Virus record (IMG/VR): IMGVR_UViG_3300047994_000374
Location: 62,001-126,000 of that record
Reading direction: 5' to 3' (one strand)
Length of the DNA: 64,000 bases
Shown: positions 1 to 64,000 of the stretch, in pieces
Layout: each line of letters begins with the position of its first letter
How positions within the stretch are numbered: position 1 is the stretch's first letter
Position numbers and translations under genes: made by a program
The notes under the pieces: generated by a model
Databases searched by the model: none
What the model was told of the DNA's origin: nothing
The model's input: the letters and a program-made list of their open reading frames with translations, nothing else

Positions 1-166
1 AAATCAAACAGCCCACTGCACATTTCAAACCGCCATCACCACGATAAGCACAAGTGGCTTCCTTTGGCAGCGCTCGTTCCGGCTTACAAACGCTTCTCTG
101 TTTTTGAAAAAGGAGATGCGCTTTTACTTTGTTAAAAACTTCTTGCATATGTTCTTGACTTGACAT
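1..166 (-). CDS. Hypothetical phage protein, runs off the window (MSSQEHMQEVFNKVKAHLL...CAYRGDGGLKCAVGCLI)
   Basis: Translated by hand; ATG at 166 with AAGGAGG upstream; paralog of the broken gene at 7938-8324. Confidence 0.75.
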   Translation of the reverse strand, partial: MSSQEHMQEVFNKVKAHLLFQKQRSVCKPERALPKEATCAYRGDGGLKCAVGCLI

Positions 167-238
167 GAGACCTCCTTTTCTTTTTGTTGGATTGTATAGT
201 AAAGGCAGTTTAAACTCTTGCCCAGGATTTATTTAATA

Positions 239-766
239 TCAGGCAGTCGCGGCAGCTTCATCAACAACCGGAGCGCTCTCAACAGCAGCATTCTTAACAC
301 GACGAATGCCGACGCGCTTAACCAACTCCCACTCGGCACTTGCATTCACATAACGACGAACCGTATGGAGCGTCTTGTTTGCAGCGACGCCAGTTGATTG
401 GCTCACACGATCTGCAAGCTGCTGAGTCGTCAATTGCTCTTCATCTGACTTGGTTGCAAGGATGGCTTCTGCTGCACCATTGATCATCTGCTCTTCTGCA
501 GTGAAGGGACGCTTACCATCTTTGCGGTAGACGCCACCTGCGCGTCCCGCCTTAACCTCAAGATCATCACGCCCGGTCAAGTAAGCATTGAGCACCGAAG
601 TCACGAACCCCGGATTCTCTCCAGTAGCTTCCGCAACGATCTTGGTCAAGGACATCTTGGTGACATACCCGCCCTCTTCAAGCTGTTTCTCAAGCTCGGT
701 CTCGACATGCTGCGCAACGTTCACTGCAAGCTCTGCAACCGCGTTAAAACCATCTTCGTTTGACAT
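239..766 (-). CDS. Hypothetical protein with two internally repeated, possibly winged-helix-like domains
   Basis: 175-aa ORF; halves ...SLTKIVAEATG...LNAYL...GGVYR and ...QLADRVSQSTG...VRRYV...VGIRR are similar. Confidence 0.75.
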   Translation of the reverse strand: MSNEDGFNAVAELAVNVAQHVETELEKQLEEGGYVTKMSLTKIVAEATGENPGFVTSVLNAYLTGRDDLEVKAGRAGGVYRKDGKRPFTAEEQMINGAAEAILATKSDEEQLTTQQLADRVSQSTGVAANKTLHTVRRYVNASAEWELVKRVGIRRVKNAAVESAPVVDEAAATA

Positions 767-866
767 ATGTATATCCTACTTCTTTCTTATTTGTTATTGT
801 TTGTGAGACTTGATTATTCTTGTCTCGAATTGTTATTGTACTTCTAATTTTTATGAAATGGGAAAT

Positions 867-1103
867 TTAATACTTATAAGTGTTACCAGGCGCATAAGAT
901 AAATCGTAATATCCAATCAGCTGGGCGAATTGTCTTCGGTCTTCTTTACCGAAATCCAGCATAGCAAGGTCGTTCATATTGATCCCACCATGGTCCAACA
1001 GATATTGAACCATCTTATTGGCTTTGAATCGCAACGTGCCGTGCTCATCATAAACAATGGGTTGAGGCGGATGCTTCTGCCTCTTTGTGGGCTTGCCTCT
1101 CAT
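867..1103 (-). CDS. Hypothetical phage protein
   Basis: ORF track; 4-bp overlap with 1100-1456. Confidence 0.7.
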   Translation of the reverse strand: MRGKPTKRQKHPPQPIVYDEHGTLRFKANKMVQYLLDHGGINMNDLAMLDFGKEDRRQFAQLIGYYDLSYAPGNTYKY

Positions 1104-1456
1104 TCGTTATCTCCATTTAACATTAACTCCATAAGTTCAGGCGAGATTGGATCGACATCATCCAGTTCAGCTGAATCAAGATTAGGCAAGCTATCAATAA
1201 GCTTTTGAAGGTTCTTGGCGCCCTCCGTCTCTTCAAATGGAACAACAAGCTTATATGTTTTACCATATGCTGTAATGGTTTCAGGGGCAGGCAAGTCGCT
1301 CATCAAATTAATTCGCCGAGTATGCTTTCGTTCTGATGCTTTATTAATGGGAAAGGAACTATTCTCCACAATTTTAATCGCTTCCTCTGCATGGCTAGCA
1401 TCGACGTCAATAAACGCTTCGTATTCTGTTGTGACTCGAATTTTAAATAATTTCAT
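1100..1456 (-). CDS. Hypothetical protein
   Basis: ORF track; AAGGA upstream; tiles with neighbours. Confidence 0.7.
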   Translation of the reverse strand: MKLFKIRVTTEYEAFIDVDASHAEEAIKIVENSSFPINKASERKHTRRINLMSDLPAPETITAYGKTYKLVVPFEETEGAKNLQKLIDSLPNLDSAELDDVDPISPELMELMLNGDNE

Positions 1457-1465
1457 TTCGTTCCT

Positions 1466-2050
1466 TTAATGTCCATAGTTCAATCCAATCATATAAGTCT
1501 CGCCCTTATAAACGAACTCTTCATCCCAATATCCGCAACAACCGTGAGCCTTCAACTTATTGTATCGATGCCTTTGATTGCGCTTTGACTTCATTGCCAC
1601 TCGATAATTATCTTGGCACGAATCATCTGGACCCAATTCTTTGATTACCTTCCATGCCCAATCAACAATCTCTTTTGGCAAGTCTCGTTCCCAATCAAAC
1701 TGGGCGCGCTTCATGAGTTCGTAGTTGCGCTGCTGTTTCAACACATCTACCATATAACGAGCGATATGACTTTGACTTTCTGCAAATGAACGGAAGATCA
1801 ATCGCGTCAAGTTACTAAAAGCCTTGGGAGAAATATCGGCAGCCATGACACCGAACAAAGGTGTTAAACTATGAATCCAACGCCATTGATGCCAGCTCTT
1901 CCAATGACCGCATTCAGCTACAATCATAAGCTTATTGTAGTATTTATCTTTGTTGTAACACACATCGACAGAGCCAACGGGCAGGTTCTTCGGATTAAGG
2001 AACCACTCCCACTCATAAGCTTCACATCCTTTACAATATTCGCCAGCCAT
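1466..2050 (-). CDS. Hypothetical phage protein (C-terminal GCCG...GLNYGH motif)
   Basis: 194-aa ORF; 1-bp overlap with 2050-2286. Confidence 0.7.
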   Translation of the reverse strand: MAGEYCKGCEAYEWEWFLNPKNLPVGSVDVCYNKDKYYNKLMIVAECGHWKSWHQWRWIHSLTPLFGVMAADISPKAFSNLTRLIFRSFAESQSHIARYMVDVLKQQRNYELMKRAQFDWERDLPKEIVDWAWKVIKELGPDDSCQDNYRVAMKSKRNQRHRYNKLKAHGCCGYWDEEFVYKGETYMIGLNYGH

Positions 2051-2286
2051 CAGGTTTTGAATGGGATGTTAGGGGTTTGGACTTTACGAAAACTTGTGGT
2101 GGTGAATTGGGGTTGGAAGACAGTATGATCTTCAATGGACCGAAGAATAATAATAGATCGTCCTTCAATTGAATTCTCTTGGACCCGAACCTTGTCTTCC
2201 GCGTCTCTGGCACAATTGGCTTGGACTTTGATATTCCGAACGCCATCTGAAGTTGTATGTTGGTATTGCACTGTATAATTTTTCAC
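2050..2286 (-). CDS. Hypothetical protein
   Basis: ORF track, tiles with neighbours. Confidence 0.55.
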   Translation of the reverse strand: MKNYTVQYQHTTSDGVRNIKVQANCARDAEDKVRVQENSIEGRSIIILRSIEDHTVFQPQFTTTSFRKVQTPNIPFKT

Positions 2287-2423
2287 GGCTTAAATTTCCC
2301 CTCGAGTGCTGCATTAGCAATTTCAATTAAAGTATTTGTTGATGCATAATCCATTTTGACAATAAGTTTAAGAGCCTCTTTCAAAATAAAGATCTCTTTC
2401 ATTTTTTCCAAATTGCCATGGTT

Positions 2424-2624
2424 TTACTCCAATGCGCTGCGTAGAATTTCGGCAACGATCTGGTTCTCAACCTCTGCCACGATACGCTTTCGATTGTTGT
2501 TTTCTTTGCGGCAAACAAAGAATGTTCCGCCACCATTGGGCTGGACGATTGTAAGGTCTGGCTCTTTACTGTAATTGCCAGTATAGATCAATCCAACCCC
2601 ACCACTTCCACTTGCTGCGCTCAT
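2424..2624 (-). CDS. Hypothetical protein
   Basis: ORF track, ATGA overlap. Confidence 0.6.
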   Translation of the reverse strand: MSAASGSGGVGLIYTGNYSKEPDLTIVQPNGGGTFFVCRKENNNRKRIVAEVENQIVAEILRSALE

Positions 2625-2806
2625 TTGTTCTTCTCCATAATTTTGCGTTCGTTACCTTTGTTTTTACAATACTCGGCGCAGGATTTCATTTCGCGTTCCA
2701 TCCTATACCAATCATCAGATGACATGGGTTTATATGCCCCATCAATACAGATACGCTTCCTAAAATCGTCAAGAGCGTGCATCAATTCAAAAAAGTAATT
2801 AATCAT
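2621..2806 (-). CDS. Hypothetical protein
   Basis: ORF track, tiles with neighbours. Confidence 0.55.
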   Translation of the reverse strand: MINYFFELMHALDDFRKRICIDGAYKPMSSDDWYRMEREMKSCAEYCKNKGNERKIMEKNK

Positions 2807-2807
2807 T

Positions 2808-3065
2808 TTATTTAACTAAAATCAAATCTGTTTCAGGATTGTAAGCATATCGTAAATTACTTGGCTGCCATCGAACATCTACTTCGGGACCTACCTTTGC
2901 CGGATCATAATTAGGATCATCAGGCTTACAATTGTTATAATCAGTTGGTCCAATTACAATCCCGATGCAATCGCCAAACTCTTCTACATGATCATGACTG
3001 CCATTACGGAGCATGTTCTCTCGGCAAAAGAAAGACATCTTAACTTTATCACCAACCTTAATCAT
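2808..3065 (-). CDS. Hypothetical protein (SH3/KOW-like start MIKVGDKV)
   Basis: ORF track 2808-3221; start moved to ATG 3065 to avoid a long overlap with 3058-3288. Confidence 0.65.
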   Translation of the reverse strand: MIKVGDKVKMSFFCRENMLRNGSHDHVEEFGDCIGIVIGPTDYNNCKPDDPNYDPAKVGPEVDVRWQPSNLRYAYNPETDLILVK

Positions 3066-3288
3066 GGGAGTTACTTTTCTTCCACTCCAAGTATTGAGTA
3101 ATGGCTTTTGCAACCAACTCCGCTTGGTCTTCAAACATATTGATTCGAGCAATTTCTTTTCCACTACCACCATCAAGGCACCGAAGCTCAACCAGTTCGC
3201 CGGTTTCATCTGGACCGACAACGATCATCTCGCCACCTTCAGACCAAACTTCAAATTTAATATTTGTAACACTGAGATTTGATTTCAT
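3058..3288 (-). CDS. Hypothetical protein
   Basis: TCCCAT box 25 nt upstream of ATG. Confidence 0.7.
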   Translation of the reverse strand: MKSNLSVTNIKFEVWSEGGEMIVVGPDETGELVELRCLDGGSGKEIARINMFEDQAELVAKAITQYLEWKKSNSHD

Positions 3289-3324
3289 AATTTCTATTCT
3301 TGTTAGGCGTTAAATGGGAATGGT

Positions 3325-3609
3325 TTATTTTTTCCAACGAGGATGGTTTGGGTCTTTTTCCACGGAGAACTTCATTGTCTTGATATCATCGCCGCGCCGA
3401 ACAAGCTCCTCAAGAAATGCTGGAACATCTTCTCCACGACTATCTTTAAATACTGTGCGTCCAATATGATGATAAAGCCAATGACCATCCGCCGAGGTTT
3501 GTACGCCCAATGGAAAATAATACATAAGATCATTTTCTTTTCGCGACCAATAGATACTAAGCTTATCCAATACGCTCTTTCTCTTATTACTCATAATCCA
3601 TTTCTCCAA
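3325..3609 (-). CDS. Hypothetical protein
   Basis: ORF track; stop directly followed by the box of the next gene. Confidence 0.6.
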   Translation of the reverse strand: MEKWIMSNKRKSVLDKLSIYWSRKENDLMYYFPLGVQTSADGHWLYHHIGRTVFKDSRGEDVPAFLEELVRRGDDIKTMKFSVEKDPNHPRWKK

Positions 3610-3678
3610 TAGCCATAGCCAGTTGTTTCACAAGGAAAAGATAACCACTAACGATTGATTTGATCATAATAACTATTT

Positions 3679-4320
3679 CTATTGAATGGGATTACAAGTG
3701 CATTGATAGTCATGGCGGATATTACAATACTGTTGTAGGTCGCCACATGTAGGCTTATTATCAGTAGGGAATTCATTCAATCTCGGATTCATAATCAATT
3801 GACCTGGATTTAATTCGTGTCGCAAACCCATCGCATGCCCAGATTCGTGGGCACCAATTCCAAAAAGCATTGCAGCTTCAGTATAACCATACGTTTTAAA
3901 TTGCGATAAACTATCGAAGCCGGGGGCATAAATACTAGCCCCAATCTCACTATGGTTTAAATTAAAGCTATCATCCTCTTCATTGCAAAGCTCGGCAGAA
4001 GTATGGGTAATCGCAATAGCATCGCCCACCCCGCCGTTTGCCCGAATCCAAGGCACTGAAGCTTTATGAATAACGATCGTGCTCCAACCAACTTCACTTT
4101 CTTGTGGCAAAGAAAATGGCGAGACAATTTCAAAATAGAATGACGGAGCATAAAGACCAAGCTGTTCCCATGAAGAGATACCGCCTTCAAGCGCATGAAT
4201 TTCATCGGGGGTAAAGTCAGATGAGATCATTACTTCGTAGCTCGTCGGCAAACCTGAACTGGCGCAGGCATTTGTTGAGAGCGCAAGAATTGAAGCGAAG
4301 ATGATGAGAATGTTTTTCAT
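3679..4320 (-). CDS. Secreted/lipoprotein metzincin (matrixin-like) zinc metalloprotease
   Basis: Signal peptide; HESGHAMGLRH (HExxHxxGxxH) plus Met-turn IMNP; box 25 nt upstream; paralog of 27056-27643. Confidence 0.8.
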   Translation of the reverse strand: MKNILIIFASILALSTNACASSGLPTSYEVMISSDFTPDEIHALEGGISSWEQLGLYAPSFYFEIVSPFSLPQESEVGWSTIVIHKASVPWIRANGGVGDAIAITHTSAELCNEEDDSFNLNHSEIGASIYAPGFDSLSQFKTYGYTEAAMLFGIGAHESGHAMGLRHELNPGQLIMNPRLNEFPTDNKPTCGDLQQYCNIRHDYQCTCNPIQ

Positions 4321-4355
4321 ATCTATGGTTTGATTATAATTATGAATGGGAAAAT

Positions 4356-4390
4356 AAAAAAGCTCACAACCGATTTAAGATTGTGAACCT
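4356..4390 (-). terminator. Intrinsic terminator downstream of tRNA
   Basis: Minus strand AGGTTCACAA...TTGTGAGC followed by T6. Confidence 0.55.
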
Positions 4391-4423
4391 GAGTGTTAGT
4401 TTATTTGCAGCCTCGACATGATT

Positions 4424-4499
4424 TGGTAGGCGCCTCGAGATTCGAACTCGAACTGGATCGTGTTTAAGACGATTTTCTCTGCCGTTGGAATACGCGCCC
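4424..4499 (-). tRNA. tRNA-Leu(UAA), short variable loop, encoded CCA
   Basis: Folds by hand to a cloverleaf: anticodon arm ATCGT-CTTAAAC-ACGAT, T arm TCGAG-TTCGAAT-CTCGA, ACCA 3' end; 76 nt. Confidence 0.9.
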
Positions 4500-4506
4500 A
4501 TAATTA

Positions 4507-4806
4507 TTACTGTTCAGCCCTTATACGTAATGGATTGTCCAAAGATAAATGGGAAAATCTATTCTTATATTCTTTCATCGAGATGTCCAGTTGATCTTGA
4601 GTCAGATTATTTTCTGTTAAAAACGTCACATTAAAATCCATAATATATTCGAATGCCTGAAAGTGCGCTTCAGCTATTTGGCACACTAACTCTCCAGCCA
4701 ATTCATCACCTTTATTTTTCGAATGCAATAACAATTCTTTAGCCCGAGTTAAAGTCTTATGAATTATATCAAAGTTATTTTTATATTCAAGTTCAAAAGT
4801 ATTCAT
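4507..4806 (-). CDS. Hypothetical protein
   Basis: ORF track. Confidence 0.6.
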   Translation of the reverse strand: MNTFELEYKNNFDIIHKTLTRAKELLLHSKNKGDELAGELVCQIAEAHFQAFEYIMDFNVTFLTENNLTQDQLDISMKEYKNRFSHLSLDNPLRIRAEQ

Positions 4807-4986
4807 TAGTTACCAAAATCCAATAATTTACTCAATACCTTCTCTAACTTCTTCGCCGCATCATATGGATGATTTGCATAGACTTCAAGCTCGACTACTT
4901 CACTGATCACCTTGTCTCCATCAACACCTCCATCATTGAGACATTTCTCAACTGAAATGGGAATTGTAATTCTATAAGTAGCCATT

Positions 4987-5229
4987 CTATTCCTTCACAT
5001 GACAATAGCCGCTACGACCAAACTCATAGCGGACACTACACTTACAACATCCCATGCCGATACAATCGCAACCGCCAAAATATTCTCGCAAATACCTTGC
5101 AAAAACCCCTACCTCCTGAAAACAAAAAGCTAAACCTCTTTCAGCACAAGCCCGAGCAAGGTCATTATAGTTCTTATTCCATTGAGAACGAACAAGCATG
5201 GGACGAAGCTGATCGCGTGTATATTTCAT
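4987..5229 (-). CDS. Hypothetical Cys-rich protein
   Basis: ORF track, ATGA overlap. Confidence 0.6.
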   Translation of the reverse strand: MKYTRDQLRPMLVRSQWNKNYNDLARACAERGLAFCFQEVGVFARYLREYFGGCDCIGMGCCKCSVRYEFGRSGYCHVKE

Positions 5230-5651
5230 TCTCCGAATTCACTCTTCTTCAATGGTCCCTTATTCCAATTCGGATCGCTTCTAACTTTTTTAATCAGCTC
5301 CCCAATTTCTTCCGTTCGCTTTTTATCAGGACACATTTTCAATACTACCTTCTTTGGATTGTAATCGGAAACATATTGAATGAGTTGTTTGAATGCCGTT
5401 TCAGCTCCGAGCATTTTATAAATGGGAAGCAGTCCGAAGTTTTTACACTCAACGAATCCGCATTCTTTATAATCAGGCGCCGCATAAAAGTTTCCATCCA
5501 CAAAGATAAGATCATACTTCTTACACTTGGGCTTGATTACTTCACGACGAAACCTATTAGCCAGTTGTTTTAGGCTCTTCGTATAGTTATCGTTGAGTTG
5601 TTTAAGCTGGACGTGATATTTTTTCATAATGCTCCATCTTTCTTTTTTCAA
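5226..5651 (-). CDS. Hypothetical protein, paralog of 6307-6582
   Basis: Shared KxLAxxxRxEVIxPxCKKxxLxF; true start may be slightly downstream. Confidence 0.65.
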   Translation of the reverse strand: MKKERWSIMKKYHVQLKQLNDNYTKSLKQLANRFRREVIKPKCKKYDLIFVDGNFYAAPDYKECGFVECKNFGLLPIYKMLGAETAFKQLIQYVSDYNPKKVVLKMCPDKKRTEEIGELIKKVRSDPNWNKGPLKKSEFGE

Positions 5652-5776
5652 AAGTATTCATTGCGCCTACAATATCGGTATGTTTTACGAATCTTGATAG
5701 GCTCCACATAAGCATTGTCACGATAACTAAATTCTTTACTCATATTAGTATTCTCCTTTAATCTATTGAATGGGAA

Positions 5777-6310
5777 TTAAAATGACGGATCGAAATTGGG
5801 GTCAGGGTCAGGTTCAAGTCGAACTGTTTGATCGAATGACCACCAATACAATCCAAAACCCCAAGGCAAAGTAATTTCGCCCGTTTCAGAATACTCGCAC
5901 TTATTATAAAAAGCATGTAAAAGCTTTTTAGTAATTTCTTCTTCTGTAAGTGGCTTGACTTCAGGTTTTATTTTCTTCTTTAATTTGACTAAATCTCTAA
6001 CTGATACAAATTGTTCGGCACAACCCTTATCCCACTTAACATCAACATGCGTAAGTTTGTTGCAACCAAATCCAGCGAAGGCAGTGACAGCTCCTTTACA
6101 TCCCGAATCAATATCTTTTACTCTGTCACCGATTTTAAATTCTTTATTCGCTTTTCCTACATTAACTAAATCATTTACACTAATAAATGAGCTACTCCCG
6201 CCCAAGTCCCATACAACGGTAGCCATTAAATGATCAATTTTTTTAATGAACCCTTTGTATTTAGATCGGGTATGTTGAACGTAGTCACCAACTTTAAATT
6301 TGTTTTTCAT
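5777..6310 (-). CDS. Tandem SH3/KOW-like repeat protein
   Basis: Two FKxGDxV...G.V.....V.WD.G.....VxDL repeats; C-terminus shared with 7278-7700. Confidence 0.75.
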   Translation of the reverse strand: MKNKFKVGDYVQHTRSKYKGFIKKIDHLMATVVWDLGGSSSFISVNDLVNVGKANKEFKIGDRVKDIDSGCKGAVTAFAGFGCNKLTHVDVKWDKGCAEQFVSVRDLVKLKKKIKPEVKPLTEEEITKKLLHAFYNKCEYSETGEITLPWGFGLYWWSFDQTVRLEPDPDPNFDPSF

Positions 6311-6582
6311 TTTTTATTTTTTCTTGGATCATAATCGTCAACTAAAGTACTAAACATATTATAACTGGAACTATCATAATGCAAGGTGTCTAACATTTTA
6401 TCAATTTCTGGGTAGGAACCAAACTCTCCATTATAATCATAAAATTGACAACATTGAAAAACCAAATTAAGCTTTTTACAAGTCGGGATAATAACTTCTT
6501 TACGGTATTTTTTGGCTAATTTTTTAAAACCATTAGTAAGATTCTTTTCTAACTTAATGATTTCTCTTTCATACTTATTCAT
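6307..6582 (-). CDS. Hypothetical protein
   Basis: Box 25 nt upstream; paralog of 5226-5651. Confidence 0.7.
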   Translation of the reverse strand: MNKYEREIIKLEKNLTNGFKKLAKKYRKEVIIPTCKKLNLVFQCCQFYDYNGEFGSYPEIDKMLDTLHYDSSSYNMFSTLVDDYDPRKNKK

Positions 6583-6706
6583 GTTAATTATTACCTGTGT
6601 TTATTAAATGGGAAAATTTTATAGTCCATCATAATGCGAAGAACTAATCCAAGGACTGCTAAAGCACATACGCAGGTTGCAATAATGAATTGTAAAGTTT
6701 CGTTAG

Positions 6707-6979
6707 TCATAGGTACTCACGCACGCTTGTATATTTGAAGGTCGGATCGATTGAAGCCAAGAGTGTCTTATAATAATCAATCTGCTTCGAAAGTCCAGGG
6801 ATACTACAATATTTTTGATGACCCCTTATACTTACTTCTGGATCCGAAGTGCCACATTCATTACAGCGCCAATAAGGATTACCACCACCAATAGGGACAT
6901 GCATTTGATCCAATCTATTTTCAAGGAGACGAATTTTATTTCGAATTCGTTTTGCTGCTGGTATGTGATTTGCTTTCAT
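6707..6979 (-). CDS. Hypothetical protein with CxxC...HxxxC motif
   Basis: ORF track. Confidence 0.65.
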   Translation of the reverse strand: MKANHIPAAKRIRNKIRLLENRLDQMHVPIGGGNPYWRCNECGTSDPEVSIRGHQKYCSIPGLSKQIDYYKTLLASIDPTFKYTSVREYL

Positions 6980-7044
6980 AATTCACACCGAAATTATAAC
7001 GCCATGTTTATTATTTATTTTATCTTCAATTGAATATAATATTT

Positions 7045-7275
7045 CTACTGATTTACACAGTTACATGGGAAATTATATTTATAAATGACTCGGCTCCAGT
7101 TATCAGGGTCATCATTTTTATCAAACACGCCGAACCCATTAAAATCATACATAAATACCCAATCCGCGCCGGTCTGAATACATTCGACAGCAAACTCACA
7201 TGCTTCAATTTTTGTTTTGAAATTGAAGTATGAGCAAGCCTTGGTCTGTTTATTGAATGATTGAAGTCGAATCAT
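7045..7275 (-). CDS. Hypothetical protein
   Basis: ORF track, tiles with neighbours. Confidence 0.55.
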   Translation of the reverse strand: MIRLQSFNKQTKACSYFNFKTKIEACEFAVECIQTGADWVFMYDFNGFGVFDKNDDPDNWSRVIYKYNFPCNCVNQ

Positions 7276-7277
7276 AT

Positions 7278-7700
7278 TTATTGGCCGTATTTTTTACTAT
7301 TCCAATTCGGATCTTTTTCAAGGCGAACGGTGCCATCCATCCAGAAGTAAAGTGGAATAAAAAAAATAGCCGCCCCATCTTCGTCGGCTGGCAAAAAAAT
7401 TTCATTAACAAAATTATACTCTTTTTTCAAGTCATGAGATGCATCCCCAAGATGCTGACTAACTTCAGAAGTTTTTAAAATTCTTGGTTCGGTGTCCTTC
7501 TTTTGCCCCTTCTTTCGGAGCTTGACTAAGTTCTTGACATGGACAGTGGAAGACATTGCATCATCCCAAAGAACCACAACGGATTGAGGGTTCAATTTGA
7601 TATCATTGCAAACCACTTTACCTTTAACTACTGTTGAGTGCCCGCTATATTCAATCATCATAACGCGTTGGTCAATGGGAAAATCTTTAGCTGTCTTCAT
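7278..7700 (-). CDS. SH3-like domain protein, paralog of 5777-6310
   Basis: Box 26 nt upstream; shared LYxWxDxTVRLExDP C-terminus. Confidence 0.75.
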   Translation of the reverse strand: MKTAKDFPIDQRVMMIEYSGHSTVVKGKVVCNDIKLNPQSVVVLWDDAMSSTVHVKNLVKLRKKGQKKDTEPRILKTSEVSQHLGDASHDLKKEYNFVNEIFLPADEDGAAIFFIPLYFWMDGTVRLEKDPNWNSKKYGQ

Positions 7701-7739
7701 AGTTGTATCTCGATTTATAAATAGAAATGGGAAATGAAT

Positions 7740-7812
7740 TAGGACACATTGGGATCGTGTGGTTTAAAGTTCCACCGTATCCCAATGCGATCTAAATACA
7801 TACATGTGCCTA
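7740..7812 (-). other. Intergenic stem-loop (candidate structured RNA)
   Basis: CATTGGGAT (7747-7755) pairs with ATCCCAATG (7779-7787); inner GTGG/CCAC; imperfect outer stem. Confidence 0.45.
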
Positions 7813-7937
7813 AACTGTAGACATGAATAGGCTTTTGTGCGGTTCTACTGCGCTTGATAAAGGACTTGTATGTCTTTGCCCTTTATCAATTAGTGAAATA
7901 GAGTTGATAGGTAATCTCATCTATTCCAGATATACTT

Positions 7938-8324
7938 TTAATATTTCAATCGGAATTGTTCTGCAATGCTCATCAATTGCTCTTCCCAAAGCTGTGGATC
8001 AAAACTATCATGAGTCGCTTGTAGAGCATCCAGCATCGCAATCATTTTCTTGTCTAGTTTAATCCCGCTAGACTTCAAAGCATCTTTAAGAAGTTTAGTT
8101 TTCTTTTTATCTGACGGATAGTAAGCATCGCCAAAAGCCCCGCCCTCTATCGACTCTTAATAGAACTTGTCTTTAATCAAGCATCCAATGGCACACTTAA
8201 GACCACGAGGACCACGATAAAGACAAATTCCACCATTCGCCGAACCTATAATGCTCTTCTTATTTTGCTTCAGAAGATGACGTTTGACTTTAGTGAAAAC
8301 TTTTTGACGGTCAGCTTTGCTCAT
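7938..8324 (-). pseudogene. Frameshifted paralog of the gene at 1-166
   Basis: MSKADRQKVFTKVKRHLLKQNKR, then a frame change to ...CLYRGPRGLKCAIGCLIKDKFY*; box ~28 nt upstream; may be assembly error. Confidence 0.65.
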
Positions 8325-8359
8325 TATATTTATTCTCTCTTAAATTAGATAAATGGGAA

Positions 8360-8722
8360 TCAAGAACCGAACTGATCAAATATAAAATCATAAACTGCAA
8401 CCAAAAGCTCGTCATCAGTCTTGTACCACTTCTTGCATTTGAAATCCATAATCCGCTCTTCCCCGCCAGGACCAACAGCAACAATCATATAGGCATCCTG
8501 GAGATAATCGAATCTCTGTTGAACTGTAAGAACTTTAACTCGCGGACTCAGGAGGCGGTTTAAAGTTTCAATACCTTCAGGGCGTGAAAAAATGGGAAGA
8601 GCACGTGTGTTTGAAGTGTCTACTTTCTTTTCCGCTTTTTTCAACTGATCGACCAAGACATCGGTAATCAATGCGGTAATGCAATCGGTAGGACTTCCAG
8701 CTTTACGATAAGGATTATTCAT
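8360..8722 (-). CDS. Hypothetical protein
   Basis: ORF track; abuts 8723. Confidence 0.7.
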   Translation of the reverse strand: MNNPYRKAGSPTDCITALITDVLVDQLKKAEKKVDTSNTRALPIFSRPEGIETLNRLLSPRVKVLTVQQRFDYLQDAYMIVAVGPGGEERIMDFKCKKWYKTDDELLVAVYDFIFDQFGS

Positions 8723-9094
8723 TTAGAAGCTCGGGTCTCGATAGTTTTCTTTTTCGCCGAGGGTCAAAAAGTAATACCCTTTATGTACCCAGTATCCGCC
8801 CTTACTCAAACGAAAAGGCATCACTCGTTCTTTATTGTTATCAGTGGAAACATAAATAGTTTTGGGAGTGGTACGAACAACCGTAGCGGCATAGGAATCA
8901 GAGCCAATACTGATTGTTGCATCCGTACCAGCTACCACATCAATCGTTTCGTGGTAGCCGGTTTCTTTATTAAGGCGAATAACTTTCATATCAGCCTTCG
9001 TACTCATGACGAAACTTCTTGTTATTCTTTCCACCACGGTTATGACCTTGGTGTTCTTGACGCTTGCACCCACTACAAAGGCCATCGTCATCAT
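8723..9094 (-). CDS. Hypothetical phage protein (ATIxxGSDxYxxTV...YRDPSF)
   Basis: ORF track; real start probably internal (~9007). Confidence 0.65.
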   Translation of the reverse strand: MMTMAFVVGASVKNTKVITVVERITRSFVMSTKADMKVIRLNKETGYHETIDVVAGTDATISIGSDSYAATVVRTTPKTIYVSTDNNKERVMPFRLSKGGYWVHKGYYFLTLGEKENYRDPSF

Positions 9095-9179
9095 TCATTG
9101 CAGGTTTTTGCTCACAAGCTTCACACGGAAGGTATCGCATAGTATCTATCTATTCTTTCTATTAAATGGGATTGATTGT

Positions 9180-9422
9180 TTATTTGATTTTGTCAATAAG
9201 TTTTTTTAAGTTAGCTTCAAAAAGTTCATCATTCATTTCTTTAGGATCTATATATGTTTCTTCAGGGATAAGATCGGCATACTCTCCACCGGAATCGCCC
9301 GAAGTAAAAGTATGTTCACAATTGCCGCACTTAAACTTTGACTTGTGGGAACCATATCGATGACTTCCACAATAGGTATACTTACCTTTACGACAAACAT
9401 TGCATAGATATTTATTGCTCAT
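9180..9422 (-). CDS. Zinc-ribbon protein
   Basis: CNVC...CGNC. Confidence 0.7.
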   Translation of the reverse strand: MSNKYLCNVCRKGKYTYCGSHRYGSHKSKFKCGNCEHTFTSGDSGGEYADLIPEETYIDPKEMNDELFEANLKKLIDKIK

Positions 9423-9464
9423 GATTAAATGGGATTAGTAATTACTGACGCCAATAAAAATTTT

Positions 9465-9815
9465 CTATTTTCTTTGTGACGTTTTAATTCGAGTTCGCTT
9501 ATGATAGTCACCAAGAATATCACCGACCGGATCTAAAGTTCCGCCGATTTCTAAAAGAACTTTCCGCCAAGCATCGGTATGACCTTGCCCAGAAATCAAA
9601 TGCGCAACTTCATGCAAGCAAAGATAATGTTCAGTCAATCGTTTCTCGGAAAGGAAACAGATCCATCCTTTGTAATCTCCACTCGTATGTGCGTGTGCCT
9701 TTGCGCGGAAACGACTGCCAATGCCCCGCTCAACGCAACCGCCACAGAACACTCCTTTAACCTCTGGACGGTTTAGTTCTTGTGGCCATTCAGATTTCGG
9801 AAGCTTGCCTTTCAT
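9465..9815 (-). CDS. SprT-like (HExxH) metallopeptidase-fold protein
   Basis: LHEVAHL...GHTDAW. Confidence 0.7.
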   Translation of the reverse strand: MKGKLPKSEWPQELNRPEVKGVFCGGCVERGIGSRFRAKAHAHTSGDYKGWICFLSEKRLTEHYLCLHEVAHLISGQGHTDAWRKVLLEIGGTLDPVGDILGDYHKRTRIKTSQRK

Positions 9816-10171
9816 CGTTCCTGCTCCGGCTCAAAAAACTCTTCTTTAGTCAGCCACTTGCCATCGTCTTTAAAGTATTCGTAGTACCAACTCTCATATC
9901 CAATCATACATAAGTCTGATTGAATCCAAGCCCTAATTACAATTGCTGCAACCGGATCTGGATGGCTGTCGTCTCCCATAAGGTGAATGACATCAGCTCT
10001 ATTATTTCGCCATTCGTAGCGGTTATGTTCTGAGATTGCGAAGTTGCCAAGCTCAATCGCTTTTTCCAACGTGTTAGCTCGGACAATGCAATTCGTATCC
10101 GACTCGTTTGCATCACGGTCTTTCCAGTTTCCGTATTGAACTACATGCCATAGCTTCATTTGACGTCCCAA
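9812..10171 (-). CDS. Hypothetical protein
   Basis: ORF track, overlap with 9465-9815. Confidence 0.65.
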   Translation of the reverse strand: MGRQMKLWHVVQYGNWKDRDANESDTNCIVRANTLEKAIELGNFAISEHNRYEWRNNRADVIHLMGDDSHPDPVAAIVIRAWIQSDLCMIGYESWYYEYFKDDGKWLTKEEFFEPEQER

Positions 10172-10310
10172 TCTTCAATCGTGAACCAATGGCTTTTAGT
10201 CATTTCTGATTCATGATCCTTCACATATTTGTCCGCCTTTTCTTGCGTAGATCCGACAAATACCAAATCATTTCCCTCATGCAAAAAAACTTCAAATACG
10301 CAATAAACTT

Positions 10311-10592
10311 TCATTTGACAATCACATCCAATAGTTCAACATTCCAAATACGTTTCGTTCCATGATCAATGTCCGTAATGAAACAACGAGGGGAACCATT
10401 CAAGTAACGCCAAGGCACTTTGTTCTTTCGAATATCCAGCGTCGAGTATTTTTTAATGATGCGCCCGAAACGATATTCAATTGCACCTGTGACTCGCCAA
10501 TGGGCACTAGGCTTGATGCCAACTTGGGGACGATAGATGCAATCCCAGTCGTCAATGAACAGCGTTTCTTGAGGAGTAACCAAACAAATCAT
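10311..10592 (-). CDS. Hypothetical protein (DxDHGTxRxW motif)
   Basis: Variant box (TCCCCAT) 25 nt upstream. Confidence 0.7.
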   Translation of the reverse strand: MICLVTPQETLFIDDWDCIYRPQVGIKPSAHWRVTGAIEYRFGRIIKKYSTLDIRKNKVPWRYLNGSPRCFITDIDHGTKRIWNVELLDVIVK

Positions 10593-10657
10593 GTATTTAT
10601 GTGCACGTATTTTATAAATGGGGAATTATTTTCAAATCGTGAAAATTTCTTGATTGT

Positions 10658-10960
10658 TCATTTGTCGTCCTCATCATCTTTCTCGTCGCCTTCAAATGGG
10701 ATGCCTGGAAAATAAAGGATCGTACCAAGCCCCATCGAATCCGTGCAAGACCGACGCAGACCCTTTGCCAGCTCTTCCAAGGCATCTGCACTGTCATCCG
10801 AGTCAAGGGTCGCAAGCTCTTCCAAGACGGATGCAACACAAGCCATGACAGTTTGCCCGCGTTCCAAAGTAACTCCGAGACAATTCTTGCCATACATTCC
10901 TCGTCCTGAATACGAACGAGTTGAATAGCCAGTCGATTCCAATAGCTCTTGAAGGTTCAT
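10658..10960 (-). CDS. Hypothetical phage protein (YSGRGMYGxxC motif)
   Basis: Box 25 nt upstream. Confidence 0.75.
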   Translation of the reverse strand: MNLQELLESTGYSTRSYSGRGMYGKNCLGVTLERGQTVMACVASVLEELATLDSDDSADALEELAKGLRRSCTDSMGLGTILYFPGIPFEGDEKDDEDDK

Positions 10961-11159
10961 AATACTCTTTATTTGTTAAATGTAAATGGGAATTATTTTT
11001 TAGCGCGCTTCGGATGAACTCTTTCCGGCCAAACTCTTCCGAGCTGCACTGGAACGCCATCATGACCTCGCAAGGCTTCCCACGCTTCGACTTCGTTCTT
11101 GTAGGGACCCATACGCATAATTTCAAGGGTGCCAGCAAAATATTGAACCTTGATCGTTT

Positions 11160-11342
11160 TCATTCGTCGTCATTCTCCCCATCAAAATTCGGATCAATTT
11201 CATTCCTGAAAGTTCCATCGGTCCAACGGAAAACTCCAGTATAAATAATCTGTTGTCCGTGATTGTCTTCTTCCAATGCAGCACCACGAGCACATTCAGG
11301 ATTCGTAAACTTTTCAACTTCTTCAGCGGTAAACGTTTTCAT
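11160..11342 (-). CDS. Small acidic protein, paralog of 28824-29018
   Basis: LEEDNHGQQIIYTGVFRWTDG versus LERDNYGQLIIY...YTGVFLWSDG. Confidence 0.65.
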   Translation of the reverse strand: MKTFTAEEVEKFTNPECARGAALEEDNHGQQIIYTGVFRWTDGTFRNEIDPNFDGENDDE

Positions 11343-11680
11343 TTGCTTTCCTTTGATCCAATCGCTTGCTTATATCCAAATGGGAAATTTTCTTTTGCGG
11401 TTTCATGAGCAAATGTTTTTACCACTTCAATCGCACCGCTTGTTCGGACCATGGTTGTCAGTGCGTTTTCAAACAATTCAGGGAAGGTCAGGAATACAAT
11501 GGACCACTCGCACTCTTGCTCATACCATCCGCCAGCTTTTCTCCAAGCTTGATGCACCTTCAAATTCTGCGCGCTATCAAGCTTGAATCCGCCGCCAGCT
11601 ACCGTGCGAATTTCTTTGATTCCCTTGGCAAGATTTCGTGTGCCAAGAATTCTACCCCAAGGTGAGTAATCGTAGTTCAT
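11339..11680 (-). CDS. Hypothetical protein (SPWG...GGF...WYE..CEW motif)
   Basis: Box 25 nt upstream. Confidence 0.75.
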   Translation of the reverse strand: MNYDYSPWGRILGTRNLAKGIKEIRTVAGGGFKLDSAQNLKVHQAWRKAGGWYEQECEWSIVFLTFPELFENALTTMVRTSGAIEVVKTFAHETAKENFPFGYKQAIGSKESK

Positions 11681-11713
11681 ATTATTCTTTGTCCGTAATA
11701 AGTGAATGGGAAA

Positions 11714-11923
11714 TTACTTCTTTTTGATACCAGCAAGCTCCAGCGCTTCTGAAAGTCGTTGTGGCAATTTAGATTCAAACGCACACGAACGATCCCACGC
11801 GTCTCCGTAACCACAGTAATCAAGATGATCGACTGCTTCTTTCAATGCCTTGCCGAGCTTCTTGATAATTTCTTTTTGGGCTTTTTCTTTTTCAGTTAAC
11901 TTTTTCATTGATGATACGCGCAA
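11714..11923 (-). CDS. Hypothetical protein
   Basis: ORF track; likely start 11908. Confidence 0.6.
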   Translation of the reverse strand: MRVSSMKKLTEKEKAQKEIIKKLGKALKEAVDHLDYCGYGDAWDRSCAFESKLPQRLSEALELAGIKKK

Positions 11924-12288
11924 TCAACACGAGTTATACCACATGGACATTCATGTGCAAGTATCGTGGGCTTCAAAAGATTTCGCATACGAGTTTCTTC
12001 AGGATCGAAATCTTTCAAACCAACACTGTTACAGTATTCTTTAGTGATGTTAGATAGTCCCTTATCAGCTGCGGACCATACACGAGGCGATACGGAGGTA
12101 TAAACATCTTCTTCGGCATCAATAAAATTATCCGAGTTAAATCTACCTTCTTTACCATTATCTGATGTAATTTTATAAAGATTAAAGGGACCTGCCGTCT
12201 CACAACTATTTACGTTGTAAGTTTTACCTTGTGTCAATCCGTGTATTCCGTTATTGAACGAGGGACGATTGTAAATTACTTTTTTCAC
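11905..12288 (-). CDS. Hypothetical protein with C-terminal CPCG...CxYH
   Basis: ORF track. Confidence 0.65.
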   Translation of the reverse strand: MKKVIYNRPSFNNGIHGLTQGKTYNVNSCETAGPFNLYKITSDNGKEGRFNSDNFIDAEEDVYTSVSPRVWSAADKGLSNITKEYCNSVGLKDFDPEETRMRNLLKPTILAHECPCGITRVDCAYHQ

Positions 12289-12698
12289 GGCTTTTTATAA
12301 ACCTTCTCATTGATCGTTTCAGGGCTCAATTCACAAAACTTATTGAATGAATACGTTTTGAAAATGGCGCTCAATGGATTGTTATTCCCATCAACAGCGT
12401 CTGCAACTGAAACCGTTTGTTCTTCTGAATTCACAACCAAAATGGGATAATTATAATCACACAAGTAAGTCGAAAGACCTGCACCAAGCTCACCCGAGAC
12501 ATCATCTTTAATCATCGCGCTGAAAATCATACGCGCCAGATAGGGCTCATCATTCCAACGGACATTACGCTTCAATACAGTCTGAAGAATTTCTGGAAGC
12601 GCATGCCCACTATAGTGACTATACATAAAGATGCCGACGCCACTTGCAACACCATTGCTTGGATGTTGAACCATAAAAATATTTCCACGAGAACCCAT
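12285..12698 (-). CDS. Hypothetical phage protein (MGxR...YxHxxG motif)
   Basis: ORF track; AAGGA upstream. Confidence 0.75.
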   Translation of the reverse strand: MGSRGNIFMVQHPSNGVASGVGIFMYSHYSGHALPEILQTVLKRNVRWNDEPYLARMIFSAMIKDDVSGELGAGLSTYLCDYNYPILVVNSEEQTVSVADAVDGNNNPLSAIFKTYSFNKFCELSPETINEKVYKKP

Positions 12699-12752
12699 GA
12701 TTTTTATATTCCTTTTATATACTGCCCAAACGTGAATGAATGGGAAATCGAA

Positions 12753-13415
12753 TTACTTCGTGCGCTTCAGCCAAGCCACTTGAAGCTTCAAAATTTCATT
12801 AGCAGGAGCGATTGACAATGTAAAGGTCATCAGCTCATCCTTTGAATTCGCATATGTAAATTCATGAGTGCCCAAAGGAAAATCATTATCCGATGCAAGT
12901 TGCACAGATTTTTCTGTACCCACGCGCATGTGTTTGACCGCGTTCTTTACAGTGTTGCGAAGCTTTTTGTCAAATTGACTCTTTTTATTAATAGCTTCCA
13001 GCTCTTCCTTCTCTGCCTTTGAACGAAGCACCCGCACCAAGGTTGTGTCTTGGTATTCGCGTTCCAATTCGGCTGCCAATTCTGCGACCTTCAAATAGAA
13101 ATTAGCTCGCTGAACTTGAAGCGTGGGAGTTTCAGTGCTGGAAGAATGACTTGTTTTGAATGCAACTTTATAGTTCCGAATATCATTACCCACTTCATCC
13201 TCAACGGAAGTGTAATCTGATTCAAACTCAATATACAGATTGACCTCCGTGCCAAATCCAGTAAAACGAACATTCATCCACTCATAGCCAGAAGGTTCAT
13301 TCATTTGACGAACAAGTTCTTCCGTATCGGAATCTCGCAATGCACAAGCCAATGTCGGATGATTCACGATCAAACGGGCGACTTCACTTTTAAACGAATT
13401 GAATTCTTGTTTCAT
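12753..13415 (-). CDS. Hypothetical protein
   Basis: 220-aa ORF. Confidence 0.75.
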   Translation of the reverse strand: MKQEFNSFKSEVARLIVNHPTLACALRDSDTEELVRQMNEPSGYEWMNVRFTGFGTEVNLYIEFESDYTSVEDEVGNDIRNYKVAFKTSHSSSTETPTLQVQRANFYLKVAELAAELEREYQDTTLVRVLRSKAEKEELEAINKKSQFDKKLRNTVKNAVKHMRVGTEKSVQLASDNDFPLGTHEFTYANSKDELMTFTLSIAPANEILKLQVAWLKRTK

Positions 13416-13446
13416 AATGATTATTTAATATTCCAGTGGAGAATTA

Positions 13447-13740
13447 TTATTTTGCAGCGTCTTTATTATCGCCGGTCCAAGCTTTGAATAATTTATCAAG
13501 CTTCTCGCGGGCTTTTTGCTTATCTATTTCGTCAGCGTTATGATGAAAGAGATCGTAAATCGTCTCTCTCAATTCTCTCGCGCCGTGCTCTAGATTATCC
13601 GCAAGTCGAAAGCAACGATGGGAAAGAAATTTATCCTTGCGGTATTGTTCAGCTTGAATAATTTCTTTATCGTGTTCCCGGATTTGCTTTTGCCATTCTT
13701 CTTTAGAAATCATCCCCGTTGCCTTTCTATCAAAGCTCAT
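13447..13740 (-). CDS. Hypothetical protein
   Basis: ORF track; start reassigned to ATG 13740 downstream of the box. Confidence 0.65.
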   Translation of the reverse strand: MSFDRKATGMISKEEWQKQIREHDKEIIQAEQYRKDKFLSHRCFRLADNLEHGARELRETIYDLFHHNADEIDKQKAREKLDKLFKAWTGDNKDAAK

Positions 13741-13777
13741 AATAATATTACTCTCTTTATTTATTATGAAATGGGAA

Positions 13778-13871
13778 TGAGATTGGAATAAAGCCAACTC
13801 AGCCTTTGATACTGACGGTTTAGTATCCGTCCGTTATAGCGATCCTCCGAGTTGGCTTTATTCCAATCTCA
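13778..13871 (-). ncRNA. Candidate structured RNA: perfect 23-bp stem enclosing a 48-nt structured core
   Basis: 13778-13800 is the exact reverse complement of 13849-13871; inner GATACT/AGTATC and GACGG/CCGTC pairings. Confidence 0.5.
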
Positions 13872-13878
13872 AGCCTTA

Positions 13879-14088
13879 TCAAACAAGATCGATAAGGTCA
13901 ACTAAAATATTCATTTCAAATCTGGAAAATTTTTGCTCACGAATCAAGTCAATAATTTTACCAAGCTCTTGACCACGTTCAAGCTTCAATCCATAACAAT
14001 GTTTGGTTGCATCTTCATAAGACTTACAAGGAACTGCAATAGTAACAGTCATCTTATCTTTTGAAATAGAAACTTTTGTCTTCTTCAT
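13879..14088 (-). CDS. Hypothetical protein
   Basis: Box 24 nt upstream. Confidence 0.65.
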   Translation of the reverse strand: MKKTKVSISKDKMTVTIAVPCKSYEDATKHCYGLKLERGQELGKIIDLIREQKFSRFEMNILVDLIDLV

Positions 14089-14119
14089 AATTATGTTTTT
14101 GCATATGTGTAAATGGGAA

Positions 14120-14356
14120 TTAAATTAATTTGTATGACGTTTTCTTTACAACCAATTGAAGCGGCTCGTCATCGCATTCCGGACCAGCACAAGTAAACGC
14201 TTCTTTAGAGTTCTTCCAGAAGTAATCACTCGGGTTAGAGCTGTATTCCGAATGGCAACACGCACACACAAGCATGCTACCATCCTTGTACTTCTTTTTC
14301 AAAGTAACTACAGTAACTTTTTTCATTTCTTTTCTCGAATCATTGAAGTGCCCCAA
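14120..14356 (-). CDS. Small zinc-ribbon protein
   Basis: CACC...YSSNPSDYF...CAGPEC. Confidence 0.65.
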   Translation of the reverse strand: MGHFNDSRKEMKKVTVVTLKKKYKDGSMLVCACCHSEYSSNPSDYFWKNSKEAFTCAGPECDDEPLQLVVKKTSYKLI

Positions 14357-14610
14357 CCTTCAGTAGGCGTAAAAAATTCAATGTAAATCTCTTCAACTTT
14401 GGCATCTCGCTTTAGTTTAACATGCAGCCCACGCTCGGACTTGTGATATTTAGTGGCACGGAGAGATTTACGAGCCTTTCGAAAAGCGTCAATCAATTCT
14501 TCTTCCAAATTGTCCAAGTCACTCACTTTAGCGTTATAGAAATATACATTGCCTTTAGCGTCTCGATATGGATTAGGATTTTTGTTCTTCATTTGCTTGC
14601 TCATATACAC
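14323..14610 (-). CDS. Hypothetical protein
   Basis: ORF track; box upstream. Confidence 0.65.
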   Translation of the reverse strand: MYMSKQMKNKNPNPYRDAKGNVYFYNAKVSDLDNLEEELIDAFRKARKSLRATKYHKSERGLHVKLKRDAKVEEIYIEFFTPTEGWGTSMIREKK

Positions 14611-14635
14611 GTCTACGCATAAGTATTAAATGGGA

Positions 14636-14962
14636 TTAAAAGAAATCTCGTTCTTGCACTTCAATTTCACGATGCTTGGTACGAATGTAAACTCCACCAA
14701 GATCATAGCTGCCATACTCGCCACAAAATTCTTGAACGTGCGTAAAGGCAGCCGCTGCGCTTCCATACAGATAAGCTTTTGAAGGATCTTCTGTCCAATC
14801 ATTATTAACATCAAGCCATTCAGTTTTAAGTGGCGAGACATCAATCCGACCCGAGTGTCTTTTGATTACAAGATAAATTGCCTCGCCGTCGATCATATCA
14901 GTGCTCAGCTTTCTGCAGTTCCTCAAGCGTCTCACGAAAAAGATTGAGAACCTTTTTTCCAT
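14636..14962 (-). CDS. Hypothetical protein
   Basis: ORF track; real start probably ~14896. Confidence 0.5.
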   Translation of the reverse strand: MEKRFSIFFVRRLRNCRKLSTDMIDGEAIYLVIKRHSGRIDVSPLKTEWLDVNNDWTEDPSKAYLYGSAAAAFTHVQEFCGEYGSYDLGGVYIRTKHREIEVQERDFF

Positions 14963-15318
14963 TGCGCTGGCAGGCTATATAGGTATTCAGCGCTTTAATT
15001 GAATCGTTGTCATAACCGAAGTTGCTGCAAAAGTCTTCAAACGATTCTTCGCCCGCCGAATAGTCTGACAGGACCGAATAAACAACATCGGCTGCCACCG
15101 GCTTAACAGGGGTGTTGTTCTTCCGAAGCCCGCTACCCGTGCCATACTCGAAAGACTCTTTACGGTCGCCAAAGTGAAGCGTACAGACCCACTTGTCGCG
15201 CTCATACTCTATACCGCCATGGATTTCAGATTCAACGCCCATGTACTTGGATTCAATCGTGATCTTATTTCGTTTCACTGCAACTTCAAGCTCAGTTTTT
15301 TTTGTGCTTCGTATTCAT
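14898..15318 (-). CDS. Hypothetical phage protein; N-terminus frameshifted in an A8 run
   Basis: ORF 14898-15278 (FEDFCSNFGYDNDS); box-positioned ATG 15318 joins it if the run at 15296-15303 loses one base. Confidence 0.65.
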
Positions 15319-15359
15319 AATATCCTCTTTAAAGTTTAAGCAAATGGGAAATAAATCTG

Positions 15360-15551
15360 TTAGACGAAATCAAGCTCGCCCATAACCAAAGCATTCTCCG
15401 TGCCACAAACCGATTTTGCCCCACAAGCCTCACACTCGTAGCTCTCGGCGTCCGGCTCGACACCACCGCAAGTGAATTCTCCGCACGCCAAGCACACTCC
15501 ATCGTCGTTTTGGCAATGCAGGAGATACTCGTCTTCGCTAATTTCAATCAT
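15360..15551 (-). CDS. Small zinc-ribbon protein (CLACG...VEPDA..Y.CEACG)
   Basis: Box 25 nt upstream; paralog at 28027-28230. Confidence 0.8.
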   Translation of the reverse strand: MIEISEDEYLLHCQNDDGVCLACGEFTCGGVEPDAESYECEACGAKSVCGTENALVMGELDFV

Positions 15552-15585
15552 AATAATACCCTTTTATTTTTAGTGAATGGGATTA

Positions 15586-15897
15586 TTACTTTGAGCTGGT
15601 TTTAAGATCGCCCCAACACTTTTCCAATCGAGCACGAGTTTCAACCGACGCATTCGAATTCCAGGCTGCCACCGTTTCCGCCACAGTCCAGTCCCAACCG
15701 GCTTTTACTTTGTCCGCGGTACTCTCACCCACTGGCTCAACCTGCTTCTTTAGTGCTACAATCTGACCCGCTTGTGCCGCATTCTTTGCCTCAAGAGCAT
15801 CCAATTGACTTTGAAGGTTTGCCGTGTTGCTGGTAGCGCATCCAGTGGCGACAAAGGTAATAGCGACCAGACCGATAATCATGCTAATGTTTTTCAT
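15586..15897 (-). CDS. Lipoprotein with coiled coil
   Basis: Lipobox VATGC followed by heptad LQSQLDALEAKN. Confidence 0.7.
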   Translation of the reverse strand: MKNISMIIGLVAITFVATGCATSNTANLQSQLDALEAKNAAQAGQIVALKKQVEPVGESTADKVKAGWDWTVAETVAAWNSNASVETRARLEKCWGDLKTSSK

Positions 15898-15945
15898 TCT
15901 GATATCCTTTTTAATTGTTTGGTAAATGGGAAATATTATTTAGAG

Positions 15946-16266
15946 TTATGGGCGAAAAAGATCGCTTGCTAACTTAATAACTGGTTTAAGTGCTTTCTGA
16001 TCGATCGTCCACAGCGGTTCGTATCCTTGAAGGGTTAGCCCACGATCTTTAATTGCTGCAATTGTCTCCGCGTAATAACGGCTAACGAATTGCCCACGCG
16101 GACCGAAGTGATCGTGGTTAGAAAAGGTATAGTCGTAAAATTCAATCATCGGATTATTTTCCGTATGGATTAGGCAATCTTTCAAACCATAACGATCGCC
16201 CTTCATCACCACACGAATAAAAAACTCACGACCTTTGTTATTCTTGATAATCATATATGCACCCAA
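15946..16266 (-). CDS. Hypothetical phage protein (GQFVSRYY motif)
   Basis: ORF track; box upstream. Confidence 0.7.
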   Translation of the reverse strand: MGAYMIIKNNKGREFFIRVVMKGDRYGLKDCLIHTENNPMIEFYDYTFSNHDHFGPRGQFVSRYYAETIAAIKDRGLTLQGYEPLWTIDQKALKPVIKLASDLFRP

Positions 16267-16891
16267 TGATCAAATAGTAAATGGGAATAATTACATACCT
16301 TCATGATATTCAATTCGCTCTAACCCTCGTCGCAAAGAACGATCCATCTCACGGCAATAATAATACCAATTATAAATAGCAGGATTAGCATAACGAAGTG
16401 AATCGGCACGAGCTTTATCCACCATGTACCATTCAGCTTCGGTGCGCTCTAACTCTTGATCCGTTTTCATAACTTCACCAATGACTTAATAATAAATGGG
16501 AATTAGGGAGCGTAGCAAAGATAAATGAATGCCGCAAATGTCCAGCTCAAAATTACAGCAGCACTTAACAAACGATTCCAAATCCGATACTTGGCGTTTT
16601 CAAAGATAAGTCTATCTCGTTCCTTGGCTGCCTCGTAATAGCCCTTGTTCTGGTGGTCTAATACCGCCTGTAGCTTATGAGCATGTCCGCGCCACAGCAA
16701 AGCTCGGAGTCGCATAGGTCTTCGCAGAAACACTTACTTATGAAACCCAAGTTGAATCAATGTAACCACAAGAGCCCACATCCACATACATCCAAGCGCA
16801 TATTTAATGAATAGATTTCTTTGGTCGTCTTTATTCCAAGAAAAAGCTCCGAGCATAAAAAGCAAAGTTACAACAATATCAAAAGCCGTGA

Positions 16892-17623
16892 TCATTTACC
16901 CAACCGCCTGTTGTTCGGAGTCATATTGCCCATGACTTTTCCAAGGTGAATATTCTTACCTTGCTGTTGTCCGGCATGGTAAGCGCCCGCATTAATCTGT
17001 TGACTCGTGAAGCTTTTGGATTTGGTCAAGTTACGCTTTGACCGAAGGAAGCTTTGCGCCTCTTCAGCACGCCGGCTCAGCGCGACCATCGCCGTAGAAT
17101 TTCCGTGCGCAACCTTCTGCTCTTCTTTATTGGCATTCAGTTGTTCTCTGATCCCCGCGACGGCACCGACACAATACGAACCGATAAAAACTCGTCCGCG
17201 ACCTTTGCCTTCGCTCATGCTCAAGCGACTAATTTCTCCGCAAAGCCAAGCGAACATATAGTTAACGATCTCAATGTCCGCCTTACGACCCGCAAGTTTA
17301 TAACGGGAAATCAATCGACCCGTTTCAGGATTCGATCCATTGTGATTAAAGATGCCGCAACCGTAATGCTTGGCGAGAATGCAAGCGAGTGAACTTTTCC
17401 ATTGAGTAACTTTGCCGCTCTCATACAAATAACCTTCGGCTTCATCGATTTTTTCTTCCGTGCCATTATCGATGTTGAGCTGAGCCTCTGACAAGCGGTG
17501 CTCTTCAATGAGCCGATCTGCAGCAGCTGCTGCATTGTTTGCTTCGTTGAGATTTGAAGAGGCGGCCAATGCACGAAGGCGTTGAATCTTGAGGATAATA
17601 TTGTCGAGTGAGGTAGTGGTCAT
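16892..17623 (-). CDS. DUF2786-like domain protein
   Basis: N-terminal KIQRLRALAASSNLNEANNAAAAADRLIEEH; box 24 nt upstream. Confidence 0.75.
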   Translation of the reverse strand: MTTTSLDNIILKIQRLRALAASSNLNEANNAAAAADRLIEEHRLSEAQLNIDNGTEEKIDEAEGYLYESGKVTQWKSSLACILAKHYGCGIFNHNGSNPETGRLISRYKLAGRKADIEIVNYMFAWLCGEISRLSMSEGKGRGRVFIGSYCVGAVAGIREQLNANKEEQKVAHGNSTAMVALSRRAEEAQSFLRSKRNLTKSKSFTSQQINAGAYHAGQQQGKNIHLGKVMGNMTPNNRRLGK

Positions 17624-17653
17624 ATTAATCTCCGATAAGAATATGAAATGGGA

Positions 17654-17947
17654 TTATAGCGATTGAAAATCTTTAAAGGCGTTCCAACAATCATCGCAAG
17701 CCCAAGTCGTATCCATTGTAAATTTAACTTGAGCACCAGCTAACCCCGGCTTTGCATTGTATAACCGTTGACTGGCAGGCTTCTTGCATGTGTGCCCTTT
17801 ACCATGACAAGGATGCTCATAGACGCTTTTATCCCAAGTATAACTGCAGCTACATTGCGCAATCAGGCGAGCCGTTTCTTCGGCCAGGTTTTCTTTCTTC
17901 CACTCTTTAGCCCAATTATTCAACGTCTTGTCAGTGCTGTTGTTCAT
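17654..17947 (-). CDS. Cys-rich hypothetical protein
   Basis: Box 25 nt upstream, embedded in the upstream CDS. Confidence 0.7.
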   Translation of the reverse strand: MNNSTDKTLNNWAKEWKKENLAEETARLIAQCSCSYTWDKSVYEHPCHGKGHTCKKPASQRLYNAKPGLAGAQVKFTMDTTWACDDCWNAFKDFQSL

Positions 17948-17956
17948 GTTATTCTC

Positions 17957-18202
17957 TTACTGGTAAAGCGCAATGGGAAAAATCGTTTCTTCAGCTTCAA
18001 TCGCGACTTGCAATTGCTCTGCCAAGCCACACAGATACTCGCCGAATTGATTGTCAAATTCGCTCGGCATATTAATCATCTCTTTCGCAGCCGTCAGATA
18101 ACGATTTCGAATGGCGTAAAGATAATCCACCGGTTCAATATCTGAAAAATAAATCAAACCTTCATCAACAATATCTGAAAAACGTTCATCAAGATTTAGC
18201 AT
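17957..18202 (-). CDS. Hypothetical protein
   Basis: Box 24 nt upstream. Confidence 0.7.
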   Translation of the reverse strand: MLNLDERFSDIVDEGLIYFSDIEPVDYLYAIRNRYLTAAKEMINMPSEFDNQFGEYLCGLAEQLQVAIEAEETIFPIALYQ

Positions 18203-18299
18203 AACATTCTCTTATTCTTTTAATGAATGGGAAAACAACAGGGCTTCCAAAAGAATCAGATACGATCTCAATCAGCTATTTTATCCTCTAGCCAGCCCT

Positions 18300-18482
18300 T
18301 CACGTCACAATCTTTTGAAACATCACGAAGCCATCTGATACCCGAATGACCGACCCCTGATCTCCACTCTCTTTACAAGCTTGGGAAACGGCATGCAACG
18401 CTTCTGCAAACTCATCCGTGGAAGCGTTCAATTTAATCTGACCTTGACTGATACTGAGATACTTAAATTTTCTGCTGTTCAT
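18300..18482 (-). CDS. Hypothetical protein
   Basis: ORF track; ATG 18482 is 25 nt from a box embedded in the upstream CDS. Confidence 0.55.
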   Translation of the reverse strand: MNSRKFKYLSISQGQIKLNASTDEFAEALHAVSQACKESGDQGSVIRVSDGFVMFQKIVT

Positions 18483-18500
18483 GTATACACTTTCATTCAA

Positions 18501-18704
18501 TTAGTAAATGGGAATCAAGTGATAAAACCGATTACAAGCATTCTCTAATGCGTGTCTATTTTGATAGTCACTCTCAATATAAACGTTTAGTGCGTTCAGG
18601 ATGACTTGAGCTTCGTTGTCATTGCCCTTATCGTTCAACTGATCAATCATCGTCTCAGCGCGTTTAAACAGCTCCGAGGGTCTCATTTCAAACGTTTTTT
18701 TCAT
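18501..18704 (-). CDS. Hypothetical protein
   Basis: ORF track, ATGA overlap. Confidence 0.65.
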   Translation of the reverse strand: MKKTFEMRPSELFKRAETMIDQLNDKGNDNEAQVILNALNVYIESDYQNRHALENACNRFYHLIPIY

Positions 18705-18886
18705 TCACGATCCTGGCTCAAGAGTTTCGCCGCACTGTAAATCAAAAACATATCCTCTTCTCTACATCCCTTACTCTTCAAGGAAAATCGAATGCCATCC
18801 AGATTAATTCCAAGATCAATCAAATTCGCACAACTTTTAATCAAACCTTCGATATCATCCACATACATCTTATCATACTTGCTCAT
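18701..18886 (-). CDS. Hypothetical protein
   Basis: ORF track. Confidence 0.6.
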   Translation of the reverse strand: MSKYDKMYVDDIEGLIKSCANLIDLGINLDGIRFSLKSKGCREEDMFLIYSAAKLLSQDRE

Positions 18887-18895
18887 AATGGGAAA

Positions 18896-19156
18896 TTAAA
18901 GAGTTTTTACTGCACGCAAAATTTCATCGTTAGTGTAAACCGATTCCAGATCTACCGCCAGTTCCTCGCCACAAGCACAATGCCATGACTCGTAAACAAA
19001 CGCCTCGCTTTTACCCATGGTAGTCTTCTTACCAACCGTTTCAACGCTACAGGCAAGACACGCCAATCTACTATAACACGAAACCAATTTATCACCACCA
19101 CTATAATTCGTCATAACTTTTACTTCCGTTATTCTTAAATGGGAATCTTTTACCAC
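18896..19156 (-). CDS. Zinc-ribbon hypothetical protein
   Basis: CLAC...CACG; likely start 19114, 24 nt after a box. Confidence 0.6.
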   Translation of the reverse strand: MVKDSHLRITEVKVMTNYSGGDKLVSCYSRLACLACSVETVGKKTTMGKSEAFVYESWHCACGEELAVDLESVYTNDEILRAVKTL

Positions 19157-19264
19157 AAATTATACATCAAAAGAATATACGCTGTAAGTAAAAAGAGCCC
19201 TCCGATAACGAACGAAAGCTTGATCTGCTTACTTGTATAAGTATGTGTGTCCATGTGGGTGATA

Positions 19265-19702
19265 TTATTTTTCATAGAAGCGAAAGATCTTTTGCACCAC
19301 ACGAATGTCAATGGTCGGACGCGAAGCTCGATAAGATTGAATCGCGTCCACGATCTTGCCATTACGCCACCAATTAAGCTCGATATCAGTCGGTGGAGTC
19401 CAGGAACGAACCTCTTTACTTGCCCGATCATTTAAGATGCTCGTCAGTAGATCGAACAACACATTCAGGTTTTCCGTGCTTTGAGTTTCCAGCATGGTTG
19501 TAAATACAGTCCCAATAGAAGAGGGTGGAAGAATTGTTTTACCCTCCTCTTTATTGACTGCCTTCATGCTTAGCTTGGTCGGAATACTTTCACTAAGATC
19601 TTCGGTATGCTGTTGTTTTGCCGATGGGATATCTTGAAGCGTATCCTTTCGATCGGGAGAAACTTGAGTGTAGGTGGTTACGATTTTTCCGATGGCGCTC
19701 AT
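19265..19702 (-). CDS. Hypothetical protein; C-terminus weakly resembles the L7/L12 C-terminal domain
   Basis: GKIVDAIQSYRASRPTIDIRVVQK. Confidence 0.55.
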   Translation of the reverse strand: MSAIGKIVTTYTQVSPDRKDTLQDIPSAKQQHTEDLSESIPTKLSMKAVNKEEGKTILPPSSIGTVFTTMLETQSTENLNVLFDLLTSILNDRASKEVRSWTPPTDIELNWWRNGKIVDAIQSYRASRPTIDIRVVQKIFRFYEK

Positions 19703-19912
19703 AGATTATCCTTGTGTGACTCGTGAAGATTGAATGCGGACACAATATGGCATTCTGGACAGCTTTGAAAACCACAAAGCACCTGCGGACCCTCTTTTTC
19801 AAAAACCTCTTGGAAGTCATCCTCGCGCCCGCAAAGCCCACAAGCAATCTTATGTCCGTCTTGTCTGATAACTTTCATATGATTATCCCAAATGCATTGT
19901 TTAAATGGGAAT

Positions 19913-20110
19913 TTAAAGAGTGTAGGTCTTTACAGAGTAAGTGCCCGGTTTAATTCCGTTTGATTCAGCCCAAGCATGTGCATCCTTTTCTGAACGAAAT
20001 GCTCCGCGAGTCAAGGTGTTAAAGCGCCCGGTTGATTCGGTAGGGTGCCAGATCGAAGCGCCATATTTAGTGAAGTGTAATACAACCGAGAAGTACTTGG
20101 AGTTGTTCAT
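19913..20110 (-). CDS. Hypothetical protein
   Basis: Box 25 nt upstream. Confidence 0.7.
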   Translation of the reverse strand: MNNSKYFSVVLHFTKYGASIWHPTESTGRFNTLTRGAFRSEKDAHAWAESNGIKPGTYSVKTYTL

Positions 20111-20143
20111 GTTATTGGCTCGTGTGAATGTATGAATGGGAAA

Positions 20144-20326
20144 TTATTTATAATGAGAAAGCGGAATGCCCAATTCCCAACTTGCCTCTGCTAATGTCTT
20201 CCCTAACCATACAACCTTACATGGAGAAACCCTACCATACCCATAGCGAGCCGGTCCTGCACCATCCAAAATCCAACCACGAATGATCGTCACTTTTGCC
20301 TTAATTTCTAATTCTCGCTGGGTCAT
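20144..20326 (-). CDS. Hypothetical protein
   Basis: ORF track; AAGGA upstream. Confidence 0.6.
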   Translation of the reverse strand: MTQRELEIKAKVTIIRGWILDGAGPARYGYGRVSPCKVVWLGKTLAEASWELGIPLSHYK

Positions 20327-20339
20327 TATGTATGTCCTT

Positions 20340-21239
20340 TTATATATCTACTTCCACACACACGTCATCGCTCGTATCCCCATATGAATCTGTATTCCCG
20401 TTACCCGTCCAATTCACCAGGTAATTGTCACCAAGCAAATTGCGCAGATCTTCAATTGCTTCATCACCCTCTTCTGGCGTATTACTCGGGAGCGCAATAA
20501 TCAAGTGTTCATCCGTCTCTTCCGTCGTATCATACCCTGCTTCTGACAATTTTTTAGCCGCTTCACTCAACAATTCCACACGACGTTTCTTTGTAATTTC
20601 ATCCGTATATTTTCCGGGCTCGTAAGAAACTGATTTCAAGCCTTGCTCACCAGTTTCAGGGTTTTGAGCCCATGTGTCCGTTACTCGCTCACAGCCACAA
20701 TGCATACATACCTCACGAATAATCACGCCTCCACCTTTCCCCCATACACCTGGATTCTCCTCAAGACCACCAAGAAGATCATAGGGGGATTGCCAGTCAT
20801 GATTCGTTTTTTCACACTCTGGCTCCTCAGGTTCAAGCGCAACTGTCGTTGAACCCTCTTCACCCGTTTCTTCGCAATACGCATAAATCGTACAAAAGAT
20901 AGTTCCGCGGTTAACATCATTATCGCACGAGCTTACATAATCCGAATAGTTCATATTCCCAGCGGCTTCAGACAAAGCCTCATCAACCGTTACAGCCTCA
21001 TAAGTGTGTCCCCAAGAATTTCCGGCTTCTCGAATTTCCCATGTGCGCTCTTCATCACTTTCAAGATAGTTTTCACGAGCCTCATCGCATGCTTTATTGG
21101 CATTATCAACAGCTCGACTATGTTCGCAGTTTTGGGTATCTTCACATTCACAGCTATCATAAGCTTCTTGTGCCTTTTCAAGAGACTCTTTTGCCAATTC
21201 ATACGCTTCAAATGCGGTCATTTCATTTTCTGAATTCAT
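20340..21239 (-). CDS. Highly acidic hypothetical protein with zinc-binding motifs
   Basis: 299 aa, D/E-rich; C...HDW...CxxCG; box 23 nt upstream. Confidence 0.8.
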   Translation of the reverse strand: MNSENEMTAFEAYELAKESLEKAQEAYDSCECEDTQNCEHSRAVDNANKACDEARENYLESDEERTWEIREAGNSWGHTYEAVTVDEALSEAAGNMNYSDYVSSCDNDVNRGTIFCTIYAYCEETGEEGSTTVALEPEEPECEKTNHDWQSPYDLLGGLEENPGVWGKGGGVIIREVCMHCGCERVTDTWAQNPETGEQGLKSVSYEPGKYTDEITKKRRVELLSEAAKKLSEAGYDTTEETDEHLIIALPSNTPEEGDEAIEDLRNLLGDNYLVNWTGNGNTDSYGDTSDDVCVEVDI

Positions 21240-21279
21240 ACTCTTATCCTCTTTTTTAATAAATGGGAGTTATTATTGT

Positions 21280-21540
21280 TTATTCATCTTGCGGGAAAGA
21301 ACTATGCCATTCCCCATGCAAAAATCGCTCTCCAATAATAATCAATTCTCGCGCTACTTCCCTAGGATTATTCGACTCAACCAATGCATGAGCTAATTCG
21401 TTTCCACGCTTGCCACTTGTAGATCCAGTCAAAAGAGCCGCAATATCAATCTTCAATCGTTTAATGGCATGGTTATCTTTTGCGACCTTGGACAGCTCTC
21501 GATTGATTGTGCCCGTGCTTCGCTGGTAGGGCTTGCTCAT
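21280..21540 (-). CDS. Hypothetical protein
   Basis: Box 25 nt upstream. Confidence 0.7.
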   Translation of the reverse strand: MSKPYQRSTGTINRELSKVAKDNHAIKRLKIDIAALLTGSTSGKRGNELAHALVESNNPREVARELIIIGERFLHGEWHSSFPQDE

Positions 21541-21576
21541 ATATTTACGTGTGCGCCTTTATGTAATGGGAAATTG

Positions 21577-21945
21577 TTATCTTGCTGCGGCATCAAAGTG
21601 ATCGGGAATCCAATTTCCAGAATCAATAGCAAGCTCGGAATGATACCCTTCGGGAAAGACTGGCACCATACCCGCTGAGCCGCAACGATAGTGCTCGGTC
21701 GTACTGTAGTCTTCTTTGGTGAAGTGTCGGAATTCAGGCACCGTTCCATATTCCAGTGCAGCGGTAATTTGAAACTCTTCCCAGTAGTCGGGAGAAATGT
21801 CCCAATCGCACTTGGTCATCACTTCTACGAGCCTGAGCAATTCTTGTGCCGAGTGCCTGAAATTAAAGCTCTCGTTGCAATTGTCCAGGATACTAGCAGC
21901 CATCCTGAGTTGTTCAATGCCTTTGAGCTTGCTATAGTCGATCAT
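21577..21945 (-). CDS. Hypothetical protein
   Basis: Box 24 nt upstream. Confidence 0.7.
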   Translation of the reverse strand: MIDYSKLKGIEQLRMAASILDNCNESFNFRHSAQELLRLVEVMTKCDWDISPDYWEEFQITAALEYGTVPEFRHFTKEDYSTTEHYRCGSAGMVPVFPEGYHSELAIDSGNWIPDHFDAAAR

Positions 21946-21980
21946 AATATTATCTTTCTTTTATATTGAATGGGAATTGT

Positions 21981-22256
21981 TTAGAGCTTGATTGCGAGGA
22001 CGACTTTTTGATTGCCATCCTGATCTTTACGGGTTTTTCCAGCTGCAATCGCGATGCACATTCCGGTAGCAGCAAACGTTCCACTATCACCAAACACAAC
22101 GGCTCGGATGCAAGAGTGAACGACATTGCAGGCGAATTGTTCTCGCTCCTCTTCCGTTCGATCTTTGATGAAAGGATTATTATTTTTAATCCAATCAATC
22201 ACCGCATCATACTCAGTGCACGAATCAACCAGACCTTTATACCAGGAGTCTCTCAT
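21981..22256 (-). CDS. Hypothetical protein
   Basis: Box 25 nt upstream; first gene after the promoter at 22319-22354. Confidence 0.7.
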   Translation of the reverse strand: MRDSWYKGLVDSCTEYDAVIDWIKNNNPFIKDRTEEEREQFACNVVHSCIRAVVFGDSGTFAATGMCIAIAAGKTRKDQDGNQKVVLAIKL

Positions 22257-22318
22257 ATCTTAGGTTGGCTTTATATATTAAATGGGAATTGGGATAGGGG
22301 GTTTTCGTCTGGGGCTTG

Positions 22319-22354
22319 CGGCAAGGCTTTTGCATATTAGCAATCTCTATACCA
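22319..22354 (-). promoter_or_regulatory. Face-to-face sigma54-type elements
   Basis: Minus TGGTATAGAGATTGCT; plus CGGCAAGGCTTTTGCA; both GG-N10-GC. Confidence 0.75.
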
Positions 22355-22368
22355 TGAAGCCCAAACGT

Positions 22369-22417
22369 AAAAAAAATATCCCCAACCTATAAACAGACTG
22401 GGGATAACTTTTTTTTT
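22369..22417. terminator. Bidirectional intrinsic terminator
   Basis: A8-TATCCCCA...TGGGGATA-T9. Confidence 0.75.
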
Positions 22418-22488
22418 ATGTGGATCGATCATATCATATGCGGATTGTTTTTAGTGAATGGGAAAGCCTGTTTTCTTTTTAGGTTAGT

Positions 22489-22523
22489 TGGTATGTATTG
22501 TGGATATTGCAAACGCTATGCCA
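22489..22523 (-). promoter_or_regulatory. Sigma54-type promoter with degenerate mirror element
   Basis: Minus TGGCATAGCGTTTGCA; plus TGGTATGTATTGTGG. Confidence 0.75.
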
Positions 22524-22542
22524 GTAATACAACAGGCAAAAG

Positions 22543-22569
22543 AAAAGCCCTACCATTACAGTAGAGCTT
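22543..22569 (-). terminator. Intrinsic terminator
   Basis: AAAAGCCCTACCATTACAGTAGAGCTT. Confidence 0.6.
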
Positions 22570-22682
22570 CAATGAATTAGATCCTCAGCCGCGATCTTCC
22601 TATACTTCTTTCTATTGTTTAAATGAGAATGAGCCGTGATGCTTAAGGTGCCTAGGATAACGGGTAAGATCCATGGTCAAGC

Positions 22683-22886
22683 TCACTTACACGCATACAC
22701 GCCACTAACTACACTACAATGAACATGCAGGGAGTATGCCACAGGTTTATCATGGATCTTGATAGTGCTGCTTTTATTATCGGCGTAGCTCCCCTGAACA
22801 TTCAAAGACGATTGAATGTCTTTGGTTTGAACGACATAATACCCGAGCCCGAGAACCGCTGCAACTACTACCATGAGAGTTTTCAT
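22683..22886 (-). CDS. Small membrane-anchored/secreted protein
   Basis: Hydrophobic N-terminus; box 28 nt upstream. Confidence 0.65.
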   Translation of the reverse strand: MKTLMVVVAAVLGLGYYVVQTKDIQSSLNVQGSYADNKSSTIKIHDKPVAYSLHVHCSVVSGVYACK

Positions 22887-22944
22887 TGTATGTATATCCT
22901 TGTGTGTGCGTTAGATGGGAATTGTTTATTATTGGGACGAAGCT

Positions 22945-23220
22945 TTAATGCTCGTTTGGTTTTTCGACTTCTTTACAGCAAGCTTCATAGGCTTTAGAGA
23001 ATTCCAGCCCGCTTTCAGAGCCGGTAAGAGAGGCGATCTTACTCGAGTATAAAACGCAAATGGGATGCCGGTTTAAAACATCCGTAGAAAAACCAGGCTC
23101 ACTCGAAAGGACGGCACGAAGATCTGTAATCGCTCGTGAGAAGGAATGAATTACACCGCTGGCATTACAAGCCATTTGGCAATCCAAAGCATCTTGTGAA
23201 AGCTCTTTAATCGTTTTCAT
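22945..23220 (-). CDS. Hypothetical phage protein
   Basis: Box 25 nt upstream. Confidence 0.75.
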   Translation of the reverse strand: MKTIKELSQDALDCQMACNASGVIHSFSRAITDLRAVLSSEPGFSTDVLNRHPICVLYSSKIASLTGSESGLEFSKAYEACCKEVEKPNEH

Positions 23221-23255
23221 TGTATTAGCCTTTTCTTATTTTTAAATGGGATTGT

Positions 23256-23525
23256 TTAGCGGTAGAAGGTACAGTTAGGGAGAAGAGCTTTAGCAGCCTC
23301 ACGAGATGGCGCTCGAAAGTAAACCTCGACACCGTTTTCGTTCCAAGCGCAAAACATGTAGGAGCCTCTTACCCAGCCCCAATAAGCGCCACCTTGATCA
23401 TAGTCGCCGTTCAGAGGCATATAGCGAAGATGAACCTTGCCCATAAGCTCGGTTGGTTTACAGTCCGATTGACGACCCATAGGAGCGCCGTACTTACTAC
23501 TTACGTTTCGTTTGAAGGGGAGCAT
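23256..23525 (-). CDS. Hypothetical phage protein (YGAPMGR...YDxGGAYWG motif)
   Basis: Box 25 nt upstream. Confidence 0.75.
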   Translation of the reverse strand: MLPFKRNVSSKYGAPMGRQSDCKPTELMGKVHLRYMPLNGDYDQGGAYWGWVRGSYMFCAWNENGVEVYFRAPSREAAKALLPNCTFYR

Positions 23526-23587
23526 AGTATATGTTTATTCTTATTGGTAAATGGGAAGGGGTTTAGTTTTTTATTTGGCAAGGCTTA

Positions 23588-23622
23588 TGGCACAATAATC
23601 TCATATAGCAAAACTTGATCCA
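23588..23622 (-). promoter_or_regulatory. Sigma54-type promoter with mirror element
   Basis: Minus TGGATCAAGTTTTGCT; plus TGGCACAATAATCTC. Confidence 0.7.
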
Positions 23623-23639
23623 TATATTCAAAGGACAAT

Positions 23640-23669
23640 AAAAAAGCCCGACCATTACAGTCAGGCTTT
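23640..23669 (-). terminator. Intrinsic terminator
   Basis: A6-GCCCGACCATTACAGTCAGGCTTT. Confidence 0.7.
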
Positions 23670-23678
23670 AATTACAGT

Positions 23679-23969
23679 TCAGATGTCAAGGGCGCAAAAC
23701 TGTTTGACCAAGATCTTGTGCTTGTAAACTTTGCACCAAGGACCACGACGAAACCAGCGCCCCGGACCACCATAAGAATCATACCAGCCCGTCAAGTCTT
23801 GTGCCAATTCGTTACGATCGGTCTCTTCATCAATCGGACCATAAACCGCCTCGACCGCTTTACGATCGTAGATGGCAATATGAGTGCAGGATTCGCCATC
23901 ATCATTAACTGTGCCAGACTTCAAGGGATTAATTGAGGGAAGGTCGACATATTCTTTATCGTGGCTCAT
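23679..23969 (-). CDS. Hypothetical protein
   Basis: Box 24 nt upstream. Confidence 0.7.
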   Translation of the reverse strand: MSHDKEYVDLPSINPLKSGTVNDDGESCTHIAIYDRKAVEAVYGPIDEETDRNELAQDLTGWYDSYGGPGRWFRRGPWCKVYKHKILVKQFCALDI

Positions 23970-24004
23970 ATGATTACCTGTCCTTAATATTAAATGGGAA
24001 TTGT

Positions 24005-24295
24005 TTAGCGTCCAATTTCAGTAATAAACTTTAGAGCTTGGCGCTTGGTGCTGAATTGCTGAAACTTTGAAGCCGTGTCAATGCTACCATCGGCATTAGC
24101 AAAGCGGACCGTAAAGAGGCGAGGCGAGCCATCATCGAATCGTTCCGAGGTAATGAAGTAACGACCAAAGTAGATCGGATTATACACGATCGACTTGAAA
24201 AAGCGCATGGTGTCTTTTGAAAACCAGTGCCCGCCAGAAGCCTTGTTTGCTTCCTGAATTTCGCGCATCGTATTGTAAACTTTGGGAGTGGGCAT
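24005..24295 (-). CDS. Hypothetical phage protein (WFSxDTMRFF motif)
   Basis: Start reassigned to ATG 24295, 24 nt after the box. Confidence 0.75.
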   Translation of the reverse strand: MPTPKVYNTMREIQEANKASGGHWFSKDTMRFFKSIVYNPIYFGRYFITSERFDDGSPRLFTVRFANADGSIDTASKFQQFSTKRQALKFITEIGR

Positions 24296-24522
24296 AATAT
24301 TCTCGCTATTGTTTATTAAATGGGAATTAGAATGCCCAGTACTTACAGCGATCGCAAGTATCATCACCAGGGTTTTGCGCCCCTAGGGAATGCTTACAGT
24401 GTTTGCAGGTAGGCTTAGGAATAGGGAGCCCATAACTATCGATTGCTTTTTTCGGGATAAGAAGCATATCCTTTGATTGTCTAATGTGGTAAATGGGAAT
24501 TTGGATCCTTGGTTTGGGCTTG

Positions 24523-24557
24523 TGGCGAGCTTATTGCTTTTTGCAAACATCATACCA
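24523..24557 (-). promoter_or_regulatory. Face-to-face sigma54-type elements
   Basis: Minus TGGTATGATGTTTGCA; plus TGGCGAGCTTATTGCT. Confidence 0.75.
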
Positions 24558-24574
24558 TATAACCAACTGACAAT

Positions 24575-24607
24575 AAAAAACCCGATCCATTATAGACCGG
24601 GTTTTTT
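24575..24607. terminator. Bidirectional intrinsic terminator
   Basis: A6-CCCGATC...GACCGGG-T6. Confidence 0.7.
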
Positions 24608-24877
24608 ATGCGGAGCGCCAACCATTCCTTTAAGTCGTCGTCGTGAGCATTGCCAGCTTGACAAGTATATCGTTTTATTTACAGCCCCATCACAATATAG
24701 GTTAAGAGAAACATACTGATACAACAGAGCACGCCACTAAAGACTTCATGTGCCATCATTCGTTTATCGTCGTTCATGTTATTACCTATTGAGATTATTA
24801 AAAGCCCTCTAACCCAAAAGATGAGCTAGAAGGCTTTAAAGAGTTAGATAAGGGCGATCCTAGTAAATTACAGGGAA

Positions 24878-25114
24878 TTACAGGGTAGAATATACGCGAC
24901 CCTTGGACCATACGCCCATCATTGACCCATCGCTTTGCTTTACCCCGACCCATTGCCATTCTTGAACGAACGCTAAATGATCCGCGAGGCTTGCACATTC
25001 AAGAGCCACTCGTTTATCCTTACGAAAGTCTCCGATGCGTTCATGGGTCGCGAGCGAATAAACCCCGAACGTCCGACCTTTCAAAGCTTTAACCGTTTGC
25101 ATAGTTATCTCCAA
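24878..25114 (-). CDS. Hypothetical protein
   Basis: ORF track; box upstream (likely start 25102). Confidence 0.6.
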   Translation of the reverse strand: MEITMQTVKALKGRTFGVYSLATHERIGDFRKDKRVALECASLADHLAFVQEWQWVGVKQSDGSMMGVWSKGRVYSTL

Positions 25115-25215
25115 TGGTATAGATTAAATGGGAAATGTTTGTGGCATGTTTATAATCGATTCTACGCTTTTTAAGGCTCCACGATTATTAACTTTATACA
25201 ATAACTCGAAGCTAT

Positions 25216-25231
25216 TGCAATGATAGTGCCA
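25216..25231 (-). promoter_or_regulatory. Consensus sigma54-type promoter (no mirror element)
   Basis: Minus TGGCACTATCATTGCA = TGGCAC-N5-TTGCA. Confidence 0.75.
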
Positions 25232-25260
25232 CAGCTATCCTAAAACCTTTACTCCCCTAA

Positions 25261-25455
25261 TCAATTGTAGGAATGGGAAAGATTAAAAACTTCGACCTTG
25301 AGCTTTCGTTCTGAGAAGTCTGAATAGGTCTCTTCCAATTCCCCGACCTTTGATTCCCAATATTCCCGAACCTCATTATCAGATCCACCTCCACTGTAAA
25401 GGGTCAGGAGGTTCATCTTGATCTCTTGAGCGAGCTTCTTATAATTCGTTTTCAT
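25261..25455 (-). CDS. Hypothetical protein
   Basis: Start reassigned to ATG 25455, 24 nt after the box. Confidence 0.65.
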   Translation of the reverse strand: MKTNYKKLAQEIKMNLLTLYSGGGSDNEVREYWESKVGELEETYSDFSERKLKVEVFNLSHSYN

Positions 25456-25499
25456 GATATACCCTATGGTAAATGTTAAATGGGAATTGTTTATAGGGC

Positions 25500-25694
25500 T
25501 TAATCTTTTTCCGTGCCACGCAAAAGATTGACCGCGCTCCAAAACCCATCATCAAAGCCCGCAAGGATATCGGCGACCTGTTTCTTTTTGAGCAATCCTT
25601 TTTCTAAATGGGATTGCAATTGAAGCTCATAGTTCTTTAGTGTCTCTTCCCGGATTCTCAAAACCTCAGATCGTTTCATTAGAGTATCCTCCAC
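25500..25694 (-). CDS. Hypothetical protein
   Basis: ORF track; likely start 25679 with GGAGG upstream. Confidence 0.65.
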   Translation of the reverse strand: MEDTLMKRSEVLRIREETLKNYELQLQSHLEKGLLKKKQVADILAGFDDGFWSAVNLLRGTEKD

Positions 25695-26087
25695 GAATGA
25701 ATAGTAAATGGGAAATAAGGAAGTTAGGCGTAAAGATTACTTAGTGGCTTTATAACCAAGAGCCATGCCAGCGACGAAACTACACATAACCCATGTCACG
25801 ACAACCGAGCCGAGTGTAAAAGCAACGCCCTGGACAAAATGCGACGTGAGGCCTGCGAGCGACAATCCAACGAGTAGAGCGATAATGATCTTCATGATAT
25901 CTCCTATAGGTATTATTAAATGGGAATTGTTTACTTTGAATTCATGCGGCGGATAATAAACTGAAGGACCGCATTCGCTTGTTTCATCTGGTTGAGTTTT
26001 AAAACGAAACCGTTCTTTTCGATCTGGCTCATATCCTTTTCTTATTCTTTTGATGAAATGGGAAATGCTCGTGTGTGTGGGTCTATG

Positions 26088-26122
26088 TGGCTGGCTCTTT
26101 GCTTATTGCACAACCCATACCA
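26088..26122 (-). promoter_or_regulatory. Face-to-face sigma54-type elements
   Basis: Minus TGGTATGGGTTGTGCA; plus TGGCTGGCTCTTTGCT. Confidence 0.7.
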
Positions 26123-26138
26123 CTTATCCACTGGACAT

Positions 26139-26175
26139 AAAAAAATCCCGATCAACTTAATGACCGGGATCCTTT
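26139..26175 (-). terminator. Intrinsic terminator
   Basis: A7-TCCCGATCA...TGACCGGGAT. Confidence 0.65.
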
Positions 26176-26713
26176 ACCTCACACTCCCGCCAAACTCAAA
26201 ACCTTATTGATCTCTTTCTCATAATCAGCCGCGGCGCCTTTAAGCCCCACCTTCTTTGCGGTTGCTGCCTGTTTACGAAGAAGCTCAACTCGGATGAAAA
26301 CTTGTGCATTGGTCATAGTAGTAGTAATATCCTTTGGTTATTATTAAATGGGATTATGGTTTAGATTGCACTTTACAAAGACTTTACGTACTCTTTTGAT
26401 CCATCCTGGTATTCAATGATCAAGACTTTATTACGATAATCTTGCGTCCTCCACTTCTTAACTTCTTTTGAGTCAACCTTCATGCCCGGTTCAAAAGTTC
26501 CAGGTCGCACCATTCGATCCATGATATCCTCCAAGGTTAATGATTAAATGGGAAAATGATATTATGAAACCACTGTAATTTAAGTATAGAACTGTTGTCT
26601 TTAAAAACCGCCCCTACAATCGATTATTAAAAGAAAAAGATATACTGACAAGGATCAGATCAAAAGCTCGTCTCAATTCATTTTCGCGACTGGAAACGGC
26701 ATATACTAATAAT

Positions 26714-26899
26714 TCAGCGAGCCGTTACTTTACCCGTAAGACATGCGAGATCAAAGCGCTCCTGAGAAAACTTAGGATTGTCTTGTCGAAAGAATACGGA
26801 GAAGCTGTCAATCAAAAGTCGAAGCTCATCAGGGGAAGCTCCACACTTCTTATGGTTGTGGATGATAGAGGCTGCGGCGATCATATGAGTTTTCGTCAT
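26714..26899 (-). CDS. Small protein, duplicate of 27680-27868
   Basis: DNPKFSQxRFDLACLTGKVTAR shared. Confidence 0.75.
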   Translation of the reverse strand: MTKTHMIAAASIIHNHKKCGASPDELRLLIDSFSVFFRQDNPKFSQERFDLACLTGKVTAR

Positions 26900-26958
26900 T
26901 GTAGTTATTATGGGGTTATTGTATTAAATGGGAATTGGGTTATTAGGGATTATGGGTC

Positions 26959-26994
26959 TGGTATAGGGTTTGCTTAATTGCGAATACTATGCCA
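26959..26994 (-). promoter_or_regulatory. Face-to-face sigma54-type elements
   Basis: Minus TGGCATAGTATTCGCA; plus TGGTATAGGGTTTGCT. Confidence 0.75.
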
Positions 26995-27013
26995 TTTGAC
27001 TTTTTACAACTAT

Positions 27014-27041
27014 AAAGAGCCCATAAACAACAGGGCTCTTT
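27014..27041. terminator. Intrinsic terminator
   Basis: AAAGAGCCC...GGGCTCTTT. Confidence 0.65.
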
Positions 27042-27055
27042 ATATAAACCACGCT

Positions 27056-27643
27056 TCAATTACAAGGGCAGGTAACTTTCCTAAGAGAGCAGTATTGATC
27101 CAAGTCGGCACAAGTAGGAGAATGTGCCGCGGTAGGGTAATCGGGATTCATCAAAGTACCTGATCCGGTATGCTTCAATCCGCAAGCGTGCCCCGTTTCA
27201 TGAGCAATGCTAACCGAATACATATCAGAATCGACGTCTGACATATTCTGCAGATAGATAGTGGCTCCTATCTGATCTGGCGAATAAGAGTCATTATACT
27301 CGTAGGATTCAAGCTCACCTTGAACCGAAGTGTAGGCAATGGTCCCACTATCACCATGCGCCACAATGTTAGCCTTAGTATCTTTACGGATCACAATCGT
27401 TGACCAACCTACATGAGCCTCATTAGGCAAAGAAAAAGCCGGAACGATCGTATAACTAAAAACCGGACCATCTTTGAATTGTGACCAGGATGACATCTCT
27501 GATTCAATAACGCTCACCTCTTCCGAAGAAAAGTCGCTTGAGATCTGGACATCATAACCACCAGGCAATCCCGACTCAGCGGCACAACCAACTGAGCCAA
27601 TTGCGAAGGAGCCGAGAACCGTCATCATCAAGAGCGTTTTCAT
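27056..27643 (-). CDS. Lipoprotein metzincin (matrixin-like) metalloprotease
   Basis: Lipobox SVGC; HETGHACGLKH plus LMNP. Confidence 0.8.
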   Translation of the reverse strand: MKTLLMMTVLGSFAIGSVGCAAESGLPGGYDVQISSDFSSEEVSVIESEMSSWSQFKDGPVFSYTIVPAFSLPNEAHVGWSTIVIRKDTKANIVAHGDSGTIAYTSVQGELESYEYNDSYSPDQIGATIYLQNMSDVDSDMYSVSIAHETGHACGLKHTGSGTLMNPDYPTAAHSPTCADLDQYCSLRKVTCPCN

Positions 27644-27679
27644 TATTGATTAGCCTTTTAGTTATATTGAATATGGGAA

Positions 27680-27868
27680 TTAGCGAGCCGTAACTTTACC
27701 CGTAAGACATGCGAGATCAAACCGATCTTGGGAAAACTTCGGGTTATCGTTACGGAAGAGGGTAGAGAAGCTGTCGATCAAAAGTCGTACCTGTTTATCT
27801 GTTGCACCATTCTTCTTGTGGTTGTGGATGATGGCAGCGGCTTCAATCATAAACTTTTTGGTTAGCAT
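27680..27868 (-). CDS. Small protein, duplicate of 26714-26899
   Basis: High protein and DNA identity to 26714-26899. Confidence 0.75.
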   Translation of the reverse strand: MLTKKFMIEAAAIIHNHKKNGATDKQVRLLIDSFSTLFRNDNPKFSQDRFDLACLTGKVTAR

Positions 27869-27935
27869 GGTGGTAGTGATTGGGGTTTATTGTTTATTGA
27901 ATGGGAATTGTAATAGCTCTTTGGTTCTGGTATTG

Positions 27936-27971
27936 TGGATCGGATCATGTAATATAGTAAACACTATACCA
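27936..27971 (-). promoter_or_regulatory. Degenerate face-to-face sigma54-type elements
   Basis: Minus TGGTATAGTGTTTACT; plus TGGATCGGATCATGT; same position in the cassette as the others. Confidence 0.55.
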
Positions 27972-27988
27972 ACCATACGCAAGACAAT

Positions 27989-28018
27989 AAAAAGCCCCGA
28001 CCATTACAGTAGGGCTTT
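27989..28018 (-). terminator. Intrinsic terminator
   Basis: A5-GCCCCGACCATTACAGTAGGGCTTT. Confidence 0.65.
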
Positions 28019-28026
28019 AGAACAAT

Positions 28027-28230
28027 TCAATCGATCGTCAGTTCCCCCATGATCAATGCATTCTCCGTGCCAATAACCGTATCCTCTTCGCAAGCCTCGC
28101 AATGATAATCCTCAGCGTCCGGCTCGACACCACCGCAAGTGAATTCATTGCAGGTAGTACAATGCCCGTCGTATTCTTCGGCAGTAATCGTTTTCATGAT
28201 CATTATCCTTTTTATTATAATCACATACAT
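28027..28230 (-). CDS. Zinc-ribbon protein, paralog of 15360-15551
   Basis: EFTCGGVEPDAE...CEAC...GTENAL shared. Confidence 0.7.
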   Translation of the reverse strand: MYVIIIKRIMIMKTITAEEYDGHCTTCNEFTCGGVEPDAEDYHCEACEEDTVIGTENALIMGELTID

Positions 28231-28234
28231 ACAC

Positions 28235-28468
28235 TTACACGCATAGCTTACTTATAGTGGGGGAAAAGCTAAACACTTGAACCATCGTAGAAGACTTCAA
28301 TCCAAGGATCGTTTCAACTCCACTGGAACTTTTGGCAGCAATCTTGGTATAGTTTCCTTTATCCGTGGAGATGTCGCGAATGTCCTCCACCATATATTCC
28401 GTGCCAAGAAAGATAAAGCGGACCCCAACATCTAATTCAGAGCTTCGTCGGTTGAGCATCATAACCAT
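28235..28468 (-). CDS. Hypothetical protein
   Basis: Box upstream; first gene of a cassette. Confidence 0.65.
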   Translation of the reverse strand: MVMMLNRRSSELDVGVRFIFLGTEYMVEDIRDISTDKGNYTKIAAKSSSGVETILGLKSSTMVQVFSFSPTISKLCV

Positions 28469-28515
28469 ACCCTATTCTTATAAGTAATGGGAAACGAGAA
28501 ACTCTTTGGTGCGCG

Positions 28516-28551
28516 TGGTATAAGGATTGTATAATAGCAAAGCTCATGCCA
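28516..28551 (-). promoter_or_regulatory. Face-to-face sigma54-type elements
   Basis: Minus TGGCATGAGCTTTGCT; plus TGGTATAAGGATTGTA. Confidence 0.75.
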
Positions 28552-28567
28552 TACAATCAAACCACAT

Positions 28568-28594
28568 AAAAAGCCCGGCAATAAAAGCCGGGCT
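28568..28594 (-). terminator. Intrinsic terminator
   Basis: A5-GCCCGGC...GCCGGGCT. Confidence 0.75.
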
Positions 28595-28607
28595 CTCTTA
28601 TGCTACG

Positions 28608-28796
28608 CTAAAAGACGTTAGGTGCGCACCACAACTCTATAGTGTCGTTCAAGCTTTCGAGCGCGCGGGAACGATCCTGATCGGTAGATAACGGATCGTA
28701 TTGCGTCGCGTTATAGTGATTGATTGCGTCTAACAGATCTTCGGCTCCGGTCAAAAGCATTCTCCGCAAACGTATAACCTTCTCAGTTGGTTTCAT
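28608..28796 (-). CDS. Hypothetical protein
   Basis: ORF track; GGAG upstream. Confidence 0.6.
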   Translation of the reverse strand: MKPTEKVIRLRRMLLTGAEDLLDAINHYNATQYDPLSTDQDRSRALESLNDTIELWCAPNVF

Positions 28797-28823
28797 GTTA
28801 TCTCCACAATAGTTATAGCTTTT

Positions 28824-29018
28824 TCATGATTCTTCTGAATCCTTGAAGGATCCATCGCTCCACAAGAAAACACCCGTGTAAGTCATTGCTTGCCCATCAT
28901 TATCAACATCATCACCTTCCCCGTAGATAATCAATTGCCCATAATTATCTCGCTCCAAAGAAAGGGGATCCGCACCATCAAGAAGATCATTCAACTCTTT
29001 TTTCGTGTATGTTTTCAT
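28824..29018 (-). CDS. Small acidic protein, paralog of 11160-11342
   Basis: Start reassigned to ATG 29018 after the box and AGGAG. Confidence 0.7.
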   Translation of the reverse strand: MKTYTKKELNDLLDGADPLSLERDNYGQLIIYGEGDDVDNDGQAMTYTGVFLWSDGSFKDSEES

Positions 29019-29071
29019 GGCATCTCTCCTAATCTTTTGAGGTAAATGGGAATAGCTTTTATTAGGGTAAC

Positions 29072-29106
29072 CGGCTTGTTTTTTGCTATTAGCTATAATC
29101 ATACCC
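29072..29106 (-). promoter_or_regulatory. Face-to-face sigma54-type elements
   Basis: Minus GGGTATGATTATAGCT; plus CGGCTTGTTTTTTGCT. Confidence 0.6.
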
Positions 29107-29123
29107 ACTATCTTTTGCCCAAT

Positions 29124-29159
29124 AAAAAAGCCGATCCCTTTCGAGACCGACTTCTTTTC
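29124..29159 (-). terminator. Intrinsic terminator
   Basis: A6-GCCGATC...GACCGAC-TTCTTTT. Confidence 0.55.
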
Positions 29160-29400
29160 TTTCAATCCTCCGAATGAAAGCGAGCGAAACAGTTTTCCCA
29201 ACCTTGCCAGTAATTGGCTTCGTAGTCCCCGTTATCGTCAGGAAACCGCGGCTCAACGCCATCAAGGCAATCGGTGTAACCTTGGTTGTATGCTTCGCGA
29301 TTCATCTTGACGGTTTTCATGATGGTATTCCTTTTGAGAGGGGAGGGAAAAAGAAACCGGGTAACTACCTTGAACTTTTATAAGAAATGGGATGAGCCGA

Positions 29401-29562
29401 TCAATAGCCTAACCAAGCCAGAAACTCACTCGCCTCATACTACTCATGATCCCCCATCTCACAAAGAAACTCCGCCATGTCGCAACAATGGTCCTTGATC
29501 TCTTTCATGGCGCGGGTCTTTGAGATGCGAAGGTCTTTGGCTGATTCGGAGTAGGTGGGCAT
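29401..29562 (-). pseudogene. Small gene with internal TAG (MPTYSESAK...GDHE*YEASEFLAWLGY*)
   Basis: ATG 29562 is 24 nt from a box; the frame continues plausibly past the TAG at 29440-29442. Confidence 0.45.
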
Positions 29563-29769
29563 AATAATAGGGCTAAAGAATAAGGAATGGGATAAGGACA
29601 ACATAAGATAACCTCCGCTTCGTTCACCCAATAGAGAATAATAGAGTGAAATGTAGGTAAGGAGGGGATAAAGGGATTGGAGCTGAATAAGAATTGTAAA
29701 TGATTGTAAAGTTTTATTATAGTTTTTTATATTGTAAATGATTGTAAATAAGTTATTATATTGTTTGAA

Positions 29770-29805
29770 TGGTATGTATAATGCTTTATTGCATGGGGTG
29801 TGCCA
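29770..29805 (-). promoter_or_regulatory. Outermost face-to-face sigma54-type elements
   Basis: Minus TGGCACACCCCATGCA; plus TGGTATGTATAATGCT. Confidence 0.7.
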
Positions 29806-29862
29806 GGCGGGAAAACTGGGGCAGATTGTCATGCGCGGCAGAGATAAGGCTCCCAAATCGAC

Positions 29863-29976
29863 TTAAAATCATAAAAACAAACTAATAAACTAAATTAAAA
29901 TCATAAAAACAAACTAATAAACTAAATTAAAATCATAAAAACAAACTATATTCTAAACTAATAAACTATATTCTAA
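29863..29976. repeat. Tandem repeats: 32-bp unit x2.7 plus a 14-bp direct repeat x2
   Basis: TTAAAATCATAAAAACAAACTAATAAACTAAA at 29863, 29895, partial 29927; AAACTATATTCTAA at 29943 and 29963. Confidence 0.9.
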
Positions 29977-30000
29977 CTTAAAACCAATCAACTCAAAATA

Positions 30001-30033
30001 CTACTACTACTACTACTACTATTATTATTATTA
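30001..30033 (-). repeat. (CTA)7(TTA)4 microsatellite, reading as TAAx4 TAGx7 in frame with the upstream CDS
   Basis: Read directly from the sequence. Confidence 0.9.
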
Positions 30034-30360
30034 AAGAAAAGCATCCATACTAATAACCCTCTTTAAAAGCTTTAACCCTTCCTCTGGATCATATTGTTTA
30101 TTCTCTTCTTTATAAACCAAATTATAGAGCTTATAAACAACTATCTCACTTACGCCCTTATACTCCCAATAAATTACTTCCCAACGAACCTTTATTTTAT
30201 TATCCTCTTTATCCTCAATAACAATGTTAATTTCAAACTTATCACTATATTTATCTGCATAGGGATAATAGTAAAAAGCATGGGTTTTATTTTTATGAAC
30301 CCCTATACATTTCATCTCCCTTACTTCTACTGAATACTTACCACACACTGGACATTTCAT
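30031..30360 (-). CDS. Zn-finger/xxFL array protein
   Basis: MKCPVC...C...H; ends MDAFL. Confidence 0.8.
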   Translation of the reverse strand: MKCPVCGKYSVEVREMKCIGVHKNKTHAFYYYPYADKYSDKFEINIVIEDKEDNKIKVRWEVIYWEYKGVSEIVVYKLYNLVYKEENKQYDPEEGLKLLKRVISMDAFL

Positions 30361-30612
30361 TTGATTTATACCTGGTTATTCTTTCTATATTGGGGCTTAA
30401 ATAAATCGACAATGGGAGTGAAAATAAATAGAGAAATCTACTAATAAAGTTGGATATTTTTGATTAATATTTGTGTTATTATTTGATTGTTTTAAAGCCT
30501 ATTTATTATATTTATTTGGCGGGAATTAGAAAAATAAGCTTACTTTGATGTTTGGGTCCGAAAGGCGAAAACATTATGAGCCGATTTAAAAAGACAAAGT
30601 TGGATATAGGGC

Positions 30613-30924
30613 TCAAATAAACCCCTGCAACCTAACCACACGATTCAACAGAATGTATGCTTCTTTGGGTGTATAGAATTTTTTGTCATGATAGAGCGTT
30701 CTCCCCGCATGAAGCACATCAATTTGTGTCGCATAAGTGTTTATTCTTTTTGGCTCGCTGTCAAAAGAATAAGAAGTTAACATTTGAAACTGAACGATAC
30801 CGCTGCTATTTTCTAAATGATAACGAATCCACATTGAATCTCCAACGCGTTCAAAATAATATGGAGCATGTCGACATATTTTATTATCCATAACCACCGC
30901 TTGATCGCAAATTGGACAATTCAT
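30613..30924 (-). CDS. Zn-finger/xxFL array protein
   Basis: MNCPIC; ends LQGFI. Confidence 0.8.
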   Translation of the reverse strand: MNCPICDQAVVMDNKICRHAPYYFERVGDSMWIRYHLENSSGIVQFQMLTSYSFDSEPKRINTYATQIDVLHAGRTLYHDKKFYTPKEAYILLNRVVRLQGFI

Positions 30925-31265
30925 AAAAAGGACCTTAATTTATCCACCTTAGATAAGAGCTGAATAGCCTCTTCATGGGCATATACATTGGCATCAGTAT
31001 AAATAATCTCCTGCCCATCAATAACTCGATCATCCAGAAGATAAATGATACTTACCCACCCGGAACTACTATCTATTCGGTTGGACTTTAATGGATGAGC
31101 CCCTGCTTCGAACCTATATTTATTATTTGAGCCGGCATTTTCAAAAAACCAAATGGTATATCCGAGTTCCAAATAATCATAGAAAAGATGCGATGGACCT
31201 GCTTCCTCACATCGCCAGCCCGAGTAAGTCTTGAAGCACGGATCATAACAAATTGGGCAGTTCAT
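30921..31265 (-). CDS. Zn-finger/xxFL array protein
   Basis: MNCPIC; ends LRSFL. Confidence 0.8.
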   Translation of the reverse strand: MNCPICYDPCFKTYSGWRCEEAGPSHLFYDYLELGYTIWFFENAGSNNKYRFEAGAHPLKSNRIDSSSGWVSIIYLLDDRVIDGQEIIYTDANVYAHEEAIQLLSKVDKLRSFL

Positions 31266-31297
31266 AAGAAAATCTGTAATTTAATCATTATTGTTAT

Positions 31298-31603
31298 TTA
31301 TGTGAAGCTATGCAATTTAATAAAACGATTCAGAAGTATTAACGCTTGAACCGGATCCCTTTTATTTCCTTGGTCTTCATAAATAAGTGTTTTAACTCCG
31401 AGGGAAAGATCACTACTACATTCTATTTTTGTCCTTGAATAAGGGGGAATGGGAACATCAATTGTGATAATGCTGTTATTCCCAATGATTTTAGAAATTA
31501 CAAAAGAATAACTGTAAAGATAAAATCCTCCGTCATCATGAAGGCAAGTCTTATGCCTTGTTATTATTTTTAAGCAAAACGGGCATATCATCGGCGGATT
31601 CAT
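31298..31603 (-). CDS. Zn-finger/xxFL array protein
   Basis: CPFC; ends LHSFT. Confidence 0.8.
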   Translation of the reverse strand: MNPPMICPFCLKIITRHKTCLHDDGGFYLYSYSFVISKIIGNNSIITIDVPIPPYSRTKIECSSDLSLGVKTLIYEDQGNKRDPVQALILLNRFIKLHSFT

Positions 31604-31923
31604 AGGAGCGCCTGCATCTTCATAAATCTCTTTAAAAGAGCAAAGCTTTCGGGAACACTATGGTGACAATTATCTTTATAAATCCAATCGGACCCAGCTT
31701 TATTCTTAATTCTAGTTCCATTGAATTCGCACTCAAGCCTCCAATAATGTTCTCGCGACGATTCTATAGACTTTTGAAAGAACAAAAATACTTGAATGGA
31801 ATAATAAGTTGAATTACAACTTTTATAAAGGTCTGTTCTATGATTATATTCTATGGTTTGTCCCTGGCAAATACTTCCTATGCTTTTTTTCTCCATCTCT
31901 TTACCACAAACAGGACAGTTCAT
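31600..31923 (-). CDS. Zn-finger/xxFL array protein
   Basis: MNCPVC; ends MQALL. Confidence 0.8.
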   Translation of the reverse strand: MNCPVCGKEMEKKSIGSICQGQTIEYNHRTDLYKSCNSTYYSIQVFLFFQKSIESSREHYWRLECEFNGTRIKNKAGSDWIYKDNCHHSVPESFALLKRFMKMQALL

Positions 31924-32246
31924 AGGAACGCCTTTATATTTATGAGCTTATAAATAAATGGGAGAAGCGCGGCATCTGCTTCTCGAAACCTATCTTCTTC
32001 ATAGATTGTTTTCCCTACAGTAAATCTATCATTATTATCGAAGGGCGGCATTAACTGACTTAAGTAGCCTCCAGAGCCGCGAGGATCGCACCAACTATGC
32101 CATCTTACGTTTTCTTTAAGGATGGCGAGCGTGAATTCAACGAGCCCGTGTTGGAAAAGATGATCCTGCTCATGGCAATGAAAACGTGTAACAATTTTCG
32201 ATTTGCTTTCGTTTTTTAGGATTTTATTACAGAAGGGACAGTTCAT
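31920..32246 (-). CDS. Zn-finger/xxFL array protein
   Basis: MNCPFC; ends IKAFL. Confidence 0.8.
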   Translation of the reverse strand: MNCPFCNKILKNESKSKIVTRFHCHEQDHLFQHGLVEFTLAILKENVRWHSWCDPRGSGGYLSQLMPPFDNNDRFTVGKTIYEEDRFREADAALLPFIYKLINIKAFL

Positions 32247-32316
32247 TTGGGGAATGGGTGGCGGAGATTTAAAATGGGTTGGGGGTGGAATAATTATGGT
32301 GATGATGCTGTAAAAT

Positions 32317-32634
32317 TTATAAGAAAGCTTGCAAGGTAGTAGTAAGTTTTTTTAAGATTTCCATTGCCTTATAACAATCATAATAAGAATCGTTCGCCTG
32401 AAATACAATTGTATGATCGGATTTATAAGTTCCTATATGAAAACGAAAAGCTCCAGAATCATAAATGTCCATGAAAATTTTATATGCGTTGGGCAAGTAA
32501 ATTGAATAGGTCGTGTCATTATAAAAATAAAAATTATGCCCTTTATTGATATTTTTTATACACATATATTTAGCGGCTGTCCCGATAATATTTTGTTTAG
32601 CAATTAATAGTTTATTGCAGACCGGGCAATTCAT
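32317..32634 (-). CDS. Zn-finger/xxFL array protein
   Basis: MNCPVC; ends LQAFL. Confidence 0.8.
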   Translation of the reverse strand: MNCPVCNKLLIAKQNIIGTAAKYMCIKNINKGHNFYFYNDTTYSIYLPNAYKIFMDIYDSGAFRFHIGTYKSDHTIVFQANDSYYDCYKAMEILKKLTTTLQAFL

Positions 32635-32942
32635 AAGAAAGCTCCAAGCTTTTTTACTCGTTTTATAAAGTCATAAGACTGTTGGTATGGAACATGATCT
32701 TGGCTGTTAAAAACAAGATTTCCGTCGGCCATAACTTGTGTGGATTCCCGGGTAAATGACCACTTTTCTATTTTATTAATAGGTCTATAAAAAATAATAC
32801 GATAAGAATTGGGCTCGTCGGATGAAACAAATGTGGGCCAAATTGTAACATCATGTCCAGTAATACCACCACTGTAATTTAAACATCGAATGATTAATGG
32901 ATCATATGCTAATTTTTGATTGCAAATAATACACTTATTCAT
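32631..32942 (-). CDS. Zn-finger/xxFL array protein
   Basis: CIIC; ends LGAFL. Confidence 0.8.
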   Translation of the reverse strand: MNKCIICNQKLAYDPLIIRCLNYSGGITGHDVTIWPTFVSSDEPNSYRIIFYRPINKIEKWSFTRESTQVMADGNLVFNSQDHVPYQQSYDFIKRVKKLGAFL

Positions 32943-33214
32943 AAAAATCCTTTTAATTTTGCAAAACGATCAATGTAGGACATGATTTGATCAAGTGGAA
33001 TGAAATCGTTCTTTATTGTAATTATTTCGGAACTGTTATCCCCGTAGGACATCTTTGTGTCAGATTTATAATCGGATGTAATAAAATAACAACCACATAA
33101 TCTCAAATCATAGCCCTCTGGATCCATATAAACTGTGTGATTAAACACATTCCATCTACAAATAAAAAATTCTTCTTCTTTAATTAAAGGTTTATAACAG
33201 ATTGGGCAATTCAT
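32939..33214 (-). CDS. Zn-finger/xxFL array protein
   Basis: MNCPIC; ends LKGFL. Confidence 0.8.
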   Translation of the reverse strand: MNCPICYKPLIKEEEFFICRWNVFNHTVYMDPEGYDLRLCGCYFITSDYKSDTKMSYGDNSSEIITIKNDFIPLDQIMSYIDRFAKLKGFL

Positions 33215-33537
33215 AAGAAAGCCCTTAACTTCATCATCCTCTCAACAAATGCCATGGAATCTGTTAATGGAACAAACATATTAAAATCTTGATGTGTTGT
33301 GCATTGTCCAATGTTATATGTAAACGATGTATATCCTGATGGGTGATTGTTATCTTTGAATGAGTAAAATGAAATGGAGTTTGAAATACCTGTCGATTTC
33401 TGAGTTTGAATAATGTAATCATCCTCTTGATAATAAGTAAAAAAATGTCGAATGGGACCGCCCTCACAACGAGTGGTTTTCAATCGATCGGTCATTAGCG
33501 GGAGGTGGCAAACGGGACAATTTATTTGCTTGCTCAT
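33211..33537 (-). CDS. Zn-finger/xxFL array protein
   Basis: CPVC; ends LRAFL. Confidence 0.8.
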   Translation of the reverse strand: MSKQINCPVCHLPLMTDRLKTTRCEGGPIRHFFTYYQEDDYIIQTQKSTGISNSISFYSFKDNNHPSGYTSFTYNIGQCTTHQDFNMFVPLTDSMAFVERMMKLRAFL

Positions 33538-33845
33538 AGAAATCCTTGCAATTTGATAATTCTTTCAAATAATTTCATACCTTCTTGAATATCATAATTG
33601 ACGTCAGTTTTATAAATTTGATCCAACCACCAGTCAGCGGCTTCGTCCTTAATATAAATTATAGTTGGCATATTTATTGGTCTTGGAGGATTAGGGGCAA
33701 TGGAAATAAATCGATATCCCTTTTGCTCAATGGAATAGGAGTGATCATTAAATATCTCAAAACAATGGTCATTTCGAAAGCATTGAAATATTCGATGCAA
33801 ATCAAAAGTATTATTATTTCCTGAATTACATACAGGACACTTCAT
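33534..33845 (-). CDS. Zn-finger/xxFL array protein
   Basis: MKCPVC; ends LQGFL. Confidence 0.8.
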   Translation of the reverse strand: MKCPVCNSGNNNTFDLHRIFQCFRNDHCFEIFNDHSYSIEQKGYRFISIAPNPPRPINMPTIIYIKDEAADWWLDQIYKTDVNYDIQEGMKLFERIIKLQGFL

Positions 33846-34150
33846 AGGAAGGATTGCAATTTCGCCATACGCTTGAGAAGGGTATGGGCTTCTTTAAGAG
33901 AACGCAATTGGTTATCCGTATAAATCGTTTTGGGGCGATTTCCATTCAGAGTATAGGTATATATCTCTGTTCGAATCGATTCTTCCTTTATTAGCTTTGT
34001 ATGCCCTGAAATCATAGTTAGTGTTGCATGGTCTCTTAAAATATAAAAGTGATCGGAATAATAACATGTGGAATGATCAGAATTATAGCATGTCCACTTG
34101 GTTTCGGTAAGTCGTTGTACGAGATTTTTATTGCAAAATGGACAGTTCAT
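33842..34150 (-). CDS. Zn-finger/xxFL array protein
   Basis: MNCPFC; ends LQSFL. Confidence 0.8.
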   Translation of the reverse strand: MNCPFCNKNLVQRLTETKWTCYNSDHSTCYYSDHFYILRDHATLTMISGHTKLIKEESIRTEIYTYTLNGNRPKTIYTDNQLRSLKEAHTLLKRMAKLQSFL

Positions 34151-34162
34151 TGGGCTTATCGT

Positions 34163-34571
34163 TCATAGGAACCCTTTTATGTTATTTATTCTATTCAAGA
34201 AATCATTTACTTCTTCGGGTGGAGTATATTTTTTGACACTAACTATTTCATATTTCATATTTCATATAATATTTATTTTTATCTTCATTTTCACCATAAA
34301 CTTTTGTTATTGGACCATTATAGTTAATATATTTTGGATTATCAAAAGATACTATTCCGACGGAACTGTAAATTTTAAATGTTTTGCGAGTTGGCCATAA
34401 ATTATAATATCTAATATTTTTATCTAAATTCATCCAAACTTCAAAAAGATGCTCGCTCACATTGGAAAGATGTGGAAATAATAATCTATCTTTTTGGGCA
34501 AAAGAACAGGAGAGAAATCTTGCAGGATCTCCTTTTGTTTCATGCTTACAAATGGGACAAAGTATTTTCAT
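34163..34571 (-). pseudogene. Zn-finger/xxFL array member with frameshift
   Basis: CPIC start; the family C-terminus ...NRINNIKGFL* (stop 34163-34165) lies in another frame. Confidence 0.65.
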
Positions 34572-34852
34572 AGAAAGCTTCTTAATTTCATGAACCGTTC
34601 AATATGGGACTTGATTTCAGTAATGGGAATAAATTCTTTTGTATAAATAGGATCGGTTCCAGGATTGTGATATACATCGACGTTATAAAATGACGTAATT
34701 GGGATATCAGCATTTTTATCAAAAGCATCAATTGTAAGAATAATACTTTCAATTATAATTCGATAACCATCCTTATAAACTTCAACGTCATGTCCGTTTG
34801 TTTGATGGATATTTTTCTTATTAAATTTTTGATTGCAAATAGGACATTTCAT
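34568..34852 (-). CDS. Zn-finger/xxFL array protein
   Basis: MKCPIC; ends LRSFL. Confidence 0.8.
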   Translation of the reverse strand: MKCPICNQKFNKKNIHQTNGHDVEVYKDGYRIIIESIILTIDAFDKNADIPITSFYNVDVYHNPGTDPIYTKEFIPITEIKSHIERFMKLRSFL

Positions 34853-35160
34853 AAGAGCGCTTTCATATTGATTAATCGTTTAAGAAGAATATACCCGTCT
34901 TTAGGATGAGGAGTGTTATCATCTTGGTAAATAAGATTCTTTTCATCATAAACATATGTATTTTGACTGGCTTCACTAATAACGGTTTCAAACTTATATT
35001 GATGAGCGGTATATGGAACTTTGCCAGATTCTTCCTTAAAAAGCCAAATGGTATAGCCTAACCCTTCATAATCGATAAACAAATGATCATCAGTGGAGTG
35101 ACATTTAAATTGAATACTGGAATCCGAAGTGCTTTGATTGCATACCGGACAGAACATCAT
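34849..35160 (-). CDS. Zn-finger/xxFL array protein
   Basis: CPVC; ends MKALL. Confidence 0.8.
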   Translation of the reverse strand: MMFCPVCNQSTSDSSIQFKCHSTDDHLFIDYEGLGYTIWLFKEESGKVPYTAHQYKFETVISEASQNTYVYDEKNLIYQDDNTPHPKDGYILLKRLINMKALL

Positions 35161-35537
35161 AAGAAAGCCTGCAATTTCATAATTCCTTTAAATCGCTCTA
35201 TTGTTTCTTTATTTAATTTTTGAAAGGGTAATTCGCACACAAACTCACGCTCGTAACCAAACAAAAGTCCCCAACCACTATCATCATCCAATAATTTACT
35301 TACTTTAATACAGTTTTCTTTTTTATTCCCTTCAAAACGAAACATTTCTTTTTCATAAAACTCCACCGTATAATCATCTTCTTGATGGAGCGTAACAGCC
35401 GATTGAAGCGCATCGTATGGGACTGCTGTTGAAAATTCCTTCCAATAACGAATAGAGTGTGATTTATTTTTATCACACTCCACGCTATCTTCGAACAATG
35501 AAACTTGTAGAGGCGCATTGCATATAGGACAATTCAT
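35157..35537 (-). CDS. Zn-finger/xxFL array protein
   Basis: MNCPIC; ends LQAFL. Confidence 0.8.
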   Translation of the reverse strand: MNCPICNAPLQVSLFEDSVECDKNKSHSIRYWKEFSTAVPYDALQSAVTLHQEDDYTVEFYEKEMFRFEGNKKENCIKVSKLLDDDSGWGLLFGYEREFVCELPFQKLNKETIERFKGIMKLQAFL

Positions 35538-35848
35538 AGAAAAGTTCTTAATTTAATTATCCTTTTAAGAAATTTAACGGCATTATCATCAGGTGGCATA
35601 TAAACTTTACCCTCATAAACTAATGAAGTTATAGAAAGCTCTGGCGTATGAATTTCTGTAGCTTGTCGCGCGGATGATTTATAAGAATAAAGAATATATC
35701 TAATATTATTTTCAAATAATCTAATTTCATATCCAGTCTGGTCTTGATATTTATAAGAAAATGGTTGAAATTGATGACCATCCGCTATACAATTATCATA
35801 AGGATAAAGTGCCGCTTTTTGGCAAATGGGACATGCAGCATAACTCAT
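35534..35848 (-). CDS. Zn-finger/xxFL array protein
   Basis: CPIC; ends LRTFL. Confidence 0.8.
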   Translation of the reverse strand: MSYAACPICQKAALYPYDNCIADGHQFQPFSYKYQDQTGYEIRLFENNIRYILYSYKSSARQATEIHTPELSITSLVYEGKVYMPPDDNAVKFLKRIIKLRTFL

Positions 35849-36160
35849 AAGAATGCCTTAAGATTTAAAATTTTATAAACGAATGGCATAAGCGTATGAT
35901 CGGGGGGGTCTTGAGATGGCGTCTGTATAAAAGTGACCCCAATCAATAGCTGATGACTCTCCATGATTCACCCCCGTTTCTATTGTGAATTTGCCGTGAT
36001 CTGATCGAATATAAATCTTTAGACCGTTTTCTTTATTTTTGATATAAACCACATAATCATATAGACGATCTATTGGAGGGCTATAAAATGCATGCTCATC
36101 TTCAATAAAACAAGTATCTTGCTCTTTTATAATTTTTTTACGGCAGACTGGGCATTTCAT
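35845..36160 (-). pseudogene. Zn-finger/xxFL array member frameshifted near a C7 tract
   Basis: MKCPVC; ...YKILNLKAFL* in a shifted frame; G7 at 35902-35908 on plus. Confidence 0.65.
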
Positions 36161-36483
36161 AAAAAAGCCCTTATGTTATATAATTTCTGAATGATGTTTG
36201 GTAAATTTTCATCCCAAGGTAGTGGTTCGGACTCATGAATTAATTTTTTGTTGGCTTGAGAGTATCTTATTTTGTGATAGATTTCTGTTTTTTGATTATG
36301 TCCGTATTTACCAATAATAAGATAATCACTAAATTTCAAATTGACTTGATATTTCTCAATGCGTTTGTCATAGGGATCAAGTTGAATGAATGTAGTATGA
36401 TCATTTTTAATGCATTGAAAATAAGAAGATCGATTTGTGGCTCGATATTCTGGCAATTCAATTTGACAAACAATACATTTCAT
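36157..36483 (-). CDS. Zn-finger/xxFL array protein
   Basis: MKCIVC; ends IRAFL. Confidence 0.8.
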   Translation of the reverse strand: MKCIVCQIELPEYRATNRSSYFQCIKNDHTTFIQLDPYDKRIEKYQVNLKFSDYLIIGKYGHNQKTEIYHKIRYSQANKKLIHESEPLPWDENLPNIIQKLYNIRAFL

Positions 36484-36761
36484 AAGAATGCTTTCAATTT
36501 TAAATATTTTTCAATGTGTGGCTTTATCTCTTCAATTGGAATGAATGGCGTTTCTTTAAAAGCCTTTACACTTGTGCTATTACCATTGTGAAAAGAGACT
36601 CTTGACAGCCCTTCTACTTTTGAAGTATAGGCATCCATTACCAATAAATTTGAAATACATAAACGATATCCATTGCCAAATACCGTAAAGCAATGTTCTG
36701 CATCTTTACATTCATCGTATCTTGGATACTCAAATTCTTTATCACAATAGGGGCACTTCAT
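36480..36761 (-). CDS. Zn-finger/xxFL array protein
   Basis: MKCPYC; ends LKAFL. Confidence 0.8.
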   Translation of the reverse strand: MKCPYCDKEFEYPRYDECKDAEHCFTVFGNGYRLCISNLLVMDAYTSKVEGLSRVSFHNGNSTSVKAFKETPFIPIEEIKPHIEKYLKLKAFL

Positions 36762-37066
36762 AAGAATGCCTTTATTCCAATCATTTTTCTAATAAATACA
36801 GGAGCTTGTTCAGTCGTAATTTCTTTTAATTGAGAACTTCTTGCGTCCCATCCTATTATAATTTTTCCATTATAACTACTTGGAAATGTTGCAGCATCAT
36901 GCTCACTTAGAATAATACTATATGGAAAGTAATGGTCCAATACATATTGTTTGTTATCAATCGAAAGCATTAATTTATAATTTTGAAGTCCGTAATAAGC
37001 AAAATTATGATCGCTTTGATGACATATAAAATTACCATCATTTGCATTACATTCTGGGCAATTCAT
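36758..37066 (-). CDS. Zn-finger/xxFL array protein
   Basis: MNCPEC; ends IKAFL. Confidence 0.8.
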   Translation of the reverse strand: MNCPECNANDGNFICHQSDHNFAYYGLQNYKLMLSIDNKQYVLDHYFPYSIILSEHDAATFPSSYNGKIIIGWDARSSQLKEITTEQAPVFIRKMIGIKAFL

Positions 37067-37371
37067 AGGAAGGCGGCAATCTTTGTTAGTTTGTCCGTTA
37101 ATCTTGGTAAATCACGAATGGGCACCATATAACTATTATAAATCAAATTTTCATTTTCATCTCTCACTTCTAAATAATTCTTAACTTGATTGGCGGTAAT
37201 ACGAAAAATAATATTGTAAGAATTATCAAGTTTTTTGAATGTATAGGATCCATCCTCCCAAACATAAAATTCATGCCCCTTTCCACTGCAGTTATGGATT
37301 GATATTTGTTTATTGTTACCTATAGTCGATAGCCCTTCAGACATAAGTCCATTACAAAATACGCAGTTCAT
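37063..37371 (-). CDS. Zn-finger/xxFL array protein
   Basis: MNCVFC; ends IAAFL. Confidence 0.8.
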   Translation of the reverse strand: MNCVFCNGLMSEGLSTIGNNKQISIHNCSGKGHEFYVWEDGSYTFKKLDNSYNIIFRITANQVKNYLEVRDENENLIYNSYMVPIRDLPRLTDKLTKIAAFL

Positions 37372-37604
37372 AAAAATGCCCCTAACTTTTTAAGTCGCTT
37401 GATAAATTGATAAGATTTTTGATAAGGTATTACAATGCTATATTTTTCAATTAATTGTGTAAAAAGATATGGTTCTTCACTATAAGAAGTATAATGTGCA
37501 ACATATTTATCTGTAAAATCCCATATATCAAGATTAGTGATCCTTGTTTTATTGTAGAATTTAAATGAGAAACACGTGCCATCGTATCCGTCTAATTTAG
37601 CCAT
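37368..37604 (-). CDS. 5'-truncated array member lacking the Zn finger
   Basis: Ends PYQKSYQFIKRLKKLGAFL, similar to 32631-32942. Confidence 0.6.
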   Translation of the reverse strand: MAKLDGYDGTCFSFKFYNKTRITNLDIWDFTDKYVAHYTSYSEEPYLFTQLIEKYSIVIPYQKSYQFIKRLKKLGAFL

Positions 37605-37718
37605 AAATATATTCTTTTATCATGTTTTATATTTAACTCTGTCGACTTTAATGCACTTTTATAATAACAACTGCTTTAGCTCTTGACAAGAGGCAAAAGA
37701 TTATTAAATTCAATATAA

Positions 37719-38183
37719 ATGATCCGTTCGACTAAACATTATTTTCAAAACATTAACTCAGGAAAACTTCAAGTTGTTTCTGAGTTCTTGTCGGCATATC
37801 GTTTAGCGACTCAGAACTATATTGATTATATTTGGACATCTACTTTTAAGGATGGGTATGGAGAAACTTGTTTCGACATACCCAATGATAAACTTAATCT
37901 TCCTAAATATTTAAACTATCAAGCTATTACTTTTCCTACTGAACTTTCTGCAAGGGCTTTATCTTCAAGTTTAATGCAAGCTATCGGAATAGTCAAAGGC
38001 GTTTTAGCATTTCGAAAGAAGACTTTATGGATCATTGAGAAGCGAAAGTCCGAAGGGCTTTCGACAGCTTATTGGGAAAGAAAACTCAAGCCCGTCTTTA
38101 AGCCCACATTAAATAATGCTTTTCAAGCAGAACTTTCCTCCAAGAATATTGATTTTCAAGAGGGCAAGAGTTTTGATTTATAA
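37719..38183 (+). mobile_element. Truncated IS200/IS605-family TnpB-like ORF (N-terminal part only)
   Basis: Opposite strand inside the array; MIRSTKH...LSARAL...QAIGIVK resembles phage TnpB N-termini; no RuvC or Zn-ribbon part; flanking array genes are damaged. Confidence 0.5.
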
Positions 38184-38451
38184 ATAATTCGCTTGACCTT
38201 TATAAAATTCCATTTGATTTCAGACATTTAAAGTTGAACGTAAAGGGCTTCTTCTGGAAAGAAGAAGGACTTTATGATTTAAATGGTGAGGAGCTTATAG
38301 TCCCTCATACTAAACAAAATGAATAATATAAAAAGATATGTTATTCATAACTCTAATTCTACAGTATGACGGGCATTAGAGCGGTCGCACTTCCAATCAA
38401 TTTTTGTTCTTGTCATTTCATGTTCGCAAACAATACAACGAGGATTATGTT

Positions 38452-38871
38452 TCATAAAAATGCCTTTAATATTTTTAATCGTTCATAGGTTTGCATGGCG
38501 TATTCTAACAAATTAATTTCAGACCAAATGGGAAATTTCCAAGGAACGCGATCTAAATCCTTTAAAAAGAAAGCGGACCCTCCAAGATGCTTTGTAATTG
38601 CAAATGATGTGATGGTTTCTTTTATTTTATCTGATAAATGATACCTAAAAGATAAATACTTATTGGTTTTTGGAACGGCGATGTGAATGACTGCGCTTGA
38701 AACACGATCTCGACTCTGCCATGGTATTGCGTATTCTACCCTCACTTTATAGGCAGATGTGTTATTGTCAATCATACAATTGGCACAAAATGCAAATGAA
38801 GATATATAATTTTTTGTTAATTTAAGGGGTCCATTACAAAAAATACAGGGCTTTGTTAAAAATATATCCAT
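38452..38871 (-). CDS. Zn-finger/xxFL family protein
   Basis: CIFC...CANC; ends LKAFL. Confidence 0.75.
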   Translation of the reverse strand: MDIFLTKPCIFCNGPLKLTKNYISSFAFCANCMIDNNTSAYKVRVEYAIPWQSRDRVSSAVIHIAVPKTNKYLSFRYHLSDKIKETITSFAITKHLGGSAFFLKDLDRVPWKFPIWSEINLLEYAMQTYERLKILKAFL

Positions 38872-39003
38872 AGAGATCTTTCAAGTATAATGATGAAAGT
38901 AACAAAATCAAGCGTGGCGATTATTTTTGCATATTTATTATTGTCGAAAGCACTTTATTTACTAATTGAGGTAAGTGTAAGTTGCCAGCAATAAAGAGGA
39001 AAT

Positions 39004-39687
39004 ATGGGCAAATTTTTAAGATTAATAGGGCTTTTCATGGTAGTATGTTTGGCTTCAGGGTGCGGCACTTCACTTTACAGCTATCGACAAGGTTCAGTCC
39101 CTGCTCATGTTAATCATCCTCGAAACATTGCAATTTGGCTTGATGCCCGTTTTACTCCTGCCCAAGATAAAGAGTTAGAAGATGCAATTGATGAATGGAA
39201 CGGTGTATTTAATGGTCAAATCATACTCAAGCTTCAAACGAAAGATGCCTATTATACGGATGAAAAAGGTAAATTACACGCTATCAAAGAGCTTGTAACT
39301 TTTCGAACCACTGAAGAAGCAAAAGATTTAATTACAAATAGCGAAAAATCTGACTTGGGATGGGTTATTATGGACATCCCAGATGATGATCCAATGCTTC
39401 AAGGCTCTGATGTTGAAGGTGTTTTGGCTTTCGTGCCAGGATTTAATGAGCACTATGGCGTTTTTCTAATGGAGCATTTTGGTGACCGATCTCTACGTGA
39501 CGTGGCTCTTCATGAATTTGGACATCTTTTAGGGGCGCCACATATTAGCGCGCCTTCTTTAATGAACCCAACATACGGGTATAATCAACTTACATGTATT
39601 GATAAGGTTACGGTTCTTGAAGTAGCTAATTATTGGCACATCGATCCATCTACTTTAAATTATTGTTCAACGCCATTTTACCCATAA
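39004..39687 (+). CDS. Lipoprotein metzincin (matrixin-like) metalloprotease
   Basis: Lipobox LASGC; HEFGHLLGAPH plus LMNP; GAGG upstream. Confidence 0.85.
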   Translation: MGKFLRLIGLFMVVCLASGCGTSLYSYRQGSVPAHVNHPRNIAIWLDARFTPAQDKELEDAIDEWNGVFNGQIILKLQTKDAYYTDEKGKLHAIKELVTFRTTEEAKDLITNSEKSDLGWVIMDIPDDDPMLQGSDVEGVLAFVPGFNEHYGVFLMEHFGDRSLRDVALHEFGHLLGAPHISAPSLMNPTYGYNQLTCIDKVTVLEVANYWHIDPSTLNYCSTPFYP

Positions 39688-39688
39688 C

Positions 39689-40297
39689 ATGAAGAAATCT
39701 TTTATATTTATATGCTTCTTATTTGTTATAAGTGCATTTGGATGTGGTGCTCAACCTCCCGGCTACTATTGGGCTGTCACTACTCCCGCGAACAATGTGG
39801 GAAGAGTTATTCCTATTTGGGTTGATAACAATTTTAGCGAGCAAGATAAACTTACACTATCTGACGCTATCAATCAATGGAATTATGTTCTTAATGGTCA
39901 AATCACTTTAGACATTGTTGATACGCACTTTGATATGGAAGATAATAAAATCAAAGAGGCGGGCAACAAAGGTGGGTGGCTATTCTTAAAGATTGATCAT
40001 AACAATCCATTCATACCCTCAACCGGTCCAGATTTGGTTACACTGGCTTTTGCTGATCAAATCGGGGGACATACCATATTTTTTGTTCAGGATGTTATGG
40101 GTCAAAATAGACTGCCTGGGGTGGCGCTTCATGAGATCGGACATTTACTGGGAGCAGAGCATGATAGCAGTGGATTGATGTTCCCACGTTATTCGGCTCA
40201 TGGATTCTCTTGTGTGGATGAATTGGCAATGAAAGAGGTGGCAGAGTTCTTTCATTTGGATGCTTCAAGAATGAATTATTGCGTTAACCTTCAATAA
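39689..40297 (+). CDS. Lipoprotein metzincin metalloprotease, tandem paralog
   Basis: Lipobox AFGC; HEIGHLLGAEH plus LMFP. Confidence 0.85.
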   Translation: MKKSFIFICFLFVISAFGCGAQPPGYYWAVTTPANNVGRVIPIWVDNNFSEQDKLTLSDAINQWNYVLNGQITLDIVDTHFDMEDNKIKEAGNKGGWLFLKIDHNNPFIPSTGPDLVTLAFADQIGGHTIFFVQDVMGQNRLPGVALHEIGHLLGAEHDSSGLMFPRYSAHGFSCVDELAMKEVAEFFHLDASRMNYCVNLQ

Positions 40298-40659
40298 AAA
40301 TTAATAAGTTTTTCTAAACGATCTTGATGAGCCTTTGCTTCTGTCATCCAGTTATTCGGATTTGCAGATAGCGGCATATAATCTTTAACTCTAATAAGTT
40401 CTTCCAAAGTCATTGCATTTAAAATGGTTGAATGGCGCACATAAACTAATGGTCCAGAAGAATCATCACCCATATCAGATAGAAAATTATATTTGTTATT
40501 CATAAGGCGATAAAAAAACGGCAAGCCATTTTCATTAACCATAAATGTTGATCCGTTATATTCACATCCCCAATTGTGTGTAAATATCATTCGATCAAAA
40601 TTTATTTTTTTATTTAAAGCCATACTGCATGACGGACAAATAATATCGAAATCAATCAT
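40291..40659 (-). CDS. Zn-finger/xxF family protein
   Basis: CPSC; ends LINFY. Confidence 0.7.
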   Translation of the reverse strand: MIDFDIICPSCSMALNKKINFDRMIFTHNWGCEYNGSTFMVNENGLPFFYRLMNNKYNFLSDMGDDSSGPLVYVRHSTILNAMTLEELIRVKDYMPLSANPNNWMTEAKAHQDRLEKLINFY

Positions 40660-41015
40660 AAAAATGTCAATAGTATTTCTAATTTAGATTTAATATTTTG
40701 AGGCGTCATAGTGTATCTAACATCTTCAAATCGTTTTAGTAATTGCAAATCCTTATTAATCTGAACGCCTGGAATACCCGGAATCTTAACTTCATACAAA
40801 TGTACGACATCTCCTAAAAGTTTTGACCAACGATACATTTTATTATGAATGGAGATGTAAAGCGATACGACGGCAGGTTTACTTTGATTGCGGAAAAATA
40901 CATATTCCGCTTGATATGGATCGCAAAAATAAACCCTCGCATTATACGTGTCCATTTCTGGGAGCGGTTTATATTCAGCATTTTCTTCACAAAACTTACA
41001 TGGAGCTATCATCAT
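40656..41015 (-). CDS. Zn-finger/xxF family protein
   Basis: CKFC; ends LLTFL. Confidence 0.75.
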   Translation of the reverse strand: MMIAPCKFCEENAEYKPLPEMDTYNARVYFCDPYQAEYVFFRNQSKPAVVSLYISIHNKMYRWSKLLGDVVHLYEVKIPGIPGVQINKDLQLLKRFEDVRYTMTPQNIKSKLEILLTFL

Positions 41016-41401
41016 GAGAAGGCGATAAGTATATTTACCTTCCTTTTGAGTTCTTCTAATATTGGGAAGTCTGGGGAAATCATTTTAGGTAAATCAATGT
41101 ATTGTGGCGGTCCATGAGGTTCCAAAATAATGATACGAGACTTATTATTTACATAATCAATTTCGATAAATTTATTATGAGTAGTATCGCTTTTATTTAT
41201 GGAAATTTTTATCATATCAATTTTATTAGTGGCGCTATCAATAAGCAAATGAATATAATGATCTTCTTCTGAAATACAACCCCTATCAATATAATCTGAC
41301 ATCTTTTTAATTAGATAAACATAACGAGTAAATGGTCTATAGCTTTTTAATCGGCTGGAACAAATAGGGCAAAACAAACAATCATCCATCCCTTTATACA
41401 A
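41012..41401 (-). CDS. Zn-finger/xxF family protein
   Basis: CPIC...C...DH; ends LIAFS. Confidence 0.75.
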   Translation of the reverse strand: MYKGMDDCLFCPICSSRLKSYRPFTRYVYLIKKMSDYIDRGCISEEDHYIHLLIDSATNKIDMIKISINKSDTTHNKFIEIDYVNNKSRIIILEPHGPPQYIDLPKMISPDFPILEELKRKVNILIAFS

Positions 41402-41402
41402 A

Positions 41403-41741
41403 TTAAGAGAAGGTTATTAATTTATTAAGCTTATTTAAGAACTTCTTGTAGTCTTTTAATCTTTCAGTAGTTACTTCGATATATGGTAAAACAACATGAT
41501 TACTCGGCTCAAGTAATAATAATGTTTTAAACTCTGTATCAAATTGAAAAACGCGCTTGGGATTATTCGAATGCAAATTAACCACAGTGACATGTTTATT
41601 GTTGGTATGTGAGACGCACTCAAACACATGATCGAGACGCAAATTGCATGTTTGCGTTAATAGCTCTGACCCATCAATAAACTCCATAAAATCATTGACA
41701 AGCGGGGAATTACAGCAGGGGCAATTTATTGGTGTTCTCAA
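41403..41741 (-). CDS. Zn-finger/xxF family protein
   Basis: CPCC...C...DH; ends LITFS. Confidence 0.75.
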   Translation of the reverse strand: MRTPINCPCCNSPLVNDFMEFIDGSELLTQTCNLRLDHVFECVSHTNNKHVTVVNLHSNNPKRVFQFDTEFKTLLLLEPSNHVVLPYIEVTTERLKDYKKFLNKLNKLITFS

Positions 41742-41750
41742 CCAGTTCCT

Positions 41751-42422
41751 TCAAGAGAATAACAAAATCTTTCGAAGCTTATCTACGAGAGTTTGTTTGC
41801 TCTTAAAGCTATATAACGGAAGAATTGAGAGTTCGATTTTCGTTGGGGCGAGAGGGCTTGTTTTATCAATGCGATCGGCAAATAGGATGGATTTATTGGT
41901 ATTGAAGTCCGTCTCAATTTGATAGAGAGTTGTGCTGTCGTTTATTAAAAGGCGCTCGGATTTTAAAGCAATTAACTCTATGATGCCTTTATTGAAGTTA
42001 AATTTTAAAGGATGAGTTGATATCTCGCAACAACAATAATGACAATAAGAACGAAGAGTTAAATATTTTTCATTGCCTTGTAGATATTTTTTTAAGAAGT
42101 CTTCATTGTTGGTGCGTATTTTTTGAGTTAGATAATTGACTTCTAAATAAATAAATTCTGAATAGCCCATTTTAAGCTCAAAGGAAACCTCATTGGGAGT
42201 TGAGGTACCGGAACGGGAATGGACAGGGATACCAAAGGAATTGCGATAGTTTAGATCAATACTAACACTGCGCTGACAATTAAAGCAGGGGTTATTATAG
42301 GAGACGAAATCTTTAATTGTGAAGGATTTGGGCACATAGAAATGCCAGTTTAAGAGTGCCAAAAATAATTTTGATATAAATGACGATTTTTTGGGGCAGC
42401 GAGTGGGCAGCGGATTACTCAA
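41751..42422 (-). CDS. Long Zn-finger/xxF family protein
   Basis: CFNC...CHYC; ends ILLFS. Confidence 0.7.
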   Translation of the reverse strand: MSNPLPTRCPKKSSFISKLFLALLNWHFYVPKSFTIKDFVSYNNPCFNCQRSVSIDLNYRNSFGIPVHSRSGTSTPNEVSFELKMGYSEFIYLEVNYLTQKIRTNNEDFLKKYLQGNEKYLTLRSYCHYCCCEISTHPLKFNFNKGIIELIALKSERLLINDSTTLYQIETDFNTNKSILFADRIDKTSPLAPTKIELSILPLYSFKSKQTLVDKLRKILLFS

Positions 42423-42491
42423 CTACATGATTTTATTAACCAGTTCACGCTTCATTGAGAGTTTTAACAATAAAATCAAATAGTTACGTGG

Positions 42492-42520
42492 TTGACAGTA
42501 TTAAAAACGAGAACTACATT
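42492..42520 (+). promoter_or_regulatory. Sigma70-type promoter
   Basis: TTGACA-17-TACATT. Confidence 0.6.
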
Positions 42521-42574
42521 GACCAATATCGACGAAGCACATTTCACCAAACAAACAAGAAAGAGCAGTACATT

Positions 42575-42748
42575 ATGAAGAAGACAATAACGATTAAGTA
42601 TGAATTTACATCTGGACAAAATATGTCAGGATACAGTAACGCAGGAAAAGCCTCAGAATCCGATGAGTTTGCCAAGTTAGAAGAGCAATTTGAAGAGCTT
42701 GCCAAGAGATTCAATGTAACAAAAGTAGTTATGAAGAAGGTCGACTGA
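42575..42748 (+). CDS. Small hypothetical protein
   Basis: ORF 42455-42748; ATG start MKKTITI lies downstream of the promoter. Confidence 0.5.
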   Translation: MKKTITIKYEFTSGQNMSGYSNAGKASESDEFAKLEEQFEELAKRFNVTKVVMKKVD

Positions 42749-42994
42749 TTAAATAGCCCATCGAGCGATTACTATCAAACGATGGGCGCCAATTCCCATT
42801 TATCAATAAAATAGTGTAGCAAAATGCAGCAGTTAAATTTAAGCAAAACAATTAATCAAGGAAACGACAATGGAAAACGAAACTTTTTATGTTGCAGATG
42901 ATGGCGAAATCATTATTAAAACGGGAAATTATGTATGGTCTGATGGCAGCATTCATAATGAACGTGAAGAATTTAAACTGGATAAGGAAGAATT

Positions 42995-43777
42995 ATGAAG
43001 ATATGCTCACAATGCAGGTTTGAAGGGGAAAACAATCTATTTCCTCGTGGCAACAGATGTATTACTTGTCATAAGGCCTATCACAGTGCTTATAAAAAAG
43101 ATTGGCGAAATAAAAATAAAGATAAAATATTTACATATAATAAGCAATATGTGAAAGATCATCCTGAACAAACTAAAGCTATCCAGAAACGTAGTCGAAA
43201 TAAAAATAAAGAAAAGTATAAACCATATAAGAAAACATATAATAAAAAATATATAGAAGAGCATAAAGAAGATCTTGCTATTTCTAATAAAATTTGGCGC
43301 GAGAACAATAAAGAGCACTTAAAAATAGAAAAGAAAAAAGATTATGAACGCAACAAAGAGCACTATCAGCAATTAGCTATTATTAACTATGAAAATAATA
43401 AAGAAGAAATAAACAAGAAAAAGTATCAGCGTAAAAAGAAACGATTGAAAAATGATCCCGCTTTTCGCTGTATGCAAAATGCATCTAGACATGCCAATTT
43501 AATGCTGCATAGTCAAGGTGGAAGTAAAATGGGAAACTCCTTTTCTAAGCGACTTGGCTATTCTTCTATTGAATTTAAAAAACATATAGAAAATCAATTT
43601 ACTCCTGAAATGAGCTGGGATAACTATGGTACTTATTGGCATCTCGATCATATCATTCCCCATTCCCATACACCTTATGATTCAATGGAGCATCCTAATT
43701 TCTTAAAGGCTTGGGCACTTTCAAATCTTCGTCCACTAGAGGCTCATCAAAATATGAGTGAAGGTAATCGTCGATAA
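42995..43777 (+). CDS. HNH-family endonuclease with Lys-rich repeats
   Basis: MSWDNYGTYWHLDHIIP...LSNLRPL...N. Confidence 0.8.
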   Translation: MKICSQCRFEGENNLFPRGNRCITCHKAYHSAYKKDWRNKNKDKIFTYNKQYVKDHPEQTKAIQKRSRNKNKEKYKPYKKTYNKKYIEEHKEDLAISNKIWRENNKEHLKIEKKKDYERNKEHYQQLAIINYENNKEEINKKKYQRKKKRLKNDPAFRCMQNASRHANLMLHSQGGSKMGNSFSKRLGYSSIEFKKHIENQFTPEMSWDNYGTYWHLDHIIPHSHTPYDSMEHPNFLKAWALSNLRPLEAHQNMSEGNRR

Positions 43778-43779
43778 AT

Positions 43780-44859
43780 TTAATTGACGTGTTTCCAAGT
43801 CCTGCCAGATATAACATCCATTATAGTTACTTTCGACACTCCAAATATTTTTGCCATTTCTTTTGCTGTTTTACCTTCAGAATCTAATTCTCTTATTTGC
43901 TTAACAGATTCTTCATTCAATATTTTACTTGGATCTTTTCGTTTTTCAAAAATCATATCAGGAAATATATGTTTCCATGTTTTGCTATTTTGGATATCAT
44001 ATATGGTAGTTTCTGATACTTGATATAATTCGGCAAGTTTAGACGTTGATTGTAAATCTTCATGCAACGCTAATTTTATTTCAATAACCTTATCTTCATT
44101 TAAAAAATCTATATTGTGTCGTCTTTGTTTTGGAATTATTTCATTTGGCAAAATATGCGTCCACATTCGTCCTGTACGAATATCATTAATAGTTTTGCGA
44201 TGAACGCCATATTGCTTTCCTATTTCTGTATCTGACAAATCTGTATTAATAAAAAGTCTTTTTATTTCAGTAACTTTCTCTTCATTTAATTTGGCTTGTG
44301 GATTTTTACTTCCAGTTTTATTTTCTTTATCTTTTTCTTTTGCACTATCTGGTCTCACTTTTCCTCTTCCCGCCTTACTTAAAGCTTTACAATGTTCTGG
44401 ACTTAATATTTTACCCATATGCGCTTCACTTAATGAAGCTTTGTGTTCCTCTGATTTTGGAACACCACTTGATGCCATACTCATTTTTAATTTAGACTCT
44501 TCTGAATGTAAATGCCCGCACGCGCCTTCACCTCCATCAGTTAAATTATACCCATATCTATCTCCGTATTTACATATATTTGATTTATATTCTTTTATCC
44601 AAAACTGCTCTCTATCGAGGATGATAAGTTCATCTTTATTAGATTCTAAAATTTTAAATTCGAAATTGTTTAACCCATATTTATTAATGGCTTTGTGCAC
44701 AACAAATGAATTTTTATCAATTATACGGGATTGTCTTTTATGACTGTTCCATCGAGATTTTGGATTATTTGTTTTCCCAATATACACCTTGTTGTTTAAT
44801 AAGTTCTTAATTATATAGATATAAAACATTGACGATCCTTTTCGATCGTCATATATCAA
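43780..44859 (-). CDS. GIY-YIG homing endonuclease with NUMOD3 and HTH repeats
   Basis: YIYIIKN...VYIGKT...R...H; GYNLTDGGEG; HSEESKLKMS repeats; three C-terminal HTH-like repeats. Confidence 0.9.
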   Translation of the reverse strand: MIYDDRKGSSMFYIYIIKNLLNNKVYIGKTNNPKSRWNSHKRQSRIIDKNSFVVHKAINKYGLNNFEFKILESNKDELIILDREQFWIKEYKSNICKYGDRYGYNLTDGGEGACGHLHSEESKLKMSMASSGVPKSEEHKASLSEAHMGKILSPEHCKALSKAGRGKVRPDSAKEKDKENKTGSKNPQAKLNEEKVTEIKRLFINTDLSDTEIGKQYGVHRKTINDIRTGRMWTHILPNEIIPKQRRHNIDFLNEDKVIEIKLALHEDLQSTSKLAELYQVSETTIYDIQNSKTWKHIFPDMIFEKRKDPSKILNEESVKQIRELDSEGKTAKEMAKIFGVSKVTIMDVISGRTWKHVN

Positions 44860-44873
44860 GAGAAATTAAATAT

Positions 44874-45962
44874 TTACGCTGACTTGATTTTTCTTAGCAT
44901 TGCTATTAAAAATTCCTGAACATCTCCATCAAGAACCTTATGAAAATCTCTCACAGTATAATCTGTGCGATGGTCTTTTACTATTTGTTGCGGCTCAAGG
45001 AAGTACGACCGTATTTGTGCACCAAATGATGCGCTTGATTGAACGGATAATTTGGCGTCAATCAACTCTTGTTTCTTTTTCATCTCAATATCATAAAGTT
45101 TTGACTTCAACATTTTAAGAGCATTTGCTTTATTTTGATGATAATCCCTCTCTGCACTTACGATAAAACTAATGCCAGAGGGAAAGTGTTTTATTCTACA
45201 TGCCGACGCGACGCGATTTTGATTCTGACCCCCAGAACCTGTACGAGTTTGTCCAATCATTTCAACATCTTTGTCGTCAATCTTAATGTCAATTGTATCT
45301 TCAATATCCGCAGAAACTTGGACCGCAGCGAAGCTTGTTTGCCTTGCATTACCTGCATTGAAGGGGCTATTGCGGATTAACCTCATTACGCCATTTTCAC
45401 CCTTCAAAAATCCATAAGCATACTTCCCCTCGATTCGTATTGACACATTATCAATACAAATCGAACTATGCTCTTCACTATCTTTACGATCCAACAACTC
45501 TACCTTAAACCCTTGAGCAGCAGCATATCGACAATACATTCGATACAGCATACTTACCCAATTACATGCTTCCGCCCCACCCGCTCCAGCACTTATAGTC
45601 AAAATAGCAGGAGCATCATCAGTTGGCTCACAAAGCATCAACTCAAATTCAATCGTCTCCATTCGCCCCAGAATGCCTTTTAACACGCTTTCAATCTCAC
45701 CCTCACTGCCTTCTCCCTCTGAAAGCAAAAGCTCGTTAAAAGCTATTGTATCCCTAAACTCAAGCATCCCTGCAACGAGACCTGCCAGCTTCTCTCGTTC
45801 CTTCATTAATGGGATAGCTTTCGCTGAGTTATGCCAGAAATCAATCTTCTCTGCCGCAGCATCAATTTCCTCAATACGACGCTGATGAAATGTAACTGGA
45901 ATGAGCTTCTCCAGAACGATCATTTTCTCTTGGCATTGTTCTAATAATTGATGTGCGCTCAT
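44874..45962 (-). CDS. prfB: Peptide chain release factor 2
   Basis: GAGG.EA..W..ML.RMY; SPF specificity tripeptide; GGQ; QIRSY. Confidence 0.92.
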   Translation of the reverse strand: MSAHQLLEQCQEKMIVLEKLIPVTFHQRRIEEIDAAAEKIDFWHNSAKAIPLMKEREKLAGLVAGMLEFRDTIAFNELLLSEGEGSEGEIESVLKGILGRMETIEFELMLCEPTDDAPAILTISAGAGGAEACNWVSMLYRMYCRYAAAQGFKVELLDRKDSEEHSSICIDNVSIRIEGKYAYGFLKGENGVMRLIRNSPFNAGNARQTSFAAVQVSADIEDTIDIKIDDKDVEMIGQTRTGSGGQNQNRVASACRIKHFPSGISFIVSAERDYHQNKANALKMLKSKLYDIEMKKKQELIDAKLSVQSSASFGAQIRSYFLEPQQIVKDHRTDYTVRDFHKVLDGDVQEFLIAMLRKIKSA

Positions 45963-45971
45963 GATTTTACT

Positions 45972-46574
45972 TTAACCGAATGTTGTTAGGATTTCACATT
46001 TCTTGATGATGCTTTTATATTCAATGGGAAATTCCGGGAAATCTAAATTATATGTAATAGGCGTTCCCCAATTTTTTCTATAGGTAATAGCTCTTGAATT
46101 TGCATCTTTAATCAAATATGCTACATTACCATTTCCTTCACTTACCATCAACTCTTCTTGCAATAAATTTAAGAAGCATACATATCCTGTCGTTAAGTCA
46201 ATGGACATCCGAAATATTTGTTTATAGTGACTGCTTAGGCAAAAATACTGGAACTCTACATTTTGATACGGCGAGTATTCATTTGATAGTGTTCCGGGTG
46301 AGATATAATTCCATGCACAGTTCGCATCAAAACTCGCGGCTATTGAATAAGACTCAATGAAATTATTATAGACATTTGTTTTAAGATGCAGTTTGAATTC
46401 TTTAGTGTTTGATAAATTTTGTAATCGTGAATAGGTATAAAATTCTAATGGAATAGTAAATTCTATACTAGATCCATTCAATTGAAAAGAAAGTGATGAT
46501 ACAAGTTCTTGATTGCAGACCGGGCAAAATTGATGGCTTTGAACTAAAGCTGCTAATGTATTGGGCGGAATCAT
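45972..46574 (-). CDS. Long Zn-finger/xxF family protein
   Basis: CPVC; ends LTTFG. Confidence 0.65.
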   Translation of the reverse strand: MIPPNTLAALVQSHQFCPVCNQELVSSLSFQLNGSSIEFTIPLEFYTYSRLQNLSNTKEFKLHLKTNVYNNFIESYSIAASFDANCAWNYISPGTLSNEYSPYQNVEFQYFCLSSHYKQIFRMSIDLTTGYVCFLNLLQEELMVSEGNGNVAYLIKDANSRAITYRKNWGTPITYNLDFPEFPIEYKSIIKKCEILTTFG

Positions 46575-46583
46575 TAATTAAAA

Positions 46584-47213
46584 TTAAGTGCTTTCATCTT
46601 CGTAATAAGTATCATATATATTAACTGTTAATCCCGCATCTATAATAATGGGATGTCCATCTTTCGATCCGAATGAGGAGATGCGAGCTAAATCTCCAGG
46701 CAACAACTTCAACTTCTCGCCAATGCGCTTTACTTCTTTATAAATTTCTGATTCGCTTACTTCTTTAAAATTCTTTGGCTTTTCTTTACCTGAATTGCCC
46801 GATACTTTCTTCAGTCCATACTTAATTGCTTCACCGAAATCCTCAAAGGTTAAATCGGTCATTTCTTCAAATTGTTTTTCTGTAATCTTTTCGGCATAAG
46901 GAACTTCAATCCAAGAGTAATTCTTTGCATGTTTAATGGTTGAATTTAAATATTTTGATTTGATATCTGCAGTTGCCTCAGCTTCATTCTGAGCTAAACC
47001 TTTATCGTTCTTGGCTAACTTAATCACCGTATTGTCTTTTGTCAAATAAGTAATTCTGGATGAGCCCGATGAGATGTGTTTGAATGCTTTTTCAGCGATC
47101 TCTTTACGCTCATTGTAATGTTCGGCTTTTTCGATATCTTTTAGTGGATCGCCTTCTGCCAATGATAAGAAGCTAATTGCTAATTTGAGGATTTTTGCGT
47201 ATTTTAAGCCCAT
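46584..47213 (-). CDS. Protein-kinase-like fold protein
   Basis: SGSSR...VIKLA...NEAE...GDL...IIIDAG. Confidence 0.6.
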   Translation of the reverse strand: MGLKYAKILKLAISFLSLAEGDPLKDIEKAEHYNERKEIAEKAFKHISSGSSRITYLTKDNTVIKLAKNDKGLAQNEAEATADIKSKYLNSTIKHAKNYSWIEVPYAEKITEKQFEEMTDLTFEDFGEAIKYGLKKVSGNSGKEKPKNFKEVSESEIYKEVKRIGEKLKLLPGDLARISSFGSKDGHPIIIDAGLTVNIYDTYYEDEST

Positions 47214-47233
47214 AGAGTTATGTCAGGTTATGA

Positions 47234-47767
47234 TTGAATTCGTATAATTTCATGCACCAAATGAGTGACGAAGACTATTTAAGACTTCTGGAACAACTTA
47301 CAAGCCAGCAATACGGTGATTTTGATGATGAAATTCTTCCCGATTTAGAGGATATTGCTTGGACGCCAGAACCCGAAGCAAAGACAAGGGTTAATGCAAA
47401 TAGCAACAAGTGCATTGATCTAACCAAAGAGTCCAAATTTAAAATCAAAGATAAGTTATTTGAGGCAACGAATTTTAAGGTAGGAGCATTCTTTATTCGA
47501 ATTAAGAAGTATCGTGGAACTATTGATAACTATAAATCATCTTTATATATGGACATCTCTTTGTATGAAGAAAAGTTAAAAACTCCCAATGGCAAAGAGT
47601 GTAAGATTATGTGCGCTTTCAATCCTGTTAGAGATGGGCGTTTTTCAAAGTGTGATTGGATAACTTACTTTAAAATTCCTTCATGTGGCTTTGATGTGCC
47701 AACTGAAGAAGTAATTAACATTATTAAGTGGATGCAGTTCGTTAATAAAAATCCTGCGTTTATTTAA
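47234..47767 (+). CDS. Hypothetical protein (ends NPAFI)
   Basis: 177-aa ORF. Confidence 0.7.
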   Translation: MNSYNFMHQMSDEDYLRLLEQLTSQQYGDFDDEILPDLEDIAWTPEPEAKTRVNANSNKCIDLTKESKFKIKDKLFEATNFKVGAFFIRIKKYRGTIDNYKSSLYMDISLYEEKLKTPNGKECKIMCAFNPVRDGRFSKCDWITYFKIPSCGFDVPTEEVINIIKWMQFVNKNPAFI

Positions 47768-48090
47768 GAAAAAGTTCTCATCATTTGAAACTTATTGATA
47801 AGAGCTTCTTCGCCTTTGCCCTTATTATCTTTTATAAATTGTATTGGATTTAATTTAATTCTAAATTCTTCCTTATTATTGCCGTACATTTCTAAATACT
47901 CAAGCTCTTTATTAAAAAATAAAGTTGTCAAAAATTGACCAATGTTAATATAAGTGTGAATTACTAGCCCTTTTGAATTAGTAAAAATTCTGAAATGACC
48001 TTTTGAACATTCGCGAGATGCAATGGGTTCATTACACACAAAGCATTTATAATCAAGAAGTTTTAAAAATCTTTGCATACTTATTTTCAT
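47764..48090 (-). CDS. Zn-finger/xxF family protein
   Basis: CFVC...CSKGH; ends MRTFS. Confidence 0.7.
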   Translation of the reverse strand: MKISMQRFLKLLDYKCFVCNEPIASRECSKGHFRIFTNSKGLVIHTYINIGQFLTTLFFNKELEYLEMYGNNKEEFRIKLNPIQFIKDNKGKGEEALINKFQMMRTFS

Positions 48091-48158
48091 GTTAGTGTTT
48101 TTAAAATAATTAGTTAAATTTTTGTGTCAAGTTTTATATAGCTCGATATATACTATGC

Positions 48159-49505
48159 ATGCCTCAAATAATTTTATATGACTATGCAAATCATTTAGAT
48201 TCCGTTAAAAACGAATATTTCTATAATTGTACCCGTTGCAATAAAATTCAGTATGTTGTTGGTAAGCGCGGTTTGAGACGGGTGTTAGGGAAAAAGTCGG
48301 TATGTCGAAATTGTGCTTCGATTGTAAAAAGCGCGTCTATTAAAAAGCAAAACAATTATCCAGATAATTATGTTTGGAATTGTAGTCAATGTCATAAAAA
48401 TATGCCATGTTCAAATAGAGAGATGTACAGCGATTATAAAAAAAGAAATAGCAAATGTTATGAATGTAAATTTCCGTTGAAGAAAAATTATGATTCGACT
48501 AAAGAGTTATGGTTTAAAAATTGTCCATTATGTAATAATTTACAATACTATAAAACCTATTCAAATATGCAGGGTGCGTGCAAAAATCAAACTAAATGTG
48601 ATAAATGCACCTATAAAATATTAGGATTTTTTGATTATTCCAAATATTTCGATGATAAATTAAATTGTTATATAAAAAATTGCCCCAAATGCAATGATAT
48701 TATAAAATTTAAAACTCAAGATGGACTGAAGGGTAGCGTAAAAAATAATTCATTATGTCACTACTGTTACACGACGAATAATAGAAAAAATTTAGAATAT
48801 GATATATTTTATAATATTGCTACTAATAAATGGGAAAGACAATGCTCACAATGTAATATTATTATGCAATATGAATCTAAAAAAGATTTAAAAAGAAGCA
48901 TGGACGGGGAATTTAATTGTAAAAAATGCGAAATAGCTTTGCGAACTATTGATAGAACAACTTATAAAGAATATGATTCGATTTTAAATTTATGGAAAAG
49001 AGAGTGCCCCAGATGTAACGCCAATATTTATTATGCAAAATGGAATTCATGTAAATATGCTATATCCAAAAATTATAATTGTAAATCATGTGTATCAAAA
49101 AATTTTACAAATAATCCAGAATTTAGAAAAAACGCCTGTAAAAGAATGATAAAATTATTATCCTCATCTCATTCTAAAATAGAGTATAGTTGTTTTGAAG
49201 AAATTAAATATTTAAATTTTAAACATAATATAGATAATATCAGTATTAGCGGGTATTTTCCAGATTATATTCATAATGAATATAATATAATTGTGGAGTT
49301 TAATGGAGATTTATTTCATGCCAATCCTAATATAGAGAAATATAAAGATGATAATAGTATTGTTAAAATTGGCAGCAGGATAAAGACGGCAAAAGAAATA
49401 AGAGACAGAGACGAAAAAAGAAGAGCCATATTAGAAAGTGAGGGTTATATAATTTTTATTATATGGGAAGATGACTGGTACAAAAATAAAAAAAAAGACC
49501 ATTGA
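48159..49505 (+). CDS. Multi-zinc-ribbon PD-(D/E)xK (Vsr/DUF559-like) homing endonuclease
   Basis: Twelve CxxC motifs (six ribbon units); PDY...IVEFNGDLFH...RD...IWEDD. Confidence 0.8.
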   Translation: MPQIILYDYANHLDSVKNEYFYNCTRCNKIQYVVGKRGLRRVLGKKSVCRNCASIVKSASIKKQNNYPDNYVWNCSQCHKNMPCSNREMYSDYKKRNSKCYECKFPLKKNYDSTKELWFKNCPLCNNLQYYKTYSNMQGACKNQTKCDKCTYKILGFFDYSKYFDDKLNCYIKNCPKCNDIIKFKTQDGLKGSVKNNSLCHYCYTTNNRKNLEYDIFYNIATNKWERQCSQCNIIMQYESKKDLKRSMDGEFNCKKCEIALRTIDRTTYKEYDSILNLWKRECPRCNANIYYAKWNSCKYAISKNYNCKSCVSKNFTNNPEFRKNACKRMIKLLSSSHSKIEYSCFEEIKYLNFKHNIDNISISGYFPDYIHNEYNIIVEFNGDLFHANPNIEKYKDDNSIVKIGSRIKTAKEIRDRDEKRRAILESEGYIIFIIWEDDWYKNKKKDH

Positions 49506-49522
49506 AAATTTAGAGAATTTAA

Positions 49523-50362
49523 TCAACGAACATCGTCACAACAACGAGTCCCAGTCTCGTAAAATTTAAACCCAATGCTTTCATGGCTAACCGTTTCTAC
49601 TCGACTGCGATTTCTAGATCCGATTGCCCAATGTCCTCCTTTCAGTCCTGATACATAAGGATGATGACTTGAATTTACTACCCACTCGTCTGCATTGCCA
49701 GCCATGTCACTGATACCAAAGTCGCTTTTACAAGATGTCATAGATCCTGATGAAACCCTCTGATCAACTACTCTAAATGAATTCTTCCAAGGATCAACCC
49801 ACGGCTTATCAATATTACACACTGTGTTGTCCCTATGAAATCCATCTCCATAAGGATAGGGCTTCATCAATTCGCCCTCTGCAGCAAAGGTCCATTCATA
49901 ATCTTTACACAATCGTTTGCCTTCACCTTCGCAAGACTGTTTCGCTTCGGTCCATGTCATTTCAACTTTGGGCAACTCTCCTTTAACATTGGGAAATTCA
50001 TAAGTGTCCATACAAAAATGCATAAACTTTTTTTCTTTTGAAAGGCATTTGGTTGGGGCGAACTCTGCACATCGAACTGGACCTTCGCCACCATTTGCTT
50101 TCGCAGATTGGTCTTTGTCAAGCCAACGAAGACATTTATTAATTACGCTCGGACAATACATTCCCTGAACTTCAACCATATCATTGGGACATTTATTAGT
50201 CGCCGTATTATTTGTTGAAGATGCCATAGCAAATACTTCTCCATCGTTTGTTTGCAATAGAGTTCGTTGCCCCTGTTCCGGTTGAGCGGGGGACGAAGAA
50301 GAGCTGTTGGTGCAAGAAATAATTATTAGAGAAATAAAAATGAGGAGTAGAAATTGTTTCAT
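49523..50362 (-). CDS. FGE-sulfatase (SUMF1/EgtB/PvdO) domain lipoprotein
   Basis: Lipobox-like IISC; CPNDMV; FCMDTYE; GKRLC...EW; DMAGNADEW; GTRCC; box 24 nt upstream. Confidence 0.85.
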   Translation of the reverse strand: MKQFLLLIFISLIIISCTNSSSSSPAQPEQGQRTLLQTNDGEVFAMASSTNNTATNKCPNDMVEVQGMYCPSVINKCLRWLDKDQSAKANGGEGPVRCAEFAPTKCLSKEKKFMHFCMDTYEFPNVKGELPKVEMTWTEAKQSCEGEGKRLCKDYEWTFAAEGELMKPYPYGDGFHRDNTVCNIDKPWVDPWKNSFRVVDQRVSSGSMTSCKSDFGISDMAGNADEWVVNSSHHPYVSGLKGGHWAIGSRNRSRVETVSHESIGFKFYETGTRCCDDVR

Positions 50363-50490
50363 AACTATCTAATTTATACATGTGAAATGGGAAATCAATG
50401 CCATTAATAAAAAAGAACCCACCTGATCTGATGAGTTCTTTTAAGATTATATTAAGATTATCCCGCTTACAATACCGTGATAATAAGTTT

Positions 50491-51114
50491 TTATTTGGCG
50501 CTTTTAATGACTTGTAATACTTGTGGCAGTGTGTAATTGCCTGGAACATTGTATTTCTTTTTAAATGCTTCGATCGCACTTTTTGTTCTATCGCCTAATA
50601 GTCCATCAACTTTAAGTGGCATAATTTCGCCGGATGGAACCAATAAAGTATTTAATTTATCTTGGACGGTTTTATCAATAGTAGGAAGTCCAGCTGGTTT
50701 AGTGGTGGAAGGCTGAGTAAATGAGCCCGGTGATGCTGGTAGAGTTGCCGTAGTTTGCTCTTGATCTTGAAGAAGTTTTTGTAATTTAATTGTTAAGTCT
50801 AGCGCCTGATTGATTTGTGGTCCATGTCCTTCGGGGAATTGATTGGTTGCCGTATGGATCGTTTGAATAAGATCATCTAAATCTACTGTATCATTGTGAA
50901 GGGCGTCCATTATTTTATTCTGGAGTTCTGTGCTATTTGGATCGAGGGCATCGACATTTTTGAGAACGCTTTCAAGATCGGCTCGGACATCTGGGGTCAA
51001 TTTATCGGCTGAAACCATATTTGACGCAAGTGCTTTTAAGAATGAGGTTCGGTTGGAATAGAGTGCTAATTTTTCAAAACCGTTTACTTTTTTGAGTAAT
51101 GATGCGTATTTCAT
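50491..51114 (-). CDS. Protein with C-terminal peptidoglycan-binding domain
   Basis: VQDKLN...LKVDGLLGDRTKSAIEAFK. Confidence 0.75.
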   Translation of the reverse strand: MKYASLLKKVNGFEKLALYSNRTSFLKALASNMVSADKLTPDVRADLESVLKNVDALDPNSTELQNKIMDALHNDTVDLDDLIQTIHTATNQFPEGHGPQINQALDLTIKLQKLLQDQEQTTATLPASPGSFTQPSTTKPAGLPTIDKTVQDKLNTLLVPSGEIMPLKVDGLLGDRTKSAIEAFKKKYNVPGNYTLPQVLQVIKSAK

Positions 51115-51156
51115 TGATTTCCTTGGTTTGATTGCCCTATACTATATATCGAAATA

Positions 51157-51705
51157 TTACGAAGTTCTATTCTTAAAATCGGTATTACTATATTCATTTT
51201 CTTGATTAGCATAGTTTGGATTGCAATCACATCTGCAGCTATTATGACAGGTCCCACAAATACGAAGTCCCGAAAAGGTCCTACACTCATCACAGCGAAA
51301 GGGCCCGGAGCAACGACATCCGCACATATAGGCTGGTAAATTCATTCCACATCCCATATCCTTTGCCGCTCTTAAAACCTCATAAACATCAATATACTGG
51401 ATGTCCCAAGCTTGACCGGGAGGACCAAATTTGGACTGCTCGACATAGGCCATACCGCCACTTAAAAACAGAACAACATCCGCTAAATTCCTATTCGTTA
51501 AATCTGTATAATCAGGAAGAACAACCATAATTCGGAGCCCTTGCAAATGAACTATTGATGGATAATTTGGATCCGCTGCAACCCTGGCATCAAACTCGAT
51601 CTTTGATATCGCTTCATTAATAAAGAATTGCAACTGAAGATTGGCTTGAAGCTCTGCGTTCATTCCATCAGCATTCACGAACAAAATAACAGATGGTAAA
51701 TTCAT
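51157..51705 (-). CDS. Hypothetical protein with Cys-rich C-terminus
   Basis: 182-aa ORF. Confidence 0.7.
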   Translation of the reverse strand: MNLPSVILFVNADGMNAELQANLQLQFFINEAISKIEFDARVAADPNYPSIVHLQGLRIMVVLPDYTDLTNRNLADVVLFLSGGMAYVEQSKFGPPGQAWDIQYIDVYEVLRAAKDMGCGMNLPAYMCGCRCSGPFRCDECRTFSGLRICGTCHNSCRCDCNPNYANQENEYSNTDFKNRTS

Positions 51706-52571
51706 TTTACTAATTCCTTGTAAAAATTAAAAACTTTACAATATTCATCATATGTTGCATCACCTTTTAAGCTATTTGCCTTCCATGATATTACTCTTAC
51801 ATTTCCCTTTACATAGCCATTATTGTTATTAATTTTGTCGAGGGAAGGTGAATTTGTCTCTCTATCCCTATTATTAATACTTAGTGATATATTTAAAACT
51901 GGGCAAATTTTTGGAATTACGATATCTACTTTTTCTATATTGAATGGTATTTTTTTTAATTTTGCTCTTTCAGTTGCATGATAAAACATTTTATTTATTC
52001 TATTTTTATTATCATATATTTGATCTGTTTTTGTAATAATTTTATCCCAATTAATTAATATTTGACTCATTTCATCTATCGTTGCGTTTGCTTTAATATT
52101 ATTTGCGCGCCACGAAACTATAACTATATTTTCTTTAGTATATCCCTTCGTGTTGTCAATTCTATCTACAGATGGAGATGATGCTTTTTGATATCCATTA
52201 TCTGATATTTTTAATTCACTTCCAAAAATAGGGCAAAATTTCGGAATAATCAGATCACTAATATCAATTTTATGTTCGAAACCTTTTGCTTTCGCATTTG
52301 CCATAGTAGTTTTAAAAAAATATTTTGGAACATTTTGCTTGATTACATCATCATAGTAATTTTGCCTTATATCTTGTCCCTGGTCACTTTTAAAATATAC
52401 ATTACTGCGATTTTTTACACACTCTTTGCATTCACTATTTAGTCCATTACAATTTCTTTTATTAGAATAATAATCATAACTTAACTTTATAATTTTACAT
52501 TTAACGCATGGCTTTTCAATACCATCTTGTCTCTCATAAAAAAATCTTTGAATTCCCATAATAATATGCAA
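51702..52571 (-). CDS. HNH-like homing endonuclease with duplicated nuclease domain
   Basis: Two IPxxCP...SPSxDxIxNxxGYxKxNxxxxSWxAN units. Confidence 0.8.
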   Translation of the reverse strand: MHIIMGIQRFFYERQDGIEKPCVKCKIIKLSYDYYSNKRNCNGLNSECKECVKNRSNVYFKSDQGQDIRQNYYDDVIKQNVPKYFFKTTMANAKAKGFEHKIDISDLIIPKFCPIFGSELKISDNGYQKASSPSVDRIDNTKGYTKENIVIVSWRANNIKANATIDEMSQILINWDKIITKTDQIYDNKNRINKMFYHATERAKLKKIPFNIEKVDIVIPKICPVLNISLSINNRDRETNSPSLDKINNNNGYVKGNVRVISWKANSLKGDATYDEYCKVFNFYKELVK

Positions 52572-52584
52572 AAAATATAGCCCC

Positions 52585-52612
52585 TTGACAATTCGTAATC
52601 GATATTTACATT
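52585..52612 (+). promoter_or_regulatory. Sigma70-type promoter (probably giving a leaderless dut transcript)
   Basis: TTGACA-16-TACATT, with 6 nt between it and ATG 52619. Confidence 0.5.
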
Positions 52613-52618
52613 GGACGC

Positions 52619-53113
52619 ATGATTGAACTTCCTACCTATCAATTTGCCCTTAGAGATGATGTAAAAGATGATCTGCGCTTTTTACCTACAAAGGGTGAGC
52701 CAAACGCAACGGGATATGATGTAAAAGCTGCACCGAAAGACAGGCAACCCATTATCCTTCATCCGGGTTGGTATGCAAAAATTCCGCTTGGATTTCGCGC
52801 TTTTATACCAGAAGGATGGTGGATGGAATTAAGACCTCGATCTTCTTCATTCGCTAAAAAATCCATGCATACTTTATATGGAGTGATTGACCAAGATTTT
52901 TCTTTGGAAAATTTATATGCGTGTCAATATTTGCCCGTAGATATGTCATTCCACAATACATTGACAATAGAATTTGGCGAATCAATTGGTCAAATGGTTC
53001 CAATTAAACGACAAGAAATGATTGTTGAATCTGTTTCAAATGAAGAGATTGAGCAGCTTTATAAAAAACGAAATGCTGTAAGAAATGGCGGATTCGGATC
53101 AACCGGAGCCTAA
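52619..53113 (+). CDS. dut: dUTPase (trimeric)
   Basis: ATGYDV, RPRSS, GVIDQD, RNGGFGSTG. Confidence 0.9.
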   Translation: MIELPTYQFALRDDVKDDLRFLPTKGEPNATGYDVKAAPKDRQPIILHPGWYAKIPLGFRAFIPEGWWMELRPRSSSFAKKSMHTLYGVIDQDFSLENLYACQYLPVDMSFHNTLTIEFGESIGQMVPIKRQEMIVESVSNEEIEQLYKKRNAVRNGGFGSTGA

Positions 53114-53452
53114 ATGAATTTTACTGATGAGCAAATAAGTAAATGGATTAAATTAACTGAAAATGGTGTTAATAAATTTTATACTACTTCTACTTTGCCA
53201 TTTAAAAGTAAATTAGTAGAAGCAAGAATGATGATAGATAGGCATGGATCTTTTGTAAGTGATATATTTTTCAACCCATTATTAAAAGAATATGTCGAGA
53301 AGGAATTAAATTGCCGCGATACAATTTGGGGATCTGACATTCATTATACAAATGCATGTTCTTTAGAGATTGGGCTATTAATATCTAATTGTAAATTATT
53401 TAAAGTGGATAGTACAGATACTAAATATATAACCACTTTTTCGGTAAAATAA
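53114..53452 (+). CDS. Hypothetical protein
   Basis: ORF track, abuts neighbours. Confidence 0.65.
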   Translation: MNFTDEQISKWIKLTENGVNKFYTTSTLPFKSKLVEARMMIDRHGSFVSDIFFNPLLKEYVEKELNCRDTIWGSDIHYTNACSLEIGLLISNCKLFKVDSTDTKYITTFSVK

Positions 53453-54259
53453 ATGAAAAATACATCACATATAAAATCGCATCGAAATAATCATAACGGA
53501 GATCATACTCTGCCCAATAAAAAGGAAGAGGCTCCAACTTTCGGTCAAACACAGAACCATGATACTTATGGCAGCGGCTTGGGCTGGTCTATTAAAGAAA
53601 AAGAAAAATTAACAGGTATTTGCTATTCAGAAGATGATCATATGCCCAATGATATCCGCATAGGCATTGAAACAATTTACGGTCCAACAGATGTCGATGT
53701 TACAACAGATAGCGTTTGGAATATCTATAAAAAAGAAGAGCCTTGGATTCAAACAAATTCGGGAAAAAGATTTCAGCCACTTAATCCAACTCAAGAATCC
53801 ATTGACATTGAAGATATTGCTCACGCTCTTTCTATGATATGTAGATTCAATGGTCATGTTTCGGAATTCTACTCAGTGGGGCAGCACTGCGTATTAGTTA
53901 GTTATGCGTGTGATTCAGACGACGCTGCATTCGGTCTTCTTCATGATGCAAGTGAGGCATACATCTCAGATTTCAGTAGCCCGCTAAAACACTCTGGACA
54001 ATTTGAAAACTATAAAATCATGGAAGATATTATTCAAACTGCCATATATAAAAAATTTGGTTTAGTAGGAAAAGAACCTCCATCAGTAAAGCGTGCTGAC
54101 AAACAATTGCTTTACACTGAAGCGCGAGATTTGATGTCGCCACTTCATCCTGATTGGGTAAATGCCGTTGATCCTTTACCATGGAAAATTGAAGCTTGGG
54201 ATCAAAAGAAATCAAAGGCTGAATTTTTAAAACGCTTCTATGAATTGTTTAGAGAATAA
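53453..54259 (+). CDS. HD-domain 5'-deoxynucleotidase (YfdR/YfbR-like)
   Basis: IEDIAHALSMICRFNGH..FYSVGQH...LLHDASEAY.SD. Confidence 0.85.
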   Translation: MKNTSHIKSHRNNHNGDHTLPNKKEEAPTFGQTQNHDTYGSGLGWSIKEKEKLTGICYSEDDHMPNDIRIGIETIYGPTDVDVTTDSVWNIYKKEEPWIQTNSGKRFQPLNPTQESIDIEDIAHALSMICRFNGHVSEFYSVGQHCVLVSYACDSDDAAFGLLHDASEAYISDFSSPLKHSGQFENYKIMEDIIQTAIYKKFGLVGKEPPSVKRADKQLLYTEARDLMSPLHPDWVNAVDPLPWKIEAWDQKKSKAEFLKRFYELFRE

Positions 54260-54351
54260 ATAATGAATCCATTTGATATTATCATGGGTATGTTGTTTTT
54301 ATTTATTATCATTATGTTTATAGCGGGAATGTTTTGGCGAAAGGATAAAAA

Positions 54352-54684
54352 ATGAACGACGATAATAACACAAAATCAATTGAAGAGCTTGAGGAAGAAG
54401 AGCGCTTACGAAAAGCCGCTGCCGAAAAGAAGAAACAAGACGAGCTTAAAAAATTAGCCTCTTTACCGAAACCTAAGTTCTCGTTCGATGTCAAAATCGA
54501 TAGCATGATCCCTGCAACATTAACTTTTAGAGTGATTGCGGAAACTCCAGAGCAAGCAGCAGAACTTGTCAAAAATATGCAACCGACTGGAGTGAAATAT
54601 AAACTGGCTAGTCGAAAAGATTCAAAGATTACAGTCTTAGATGCCGGATCATCTATCATAAAATGGTTTAAAAAGCTATATTAA
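54352..54684 (+). CDS. Hypothetical protein
   Basis: ORF track; AAGGA upstream. Confidence 0.7.
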   Translation: MNDDNNTKSIEELEEEERLRKAAAEKKKQDELKKLASLPKPKFSFDVKIDSMIPATLTFRVIAETPEQAAELVKNMQPTGVKYKLASRKDSKITVLDAGSSIIKWFKKLY

Positions 54685-54685
54685 T

Positions 54686-55177
54686 ATGAGCAACTATAAG
54701 CAATACCTTAAAACAAAATCCACAAAAACTGGCAAAGGAGTTTTTACTACAGTTAAAATTCCAGCTAACATGCCTATTATCGAAATGAAGGGCGATATCT
54801 TTATTGATAAGCCAGGACATCTCGATCACGCACAAGTCCTTCAAGTCGGACCCAATACATTCTTAGGTCCAAGTGGCGAAGTGGATGATTATATTAACCA
54901 TTCTTGCGATCCCAATTGTTATATGCATGTAGTTGGCAATAGGGCAATTCTTTATTCTTTATATGTAATTCCAGCCAATTCAGAACTTACATTTGATTAC
55001 TCACTCACTGCCAATAATGAAAAAGAAGATTGGACCATGGCTTGTAATTGTGGTTCAAACAAATGTAGAAAAGAAATAAGTGGCTTTCAACATTTGAGTC
55101 CGGAGCTACAGGATGAGTATAAGAAAAAGAAAATGGTTCCGCTTTACCTTACTTCTACGATGATCATGAAAAAATGA
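54686..55177 (+). CDS. SET-domain protein lysine methyltransferase with post-SET
   Basis: GKGVF; YINHSCDPN; ELTFDY; CNCGSNKCR. Confidence 0.9.
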   Translation: MSNYKQYLKTKSTKTGKGVFTTVKIPANMPIIEMKGDIFIDKPGHLDHAQVLQVGPNTFLGPSGEVDDYINHSCDPNCYMHVVGNRAILYSLYVIPANSELTFDYSLTANNEKEDWTMACNCGSNKCRKEISGFQHLSPELQDEYKKKKMVPLYLTSTMIMKK

Positions 55178-55330
55178 AAGCATTATAGTAATGAATAAAA
55201 ATGATCTTAAAATTCAAGTACAAAGATATACGGATCTCAAAATAGTGCGAATGCTTTGGATTGATGGTAAGTGGATTGCATTTACAGAAGAAGAATATGA
55301 AAGATATCAAAAATTGAAAGCGTTCCAATA

Positions 55331-55975
55331 ATGTCCGGACTAAAATATTACTGCATTGACACCGAAACGACGGGTCTTTCTACGGCGCAACATGAAATAA
55401 ATGAATATTCTATTATTCGTTGTGATGACCGTGTTCAGCTAACTACTTTTATTAAATGTGAAACGCCTTGGACTGCATCCTATGACAGCTTACGCATTAC
55501 GGGCAAAACAATGGCAGATTTAGATACTGGCGATTCAAAAGAAATTGCTATTGAAAAGCTTAATAAATTTATATCCGAAGACGGTTTAACTCCAGCTCAT
55601 CGTTGCTTCATAATGCACAATGTTGGATTTGATAGAAGATTCATACACAAACTTTATGAGAAGGTTGGTCAAACATGCCCTGTCAGTTTGTATTTATGTA
55701 CAATGGCAATGACACGAGCTTGGGCGAAAAAAGCTGGATATGTAAAGCCCAAAGTAAACCTTAACGCGTCCTGTGATTTGGTTGGAATTAAAAAGGTAGC
55801 AGGATCCCACCAATCAAAAATGGATACGCGCAATACATATTTATTATATAGAGATTTAGTTGAAGTTAAGAAGTTTGATTACTTGCCCTTCATTAAAAAT
55901 TTGCCGCACAACCCAATTGTAAATCCCGAAGATGAACCACTTGATCCAGACCTTCTTGATGTAGATGAAGACTAA
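55331..55975 (+). CDS. DEDDh 3'-5' exonuclease (DnaQ-like)
   Basis: IDTETTG; HNVGFD; HQSKMD. Confidence 0.85.
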   Translation: MSGLKYYCIDTETTGLSTAQHEINEYSIIRCDDRVQLTTFIKCETPWTASYDSLRITGKTMADLDTGDSKEIAIEKLNKFISEDGLTPAHRCFIMHNVGFDRRFIHKLYEKVGQTCPVSLYLCTMAMTRAWAKKAGYVKPKVNLNASCDLVGIKKVAGSHQSKMDTRNTYLLYRDLVEVKKFDYLPFIKNLPHNPIVNPEDEPLDPDLLDVDED

Positions 55976-56621
55976 AGCTCCATCCATAGAAAAATTTCAT
56001 ATTAAAATAAATGACGCAATTGAACTTGTAAATATCTTTTGTGAATGTAAAGATTTATCCTTCATCATTAAAGCGTGTCGATTAAAGCCCTATGAATATA
56101 TCTTCAAAAAATATCAATGGCGATTTGCTCAATACAAATGGTGGTTTGATGAGTTTGATAATTCATTAGAAATTACCAAAGATAAAAAGGTCAAATTTAT
56201 TTATAATGATTTGAAGTTAGATAAGACCAAGATTGTATGTTCTGACCTGTATGATGGATTGAGCTTTGAAAAATTATTTAAGATTTGTAGGTGTTTTTAT
56301 TTTGTAATTGGAACGGATGAAGATTTTGGAAAAGATTGTGCCATATTAAGTTTCTATGGCATTGACGAACATTTGAGAAGTTTTTTACTTTATGATGATG
56401 AATGGGTGAAAGTATCTCCTTTATTGTTGGGACGAAAGCAATTAAATTTCATTCAGGACAATTTAAATGTTGAAGGGTTTCGAGAATTTAAGATGAAGAA
56501 AAGATTATTGGAACCTTGCCAAAAGAGTGAAGGATGGATAAGTTGTGCGAATGTGGATGAAGAGTTTTTGAAGTTGTTAGAAAATAAATATCCAGTAATA
56601 AAGAAAGCAATGGGAATATAA
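55965..56621 (+). CDS. Hypothetical protein
   Basis: 218-aa ORF. Confidence 0.7.
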   Translation: MKTKAPSIEKFHIKINDAIELVNIFCECKDLSFIIKACRLKPYEYIFKKYQWRFAQYKWWFDEFDNSLEITKDKKVKFIYNDLKLDKTKIVCSDLYDGLSFEKLFKICRCFYFVIGTDEDFGKDCAILSFYGIDEHLRSFLLYDDEWVKVSPLLLGRKQLNFIQDNLNVEGFREFKMKKRLLEPCQKSEGWISCANVDEEFLKLLENKYPVIKKAMGI

Positions 56622-56846
56622 ATGGGCGAAAATGATAGAGAGCGTTTGGAGATGACCGGGCGAGTAATTGAAGCTAACCGAGGTCAATTTCGCGTTGAGA
56701 CGGAAGGCGGCATGATAGTTTTATGTACATTAGGAGGTCGTGTAAGGCAGAATAGCGTCAAGATACTACTTGGCGATATATGCACTATAGAAGTTTCACC
56801 ATATGATGTGACGCGTGGTCGTATAACCTTTCGTCACAAATCCTAA
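56622..56846 (+). CDS. infA: Translation initiation factor IF-1
   Basis: G.V.E....FRV...G...LCTLGGRVRQNSVKILLGD...EVSPYDVTRGRITFR. Confidence 0.92.
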   Translation: MGENDRERLEMTGRVIEANRGQFRVETEGGMIVLCTLGGRVRQNSVKILLGDICTIEVSPYDVTRGRITFRHKS

Positions 56847-56854
56847 AAAACATC

Positions 56855-59041
56855 ATGACAATAATTAAAGAAAGTTTCAGCTTTGATGATCTTATGCTTC
56901 AGCCTAAGTATTCCGAAATTAAATCTCGTTCTGAAGTAAATTTATCTGTTCAGGCTACAAAGGGATTTCGATTTGATCACCCTATCGTTCCAAGTAATAT
57001 GAAAACGATTATGGGATATGATTTAGCCAAAGAAAATCTATTAAGTGGCGGATTAACTATTCTTCATCGCTTCATGCCGCTTGATGAACAATTAGGGCTG
57101 GTTGAAAAATTAAAACAAGTTCGAAGTGATTGGTCTAATTTTCTCGGAACTTCTGTTGGTGTAAAGCCAGAAGATAAAACTGCCGTTGATGAATTTGTAA
57201 AAGCGGGAGTTCGTATCCTAACAATCGATATAGCACACGGTCATAGTTTATCATGCATTGAAATGTGTAAGTATATTTCGACAACTTATCCTGATGTTCT
57301 TTTGATCGCTGGTAATGTTGCTACTGGTGAAGGTGCAAAAGATTTGTGGGAAGCTGGTGCAGATATAGTAAAATGCGGAATTGGGCAAGGTTGTTTCGGC
57401 GCCGGGACCAGAGTTTTAATGTCTAATGGTTTTTACAAAAATATTGAAGACATTAATCCTGGTGATTTTGTCATTAATAAAAATGGTAAGGCAATTAAAG
57501 TATTAAATGCTTTTTCTACTGGAATTAAAAAAGTCTCAAAATTAAAAAATAATTCCTTTTATACTGACACTTATGTTACACCAAATCATCAATTTTGGGT
57601 TGGAGATTTATCATCTGTTTCAAAGGCATCTGTAGCATCTAAGGGTTATGCTAAAATATTAGATAAGCAGAGCAAAACTAAACCAAAAACCTCTAAATAT
57701 AAATGGAAGGCAATATCAGATGCTCAAAATGATATATTATTATTGCCTAAAAATATAAAATTTAATTTACCAGATACATTTGAAATTATTTTAGATAAAC
57801 GCGATTGTGGTAATTGGAGAACGGGTGCCACTCACTCAAACGATAGTAAAATTACTCCATCTTATGATAGTGGCTACTTATTTGGAACATTTCTTGGTGA
57901 TGAACGCTCTTTATCAACTGAGCATAAGGGATCGCATATCGGAAATGTAAGGTGGTATTTTGGAAAAGAAGAATTAGATGTCGCCAATAAATTATCCTTA
58001 TGTATTAAAAATATCTTTGATAAAGATACTGCAATAACTTATAAAAAAAATATTATAGATGTTGCTTTTTACTATAAGCCATTGGGTGATTTTTTAGATT
58101 CTTTTGGCAAACATACTGGAAAACATTTGCCTGAAAATTTACTTGTCAATAATAAAAAATATTTACAGGGACTATATGATGGATTGATGGATAGTGATGG
58201 GCATTATTCAAAAGATGGAAGAGATGTTTTTTGCAATACGTCCCCCAAACTTATAGAATTATTTAATACATTAAATTTTATACTTAATGGTTATATGCCA
58301 AACAACTCTAATAGGGGCAAACAAATTGGAGGTTTAAAGAGTTGCAATCCAGATAATTTAAATGATGCCTACATATCACGAACAATGAAACGTCCAGAGT
58401 ATCGATTTACTAAAGACTATTTTGTTGTTAAAAATTTAAATTATGAAGAATTAGATTTAGAAATGGAAGTTTTTGATATTACTGTAGATTGTGATACGCA
58501 TAGCTTTATTGCAAATAATATGGTTGTTCATAATTCAATTTGTACTACCAGAGTTCAAACTGGTAATGGCGTTCCCGCGATAACAACTTTAATGGATGCC
58601 TTTGAAGCAAGAAAAGAATTGTTATTATCAGGGCGAATTAACAAAGACCGTCAATTGTTTATTATGAATGATGGTGGCGCGAAGGCTTCAGGCTGCTTTG
58701 TAAAGGGTTTGTGTTTCGCAGACCTAATGATGACTGGAAATGTCTTTGCGGGCTGCATAGAGGTTCCTGGCGAAACTATAACAGGTTCCGATGGCGCTAC
58801 CTACAAACGCTATGAAGGAAGCTCTACCCATAAAAATAATCATATTGAAGGTGTCAAAGCGATTGTCCATGAAAAGGGTCATTTCAAAGATATCCTTCAA
58901 GGACTATTCGATGGGATAAAAAGTGGTTGTTCTTACCAGGGTATTAGCAACTTAATTGATTTAAAGAGAGATCCGCAATTCGTTAAAATATCAAATGCTG
59001 GCTTAACAGAATCAAAACCACACGATGTTATTATTCAGTAA
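56855..59041 (+). CDS. guaB: IMP dehydrogenase/GMP reductase family enzyme (no CBS domains), intein-containing
   Basis: FDDL..QP; IDIAHGH; AGNVAT; GIGQG/SICTTR catalytic loop; spliced length 347 aa; guaB versus guaC not resolved. Confidence 0.8.
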   Translation: MTIIKESFSFDDLMLQPKYSEIKSRSEVNLSVQATKGFRFDHPIVPSNMKTIMGYDLAKENLLSGGLTILHRFMPLDEQLGLVEKLKQVRSDWSNFLGTSVGVKPEDKTAVDEFVKAGVRILTIDIAHGHSLSCIEMCKYISTTYPDVLLIAGNVATGEGAKDLWEAGADIVKCGIGQGCFGAGTRVLMSNGFYKNIEDINPGDFVINKNGKAIKVLNAFSTGIKKVSKLKNNSFYTDTYVTPNHQFWVGDLSSVSKASVASKGYAKILDKQSKTKPKTSKYKWKAISDAQNDILLLPKNIKFNLPDTFEIILDKRDCGNWRTGATHSNDSKITPSYDSGYLFGTFLGDERSLSTEHKGSHIGNVRWYFGKEELDVANKLSLCIKNIFDKDTAITYKKNIIDVAFYYKPLGDFLDSFGKHTGKHLPENLLVNNKKYLQGLYDGLMDSDGHYSKDGRDVFCNTSPKLIELFNTLNFILNGYMPNNSNRGKQIGGLKSCNPDNLNDAYISRTMKRPEYRFTKDYFVVKNLNYEELDLEMEVFDITVDCDTHSFIANNMVVHNSICTTRVQTGNGVPAITTLMDAFEARKELLLSGRINKDRQLFIMNDGGAKASGCFVKGLCFADLMMTGNVFAGCIEVPGETITGSDGATYKRYEGSSTHKNNHIEGVKAIVHEKGHFKDILQGLFDGIKSGCSYQGISNLIDLKRDPQFVKISNAGLTESKPHDVIIQ
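57392..58534 (+). mobile_element. Intein with LAGLIDADG homing endonuclease (381 aa)
   Basis: Starts CFGAGT, ends VVHN, followed by Ser; YLFGTFLGD and YLQGLYDGLMDSDG blocks. Confidence 0.9.
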
Positions 59042-59054
59042 GAAAGAATATTAA

Positions 59055-59660
59055 ATGAATAAATCACAAATCAAAAGAATATTAAATCGGACTCTTCTTA
59101 TTGGAGCCGACATTTGTAAGCAAGAACTCTCAATTCCAAATTCAGGCGGACGGCGAAGAGATATTAAAGGCAAGAGCATTGAAAATTATGTCAATACGCT
59201 TATTACCCAAGTAATTAAAGATAAAAATTTGCCATATGCGATAAAACAAAATTATACCATTCAGTTCGAAAAAGATTATTCAATAAATGCAGACCATGTT
59301 GTATTAAATAATAAGAATTCGCCTTTATTTATAATTGAATCCAAAGATTATGCTGACTCGAATATGTTAGCCAGTCTTATGTTTAAATCACAAAGCATGA
59401 TCAAAAAGTATAAGAATTCAAAATGCATTGGGATTTTTATGCAGGAGTCTGGTCAAGGTATTCATCAAGTCGAAACGATGAAGAAGTATAATGGTATTCC
59501 TAAAAACAAAATGTCAGTATATAATTTTGAAGGCTCATGTTCTGTATTCAATCGAAAACGCAATCCATCAAATACCACTTATATTCTTGATTATATGGTG
59601 GAAGAACTTATTGATTATACTCAAGGACTTTACAACTACCTTTATAAAACTATCAAATGA
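59055..59660 (+). CDS. Putative PD-(D/E)xK restriction endonuclease
   Basis: G..IE...ADHV...IIESK; ATGA-coupled to the MTase. Confidence 0.55.
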   Translation: MNKSQIKRILNRTLLIGADICKQELSIPNSGGRRRDIKGKSIENYVNTLITQVIKDKNLPYAIKQNYTIQFEKDYSINADHVVLNNKNSPLFIIESKDYADSNMLASLMFKSQSMIKKYKNSKCIGIFMQESGQGIHQVETMKKYNGIPKNKMSVYNFEGSCSVFNRKRNPSNTTYILDYMVEELIDYTQGLYNYLYKTIK

Positions 59661-60730
59661 ATTTTAATCTTATTGAAAAGATAGGCGAAGGCAATAACTA
59701 TCTTTACAATGGAGATAATTTAAAAGTCTTATCTGAAATTAAAAGCACTTACAAAAACAAAGTCGATCTCATTTATATTGACCCTCCCTACAACACGGGC
59801 AAGAAGATGGGCAAGTATAATGACAATTTTTCTTCCCATGAAAATTGGATCACTTTCATGGAGCCTCGACTTACTTTGGCTCGTGAATTTTTATCGGAAT
59901 CTGGAACGATCTTCATTAGCATTGGAGAGAACGAAGAGGCGCATTTAAAACTTCTTTGTGATAAAATCTTCGGTGAAAAGAATCGAGCCTCTACAATCAT
60001 ATGGCAATGCAAATATACTGTCTCAAATGATAAGTCGGGTATCTCATCACAAACCGAATACATTTTAGTTTATGCAAAGGATATTAAAAATATAGCTATA
60101 AATCCAGATCCATTGCGTCCTAAATATGTAAAAACTTCCTACAAAAATCCCGACAATGATGCTCGTGGCTTATGGAGAGGTGGTGTTCAATTATTCAAAA
60201 AGAAAAACAAACATTCCTATACCGTAACATCTCCTACGGGTAAAGAATGGACTATGCCCTGGAACTACAGTGAAGAACGATGGAAGAGTTATTTAGAAGC
60301 AAATGACTTAATCTATTGGGGGGAGAGCGGAGATACTCGTCCGGTTAAAAAGGTCTTTCTCAAAAATAATAAGGGCGTCAAGATTAAAAACTTATGGTTA
60401 GGTGATGAGGTCGGATACACTGCAGATGGTGGAGATGAGCTTGAAGAATTGCTTGGAGATAGAAACGAATTCATTTATCCTAAACCTGTAAAGCTTATGA
60501 AACGGATTATTCAAATTGCAAGTAAGCCCAATTCTTTGATGATGGACTTCTTTGCTGGAAGCGGGACTTTTGGACAAGCCGCTCTTGAATTGAATGCCGA
60601 AAATGATTACAATAGGAACTTCATACTTATTACCAATAACGAAAATAACATTTGTGATGGTGTTTGTTTGCCACGATTAAAAAAGGTGATTGGTAAAGTT
60701 GGTGGCAGTTTAAATTATTTTGGAGAATGA
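59657..60730 (+). CDS. Beta-class amino-DNA methyltransferase (Mod-like)
   Basis: GDNL; IYIDPPY precedes PKP...DFFAGSGT. Confidence 0.9.
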   Translation: MNFNLIEKIGEGNNYLYNGDNLKVLSEIKSTYKNKVDLIYIDPPYNTGKKMGKYNDNFSSHENWITFMEPRLTLAREFLSESGTIFISIGENEEAHLKLLCDKIFGEKNRASTIIWQCKYTVSNDKSGISSQTEYILVYAKDIKNIAINPDPLRPKYVKTSYKNPDNDARGLWRGGVQLFKKKNKHSYTVTSPTGKEWTMPWNYSEERWKSYLEANDLIYWGESGDTRPVKKVFLKNNKGVKIKNLWLGDEVGYTADGGDELEELLGDRNEFIYPKPVKLMKRIIQIASKPNSLMMDFFAGSGTFGQAALELNAENDYNRNFILITNNENNICDGVCLPRLKKVIGKVGGSLNYFGE

Positions 60731-61001
60731 TATGACGGAAGATAATTCATACAGCACCTATTTTTTGGGAGATTATCTTATCGCGTATGATCCGAATATC
60801 TTGGTTAAAAAATATGAATGCAAAGATTTCCATAGCATTAGTTTTTTGATTGGCGATTGGGAATATTGTTTGGTTCATAATTATGTTATAGGTGATAGGA
60901 TTTTAATTAGTTCAAAGATGGGCGATAGTAGAGATATACCTTTTAAAGTTGAAACATTTAGATTTTTACCAGAGAAAGTGAATGCGAGGAAAATAAAATG
61001 A
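60720..61001 (+). CDS. Hypothetical protein
   Basis: ORF track, overlaps neighbours. Confidence 0.6.
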   Translation: MENDMTEDNSYSTYFLGDYLIAYDPNILVKKYECKDFHSISFLIGDWEYCLVHNYVIGDRILISSKMGDSRDIPFKVETFRFLPEKVNARKIK

Positions 61002-61735
61002 CTGAATTTGATATGAAGCAGTTTTTTGGTAGTGAGAAAGTATTGGATAAAGGTCATGTTGAATTGATCGATGGAATGGTGACCGATCCTCGTTTAAAGA
61101 TTGTTAATGCGGCGCGCGTATCATTCAATAAAGAAGTGCAAGAATTGTCTGAAAAAGATATTAAGCTCATTAAATTTTTACATGAGCATGAGCATTACTC
61201 TACTTTTAGACATTCTTATTTTTCATTTCGAATTAAAGCACCTCTTATGGTTTTCAGACAGTGGTGGAAATATCAAGTAGGATGTGATTGGATTGAAAAT
61301 GAAAATGTAGGAACTATTGAGATCCCCGAGACAAATTGGAATGAGGCTTCGGGAAGATATGTGCATTTTACACCTGATTTTTATATTCCAGAAGAAATTC
61401 GAATTCAATCAAAAAATAATAAACAGGGTAGTGAAGGTAAATTAGAAATATTACAAAATGGTGAAGATCCCGTGAAATTCTTTAATGACGCTTGTAATTA
61501 TATGTTCGCCCGATATACGGAAATAGTTAATTCTGGCGGAGCAAAAGAACAAGCTCGAATGCTTCTTCCACAAAATATTTATTCAGAATGTATTTGGACA
61601 GTTAGCTTACAAGGCGTATTGTATTTCTTGCATCAACGACTGAAATCTGATGCTCAATTCGAAATTAGAAAATATGCCACTTCTGTTGCTAATTTAATAT
61701 TACCTATTATAAAACCATTAGAAATTAATATGTAA
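60998..61735 (+). CDS. thyX: FAD-dependent thymidylate synthase
   Basis: VNAARVSF; H.STF.H; NEASGRY; KEQARMLLP; AQFEIR. Confidence 0.88.
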   Translation: MTEFDMKQFFGSEKVLDKGHVELIDGMVTDPRLKIVNAARVSFNKEVQELSEKDIKLIKFLHEHEHYSTFRHSYFSFRIKAPLMVFRQWWKYQVGCDWIENENVGTIEIPETNWNEASGRYVHFTPDFYIPEEIRIQSKNNKQGSEGKLEILQNGEDPVKFFNDACNYMFARYTEIVNSGGAKEQARMLLPQNIYSECIWTVSLQGVLYFLHQRLKSDAQFEIRKYATSVANLILPIIKPLEINM

Positions 61736-62113
61736 TTAAAATCCTGGGTTAGCAATCCAAAATGAACCAGTATAAATTACTGTCCAAGCATTAAATGAAG
61801 TTGACGTTTGGGGCGTATATCATATAATCATCCAATCTGAAATTCCATCATAAATTAAAGTCACGGAGCCCCTAGCAGTAGTAATTTTGGTGCTTGAAGC
61901 TCCATCAATCGTTTGTCCGCTATTAGCTAAAATAGTTATATTATATGTATCAGCGTGCCCGGACTGATCTTTAACAACTAATATCTGACCAGCTATTGGA
62001 TGTAGTGATGTCGTTAAATTATAAGCATTGGATACATTTACTAAAACAGTCAAATCTCCATTAGCTGCCGTTGATGATGTACCAGAAGTAATTTTAACGA
62101 TTTCACTTTTTTC
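61736..62113 (-). pseudogene. Two in-frame orphan fibre-protein C-termini
   Basis: Same frame as 62114-64000 but after its TAA: EKSEIV...YDGISDWMII*, then YTPQ...VIYTGSFWIANPGF*. Confidence 0.55.
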
Positions 62114-64000
62114 TTAAATAACCGTCCAAGTAGGCGTTAATAATTTCGTAGAAGATATACTCATTTCTTCGTAGCCCGCGCTCAATACTAAATGAGTATC
62201 ATCTGTAATAGATTTAACTATATAGTATTTGTCCGGATCTGAACTAAAATATACAGGTTGATTTACTTTTAATAAAGTAGTAAATGATGTGCCCGTTCCA
62301 GTAACATTTGCATTAAGCGCATTTAAAGATACTGTTCCATTTATTTGTAGTGGAGCACAACTCAGATAAGCTTTTTGTCCTGGATTTATTGGCACCGTCG
62401 CGTTTGCATTACAACCAACGTTAATATTATAATTTGTATAGTTATAAATAATTCTTTCATACCCGGCAATACATGGTAAAAATAAATTATGCGATGTTGT
62501 CATAACATTATTTGTATCTTGTACATAAATTGTTTTCCATAAGAAATCATTAACTAAAGCGGTGTAATCAGTGTCTGTTACCCAGTTAATTGTATGTGAG
62601 CTTAATTCTTGCGGCGTAATGTAAACGGGTCCTTGAATTCCATATCCATCTTCAGGCATCCAAGGCTCATAGAATGGTAAATATATGGTCGTAGCAGTTG
62701 CTGTGGTTCCCGAATAAGCTTGCGTCAATGTGAATGTAGTACTCGATGTGACTGTCGAGGCGACAATATATTTTGAATTTGGCTGCGTAATGAAAGTAAC
62801 TGGAGCGCCAGCAATAAATGTTTGTGCTGTTGATGCGGTAACGGTATTCGATCCATTAATGACATGGAAGGTGCCAACTGCGGTGATATTTTTATTATCT
62901 GGATAATATCTTTGACCAGACAATCGAATAGGCCCTGTTCGAAATCCATCTAATGTAACTGGTTCAAAATGAAATATACCTTGAGTTGGTAATGACCCGC
63001 CGATGTCCAAATCTAAAATAGCCTCAATATTTGTAGCTTGACACCCTCCCATTCTAAATAATGGAATACCTGGGCTTGTCGCTAATGCAATAGCGCCACC
63101 AAAAATATTCAATTGTGATAGTGATCCAATAAACATTGCACAATCTGTCACAAAAGTTTGGTCATCATAAATGTAATTATCTATAATTGTAGCTGGTTGC
63201 CCAGGACTAACATCTGCAAAAAAATAAGCTCCGAAGCCAGATGGAACAATGTATAAATTTGAAAACAATCCTCCACACTGTGATGTAATTGCCCAACCAT
63301 TTGAAACAATTTGTGTATTACTTACTTCTACGAATGCTGATCCCTGATCTATTCCAATACCAAAATTCCAATAATTACCAGCGGCGTTGCCTTGAACTTG
63401 GATAACACAATCTGATATTCGGGTTCTATAAGAGAATTGACAAATTTCTAATCCTCGACTGTAAGAGAAAAAATTACAACGACTTATATTGCTATTGAGC
63501 AATGCGCTTGTAGTAATACATGCGCCTATACTTTGGAACTGTAGATCGCTAACATTTGATCCAATAGAATAATTGTCTCCCCAAGGTTGAAATCTAAGCC
63601 AAACATGATATGGATTTAAATTGTAATTTACTGTTGTTGATTGTGCTATAATGTAGCCTGCCGCCAAATTTGGACTTCCAAAGCCTGTTGGGGCTGGAAC
63701 TACGGGTCGATGGGCGCTACTGAAATTTACTAAAAATGCCGTTAGTCGATTAATTAAAATTAGCTCAGATGTTGGAGCGGTAAAATTTGCATTATAAATG
63801 GCTTGTTGACACATTCTAACAGAACCATATTGAAACCCCGTTCCATAATTATATGCAAGATCGCCAACAGTAATGCCCCAACCCGAAACATCCTGACCAA
63901 TCATAATCGTTTCATAATTATTTTGAACGATAGTTCCCGTTGCAGTGGTAGAAGTTTTAGTACCATTAACAAAAACACACAAGTGAATTCCATCATAAGT
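62114..64000 (-). CDS. Tail fibre/spike-like structural protein (5' end outside the window)
   Basis: Over 620 aa, T/G/N-rich; lectin-like then beta-helix-like segments; VTGTGTSFT repeats. Confidence 0.65.
   Translation of the reverse strand, partial: TYDGIHLCVFVNGTKTSTTATGTIVQNNYETIMIGQDVSGWGITVGDLAYNYGTGFQYGSVRMCQQAIYNANFTAPTSELILINRLTAFLVNFSSAHRPVVPAPTGFGSPNLAAGYIIAQSTTVNYNLNPYHVWLRFQPWGDNYSIGSNVSDLQFQSIGACITTSALLNSNISRCNFFSYSRGLEICQFSYRTRISDCVIQVQGNAAGNYWNFGIGIDQGSAFVEVSNTQIVSNGWAITSQCGGLFSNLYIVPSGFGAYFFADVSPGQPATIIDNYIYDDQTFVTDCAMFIGSLSQLNIFGGAIALATSPGIPLFRMGGCQATNIEAILDLDIGGSLPTQGIFHFEPVTLDGFRTGPIRLSGQRYYPDNKNITAVGTFHVINGSNTVTASTAQTFIAGAPVTFITQPNSKYIVASTVTSSTTFTLTQAYSGTTATATTIYLPFYEPWMPEDGYGIQGPVYITPQELSSHTINWVTDTDYTALVNDFLWKTIYVQDTNNVMTTSHNLFLPCIAGYERIIYNYTNYNINVGCNANATVPINPGQKAYLSCAPLQINGTVSLNALNANVTGTGTSFTTLLKVNQPVYFSSDPDKYYIVKSITDDTHLVLSAGYEEMSISSTKLLTPTWTVI

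What the first reader, a model, noticed from the sequence alone, without database searches (positions are those of the whole stretch)
850..29600. A TTCCCATT box sits at a near-fixed 23-26 nt before the start codon of dozens of genes: candidate phage-specific translation or expression signal
Seen: W-TCCCAT-T(T/C) on the coding strand (ATGGGA on +) occurs over 50 times in 1-29.6 kb, mostly just after the previous stop codon. Gaps from TCCCAT to ATG, counted by hand: 25 nt (starts 3288, 4320, 6582, 10960, 11680, 15551, 17947, 20110, 21540, 22256, 23220, 23525); 24 nt (14088, 17623, 18202, 21945, 23969, 24295, 25455, 29562, 50362); 23 nt (21239); 26 nt (7700). Where genes abut, the box is written inside the upstream CDS at the same spacing (17973 in 'IFPI', 18508 in 'LIPIY'). 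It flips to the + strand between + strand genes (42791-42801), so it follows transcription direction rather than replichore. In the sigma54 cassettes it lies about 30-40 nt inside the predicted transcript. Many of these genes have a weak or absent Shine-Dalgarno. Inference: spacing tied to the AUG, just upstream of the 30S footprint, suggests an RNA element (binding site for S1 or a phage factor, or an endonucleolytic processing site) that marks phage mRNAs; the window also encodes IF-1 and RF2. Alternative: a single-box promoter for a phage sigma/RNAP, favoured by the box at 4346 lying right after a terminator.
Basis: partly seen in the sequence, partly recalled or inferred. Interest (0 to 1): 0.9.

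Follow-up and report, generated by a model that had tools for sequence, protein, structure and literature searches.

The report
Promoter-like box heading phage gene cassettes
An uncultured 394-kb phage from moss puts the same 11-letter box (WT-TCCCAT-TYA) 24-25 letters before the first gene of about fifty small gene cassettes. It is most likely this phage's own promoter for one class of genes, an ordinary kind of signal with a new sequence, rather than a new translation signal.

Summary
TCCCAT occurs 106 times in the window against 38 expected. There are 72 copies on the gene strand of 1-30 kb and 6 on the other strand. Thirty-one copies lie exactly 24 or 25 nt before an ATG-started ORF (P about 1e-31).

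The window is part of a 394-kb moss-metagenome phage contig. The boxes fill a roughly 38-kb, higher-GC array of small orphan genes.

- The box heads operon-like units. Genes that overlap their upstream neighbour almost never have it.
- It directly follows terminators, with no room for another promoter.
- One copy precedes a tRNA gene.
- It is rare before the phage's other genes.
- Its leaders are unstructured.
- Its core is nearly invariant.
- In a 92%-identical relative, blocks of homology start at the box, so box plus gene behaves as a shuffled cassette.

Best reading (about 0.55): a class-specific single-box promoter for a phage-specific transcription apparatus, which also serves as a recombination linker. 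The closest known cases are jumbo-phage early promoters and T4-type PeSLs.

An RNA-level translation or stability signal is not excluded (about 0.2). A cleavage site is unlikely. No RNA data were available, and no polymerase or sigma gene was found in the 110 kb inspected.

The parts
1..29600 (-). Window part of the box-rich array of small, mostly orphan genes. The array continues beyond window position 1 for about 8.5 kb, to contig position about 53.5 kb. GC is 41-45%, against 32-37% in the rest of the contig.
   Evidence: There are 72 TCCCAT on this strand and 6 on the other. GC profile. Array proteins have almost no Pfam or PHROG function.
23994..24004 (-). Typical consensus box (AATTCCCATTTAA) directly after the upstream stop codon, with ATG at 23969 (gap 24). 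Forty-six boxes in 1-29.6 kb have an ATG-ORF of at least 35 codons at gap 23-32 (one of them, at 3069, has no consensus flanks). Box-to-ATG pairs: 3319>3288, 4351>4320, 6613>6582, 7732>7700, 8358>8324, 9171>9140, 10991>10960, 11711>11680, 13776>13740, 14118>14088, 14635>14604, 15582>15551, 15931>15897, 16286>16254, 16501>16470, 17653>17623, 17978>17947, 18232>18202, 18513>18482, 19144>19114, 19910>19878, 20141>20110, 21268>21239, 21571>21540, 21975>21945, 22287>22256, 22920>22886, 23251>23220, 23556>23525, 24325>24295, 24498>24467, 25133>25102, 25485>25455, 25713>25679, 25925>25895, 26353>26316, 26553>26522, 26933>26899, 27678>27643, 27906>27868, 28492>28462, 29051>29018, 29592>29562.
17973..17978 (-). 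Box embedded in the 3' end of the upstream ORF (17957-18202), 25 nt before ATG 17947. The same arrangement occurs at 18508-18513 and 6608-6613.
4549..4554 (-). Consensus box (TTTCCCATTTA) inside the 3' end of ORF 4507-4806. It lies 49 nt upstream of tRNA-Leu(UAA) at 4499-4424.
4346..4375 (-). Weak hairpin plus T-run, immediately followed by box 4351-4346, then ATG 4320 (gap 25).
50362..50442 (-). Outside the array: a 13-bp terminator hairpin (50442-50411) and T-run, then about 12 nt, then box 50392-50387, then 24 nt, then ATG 50362 (FGE-sulfatase-like gene, 279 aa).
42755..42827 (+). Plus-strand copy. After the stop codon comes hairpin 42755-42790, then box TTCCCATTTA (42793-42802), then ATG 42825 at gap 25. 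This lies upstream of small ORFs and an HNH-like homing-endonuclease-like gene (42995-43777).
22377..22570 (-). Composite unit: terminator 22570-22544, sigma54-like site 22523-22509, box 22463-22458 (45 nt after TTGC), short ORF at gap 25, then terminator 22406-22377. The next box, at 22287, lies about 90 nt after that terminator.
28462..28598 (-). Terminator 28598-28568, sigma54-like site 28551-28537, box 28492-28487 (44 nt after TTGC), ATG 28462.
23525..23669 (-). Terminator 23669-23643, followed 87 nt later by box 23556-23551 and ATG 23525.

Best explanation
The box is the core of a class-specific, single-element promoter of this 394-kb phage.

Proposed mechanism (inferred, not shown). A phage-specific transcription apparatus recognises WT-TCCCAT-TYA together with the A/T-rich stretch that follows. 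That apparatus could be a phage-encoded or virion-borne RNA polymerase, or host core enzyme with a phage specificity factor. It starts RNA a few bases downstream. The resulting leaders of roughly 13-23 nt carry only a weak Shine-Dalgarno. Leaders piling up at the shortest workable length give the 24-25 nt spacing.

Shown by sequence. Each box heads a cassette of one to a few small genes in a hyperplastic, higher-GC region. Because the box is the only sequence shared by all cassettes, it also marks the points where cassettes are inserted, lost or swapped between related phages.
For: 1. The box is strictly co-oriented with genes: 73 sites against 2 at 14 bits, with 1.8 expected. It flips with the plus-strand genes.
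2. It marks the heads of operon-like units. With JGI gene calls, 32 of 65 genes with an intergenic gap of at least 30 nt have it, against 2 of 47 genes that abut or overlap the upstream gene. Many of the remaining boxes precede small ORFs that the gene caller missed.
3. It comes directly after terminator-like hairpins with no room for another promoter: 50442-50411 then box 50392 then ATG 50362, and the hairpin and T-run before box 4351. Strong terminators at 23669-23643 and 22406-22377 are each followed by a box within about 90 nt.
4. A full-consensus box lies 49 nt upstream of tRNA-Leu, inside the preceding CDS. A tRNA needs transcription, not translation.
5. It is class-specific. Sixty-two of 87 sites in 110 kb lie within 30 kb. 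It is almost absent from the nucleotide-metabolism and structural-looking genes.
6. Sigma70-type sites are not enriched in the array (50 against 46.3 expected). Good TTGACA-N16/17-TACATT sites occur in the low-GC part. So the array otherwise lacks recognisable promoters over about 38 kb.
7. The anatomy is that of phage-polymerase promoters: a near-invariant core with almost no one-mismatch variants, a weak A-rich stretch upstream, a T-Y-A and an A/T-rich, G-free stretch downstream, and no second box. Jumbo-phage early promoters are likewise roughly 10-nt highly conserved single boxes. They are found bioinformatically before early operons and are intolerant of single changes (PMC7598289, PMC5312081).
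8. There is no RNA structure. Leaders have mean MFE -2.1 kcal/mol and z = 0.24. Pairing of the box is 0.26, against 0.23 in controls.
9. In the 92%-identical relative L160 there are five boxes in 1957 nt at gaps 24-25. Homology to the window starts at the first base of a box (L160 845 = window 17653) or 2 nt before one (1887 = 16288). It ends 4 and 21 nt before others, with different cassettes in between. This is the behaviour of T4-type promoter cassettes (PMC2839356).
Against: - No transcript 5' ends could be examined. No RNA run was listed, and the reads laid were DNA contigs.
- No RNA polymerase or sigma gene appears among precomputed Pfam hits of the genes called in contig 32.7-143.4 kb. 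About 283 kb of the contig was not seen.
- A spacing to the ATG as tight as 24-25 nt is unusual for promoters. It is not explained by recent duplication of leaders: best pairwise leader identity is 13.1 of 21, against 12.25 +/- 0.22 after column shuffling.
- Two boxes lie 44-45 nt downstream of sigma54-like promoter sequences that themselves follow terminators. There the box would sit inside a transcript and would not be needed as a promoter.
- After terminators 23669-23643 and 22406-22377 there are about 85 nt in which another, unrecognised promoter could lie.
Confidence: 0.55

Rival explanations
1. RNA-level signal. UUCCCAUUYA in the 5' leader is a single-stranded binding site for a phage or host factor (a protein such as an S1- or KH-like RNA binder, or a complementary RNA or rRNA segment). 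The factor recruits ribosomes to, represses, or stabilises one class of phage mRNAs.
For: - The distance to the ATG is constrained (31 sites at 24-25 nt). This holds although the leaders are otherwise diverged.
- The box is kept at that distance even at the cost of coding constraints in the upstream ORF.
- Leaders are unstructured and G-poor, so the box would be accessible.
- Shine-Dalgarno sequences are weak.
- Two boxes lie inside transcripts predicted from sigma54-like sites.
- The phage encodes IF-1 and a release factor. Huge phages are proposed to redirect translation (PMC7162821).
Against: - The box is absent from most of the phage's genes, including those around IF-1.
- Box genes have the same Shine-Dalgarno strength as box-less coupled genes.
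- One copy precedes a tRNA.
- Copies sit immediately after terminators, where a transcript would have to begin.
- The gap distribution has a hard lower edge (23-24) and a tail to 32. That fits a minimal leader better than an exact register.
- No candidate binder was identified.
Confidence: 0.2
2. Endonucleolytic processing site. Long polycistronic RNAs are cut at or next to the box to give monocistronic mRNAs with defined 5' ends.
For: - The box is repeated at nearly every intergenic gap of a one-directional array with few terminators.
- A copy lies between an ORF and a tRNA.
- Precedents exist for sequence-specific phage RNases, for example T4 RegB cutting at GGAG (my own knowledge).
Against: - At least five consensus boxes lie inside the upstream ORF, 16-47 nt before its stop codon: 17978, 18513, 6613, 4554 and L155:1586. 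Cutting there would leave the upstream message without a stop codon.
- There is no hairpin or other structure of the kind RNase III-type sites use.
- Copies directly after terminators have nothing upstream to be processed from.
Confidence: 0.05
3. DNA site without promoter activity. The box is an operator for a regulator, or mainly a recombination or linker site at which gene cassettes are exchanged. Transcription would come from elsewhere, for example the sigma54-like sites.
For: - Homology blocks between the window and L160 begin or end at or just before boxes.
- The relative in run X7 is mosaic, with short blocks.
- Sigma54-like sites at 29805, 28551, 25231 and 22523 could drive long transcripts.
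Against: - The box has no dyad symmetry and no integron-type inverted-repeat architecture.
- A pure recombination site need not keep a fixed distance to the ATG, nor a fixed orientation relative to a lone gene elsewhere in the genome (50392, 42794).
- Cassette boundaries coincide with gene boundaries anyway, so the junction evidence does not single out the box.
Confidence: 0.1
4. Host-type promoter part. TTCCCA is a -35-like hexamer, or a MotA-type activator box, that works with a -10-like element just before the ATG.
For: The consensus scan scored a few TTCCCA-N16-18-(G/C)ATAAT combinations. A weak A-(A/T)-T-A pattern lies at -6 to -3 from the ATG.
Against: - The geometry fails. With the box at -32 to -27 from the ATG and a 16-18 nt spacer, the -10 hexamer would end at about -4. 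The start site would then fall on or after the start codon.
- The purine-rich Shine-Dalgarno-like element at -12 to -8 would not be transcribed.
- Sigma70-like sites are not enriched in the array.
Confidence: 0.03

Closest known systems
Early promoters of RNA-polymerase-encoding jumbo phages (phiKZ, AR9, phiR1-37), recognised by the virion RNA polymerase
   Same: A single, roughly 10-13-nt, highly conserved box with no -35 partner. It is detectable purely by over-representation upstream of many early operons, and intolerant of single changes. The start site is reported about 6 nt downstream of the element (PMC7598289, PMC5312081). Here the box is one-directional, heads small-gene units in a 394-kb phage, and has a near-invariant core.
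   Different: Those motifs are AT-rich (AR9: AAATATATATTAT-N6-G). This one has a CCC core. No multisubunit polymerase genes were found in the 110 kb inspected, and the rest of the contig was not seen. No start sites are known. The 24-25 nt spacing to the ATG is not a described property of those promoters.
T7-type single-subunit RNA polymerase promoters
   Same: One contiguous element made of an A/T-rich upstream part, a specific core, and a TA-rich part before the start (my own knowledge of the T7, T3 and SP6 promoters). The copies are very highly conserved. They are repeated before gene groups, with few terminators.
   Different: The conserved part here is shorter (about 11 nt plus weak flanks, against about 23 nt). 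No T7-like polymerase gene was seen. There is no conserved G at a putative +1.
PeSL promoter cassettes of T4-type phages (mobile regulatory cassettes)
   Same: Repeated expression signals precede orphan genes in hyperplastic regions. Differences between close relatives are insertions, deletions or replacements of signal-plus-ORF modules, bounded by the repeated signal (PMC2839356).
   Different: PeSLs are roughly 100-bp composites of a sigma70-like early promoter and a terminator stem-loop. Here the shared element is 11-20 nt, is not sigma70-like, and usually has no stem-loop. In most units the stop codon of the previous gene abuts the box. Mini-circle formation was not tested.
T4 late promoters (gp55) and other -10-only promoters of phage sigma factors
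   Same: A single short box suffices and is specific to a temporal gene class (my own knowledge).
   Different: The sequence is unrelated to TATAAATA. No gp55-like or sigma gene was identified.
Translational enhancers and repressor sites in phage leaders (T7 gene 10 epsilon, S1-binding A/U tracts, T4 RegA sites)
   Same: The element lies in the region just upstream of the Shine-Dalgarno, at a constrained distance from the AUG, in an unstructured leader.
   Different: Known enhancers are A/U-rich and degenerate, or overlap the AUG (my own knowledge). None is an invariant C-rich hexamer shared by about 50 genes. The copies before a tRNA and directly after terminators do not fit.
Integron gene cassettes (attC sites)
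   Same: One-directional array of small orphan ORFs separated by a repeated element, with cassette-wise variation between relatives.
   Different: attC sites are 3' of the ORF, imperfect inverted repeats of 55-140 nt, and need an integrase (my own knowledge). The box is 5' of the ORF, 11 nt long and asymmetric. No integrase gene was seen nearby.

Membership tests
Jumbo-phage virion-RNAP early promoters | Over-represented single conserved box of about 10 nt upstream of many co-oriented operons, with no -35 element | tested here: met
   Logo. At 14 bits, 73 sites on the gene strand, 2 on the other, 1.8 expected. Operon-head position shown.
Jumbo-phage virion-RNAP early promoters | Genome encodes split beta/beta'-like multisubunit RNA polymerases | tested here: inconclusive
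   No RNA polymerase Pfam hit among genes called in contig 32.7-143.4 kb. About 283 kb was not inspected. Divergent subunits often escape Pfam.
Jumbo-phage virion-RNAP early promoters | Primary transcript 5' ends a fixed few nt downstream of the box, early in infection and independent of protein synthesis | not testable with these tools
   No RNA run was listed. The reads laid were DNA contigs only.
Jumbo-phage virion-RNAP early promoters | AT-rich consensus | tested here: not met
   The core is TCCCAT, with an invariant CCC.
T7-type single-subunit RNAP promoters | Genome encodes a T7-like RNA polymerase | tested here: inconclusive
   No RNA polymerase Pfam hit was listed among genes called in the 110 kb inspected.
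T7-type single-subunit RNAP promoters | About 20-nt contiguous conserved element reaching the start site, with a conserved initiating purine | tested here: inconclusive
   Strong conservation covers only 11 nt, with weak flanks. A is found 48/72 times at +8 and 43/72 at +11. No start site is known.
T4-type PeSL mobile regulatory cassettes | Repeated promoter-bearing motif flanking orphan genes in a hyperplastic region | tested here: met
   The array is made of orphan genes. The box precedes each unit.
T4-type PeSL mobile regulatory cassettes | Indels and replacements between close relatives are bounded by the motif | tested here: met
   L160 against the window: block ends lie 0, 2, 4 and 21 nt upstream of boxes. 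This rests on one relative of 1957 nt, and the boundaries also coincide with gene boundaries.
T4-type PeSL mobile regulatory cassettes | Sigma70-like -35/-10 promoter plus terminator stem-loop in each motif | tested here: not met
   No -35/-10 pair. Terminator-like hairpins are not enriched (16 against 16.2 expected) and precede only a few boxes.
Leader translational enhancer or repressor site | Element is part of the mRNA | not testable with these tools
   This needs 5'-end mapping. It is only predicted for the two boxes downstream of sigma54-like sites.
Leader translational enhancer or repressor site | Fixed register to the start codon or Shine-Dalgarno | tested here: met
   Thirty-one of 50 positioned boxes are at gap 24-25. 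The distribution is one-sided, with a tail to 32.
Leader translational enhancer or repressor site | Associated only with translated genes | tested here: not met
   A consensus box lies 49 nt upstream of tRNA-Leu.
Integron attC | Imperfect inverted repeat 3' of each ORF, with an integrase nearby | tested here: not met
   The element is asymmetric, 11 nt long and 5' of the ORFs. Leaders are unstructured. No integrase Pfam hit was found in the array.

The most novel reading that the evidence does not exclude
The box is read on the RNA. It would be a sequence-specific leader tag (UUCCCAUUYA, 24-25 nt before the AUG) through which a factor of this huge phage selects one class of weakly Shine-Dalgarno-led mRNAs for ribosome loading or for protection. 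That would be a virus-specific translation-initiation code in a phage that also carries IF-1 and a release factor.
Probability: 0.15. Interest if true: 0.85.

Novelty: new member of a known kind. Interest (0 to 1): 0.42.

Why it matters
If the promoter reading holds, it gives a ready-made transcription map of about 50 units for the accessory-gene region of an uncultured 394-kb phage. It also gives a handle for finding the polymerase or specificity factor that reads a C-rich single box. And it extends beyond T4-type phages the idea that repeated expression signals double as linkers for shuffling orphan genes.

The unusually sharp spacing to the start codon suggests that these transcripts have minimal leaders. 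That bears on how weakly Shine-Dalgarno-led mRNAs are translated.

If the minority reading holds and the box acts on the RNA, it would be direct evidence for the proposed, still untested, redirection of translation by huge phages.

Tried and rejected
- Transcript evidence. No RNA run holding the region was listed. The single read-laying run could use only DNA contigs and showed no molecule ends.
- Scan of IMG/VR with the 15-mer AATTCCCATTTAATA.
- Two-box scan of IMG/VR. It gave 26 loci. Only the two from this contig are real arrays. The others are antisense coding matches.
- Relatives carrying the array's FtsK-like ATPase at 60-63% identity (L122-L128), and relatives of the DUF2786 protein at 40-55% identity (L157-L159, L161). 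They have neither the box nor any comparably enriched word. The box is therefore specific to this lineage, and no comparative co-variation with a polymerase could be made.
- Homologues of the 299-aa array protein. The closest is 50% identical, in an unrelated 67%-GC contig.
- Cultured or annotated relatives. None turned up by DNA or protein search of INPHARED.
- Walking the contig with all 12 look-ups (32.7-143.4 kb). No RNA polymerase or sigma hit was found.
- Three unknown window proteins checked in the ESM Atlas. They look like an HD phosphohydrolase and HNH-like endonucleases, not sigma factors.
- Host clues. IF-1 homologues are uncultured only. The Bacteroidota -7 motif is not enriched.
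- Hairpin or anti-Shine-Dalgarno pairing of the box. Rejected by folding.
- Rfam. No hits in the window or near box-led non-coding stretches.
- Literature search by the motif. It returned only primer matches.
- Reading the box as a -35 hexamer or MotA-type box. Rejected on geometry.

Full report
**What the window is.** A 39-nt probe and three protein look-ups place the window at positions 62,001-126,000 of a 394,192-bp contig. The contig is IMGVR_UViG_3300047994_000374, also held as ENA ERZ12293633 scaffold_73_c1. DNA runs that hold it are moss metagenomes.

The gene content is that of a huge phage:
- a release factor (44874-45962)
- IF-1 (56622-56846)
- an intein-containing IMPDH
- ThyX
- a DNA methylase
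- homing endonucleases
- two tRNAs in the stretches inspected

No cultured or annotated phage resembles it.

TCCCAT occurs 106 times, against 37.8 +/- 5.2 in shuffles. In 1-30 kb, 72 copies lie on the minus strand, which carries nearly all genes there, and 6 on the plus strand.

Aligning the 72 copies gives W-T-TCCCAT-T-Y-A-n-t-A. T is found 53/72 times at -1, T 65/72 at +6, T or C 63/72 at +7, and A 48/72 at +8. There is a weak aaACAAT stretch upstream and no second element further up.

To avoid circularity I fetched the public gene calls for 50.8 kb of the contig and merged them. There are 88 sense and 7 antisense copies. Fifty of the 88 have an ATG-ORF of at least 35 codons starting 20-34 nt downstream, against 12.3% for a random position (P = 3e-23). 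Thirty-one are at 24 or 25 nt, against 1.75% (P = 7e-32). Among all hexamers, only the box and its overlapping sub-words show such a peak.

A 16-nt weight matrix at 14 bits finds 73 sites on the gene strand of 110 kb, 2 on the other strand, and 1.8 per strand in shuffles. One-mismatch variants are almost absent; TCCCCAT before start 10592 is one.

**Where the boxes are.** They fill an array of small genes all read in one direction. The array runs from window position about 29.6 kb past position 1 to contig position about 53.5 kb, roughly 38 kb in all. Its GC is 41-45%, against 32-37% elsewhere.

Forty-five array proteins gave four Pfam families, three of them domains of unknown function, and eight unannotated PHROGs. 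Outside the array the box is sparse but keeps its rules:
- before an FGE-sulfatase-like gene, at 50392 (gap 24)
- before an HD-domain gene (L155 20042, gap 27)
- before L166 15461 (gap 24)
- flipped on the plus strand at 42794, before small ORFs and a homing-endonuclease-like gene (gap 25)

**What it marks.** With the public gene calls, 32 of 65 genes preceded by an intergenic gap of at least 30 nt have a box at 20-34 nt. Only 2 of 47 genes that abut or overlap their upstream neighbour have one. Many boxes without a called start precede small ORFs that the caller missed but other callers or ORF analysis find. So the box heads operon-like units of one to a few genes.

Usually the previous stop codon lies 1-8 nt before the box. 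Where there is no gap, the box is written into the end of the upstream ORF at the same distance from the next ATG (17978, 18513, 6613).

Aligned on the ATG, the leaders show only a weak purine-rich Shine-Dalgarno at -12 to -8 and an A/T spacer. G is almost absent from -39 to -17. Shine-Dalgarno strength is the same in box genes as in box-less coupled genes: 24% against 22% with a core of at least 4 nt, and about 35-38% with none. Leaders are unstructured, and the box is no more paired than in controls.

**Evidence that separates the models.**
1. A 13-bp terminator hairpin with a T-run at 50442-50411 is followed after about 12 nt by box 50392, and 24 nt later by ATG 50362. Box 4351 follows a hairpin and T-run directly. 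Nothing else fits between terminator and gene. The strong terminators at 23669-23643 and 22406-22377 are each followed by a box within about 90 nt.
2. A full-consensus box (TTTCCCATTTA) lies 49 nt upstream of tRNA-Leu, inside the preceding ORF.
3. The box is class-specific rather than phage-wide. The low-GC part has good sigma70-like sites (TTGACA-N16/17-TACATT at 42492 and 52585). The array has no excess of such sites (50 against 46.3).
4. At least five consensus boxes lie 16-47 nt before the stop codon of an upstream ORF. A cut there would create non-stop messages, which argues against a processing site.
5. Read as a -35 hexamer or an activator box with a -10 element before the ATG, the geometry puts the start site on or beyond the start codon and leaves the Shine-Dalgarno untranscribed.

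**Evidence pointing the other way.** Two boxes lie 44-45 nt after intergenic sigma54-like sites (TGGCAT-N5-TTGC at 28551 and 22523) that themselves follow terminators. If those are promoters, the box there is inside the transcript.

The spacing is not inherited from recent duplication. The 21 nt before the ATG are barely more alike than column-shuffled leaders (13.1 against 12.25 +/- 0.22 of 21). So the distance is held by selection.

The distribution is one-sided: 23:1, 24:11, 25:20, 26:4, 27:2, 28:6, then singles to 32. That looks like a pile-up at a minimal leader length rather than an exact register.

**Cassettes.** A 1957-nt contig from another sample (L160) encodes a 92%-identical DUF2786 protein. 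It has five boxes, each 24-25 nt before an ATG. Its homology to the window is in blocks:
- L160 3-112 matches window 17782-17673.
- L160 845-1605 matches window 17653-16890 and begins at the first T of TCCCAT.
- L160 1887-1957 matches window 16288-16217 and begins 2 nt before a box.

Different box-plus-gene units lie in between. The 90-95% relative in run X7 is likewise mosaic.

More distant relatives (40-63% identity in two marker proteins) have small-gene arrays but no box and no comparable motif. A two-box scan of IMG/VR found no other array. The signal is therefore young and lineage-specific. It behaves like the promoter cassettes (PeSLs) that mediate orphan-gene shuffling in T4-type phages (PMC2839356), although it lacks their sigma70-like promoter and stem-loop.

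**Conclusion.** The most economical reading is a single-box, class-specific promoter for a phage-specific transcription apparatus. Transcripts would start shortly after the box and carry minimal leaders.

This is what is described for jumbo phages with their own polymerases. There, a roughly 10-nt highly conserved box, intolerant of single changes, is found by over-representation before early operons, with the start site about 6 nt downstream (PMC7598289, PMC5312081). Membership in that family is not shown. The motif is not AT-rich. No polymerase or sigma gene was seen in the 110 kb inspected, and 283 kb remains unread. No 5' ends could be examined.

I give the promoter reading about 0.55. The others I rate as follows:
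- an RNA-level binding site for translation or stability: about 0.2
- a DNA site without promoter activity: about 0.1
- a processing site: about 0.05
- a host-type promoter part: about 0.03

The RNA-level reading would be the interesting one, given the proposal that huge phages redirect translation (PMC7162821). One 5'-end mapping experiment would decide.

Noticed in passing
window 30613-37604 (-): Twenty-two tandem paralogous genes of about 100 aa, mostly overlapping by 4 nt. Each has an N-terminal MNCPxC...C...H zinc-ribbon-like motif and a conserved C-terminal KLxAFL. No Pfam family matches. Similar runs of about 100-aa genes occur at L155 13692-17476.
   Followed up: partly
window 29791-29805, 28537-28551, 25217-25231, 22509-22523 (-): Intergenic sigma54-like sites (TGGCAY-N5-TTGC) sharing a further conserved ATACATACCA-like stretch about 15 nt downstream. 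Two sit directly after strong terminators. The pattern with one mismatch is found 12 times, against 3 expected. Two other matches (15391-15405, 28058-28072) are inside paralogous coding sequence. No enhancer-binding protein gene was seen.
   Followed up: partly
window 1-30000 compared with 30001-64000; L155: The box array has 41-45% GC, while the rest of the contig has 32-37%. A 299-aa array protein (20340-21239) belongs to a large unnamed family (365 hits). Its nearest member, at 50% identity, lies in a 67%-GC contig beside AcrVA2-like and Peptidase_M78 genes. This suggests imported accessory or anti-defence genes.
   Followed up: partly
window 56855-59041 (+): An IMP dehydrogenase gene interrupted by an intein with a homing-endonuclease Hint domain. 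It sits in an operon with IF-1 (56622-56846), a SET-domain protein (54686-55177), an RNase T-like exonuclease, an N6/N4 DNA methylase and ThyX.
   Followed up: no
window 43780-44859 (-), 42995-43777 (+), 51702-52571 (-): Three homing-endonuclease-like genes. One is GIY-YIG with NUMOD3 and HTH domains. Two are HNH-like by language-model and structure similarity only. One of them flanks the release-factor gene.
   Followed up: partly
window 29700-29770 (-): An AT-rich non-coding region with direct repeats of TTTACAATCATTTACAAT, at the upstream edge of the array, just downstream of the sigma54-like site at 29805.
   Followed up: no
L155 19430-19606 and 18079-18370: Consensus boxes directly after a stop codon, followed by about 170 and 290 nt without a called gene. 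The first stretch holds a long hairpin (CCCCGGT...ACCGGGG). There is no Rfam match, and its folding energy is not significant (z = -0.75).
   Followed up: partly
window 22377-22463 (-): A tiny unit between two terminators: sigma54-like site, box, then an ORF of under 40 codons at gap 25 that runs into the terminator hairpin. It could encode a small peptide or be a small RNA.
   Followed up: no
L161 (GCA_026931325.1, JAIXLO010000160.1, 383,427 bp): A 383-kb contig filed in NCBI as a Chitinophagales MAG carries a 40%-identical DUF2786 protein within a long array of small one-directional genes. It is probably a related huge phage binned as a bacterium. It has no box.
   Followed up: partly

What the first reader, a model, noticed from the sequence alone, without database searches (positions are those of the whole stretch)
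22280..29160. Stereotyped self-contained expression cassettes (terminator, dual promoter, box, 1-5 tiny genes) with signs of shuffling
Seen: nine terminators each lie about 15-20 nt upstream of the next -24 GG. Three share the loop ACCATTACAGT (22552, 23651, 28000) and a fourth is similar (24581-24601). Cargo genes have paralogs elsewhere: 26714/27680, 28027/15360 (31 identical nt CGTCCGGCTCGACACCACCGCAAGTGAATTC), 27056/3679, 28824/11160. Inference: repeated intergenic modules act as recombination handles for gain and loss of early genes, comparable to promoter-stem-loop cassettes of T4-like phages but built on sigma54.
Basis: partly seen in the sequence, partly recalled or inferred. Interest (0 to 1): 0.65.

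Follow-up and report, generated by a model that had tools for sequence, protein, structure and literature searches.

The report
Terminator-promoter gene cassettes in huge phage
A 394-kb uncultured phage from moss splits part of its array of tiny unknown genes into short units, each bounded by a terminator and a sigma54-like promoter; related phages show these genes and modules have been shuffled, much like the known "PeSL" cassettes of T4-type phages.

Summary
On the minus strand of window 22,279-29,153 there are nine composite modules. Each has a stable hairpin plus T-run, then 18-22 nt, then TGGYAT-N5-TTGCW, then about 40 nt, then the box TTCCCATTTA, and an ATG 31-32 nt after the box start. 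Together they delimit units of 0-5 ORFan genes. All four paralog claims hold.

The window lies in a 394-kb IMG/VR phage record from a moss metagenome.
- The "dual promoter" is a 35-36 bp dyad made of two opposed -24/-12-like half-sites.
- The box is not specific to the modules. It precedes about 55 genes across roughly 60 kb, and it is conserved in relatives.
- Relatives do show shuffling, but the five junctions I could resolve lie mostly in the box/5'UTR linker (four) or at a terminator edge (one). A sixth exchange ends exactly at the ORF boundaries. The modules themselves come and go.

The -24/-12 motif, with exact spacing, is enriched about 25-50-fold here and in three further related lineages. 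However, the phage encodes no sigma54 and no activator, and there are no RNA data. Sigma54 dependence is therefore plausible (about 0.4) but unproven.

Verdict: a PeSL-like system, a new variant of a known kind.

The parts
29043..29153 (-). Module C1. Terminator hairpin 29128-29153 plus T-run. -24/-12-like element 29092-29106 (GGGTAT..TAGC). Opposed half-site 29072-29086. Box 29043-29052. ATG at 29018.
28608..29018 (-). Cargo of C1: genes 28824-29018 (64 aa, paralog of 11160-11342) and 28608-28796 (62 aa).
28484..28598 (-). Module C2. Terminator 28568-28598. Element 28537-28551 (TGGCAT-N5-TTGC). Opposed half-site 28516-28530. Box variant 28484-28493.
28027..28468 (-). Cargo of C2: genes 28235-28468 (77 aa) and 28027-28197 (56 aa, Cys-rich). 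The second is a paralog of 15360-15551 and shares an identical 31-mer with it. There is no box between the two genes.
27898..28017 (-). Module C3. Terminator 27990-28017 (loop ACCATTACAGT). Element 27957-27971 (-12 is AC, not GC). Box variant 27898-27907.
27056..27868 (-). Cargo of C3: 27680-27868 (62 aa, 75% identical to 26714-26899) and 27056-27643 (195 aa). The second is a predicted lipoprotein-like Zn-metalloprotease with HExxH and a weak Peptidase_M10 hit; it is a paralog of 3679-4320.
26925..27045 (-). Module C4. Terminator 27015-27045. Element 26980-26994. Opposed half-site 26959-26973 (a perfect TGGTAT-N5-TTGC on the + strand). Box 26925-26934.
26179..26899 (-). Cargo of C4: 26714-26899 (61 aa), a 159-nt non-coding gap at 26555-26713, 26373-26522 (49 aa) and 26179-26316 (45 aa).
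26055..26171 (-). Module C5. Terminator 26140-26171. Element 26108-26122. Opposed half-site 26088-26102. Box 26055-26064.
24679..26032 (-). Cargo of C5: genes 25931-26032, 25737-25895, 25500-25679, 25261-25455, 24878-25102 and 24679-24777. It also holds an internal promoter-like element at 25217-25231 (TGGCAC-N5-TTGCAATAG) with no terminator, and an extra terminator at 24803-24835 with no promoter.
24490..24603 (-). Module C6. Terminator 24575-24603. Element 24543-24557. Opposed half-site 24523-24537. Box 24490-24499.
23679..24467 (-). Cargo of C6: 24327-24467 (46 aa), 24005-24295 (96 aa, DUF7447 / phrog_4655) and 23679-23969 (96 aa).
23548..23669 (-). Module C7. Terminator 23643-23669 (loop ACCATTACAGT). 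Element 23608-23622 (TGGATC-N5-TTGC). A second, one-mismatch element at 23578-23592. Box 23548-23557.
22683..23525 (-). Cargo of C7: 23256-23525 (89 aa), 22945-23220 (91 aa) and 22683-22886 (67 aa). These are followed by a 112-nt gap holding a degenerate box at 22620-22629.
22455..22570 (-). Module C8. Terminator 22544-22570 (loop ACCATTACAGT). Element 22509-22523 (TGGCAT-N5-TTGCA). Box variant 22455-22464. This is an empty unit: the ATG at 22432 runs straight into the next terminator.
22279..22408 (-). Module C9. Terminator 22377-22408. Element 22340-22354. Opposed half-site 22319-22333. Box 22279-22288. It heads the long box-only gene run that starts at 21981-22256. A module orthologous to C9 is seen in L148, in a different context.
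855..31964 (-). Extent, within the window, of the box array (consensus aaTTCCCATTTA). About 55 copies lie on the gene strand, starting 31-32 nt before the ATG of most genes. The array continues about 30 kb upstream of the window in genome coordinates.
15360..15551 (-). Paralog of 28027-28197 (60% aa) that carries the identical 31-mer at 15449-15479.
3679..4320 (-). Paralog of the 27056-27643 metalloprotease (41% aa).
11160..11342 (-). Paralog of 28824-29018 (37% aa).

Best explanation
The region is the module-rich head of a hyperplastic block of small ORFan genes. The block belongs to a huge tailed phage of at least 394 kb that encodes rIIA, SbcC, a terminase, a DnaE-type polymerase and one sigma70-family factor.

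Shown:
- Every gene carries a stereotyped linker of about 40 nt: stop codon, box TTCCCATTTA, purine-rich ribosome site, ATG.
- In 22.3-29.2 kb, nine composite modules cut the array into units of 0-5 genes. Each module is an intrinsic terminator followed, at a fixed 18-22 nt, by a -24/-12-like element.
- The box, the module design and the module-rich-then-box-only layout are conserved in relatives whose proteins are only 37-90% identical.
- Gene order, gene content and module positions differ between relatives.
- The junctions that could be resolved sit in the linkers or at a module edge.

Inferred:
- Each module stops transcription coming from upstream and restarts it, so each unit is insulated. 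This is how PeSLs work in T4-type phages.
- The restart signal is most simply read as a promoter for host sigma54 holoenzyme, or for a factor with the same specificity.
- The many near-identical linkers and the similar modules give short homologies at which recombination deletes, duplicates and swaps single genes and modules.
For: - Anatomy and statistics of the modules.
- Box 31-32 nt before the ATG in 34 of 55 own genes and 26 of 30 L087 genes. The box is present in L086, L087 and L088.
- L087 has seven modules with the same 36-bp dyad design.
- Module zone followed by a box-only zone in both lineages.
- Shuffling. In L086 the protease homolog follows the homolog of 18300-18482. L087 reorders the homologs of 26316, 25895 and 25455, and has no module between the protease and the following 61-aa gene. 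In L148 the homolog of 22256 is preceded by a gene plus a box only, while the module orthologous to C9 lies elsewhere.
- Junctions in the box/UTR linker. A 72-aa gene indel runs from box to box.
- The duplication 26714/27680 includes the 5'UTR, the box and part of the module, and ends at the stop codon.
- An identical 31-mer inside paralogs that are otherwise 78% identical points to recent conversion.
- Empty unit C8.
- -24/-12 motif with exact spacing is enriched in three further related lineages: L139-141 (4-7 hits per contig against about 0.15 expected) and G001, a GC 51% phage with 66% terminase identity (five copies in 3 kb). In those, the base at the sigma70 '-7' position is G or A.
- Definition and behaviour of PeSLs: PMC2839356 and PMC4122927.
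Against: - No transcript data exist for this phage, so promoter and terminator activity, timing ('early') and start sites are all unproven.
- The phage encodes no sigma54, no bEBP and no GAFTGA motif. No conserved upstream activator site is visible, because a terminator and coding DNA lie directly upstream.
- In this phage and in L087 the element is one arm of a 35-36 bp dyad. A sigma54 promoter does not need that.
- In L087 the centre reads TGnTAYAAT, an extended -10.
- One L087 module has +2 spacing.
- Junctions in linkers are also what selection for intact genes would leave after random recombination.
- One gene exchanged with box-less phages has ORF-exact borders.
- Near-identical strains are all colinear, so no ongoing rearrangement was caught.
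Confidence: 0.62

Rival explanations
1. The TGG..TTGC element is not a sigma54 promoter. It is the half-site of a dimeric DNA-binding regulator, phage- or host-encoded. The 35-36 bp dyad is then an operator centred on an extended -10 sigma70 promoter (TGn-TAnnAT), and the regulator switches the units on or off together.
For: - Dyad TGG-N10-GC / 5-6 bp / GC-N10-CCA in 6-7 of the 9 own modules, 6 of 7 in L087, and in L148.
- The bases inside the arms do not covary, which fits protein contacts rather than a hairpin.
- L087 centres read TGC-TAYAAT in 7 of 7 modules.
- The A at the second position of the hexamer is invariant.
- L139 and L140 have hubs with many copies in both orientations, some with TTGA instead of TTGC, next to tandem iterons. 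This is typical of protein-binding arrays.
- The phage has no sigma54 or EBP.
Against: - The -7 T is present in only 3 of 9 own modules and in 0 of 5 in G001, and the gene-proximal L139 elements read AATAGG or AATAAG. The sigma70 reading therefore fails across the family.
- G001 and the gene-proximal L139-141 elements have no second arm.
- What is conserved across lineages with GC from 36 to 51% is exactly GG-N10-GC with the sigma54 flanks.
Confidence: 0.3
2. The modules and boxes are purely regulatory and play no part in recombination. The mosaic pattern comes from rare illegitimate recombination anywhere, followed by selection for intact genes, which leaves junctions at gene borders.
For: - A 72-aa gene is 89-90% identical between L087 (box type) and L139/L140 (no box). 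Its nucleotide similarity starts at the ATG and ends at the stop codon.
- Linkers fill almost the whole intergenic space, so any intergenic junction must fall in or beside them.
- No variant forms were seen among near-identical strains.
Against: - Junctions against the closest relative keep the box-to-ATG register exactly, and one indel runs from box to box.
- Adjacent linkers are near-identical in L086.
- Four modules form a 76-nt repeat family.
- A 31-nt identical patch in diverged paralogs shows that homologous exchange between repeats does occur.
- PeSL-mediated recombination is documented experimentally for T4-type phages (PMC2839356).
Confidence: 0.35
3. The box is the real per-gene promoter, recognised by host RNA polymerase redirected by a phage factor. 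It would give transcripts with leaders of about 15 nt. On this view the terminator/-24/-12 modules only add an initial, host-dependent layer to the first 7 kb.
For: - The box is a single block of about 12 nt with no upstream partner, at a fixed 31-32 nt from the ATG and about 12 nt from the ribosome site. It is restricted to one gene block and conserved in relatives.
- A different motif, GATATATA, marks genes in the rest of the genome.
- The phage has one sigma70-family gene.
Against: - A sigma factor with regions 2 and 4 would be expected to need two promoter blocks.
- The box could equally be an RNA processing, stability or translation signal.
- There are no RNA data.
- Box-less relatives (L139-141) express homologous genes without it.
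Confidence: 0.25
4. The 36-bp dyads are targets of a site-specific recombinase (lox- or attC-like), and the units are excised and inserted as circles.
For: - The geometry, 15-bp inverted arms around a 5-6 bp core, resembles lox/FRT-type sites.
- The units are directly oriented, and one is empty.
Against: - No tyrosine recombinase is found in a 92%-complete genome.
- The central cores differ between modules, so they would not recombine.
- Resolved junctions are not at the dyads.
Confidence: 0.04

Closest known systems
PeSL (promoter-early stem-loop) regulatory cassettes of T4-type phages (Arbiol et al. 2010, PMC2839356; Comeau et al. 2014, PMC4122927)
   Same: - Small composite promoter + stem-loop terminator motifs, repeated in hyperplastic regions upstream of ORFans.
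- A stereotyped run from stop codon through to Shine-Dalgarno and ATG.
- A stem-loop or dyad can overlap the promoter.
- Indels and replacements between relatives end in these motifs.
   Different: - The promoter here is not the sigma70 -35/-10 consensus but a -24/-12-like element inside a 36-bp dyad.
- A separate canonical terminator sits at a fixed 18-22 nt upstream.
- An additional per-gene box has no PeSL counterpart.
- Most resolved junctions lie at that box linker.
- Mini-circles and promoter/terminator activity are untested.
- The phage is only distantly T4-like.
Sigma54 (RpoN) -24/-12 promoters, consensus TGGCAC-N5-TTGCW
   Same: - The GG and GC dinucleotides with exact spacing, the flanking T, the A at the fifth position, and TTGC followed by A/T.
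- The same core recurs in four phage lineages with different GC content.
   Different: - No activator ATPase or sigma54 gene in the phage, and no recognisable upstream activator site.
- An opposed second copy forms a dyad.
- TGGTAT is more common than TGGCAC.
- Use for arrays of phage ORFan genes is without a clear precedent. Only single predicted sigma54-like promoters, such as in Pseudomonas phage YuA, came up (PMC10914365).
Class-specific viral promoter motifs placed in front of many genes, for example the T4 late TATAAATA or the Mimivirus AAAATTGA motif (from my own knowledge, not tested here)
   Same: A short motif on the coding strand in front of a large share of the genes of one class, as with the box.
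   Different: - The box sits at an unusually fixed distance from the ATG (31-32 nt).
- Whether it acts on DNA or on RNA is unknown.
Integron gene cassettes with attC sites
   Same: Arrays of small co-oriented genes separated by imperfect inverted repeats, with gene gain and loss.
   Different: - No integrase.
- The repeats carry terminator and promoter features.
- Junctions are not in the dyad.

Membership tests
PeSL-type mobile regulatory cassette | Composite intergenic motif combining a promoter and a stable stem-loop that can terminate transcription | tested here: met
   Nine hairpin + T-run terminators (-12.8 to -25.2 kcal/mol), each 18-22 nt upstream of a conserved promoter-like element. 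This is met at sequence level only.
PeSL-type mobile regulatory cassette | The promoter part matches the host sigma70 -35/-10 consensus with an AT-rich upstream region | tested here: not met
   No conserved -35 was found. The sigma70 scan is at chance level (24 found against 25 expected). The conserved core is GG-N10-GC. A -10-like hexamer is good only in the L087 lineage.
PeSL-type mobile regulatory cassette | Concentrated in hyperplastic regions, upstream of ORFans | tested here: met
   The cargo is 23 small genes. Only DUF7447 and a weak M10 protease hit have any family. The modules are confined to 7 kb of a 60-kb small-gene block.
PeSL-type mobile regulatory cassette | Indels and replacements between related phages end in the motifs | tested here: inconclusive
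   Of five resolved junctions, four are in the box/5'UTR linker and one at a terminator edge. Modules are present or absent at orthologous gene borders. There are too few junctions, and the relatives are fragmentary.
PeSL-type mobile regulatory cassette | Formation of mini-circles by exchange between nearby motifs; measured promoter and terminator activity | not testable with these tools
   Only contigs of DNA runs were available and no joints of that kind were seen. No RNA runs exist.
Sigma54-dependent promoter | GG at -24 and GC at -12 with invariant spacing, within TGGCAC-N5-TTGCW | tested here: met
   - GG in 9 of 9 own modules and GC in 8 of 9, all with the same spacing.
- L087: 6 of 7 canonical, one with +2 spacing.
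- G001: 5 of 5, reading TGGCAY-N5-TTGC.
- L139-141: multiple copies.
- About 25-50-fold over shuffles.
Sigma54-dependent promoter | Requires a bEBP AAA+ activator, usually bound at an upstream site | tested here: not met
   No PF00158 hit above noise, no PF04552 hit, and no GAFTGA motif in any ORF of the 92%-complete phage. The upstream 60 nt are a terminator and the preceding gene, with no shared extra motif. Host activators cannot be assessed because the host is unknown.
Sigma54-dependent promoter | Transcription start about 12 nt downstream of the GC, dependent on rpoN | not testable with these tools
   No RNA data.
Extended -10 sigma70 promoter | TGn followed by TATAAT, with A at -11 and T at -7 | tested here: not met
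   Met in L087 (7 of 7) and L148. The -7 T is present in only 3 of 9 own modules and 0 of 5 in G001, and is absent in the gene-proximal L139 elements.
Intrinsic (Rho-independent) terminator | GC-rich hairpin directly followed by a U-run on the transcribed strand | tested here: met
Integron or site-specific recombination cassette | A cognate recombinase, and sites with identical crossover cores | tested here: not met
   No tyrosine recombinase. The dyad centres differ between modules.

The most novel reading that the evidence does not exclude
A family of huge environmental phages (this one, the L087 type, the L139-141 type and G001) drives its arrays of small accessory genes from host sigma54 (-24/-12) promoters while encoding neither sigma54 nor an activator. 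That would imply either a new way of activating sigma54 holoenzyme or dependence on a host activator acting from solution. In addition, these phages would use a dedicated 10-nt box at -32 of about 130 genes as a second, phage-specific expression signal that doubles as a recombination handle.
Probability: 0.25. Interest if true: 0.8.

Novelty: new variant of a known kind. Interest (0 to 1): 0.58.

Why it matters
Hyperplastic ORFan regions are where large phages gain and lose host-takeover and counter-defence genes. PeSLs are the only well-described mechanism linking regulatory repeats to that plasticity, and they are known only from T4-type phages with sigma70 promoters.

This region shows the same logic in an unrelated-looking huge phage lineage from moss, built from different parts: a canonical terminator, a -24/-12-like dyad and a per-gene box. 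That suggests the design is convergent and general.

If the promoters really use sigma54, this would be the first phage gene programme built on that sigma factor. It would also pose a direct question about how sigma54 is activated without a phage EBP.

The box gives a simple sequence tag for finding this class of genes, and members of this phage clade, in metagenomes.

Tried and rejected
- **Nucleotide searches.** Megablast and blastn of the region against cultured phages found nothing. The DnaE polymerase and RF searches found only about 32-38% relatives.
- **Box patterns in IMG/VR.** The 17-mer gave single chance hits. The two-box pattern gave 45 loci, of which the multi-copy ones are coding tandem repeats in AT-rich viruses, not relatives.
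- **Terminase relatives.** G001-G005 lack the box.
- **The 299-aa protein 20340-21239.** It belongs to a widespread family whose best contexts are unrelated phages. It was no use for synteny.
- **Leaderless-mRNA idea** (box as upstream element, with TAnnnT at -12..-7 from the ATG). It fits L087 (15 of 29) but not this phage (2 of 49), where the purines at -10/-9 look like a ribosome site. Rejected.
- **Cyanobacterial host via HIP1.** Not enriched.
- **Rfam on 20-32 kb.** No family. The non-coding gaps show no gene remnants and no exceptional folding.
- **Site-specific recombination.** No integrase.
- **Phage multisubunit RNA polymerase.** None.
- **Read laying.** The moss runs X3, X5 and X8 hold the same strain. 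X7 holds a relative of about 95% identity, with loose ends near 22633 and 25161 and one joint 27643>28261. That joint comes from a short contig at 5-fold higher depth, so I give it no weight.
- **L087-type strains.** They are colinear with one another.

Full report
**What the window is**

The window is bases 62,001-126,000 of a single 394,192-bp IMG/VR virus record. The record is linear and CheckV rates it 92% complete. It encodes a large terminase (with an insert), a DnaE-type polymerase, SbcC, rIIA, tail fibres, a release factor, an intein-bearing IMPDH and homing endonucleases. It is therefore a huge tailed phage.

The phage has no close cultured relative. Public runs that hold the region are moss metagenomes, and none is RNA. 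The genome encodes one sigma70-family factor with regions 2 and 4. I found no multisubunit RNA polymerase, tyrosine recombinase, sigma54, sigma54 activator or GAFTGA motif.

**Checking the observation**

All genes between window 1 and about 37,600 are on the minus strand. Read on that strand, 22,279-29,153 contains nine modules with the same order of parts:
- a GC-rich hairpin with a T-run (-12.8 to -25.2 kcal/mol);
- 18-22 nt from the end of the stem to TGG;
- a 15-nt element TGGYAT-N5-TTGC(W);
- about 40 nt;
- the box TTCCCATTTA;
- an ATG 31-32 nt after the start of the box.

The strict pattern TGGYAY-N5-YTGC occurs 7 times in these 6.9 kb, against 0.14 in shuffles, and is at chance level in the rest of the genome.

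Four modules (C8, C7, C6, C3) form a 76-nt repeat family, and three of these share the loop ACCATTACAGT.

The units hold 0-5 genes. The unit at 22,455-22,570 is empty: its box and ATG run straight into the next terminator. There are two irregular pieces: a canonical-looking element at 25,217-25,231 with no terminator, and a terminator at 24,803-24,835 with no promoter.

**Three corrections to the description**

1. *The "dual promoter" is a dyad.* In most modules the gene-ward element is followed, after 5-6 bp, by an inverted copy on the other strand. This gives TGG-N10-GC / centre / GC-N10-CCA over 35-36 bp. The bases inside the arms are not complementary, so the symmetry looks like a protein-binding feature rather than a hairpin.

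2. *The box is not a module part.* About 55 copies lie on the gene strand in the window and 62 in the genome. Nearly all are in genome 30-94 kb, and they sit in front of nearly every small gene at a fixed distance. No second conserved block lies upstream. The purines at -10/-9 look like a ribosome site.

3. *Other genes carry a different motif.* Genes outside this block are marked by GATATATA instead.

**Relatives**

Exact-protein and word searches recovered several groups of related contigs:
- *The same strain in other assemblies*: L085, 99.96% identical and colinear, plus colinear Logan contigs.
- *A close relative from one ENA sample*: L086, L148 and L149, with shared segments 78-90% identical in DNA.
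- *A more distant lineage*: L087, L088, L145 and L146, with proteins 37-75% identical.
- *Still more distant contigs*: L139-141, which share four gene families with the block.
- *Terminase relatives*: G001-G005, 66-73% identical.

The box is conserved in the first three groups, with 35 copies in the 13 kb of L087, again 31-32 nt from the ATG. It is absent from L139-141 and G001-G005.

L087 has seven modules of the same design, including the 36-bp dyad. As in this phage, they lie upstream of the homolog of gene 21981-22256 and are absent downstream of it.

**Is there shuffling, and where are the junctions?**

Gene order is not conserved.
- In L086 the metalloprotease homolog follows the homologs of genes that lie 7-9 kb downstream of it in this phage.
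- L087 orders the homologs of 26316, 25895 and 25455 differently. It has only a box where this phage has module C4, and it places other genes between shared ones.
- In L148 the homolog of 21981-22256 is preceded by another gene and a box, not by a module. A clear ortholog of module C9, with an identical hairpin and TGGTATAG..TTGC, lies further downstream behind a gene that this phage lacks.

Five junctions against the L086/L148 type could be placed at nucleotide level:
- two just after the box and conserved 5'UTR, a few bases before the ATG; one of these marks a 72-aa gene indel that runs from box to box;
- one at the 5' edge of a box;
- one 9 nt after the next ATG;
- one at the 5' side of a terminator.

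The internal duplication 26714/27680 carries its 5'UTR, box and part of the module, and stops at the stop codon. Adjacent linkers in L086 are nearly identical to each other.

Shuffling is therefore real, and the junctions lie in the repeated regulatory DNA. The usual unit, however, is one gene with its linker, and the modules behave as separate movable pieces.

Two cautions apply. Linkers fill the intergenic space, so selection for intact genes alone would also leave junctions there. And a 72-aa gene shared at 89-90% between L087 and the box-less L139/L140 has similarity confined exactly to the ORF. No structural variant was seen among near-identical strains.

**Is it sigma54?**

For:
- GG and GC with exact spacing, the flanking T, the A at the fifth position, and TTGC followed by A/T are the best-conserved columns.
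- The same core recurs with strong enrichment in L139-141 upstream of small genes, often behind hairpins.
- It also recurs as a cluster of five TGGCAY-N5-TTGC-TAATAG elements within 3 kb of G001, a phage of 51% GC.
- In those lineages the position that would be the sigma70 -7 T is G or A, and there is no second arm. The only shared feature is therefore the -24/-12 core.
- A specificity conserved across phages with such different base composition fits a universal host factor.

Against:
- The phage has no sigma54, activator or GAFTGA motif.
- There is no room for, and no sign of, an upstream activator site.
- The dyad in this phage and in L087 is unexplained by sigma54.
- The L087 centres read as a perfect extended -10.
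- One L087 module has +2 spacing.
- L139 and L140 have hubs with many copies in both orientations, some with TTGA, beside tandem iterons. That looks like an array of protein-binding sites.
- Sigma54 promoters in phages appeared in the literature I searched only as isolated predictions, such as YuA.

I put sigma54 dependence at about 0.4, a sigma70 promoter with an operator at about 0.3, and another factor at the remainder.

**Comparison with known systems**

The closest known system is the PeSL of T4-type phages. PeSLs are small promoter + stem-loop cassettes in hyperplastic regions upstream of ORFans. They have proven promoter and terminator activity, recombination between copies and mini-circles (PMC4122927).

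This region shares the architecture, the genomic setting and, qualitatively, the shuffling. It fails the sigma70-consensus criterion, adds a per-gene box, and its activities are untested. I therefore file it as working like a PeSL system and as a new variant of that kind, not as a member in the strict sense.

**Limits**
- The host is unknown.
- There are no RNA data.
- The relatives are short contigs.
- Read laying could use only Logan contigs.
- Only five junctions were resolved.
- "Early" expression is an assumption carried over from T4.

Noticed in passing
window 855-31964 (minus strand); genome about 30-94 kb: The box TTCCCATTTA sits 31-32 nt before the ATG of nearly every small gene in a 60-kb block, with 62 copies on one strand against 6 on the other. 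It is conserved in relatives L086, L087 and L088 and absent from the rest of the genome. Whether it acts on DNA or on RNA is unknown.
   Followed up: partly
window 30031-37604 (minus strand): Directly upstream of the modules lie about 22 tandem genes of about 100 aa, often with overlapping stop and start codons. They form one diverged paralog family that starts with MNCPxC (zinc-ribbon-like). GC is about 33%, and there is no box.
   Followed up: partly
genome beyond 126 kb (loci L021-L034): The motif GATATATA(A/G) is enriched about 14-fold upstream of genes in the structural and replication part of the genome (24 of 298 upstream regions). It is a candidate late or middle promoter, possibly for the phage sigma factor at L138:1168-1911.
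   Followed up: no
L139:1-320; L140:6600-7260: Distant relatives have a non-coding hub with about 10 copies of TGGCAT-N5-CTTG(A/C) in both orientations. In L140 the hub lies next to a 32-nt tandem iteron array (6600-6810). It may be an origin or a regulatory hub.
   Followed up: partly
L087:1089-1307 compared with L139:1576-1794 and L140:8320-8646: A 72-aa gene is 89-90% identical between phages whose other shared proteins are about 38% identical. The DNA similarity starts at the ATG and stops at the stop codon, indicating recent single-gene transfer.
   Followed up: yes
window 28116-28146 and 15449-15479: An identical 31-mer lies inside paralogs that are otherwise about 78% identical, which is likely a gene-conversion patch. 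Logan contigs break exactly here (contig start at 28144), which is a k=31 assembly effect.
   Followed up: partly
whole genome: GTAC (265 observed, 1301 expected) and GGCC (105 observed, 413 expected) are strongly avoided, suggesting restriction avoidance. HIP1 is not enriched.
   Followed up: no
window 22000-28000: GC skew is about 0 in the module region, against -0.11 to -0.16 in the rest of the minus-strand block, although the coding strand is the same.
   Followed up: no
window 4424-4499: A tRNA-Leu (anticodon TAA) is embedded in the small-gene block on the gene strand.
   Followed up: no
window 27056-27643, 3679-4320; genome 53193-53714, 347676-348254: A four-member family of small predicted lipoprotein-like Zn-metalloproteases (HExxH, conserved Cys). 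Homologs are found in all the related phage contigs and served as the marker that located relatives.
   Followed up: partly
window 56855-59041; L029:71-3031: The IMPDH gene is interrupted by an intein (Hint and intein-splicing hits). The large terminase is 986 aa, against matches of about 620 aa (about 1,860 nt) in most relatives, which suggests an insert there too.
   Followed up: no
L087:5740-5865 and L087:11480-11634; window 26555-26713, 25135-25260: Stretches of 110-160 nt with no ORF lie between a box, or a promoter module, and the next box. There is no Rfam hit, and the own-phage gaps showed no exceptional folding. The L087 stretches were not folded or searched.
   Followed up: partly

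Follow-up and report, generated by a model that had tools for sequence, protein, structure and literature searches.

Results

Repeated sigma54-type dyads head small early genes of a 394-kb phage

Small early genes of a 394-kb phage are headed by repeated terminator-plus-promoter modules whose predicted promoter looks like two bacterial sigma-54 promoters facing each other, and the same double element recurs in many unrelated phages, including the cultured Vibrio phage VpV262. We analysed a window of 64,000 nucleotides (positions 62,001 to 126,000 of the IMG/VR record IMGVR_UViG_3300047994_000374), in which an earlier note had described eleven sigma54-type promoters at 22319-29805, ten of them built as face-to-face mirror pairs. 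This observation was confirmed. The eleven minus-strand elements have the 5' T of TGG, in + strand coordinates, at 22354, 22523, 23622, 24557, 25231, 26122, 26994, 27971, 28551, 29106 and 29805. The mirror halves start on the + strand at 22319, 22489, 23588, 24523, 26088, 26959, 27936, 28516, 29072 and 29770, as the note had listed. The spacing of the element was exact in all 11 gene-ward and all 10 mirror halves, although GC itself was less well kept than GG: GG was present in 11/11 gene-ward cores and GC exactly 10 nt later in 10/11 (27971 has AC instead), while in the mirror halves GG was present in 10/10 and GC in 6/10. T-G at the -14/-13 positions was kept in 9/10 mirrors, so the mirror is better conserved than the note had thought. 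The dyads span 35 or 36 bp, five of each, and the 5-6 nt between the two GC dinucleotides are A/T only in 10/10.

Chance was excluded as an explanation for this arrangement. The probability of a mirror CC at the right distance in at least 10 of 11 sites is 2e-8. To score the elements with a matrix not derived from them, we hand-counted a sigma54 matrix from 29 intergenic Salmonella ChIP sites (PMC3844500), which gave 13 hits of at least 14 bits in the window against 1.1 +/- 0.9 in block shuffles. With this matrix the gene-ward cores scored from below 8 to 18.9 bits and five scored 14-19 bits. Half of the window's cores have T at the fourth position (TGGTAT), which lowers the score of six gene-ward cores and is a departure from the Salmonella sites, where that position is C in 29/29. 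A matrix built from the 11 sites found nothing comparable elsewhere in the 64 kb, nor in the 10 kb to the left of the window.

Anatomy of the individual modules

All elements are described here on the minus strand. The first dyad of the block, P11 (29770..29805; 16.4 bits), is followed by a ~240-nt leader that carries two TTTACAATCATTTACAAT repeats. In P10 (29072..29106) the gene-ward core starts GGG instead of TGG, whereas the gene-ward core of P9 (28516..28551) scores 18.9 bits, the best in the window, and that of P8 (27936..27971) is the one with AC instead of GC. P7 (26959..26994) and P6 (26088..26122) could be compared with a 90-97% identical variant: in P7 the changes at 26966 and 26967 fall in the N5 spacer of the mirror and leave TGG and TTGC intact, and in P6 no change was found inside the dyad among the variant positions covered, while a 16-nt insertion lies 4 nt outside it. 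P5 (25214..25231; 15.3 bits) is a solitary sigma54-like core with neither a mirror nor a terminator before it. Both halves of P4 (24523..24557) have GG-N10-GC. P3 (23588..23622) has a weak gene-ward core (8.1 bits, TGGATC) and a mirror of 11.9 bits. The gene-ward core of P2 (22489..22523) scores 17.4 bits and is followed only by a 31-codon ORF that runs into terminator T1. P1 (22319..22354), with its gene-ward core starting at 22354 and its mirror core at 22319, heads the long terminator-free operon to the left.

Nine of the dyads lie 15-20 nt after a rho-independent terminator or terminator-like hairpin and point at the next gene. These minus-strand terminators precede P1 (22377..22406, with T-runs on both strands), P2 (22544..22570, loop CTGTAATGG), P3 (23643..23669, loop CTGTAATGG), P4 (24573..24607, with T-runs on both strands), P6 (26139..26172), P7 (27010..27042, a terminator-like hairpin), P8 (27990..28021, loop CTGTAATGG), P9 (28568..28598) and P10 (29123..29156); the limits of those before P4, P6, P7, P8 and P10 are approximate. 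All but one of the strong terminators in the block is followed by a dyad, and the region 1-22 kb has neither terminators nor dyads. The cassettes carry no sigma70-like promoter and show no enrichment of such sites over shuffles, although perfect TTGACA boxes occur at 30-64 kb.

Each element is also followed by a gene-proximal TCCCATT box on the minus strand (22281..29592), the T of which, in + strand coordinates, is at 22287, 22463, 23556, 24498, 25133, 26063, 26933, 27906, 28492, 29051 and 29592. For nine of the ten dyads the box lies 55-67 nt after the TGG, and the same box precedes nearly every gene of the block at 1-30000. The box could itself be the real promoter. The dyad might be the operator of a dimeric or tetrameric DNA-binding protein unrelated to sigma54, encoded by the phage or the host, with transcription starting elsewhere, for example at the TCCCATT/CCCAT box, which in nine cassettes lies at a fairly narrow distance of 20-31 nt beyond the dyad. 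The dyad symmetry with its four conserved blocks is compatible with this reading, which we nevertheless consider doubtful for the reasons given below.

We next aligned the nine terminator-dyad modules of ~100 nt and found that they form a diverged repeat family with 64% mean column identity, in which the only invariant columns are the terminator T-run, GG(-24), C(-12), A(-10) and the mirror CC. The earlier note's view that the elements are not a recent duplication was therefore only half right, because the modules are homologous repeats and not independent inventions. Its view that they are not simple hairpins held: thirteen dyads folded as DNA did no better than shuffles, with z-scores from -1.5 to +1.25, unlike what is required of N4-type hairpin promoters or cruciform elements.

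The dyad recurs in unrelated phages

To determine whether the dyad is private to this phage, we scanned IMG/VR with the dyad pattern and obtained at least 185 strict dyads in at least 98 loci that span GC 0.28-0.62, against none in 2.39 Mb of control viral loci. Positions that the pattern left free followed sigma54 preferences, with R at position 7 in 96%, T at position 12 in 86% and W at position 16 in 97%. Other 350-480-kb phages carry the same terminator-dyad-CCCAT-box module, as shown by contigs of 448, 433 and 481 kb, and some even have the same CTGTAATGG terminator loop. L358/L390, a phage that shares only one 89-aa gene with the window, has three dyads in tandem after a terminator-like hairpin at the head of its early genes.

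These comparisons bear on the operator reading. The co-occurrence of box and dyad in three other huge phages is in its favour, and dyad symmetry and tandem arrays at 43-47 bp spacing are typical of sites for dimeric DNA-binding proteins and not of sigma54 promoters. On the other hand, the same half-site recurs in phages that share no DNA-binding gene in the sequence available and that span GC 0.28-0.62, whereas a phage-encoded factor should co-vary with its phage; the free positions follow sigma54 preferences; the centre spacing varies (spans of 33-38 bp), which rigid dimers tolerate poorly; solitary, oriented half-sites exist at VpV262 173 and 214 and at window 25231; and in L390 the dyads lie 215 bp from the nearest promoter.

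VpV262, which infects Vibrio parahaemolyticus, a member of a genus that has rpoN, carries four rightward cores of 17.0-17.9 bits in tandem at 173-327 (positions 173, 214, 255 and 310), two of them full dyads, just inside the left terminal repeat and before ORF1, pointing at its early genes. No other site of at least 14 bits exists in the genome except one intragenic hit, and no RNA polymerase or sigma gene is annotated. This position next to the terminal repeat, together with two lineages of small phages (10-60-kb contigs) in which three-dyad arrays lie within 0.3-0.6 kb of the terminase genes, could suggest packaging or terminase small-subunit recognition sites (cosB- or pac-like) or another genome-end signal. 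We regard this as very unlikely: in the window and in other huge phages the dyads are dispersed, ten or more per region, each behind a terminator, in L390 they lie before early genes and far from any terminase gene, and packaging sites differ between phage lineages whereas this half-site does not.

No canonical sigma54 or activator signature found and no room for an enhancer

The earlier note had named a genome search for rpoN and GAFTGA-containing genes as a check on its reading. No canonical RpoN box and no GAFTGA/GGTLFLDE signature was found on the 394-kb contig, in the window, in 1.1 Mb of dyad loci or in the whole VpV262 genome. Nor is there room for an enhancer (activator sites some 80-150 bp upstream), as a terminator lies 15-20 nt upstream and the previous gene directly before it. 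The mode of activation is therefore unexplained. Enhancer-independent activation has a precedent in the DctD AAA+ domain, which activates sigma54 promoters from solution (PMC3844500).

The cores might alternatively be promoters for a phage-encoded or virion-carried RNA polymerase or sigma factor that happens to have a -24/-12-like specificity. Huge phages often carry their own transcription proteins, and about 310 kb of the 394-kb contig lay outside the sequence read here. This reading appears unlikely, since the motif is the same in small phages, VpV262 has no annotated polymerase or sigma gene, and the 82 kb of the contig with precomputed Pfam hits hold no polymerase, sigma or AAA+ activator.

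The absence of an enhancer and of a canonical activator gene also leaves open, though with low confidence, that the dyads bind sigma54 or E-sigma54 but are not the promoters of the adjacent genes. They would then act as stable, silent closed-complex sites, possibly as traps that titrate host sigma54, as roadblocks or insulators next to terminators, or as anchors at the genome end that enters first. The symmetry offers two binding modes, tandem arrays of three or four dyads occur at genome ends or operon heads, and the early genes of L390 have their own near-perfect sigma70 promoters, that of the first early gene lying 215 bp after the dyads. However, in the window the dyad is the only promoter-like element after each terminator, the better-conserved half always points at the genes (10/10 in the window, 3/3 in L390 and all four cores of at least 17 bits in VpV262), and a few sites per genome would titrate little sigma54 before replication.

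Discussion

The interpretation offered in the earlier note, an unusual early-expression system built on sigma54-type promoters, is partly supported. The sigma54-type reading is well supported at the sequence level by the spacing, the independent matrix, the invariant key positions in a diverged repeat family and the recurrence in unrelated phages, and an early-expression system fits the position and gene content as well as the left-end location in VpV262. The roles that the note proposed for the mirror, namely activator-independent melting, a mutually exclusive switch giving short antisense RNA into the adjacent terminator, or sequestration of host RpoN, remain hypotheses.

The elements resemble the sigma54 (RpoN)-dependent -24/-12 promoters of bacteria such as the Salmonella sites of PMC3844500 in having TGG at -24 and TTGC at -12 with exact spacing, and in preferring R after TGGCAY, T before TGC and W after GC. 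Cores with TTGT or TTGA at -12 occur both in the mirror halves here and in natural promoters such as pspA and pspG. They differ in that two cores face each other within 35-37 bp, without an upstream enhancer or a known activator, in the frequent T at the fourth position in this phage, and in their occurrence as tandem arrays or repeat modules in phage genomes. A sigma54-like promoter, supported by TSS mapping and a promoter trap, has been assigned in Pseudomonas phage YuA (PMC10914365), which has one such promoter and for which no dyad and no repeat module is reported.

The modules can also be compared with the PeSL (promoter-early stem-loop) cassettes of T4-type phages (PMC2839356, PMC4122927), which are likewise small composite terminator/promoter repeats scattered through a region of small, non-essential ORFan genes. 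PeSL promoters are strong sigma70-type early promoters, whereas no sigma70-like site lies in the modules described here, whose predicted promoter is sigma54-type and dyad-symmetric. The 89-aa gene behind P3 has other neighbours and no module in the relatives L394 (87% identity) and L284 (84%), as expected from module-mediated shuffling, but no recombinant junction was seen and shuffling through the modules is not shown. Like T7, with its tandem early promoters A1-A3 at the left end, VpV262, L390 and the L430-type phages have several predicted host-polymerase promoters in tandem at the end that enters first, and as in P2 and 186 two promoters, here predicted ones, point at each other over a few tens of bp. 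The T7 and P2/186 promoters are sigma70-type, and in P2 and 186 the transcripts overlap and interfere. With +1 placed 12 nt after the GC, each core's predicted start here lies beyond the other's start; the two predicted transcripts would therefore run apart and not collide, although two polymerases could not sit there at once.

Our analysis establishes the sequence anatomy, the enrichment, the conservation and the recurrence of the dyads, while binding by E-sigma54, the start sites, dependence on rpoN and on an AAA+ protein, mutual exclusion and the mode of activation are inferred. While not definitive, the reading that we find somewhat more likely than not is that the eleven elements are copies of a widespread phage cis-element, each a -24/-12 (sigma54-class) promoter core usually built as a 35-37 bp dyad of two such cores facing each other. 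We propose that RNA polymerase of the as yet unidentified host, carrying sigma54, binds the gene-ward core and starts about 12 nt after its GC, giving a C/A-rich leader of 60-70 nt that contains the TCCCATT box. The mirror half would be a second genuine sigma54-type core that points into the preceding terminator, which is often bidirectional. As the two footprints overlap, only one holoenzyme could be bound at a time, and the mirror, which sits across the gene-ward +1, would give either an unproductive binding mode or a short antisense transcript. Opening would have to be driven by an ATPase acting from solution or by an unknown phage factor. The modules of the 394-kb phage head one- to four-gene cassettes of small early or host-takeover genes at the start of a unidirectional block more than 40 kb long, and in this view the dyads are host E-sigma54 promoter cores.

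Genomic setting of the elements

The window corresponds to bases 62,001-126,000 of a 394,192-bp viral contig from a moss metagenome (IMGVR_UViG_3300047994_000374, also filed as ena:ERZ12293633:scaffold_73_c1), for which no nucleotide relative was found among 50,697 deposited phage genomes in INPHARED. Positions 1-30,000 hold about 70 small genes, all on the minus strand, at a GC content of 0.42, and this block continues at least 10 kb to the left of the window. At about position 30,000 the GC content steps down to 0.33 for the remainder of the window (30,000-64,000), and genes to the right of this step mostly lack a Shine-Dalgarno-like stretch, while many on the left have AAGGA or GGAG. Some of the genes on the right are preceded by perfect TTGACA boxes (37683, 42492, 52585). 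Mapping of reads from four DNA runs gave only a few variant positions.

The recognizable genes of the block are typical of early or host-takeover regions and include DUF7168/DUF2786, DUF7447 and small HExxH (Peptidase_M10-like) proteins, several of which, some with signal-peptide-like starts, are scattered through the early block and beyond (3679-4320, 27056-27643, 39004-39687 and 39689-40297 in the window; 19053-19574 in locus L283). A 299-aa family found here lies elsewhere next to AcrVA2-like and ImmA-like genes; the homologues of the 299-aa gene lie in unrelated high-GC contigs. Most early proteins are orphans, and a search with the 61-aa early gene returned no homologues. A search of IMG/VR for DUF932 relatives returned nothing. 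Directly upstream of the first dyad, at 30031-37604 on the minus strand, lies a tandem array of 22-23 paralogous genes of about 100 aa, nearly all of which start with MNCP(V/I/F)C, a zinc-ribbon-like N-terminus. The gap in front of the block (29690-30035) is rich in repeats, with two copies of TTTACAATCATTTACAAT, a 32-bp tandem repeat x2.7 at 29863-29948 and a (TAC)n(TAT)n run, and may be an origin or a regulatory hub. The window also holds an IMP dehydrogenase/GMP reductase-like gene split by an intein (56855-59041), an IF-1-like gene (56622-56846), a release factor 2-like gene (44874-45962), tRNA-Leu(TAA) (4424-4499) and a GIY-YIG homing endonuclease (43780-44859). Stop-to-stop ORF lengths gave no clear sign of stop-codon recoding in this window.

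Sigma54-type half-sites are enriched and paired

We next examined the eleven minus-strand elements and ten mirror halves described in the earlier note and found every one of them at the position given there; the observation therefore holds. In the gene-ward halves GG was present in 11/11 and GC exactly 10 nt later in 10/11, while in the mirror halves GG was present in 10/10, GC in 6/10, and T-G at -14/-13 in 9/10. The dyads span 35 or 36 bp, and the 5-6 nt between the GC dinucleotides are A/T only in all ten. To score these sites independently, we built a sigma54 matrix by hand-counting the 29 intergenic Salmonella ChIP sites in Table 3 of PMC3844500. This matrix gave 13 window hits of at least 14 bits, compared to 1.1 +/- 0.9 in 200 shuffles, and 24 hits of at least 12 bits compared to 3.4 +/- 1.7. 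The chance of a mirror CC at the right distance in at least 10 of 11 sites is 2e-8. No comparable site lies elsewhere in the window or in its left flank.

The matrix also returned false positives. Two strong hits in the window (15405 and 28072) lie inside paralogous genes and share the same TGGCACGGAGAATGC, the hits in locus L304 (234-1024) are the reverse complement of ribosome-binding site plus ATGCCA, and in locus L350 one hit is the extended -10 of a consensus sigma70 promoter.

Terminator and dyad form a repeated module

Nine dyads lie 15-20 nt after a rho-independent terminator and point at the next gene, while element P11 (29805) opens the block and P5 (25231) is a solitary core. Terminator plus dyad is a repeat module, of which nine copies align over about 100 nt at 64% mean identity, and the only invariant columns are the terminator T-run, GG(-24), C(-12), the A two bases later, and the mirror CC. 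The copies are therefore homologous, which the earlier note had doubted, but the key positions are held by selection. All but one of the strong terminators in the block is followed by a dyad, and between 22 kb and 4.4 kb there are neither terminators nor dyads. Dyad P2, within 22337-22523, is followed only by a 31-codon ORF that runs through terminator 22377-22406 and into dyad P1, making a ~125-nt unit that may give a small RNA rather than a protein.

Alternative readings of the element were considered and rejected. The modules carry no sigma70-like promoter and show no enrichment for one. Reading TGGTATGAT or TGGTATAGT as an extended -10 fitted only 3 of 11 sites, with the wrong -35 spacing, and by eye none of the Bacteroidota-type (TAnnTTTG), MotA-box and IHF readings fitted. 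A hairpin or cruciform was rejected by folding, as the dyads do not fold better than shuffles.

Each dyad is followed by a second motif, (A/T)ATTCCCATT(T/C)A, within 55-67 nt for nine of the ten dyads. This motif also precedes nearly every other gene of the block, with 65 copies on the minus strand of 1-30000 (e.g. 22281-22287, 23550-23556) and only 2 on the + strand of the whole window; it lies 1-8 nt after the previous stop codon, with its T 30-31 nt before the next ATG. It occurs in locus L283 (10978-19303) and is conserved in the relatives L394 (260-269), as TTCCCATTTA, and L284 (378-388, 905-915, 1080-1090, 1365-1375), as TGA-CCCATTCA, where it twice abuts the ATG. In other huge phages it takes the lineage-specific forms CCCATCtaATAACGGA, CCCATCAaTTA and GCTCCCATTCAC. 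The motif could be a promoter for a phage factor, an RNA processing site or a translation signal.

Recurrence of the dyad in other phages

One 89-aa gene of the block (23256-23525) has homologues. The closest ones, at 84-87% identity, keep the CCCATT box but have other neighbours and no module, which is what module-mediated shuffling would produce. A scan of genome contigs with the 89-aa family showed no dyads. A distant homologue, at 45% identity, lies in a phage contig (L358, extended as L390) that shares nothing else with the window, and this contig has three dyads in tandem after a terminator-like hairpin, in an 830-bp gap at the head of its early genes. Here the gene-ward halves are canonical, while two of the three mirror halves are degenerate at -12. 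The L390 phage also has near-perfect sigma70 promoters directly before several early genes (1939-1967, 7575-7602, 8652-8679, 9318-9345), one of which matches 12 of 12 positions (TTGACA-16-TATAAT), and some of which leave almost no leader. That these early genes have their own sigma70 promoters fits a non-promoter role for the dyads, such as trapping or blocking.

To determine how widespread the element is, we scanned IMG/VR with TGGCATR-N4-TTGCWA-N13-15-TRCCA, which matched at least 118 loci. The 118 loci retrieved hold 185 strict dyads in 98 loci of GC 0.28-0.62, compared to none in 2.39 Mb of unrelated viral loci. Spans are mostly 35 or 37 bp, and tandem arrays of two to four dyads at 43-47 bp spacing are common. 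Positions that the pattern left free behave as in sigma54 promoters, with R at position 7 in 96%, T at 12 in 86% and W at 16 in 97%. A partial scan of IMG/VR with TCCCATTTAAT gave chance hits only, one of which lay on the 354-kb contig that also carries dyads.

Contigs of 448, 433 and 481 kb show the same module as the window, in which a terminator is followed by a dyad and then by a CCCAT box 20-35 nt further on, and in one of them the terminator has the same CTGTAATGG loop. The box has a lineage-specific extension, while the dyad half-site stays the same. This description rests on reading the huge-phage loci L441, L402 and L438 by eye, since a crude automatic detector found hairpin plus T-run beside only 13 of 42 dyads in huge-phage loci. 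In two lineages of 10-60-kb contigs, three-dyad arrays usually lie in the gap between divergent operons, next to the terminase genes, and in these small phages a second repeat (about 4 copies of TACTGTACCCAGTAGGGTATGCG) lies between the dyads and the terminase genes (L430 5800-5950; L447 3720-3830).

One locus is the left end of the cultured Vibrio phage VpV262. Just inside the 138-bp terminal repeat, and 700-860 bp before ORF1, lie four rightward cores at 173, 214, 255 and 310 that score 17.0-17.9 bits, and the last two are full dyads, with mirrors at 291 and 346. The rest of the 46-kb genome has one other hit of at least 14 bits, which is intragenic, compared to 0.7 +/- 0.9 hits in shuffles. 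No RNA polymerase gene is annotated in VpV262.

A predicted E-sigma54 promoter core in a dyad arrangement

A bipartite half-site with the exact sigma54 spacing and the sigma54 side preferences stays unchanged across unrelated phages of very different base composition, and also occurs as oriented single cores. This points to a universal host factor, and sigma54 is the only one known with this specificity. The better-kept half always points at the genes, and in the window nothing else could restart transcription after each terminator. We therefore read the gene-ward half as a putative E-sigma54 promoter core and the mirror as a second core. With +1 placed 12 nt after the GC, each predicted start lies inside the other core and beyond the other start, such that the two transcripts would run apart, with starts about 18 bp apart, while the two polymerases would exclude each other. 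In this view the mirror would fire into the preceding terminator, and as three or four of those terminators have T-runs on both strands, it would give at most a ~60-70-nt RNA. The element is real and is much more general than the earlier note could see, and by sequence it is a sigma54-class core in a new dyad arrangement and a new phage-wide setting, whereas binding by E-sigma54, the start sites (no RNA run was listed) and the function of the element are inferred from sequence. The interpretation offered in that note is supported in part.

Other findings do not fit this reading. There is no enhancer and no room for one. By exact degenerate patterns, neither a canonical RpoN box nor a GAFTGA-x5-G-x-FE signature was found in the 394-kb contig, the window, 1.1 Mb of dyad loci or the whole VpV262 genome, and precomputed Pfam hits for 82 kb of the contig show no polymerase, sigma or AAA+ activator. 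An activator working from solution is possible in principle, because the DctD AAA+ domain does so in Salmonella (PMC3844500), although no protein can be named for this role here. Half of the window's cores have T where all 29 Salmonella sites have C. In addition, dyad symmetry and operator-like tandem arrays keep a dimeric DNA-binding protein in play.

Literature searches found a sigma54-like promoter in phage YuA (PMC10914365) and the PeSL terminator/promoter cassettes of T4-type phages (PMC2839356, PMC4122927), but nothing on dyad-symmetric sigma54 sites in phages, in a search that did not extend to the original description of VpV262.

Sigma54 promoters are the one bacterial promoter class that is silent without an ATP-driven activator bound at a distant enhancer, and they are not regarded as a normal route for phage early transcription. 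Here a compact double sigma54-type core with no enhancer is found at the heads of early genes in many unrelated phages, with no activator gene in sight. A more far-reaching possibility, which we consider unlikely on present evidence although it is not ruled out, is that phages of many lineages, from 46-kb podoviruses to 480-kb megaphages, start their infection from enhancer-less, dyad-symmetric sigma54 promoters that would be opened without a canonical enhancer-binding protein. The opening could come from the double fork-junction geometry itself, from an ejected or very early phage protein, or from a host ATPase acting from solution; alternatively, the same dyads could serve to capture host E-sigma54. 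Either way this would be a new mode of sigma54 use and of host takeover. The presence of the element in a cultured phage of Vibrio parahaemolyticus, and its compact 35-bp form, which can be made as synthetic DNA, make these outcomes directly testable, and the element is also a useful annotation mark for early regions in huge uncultured phages. If E-sigma54 reads these sites, either a new way of opening sigma54 promoters exists, or phages depend on host stress or motility activators to start infection; if it binds them without firing, phages have a way to trap this holoenzyme.
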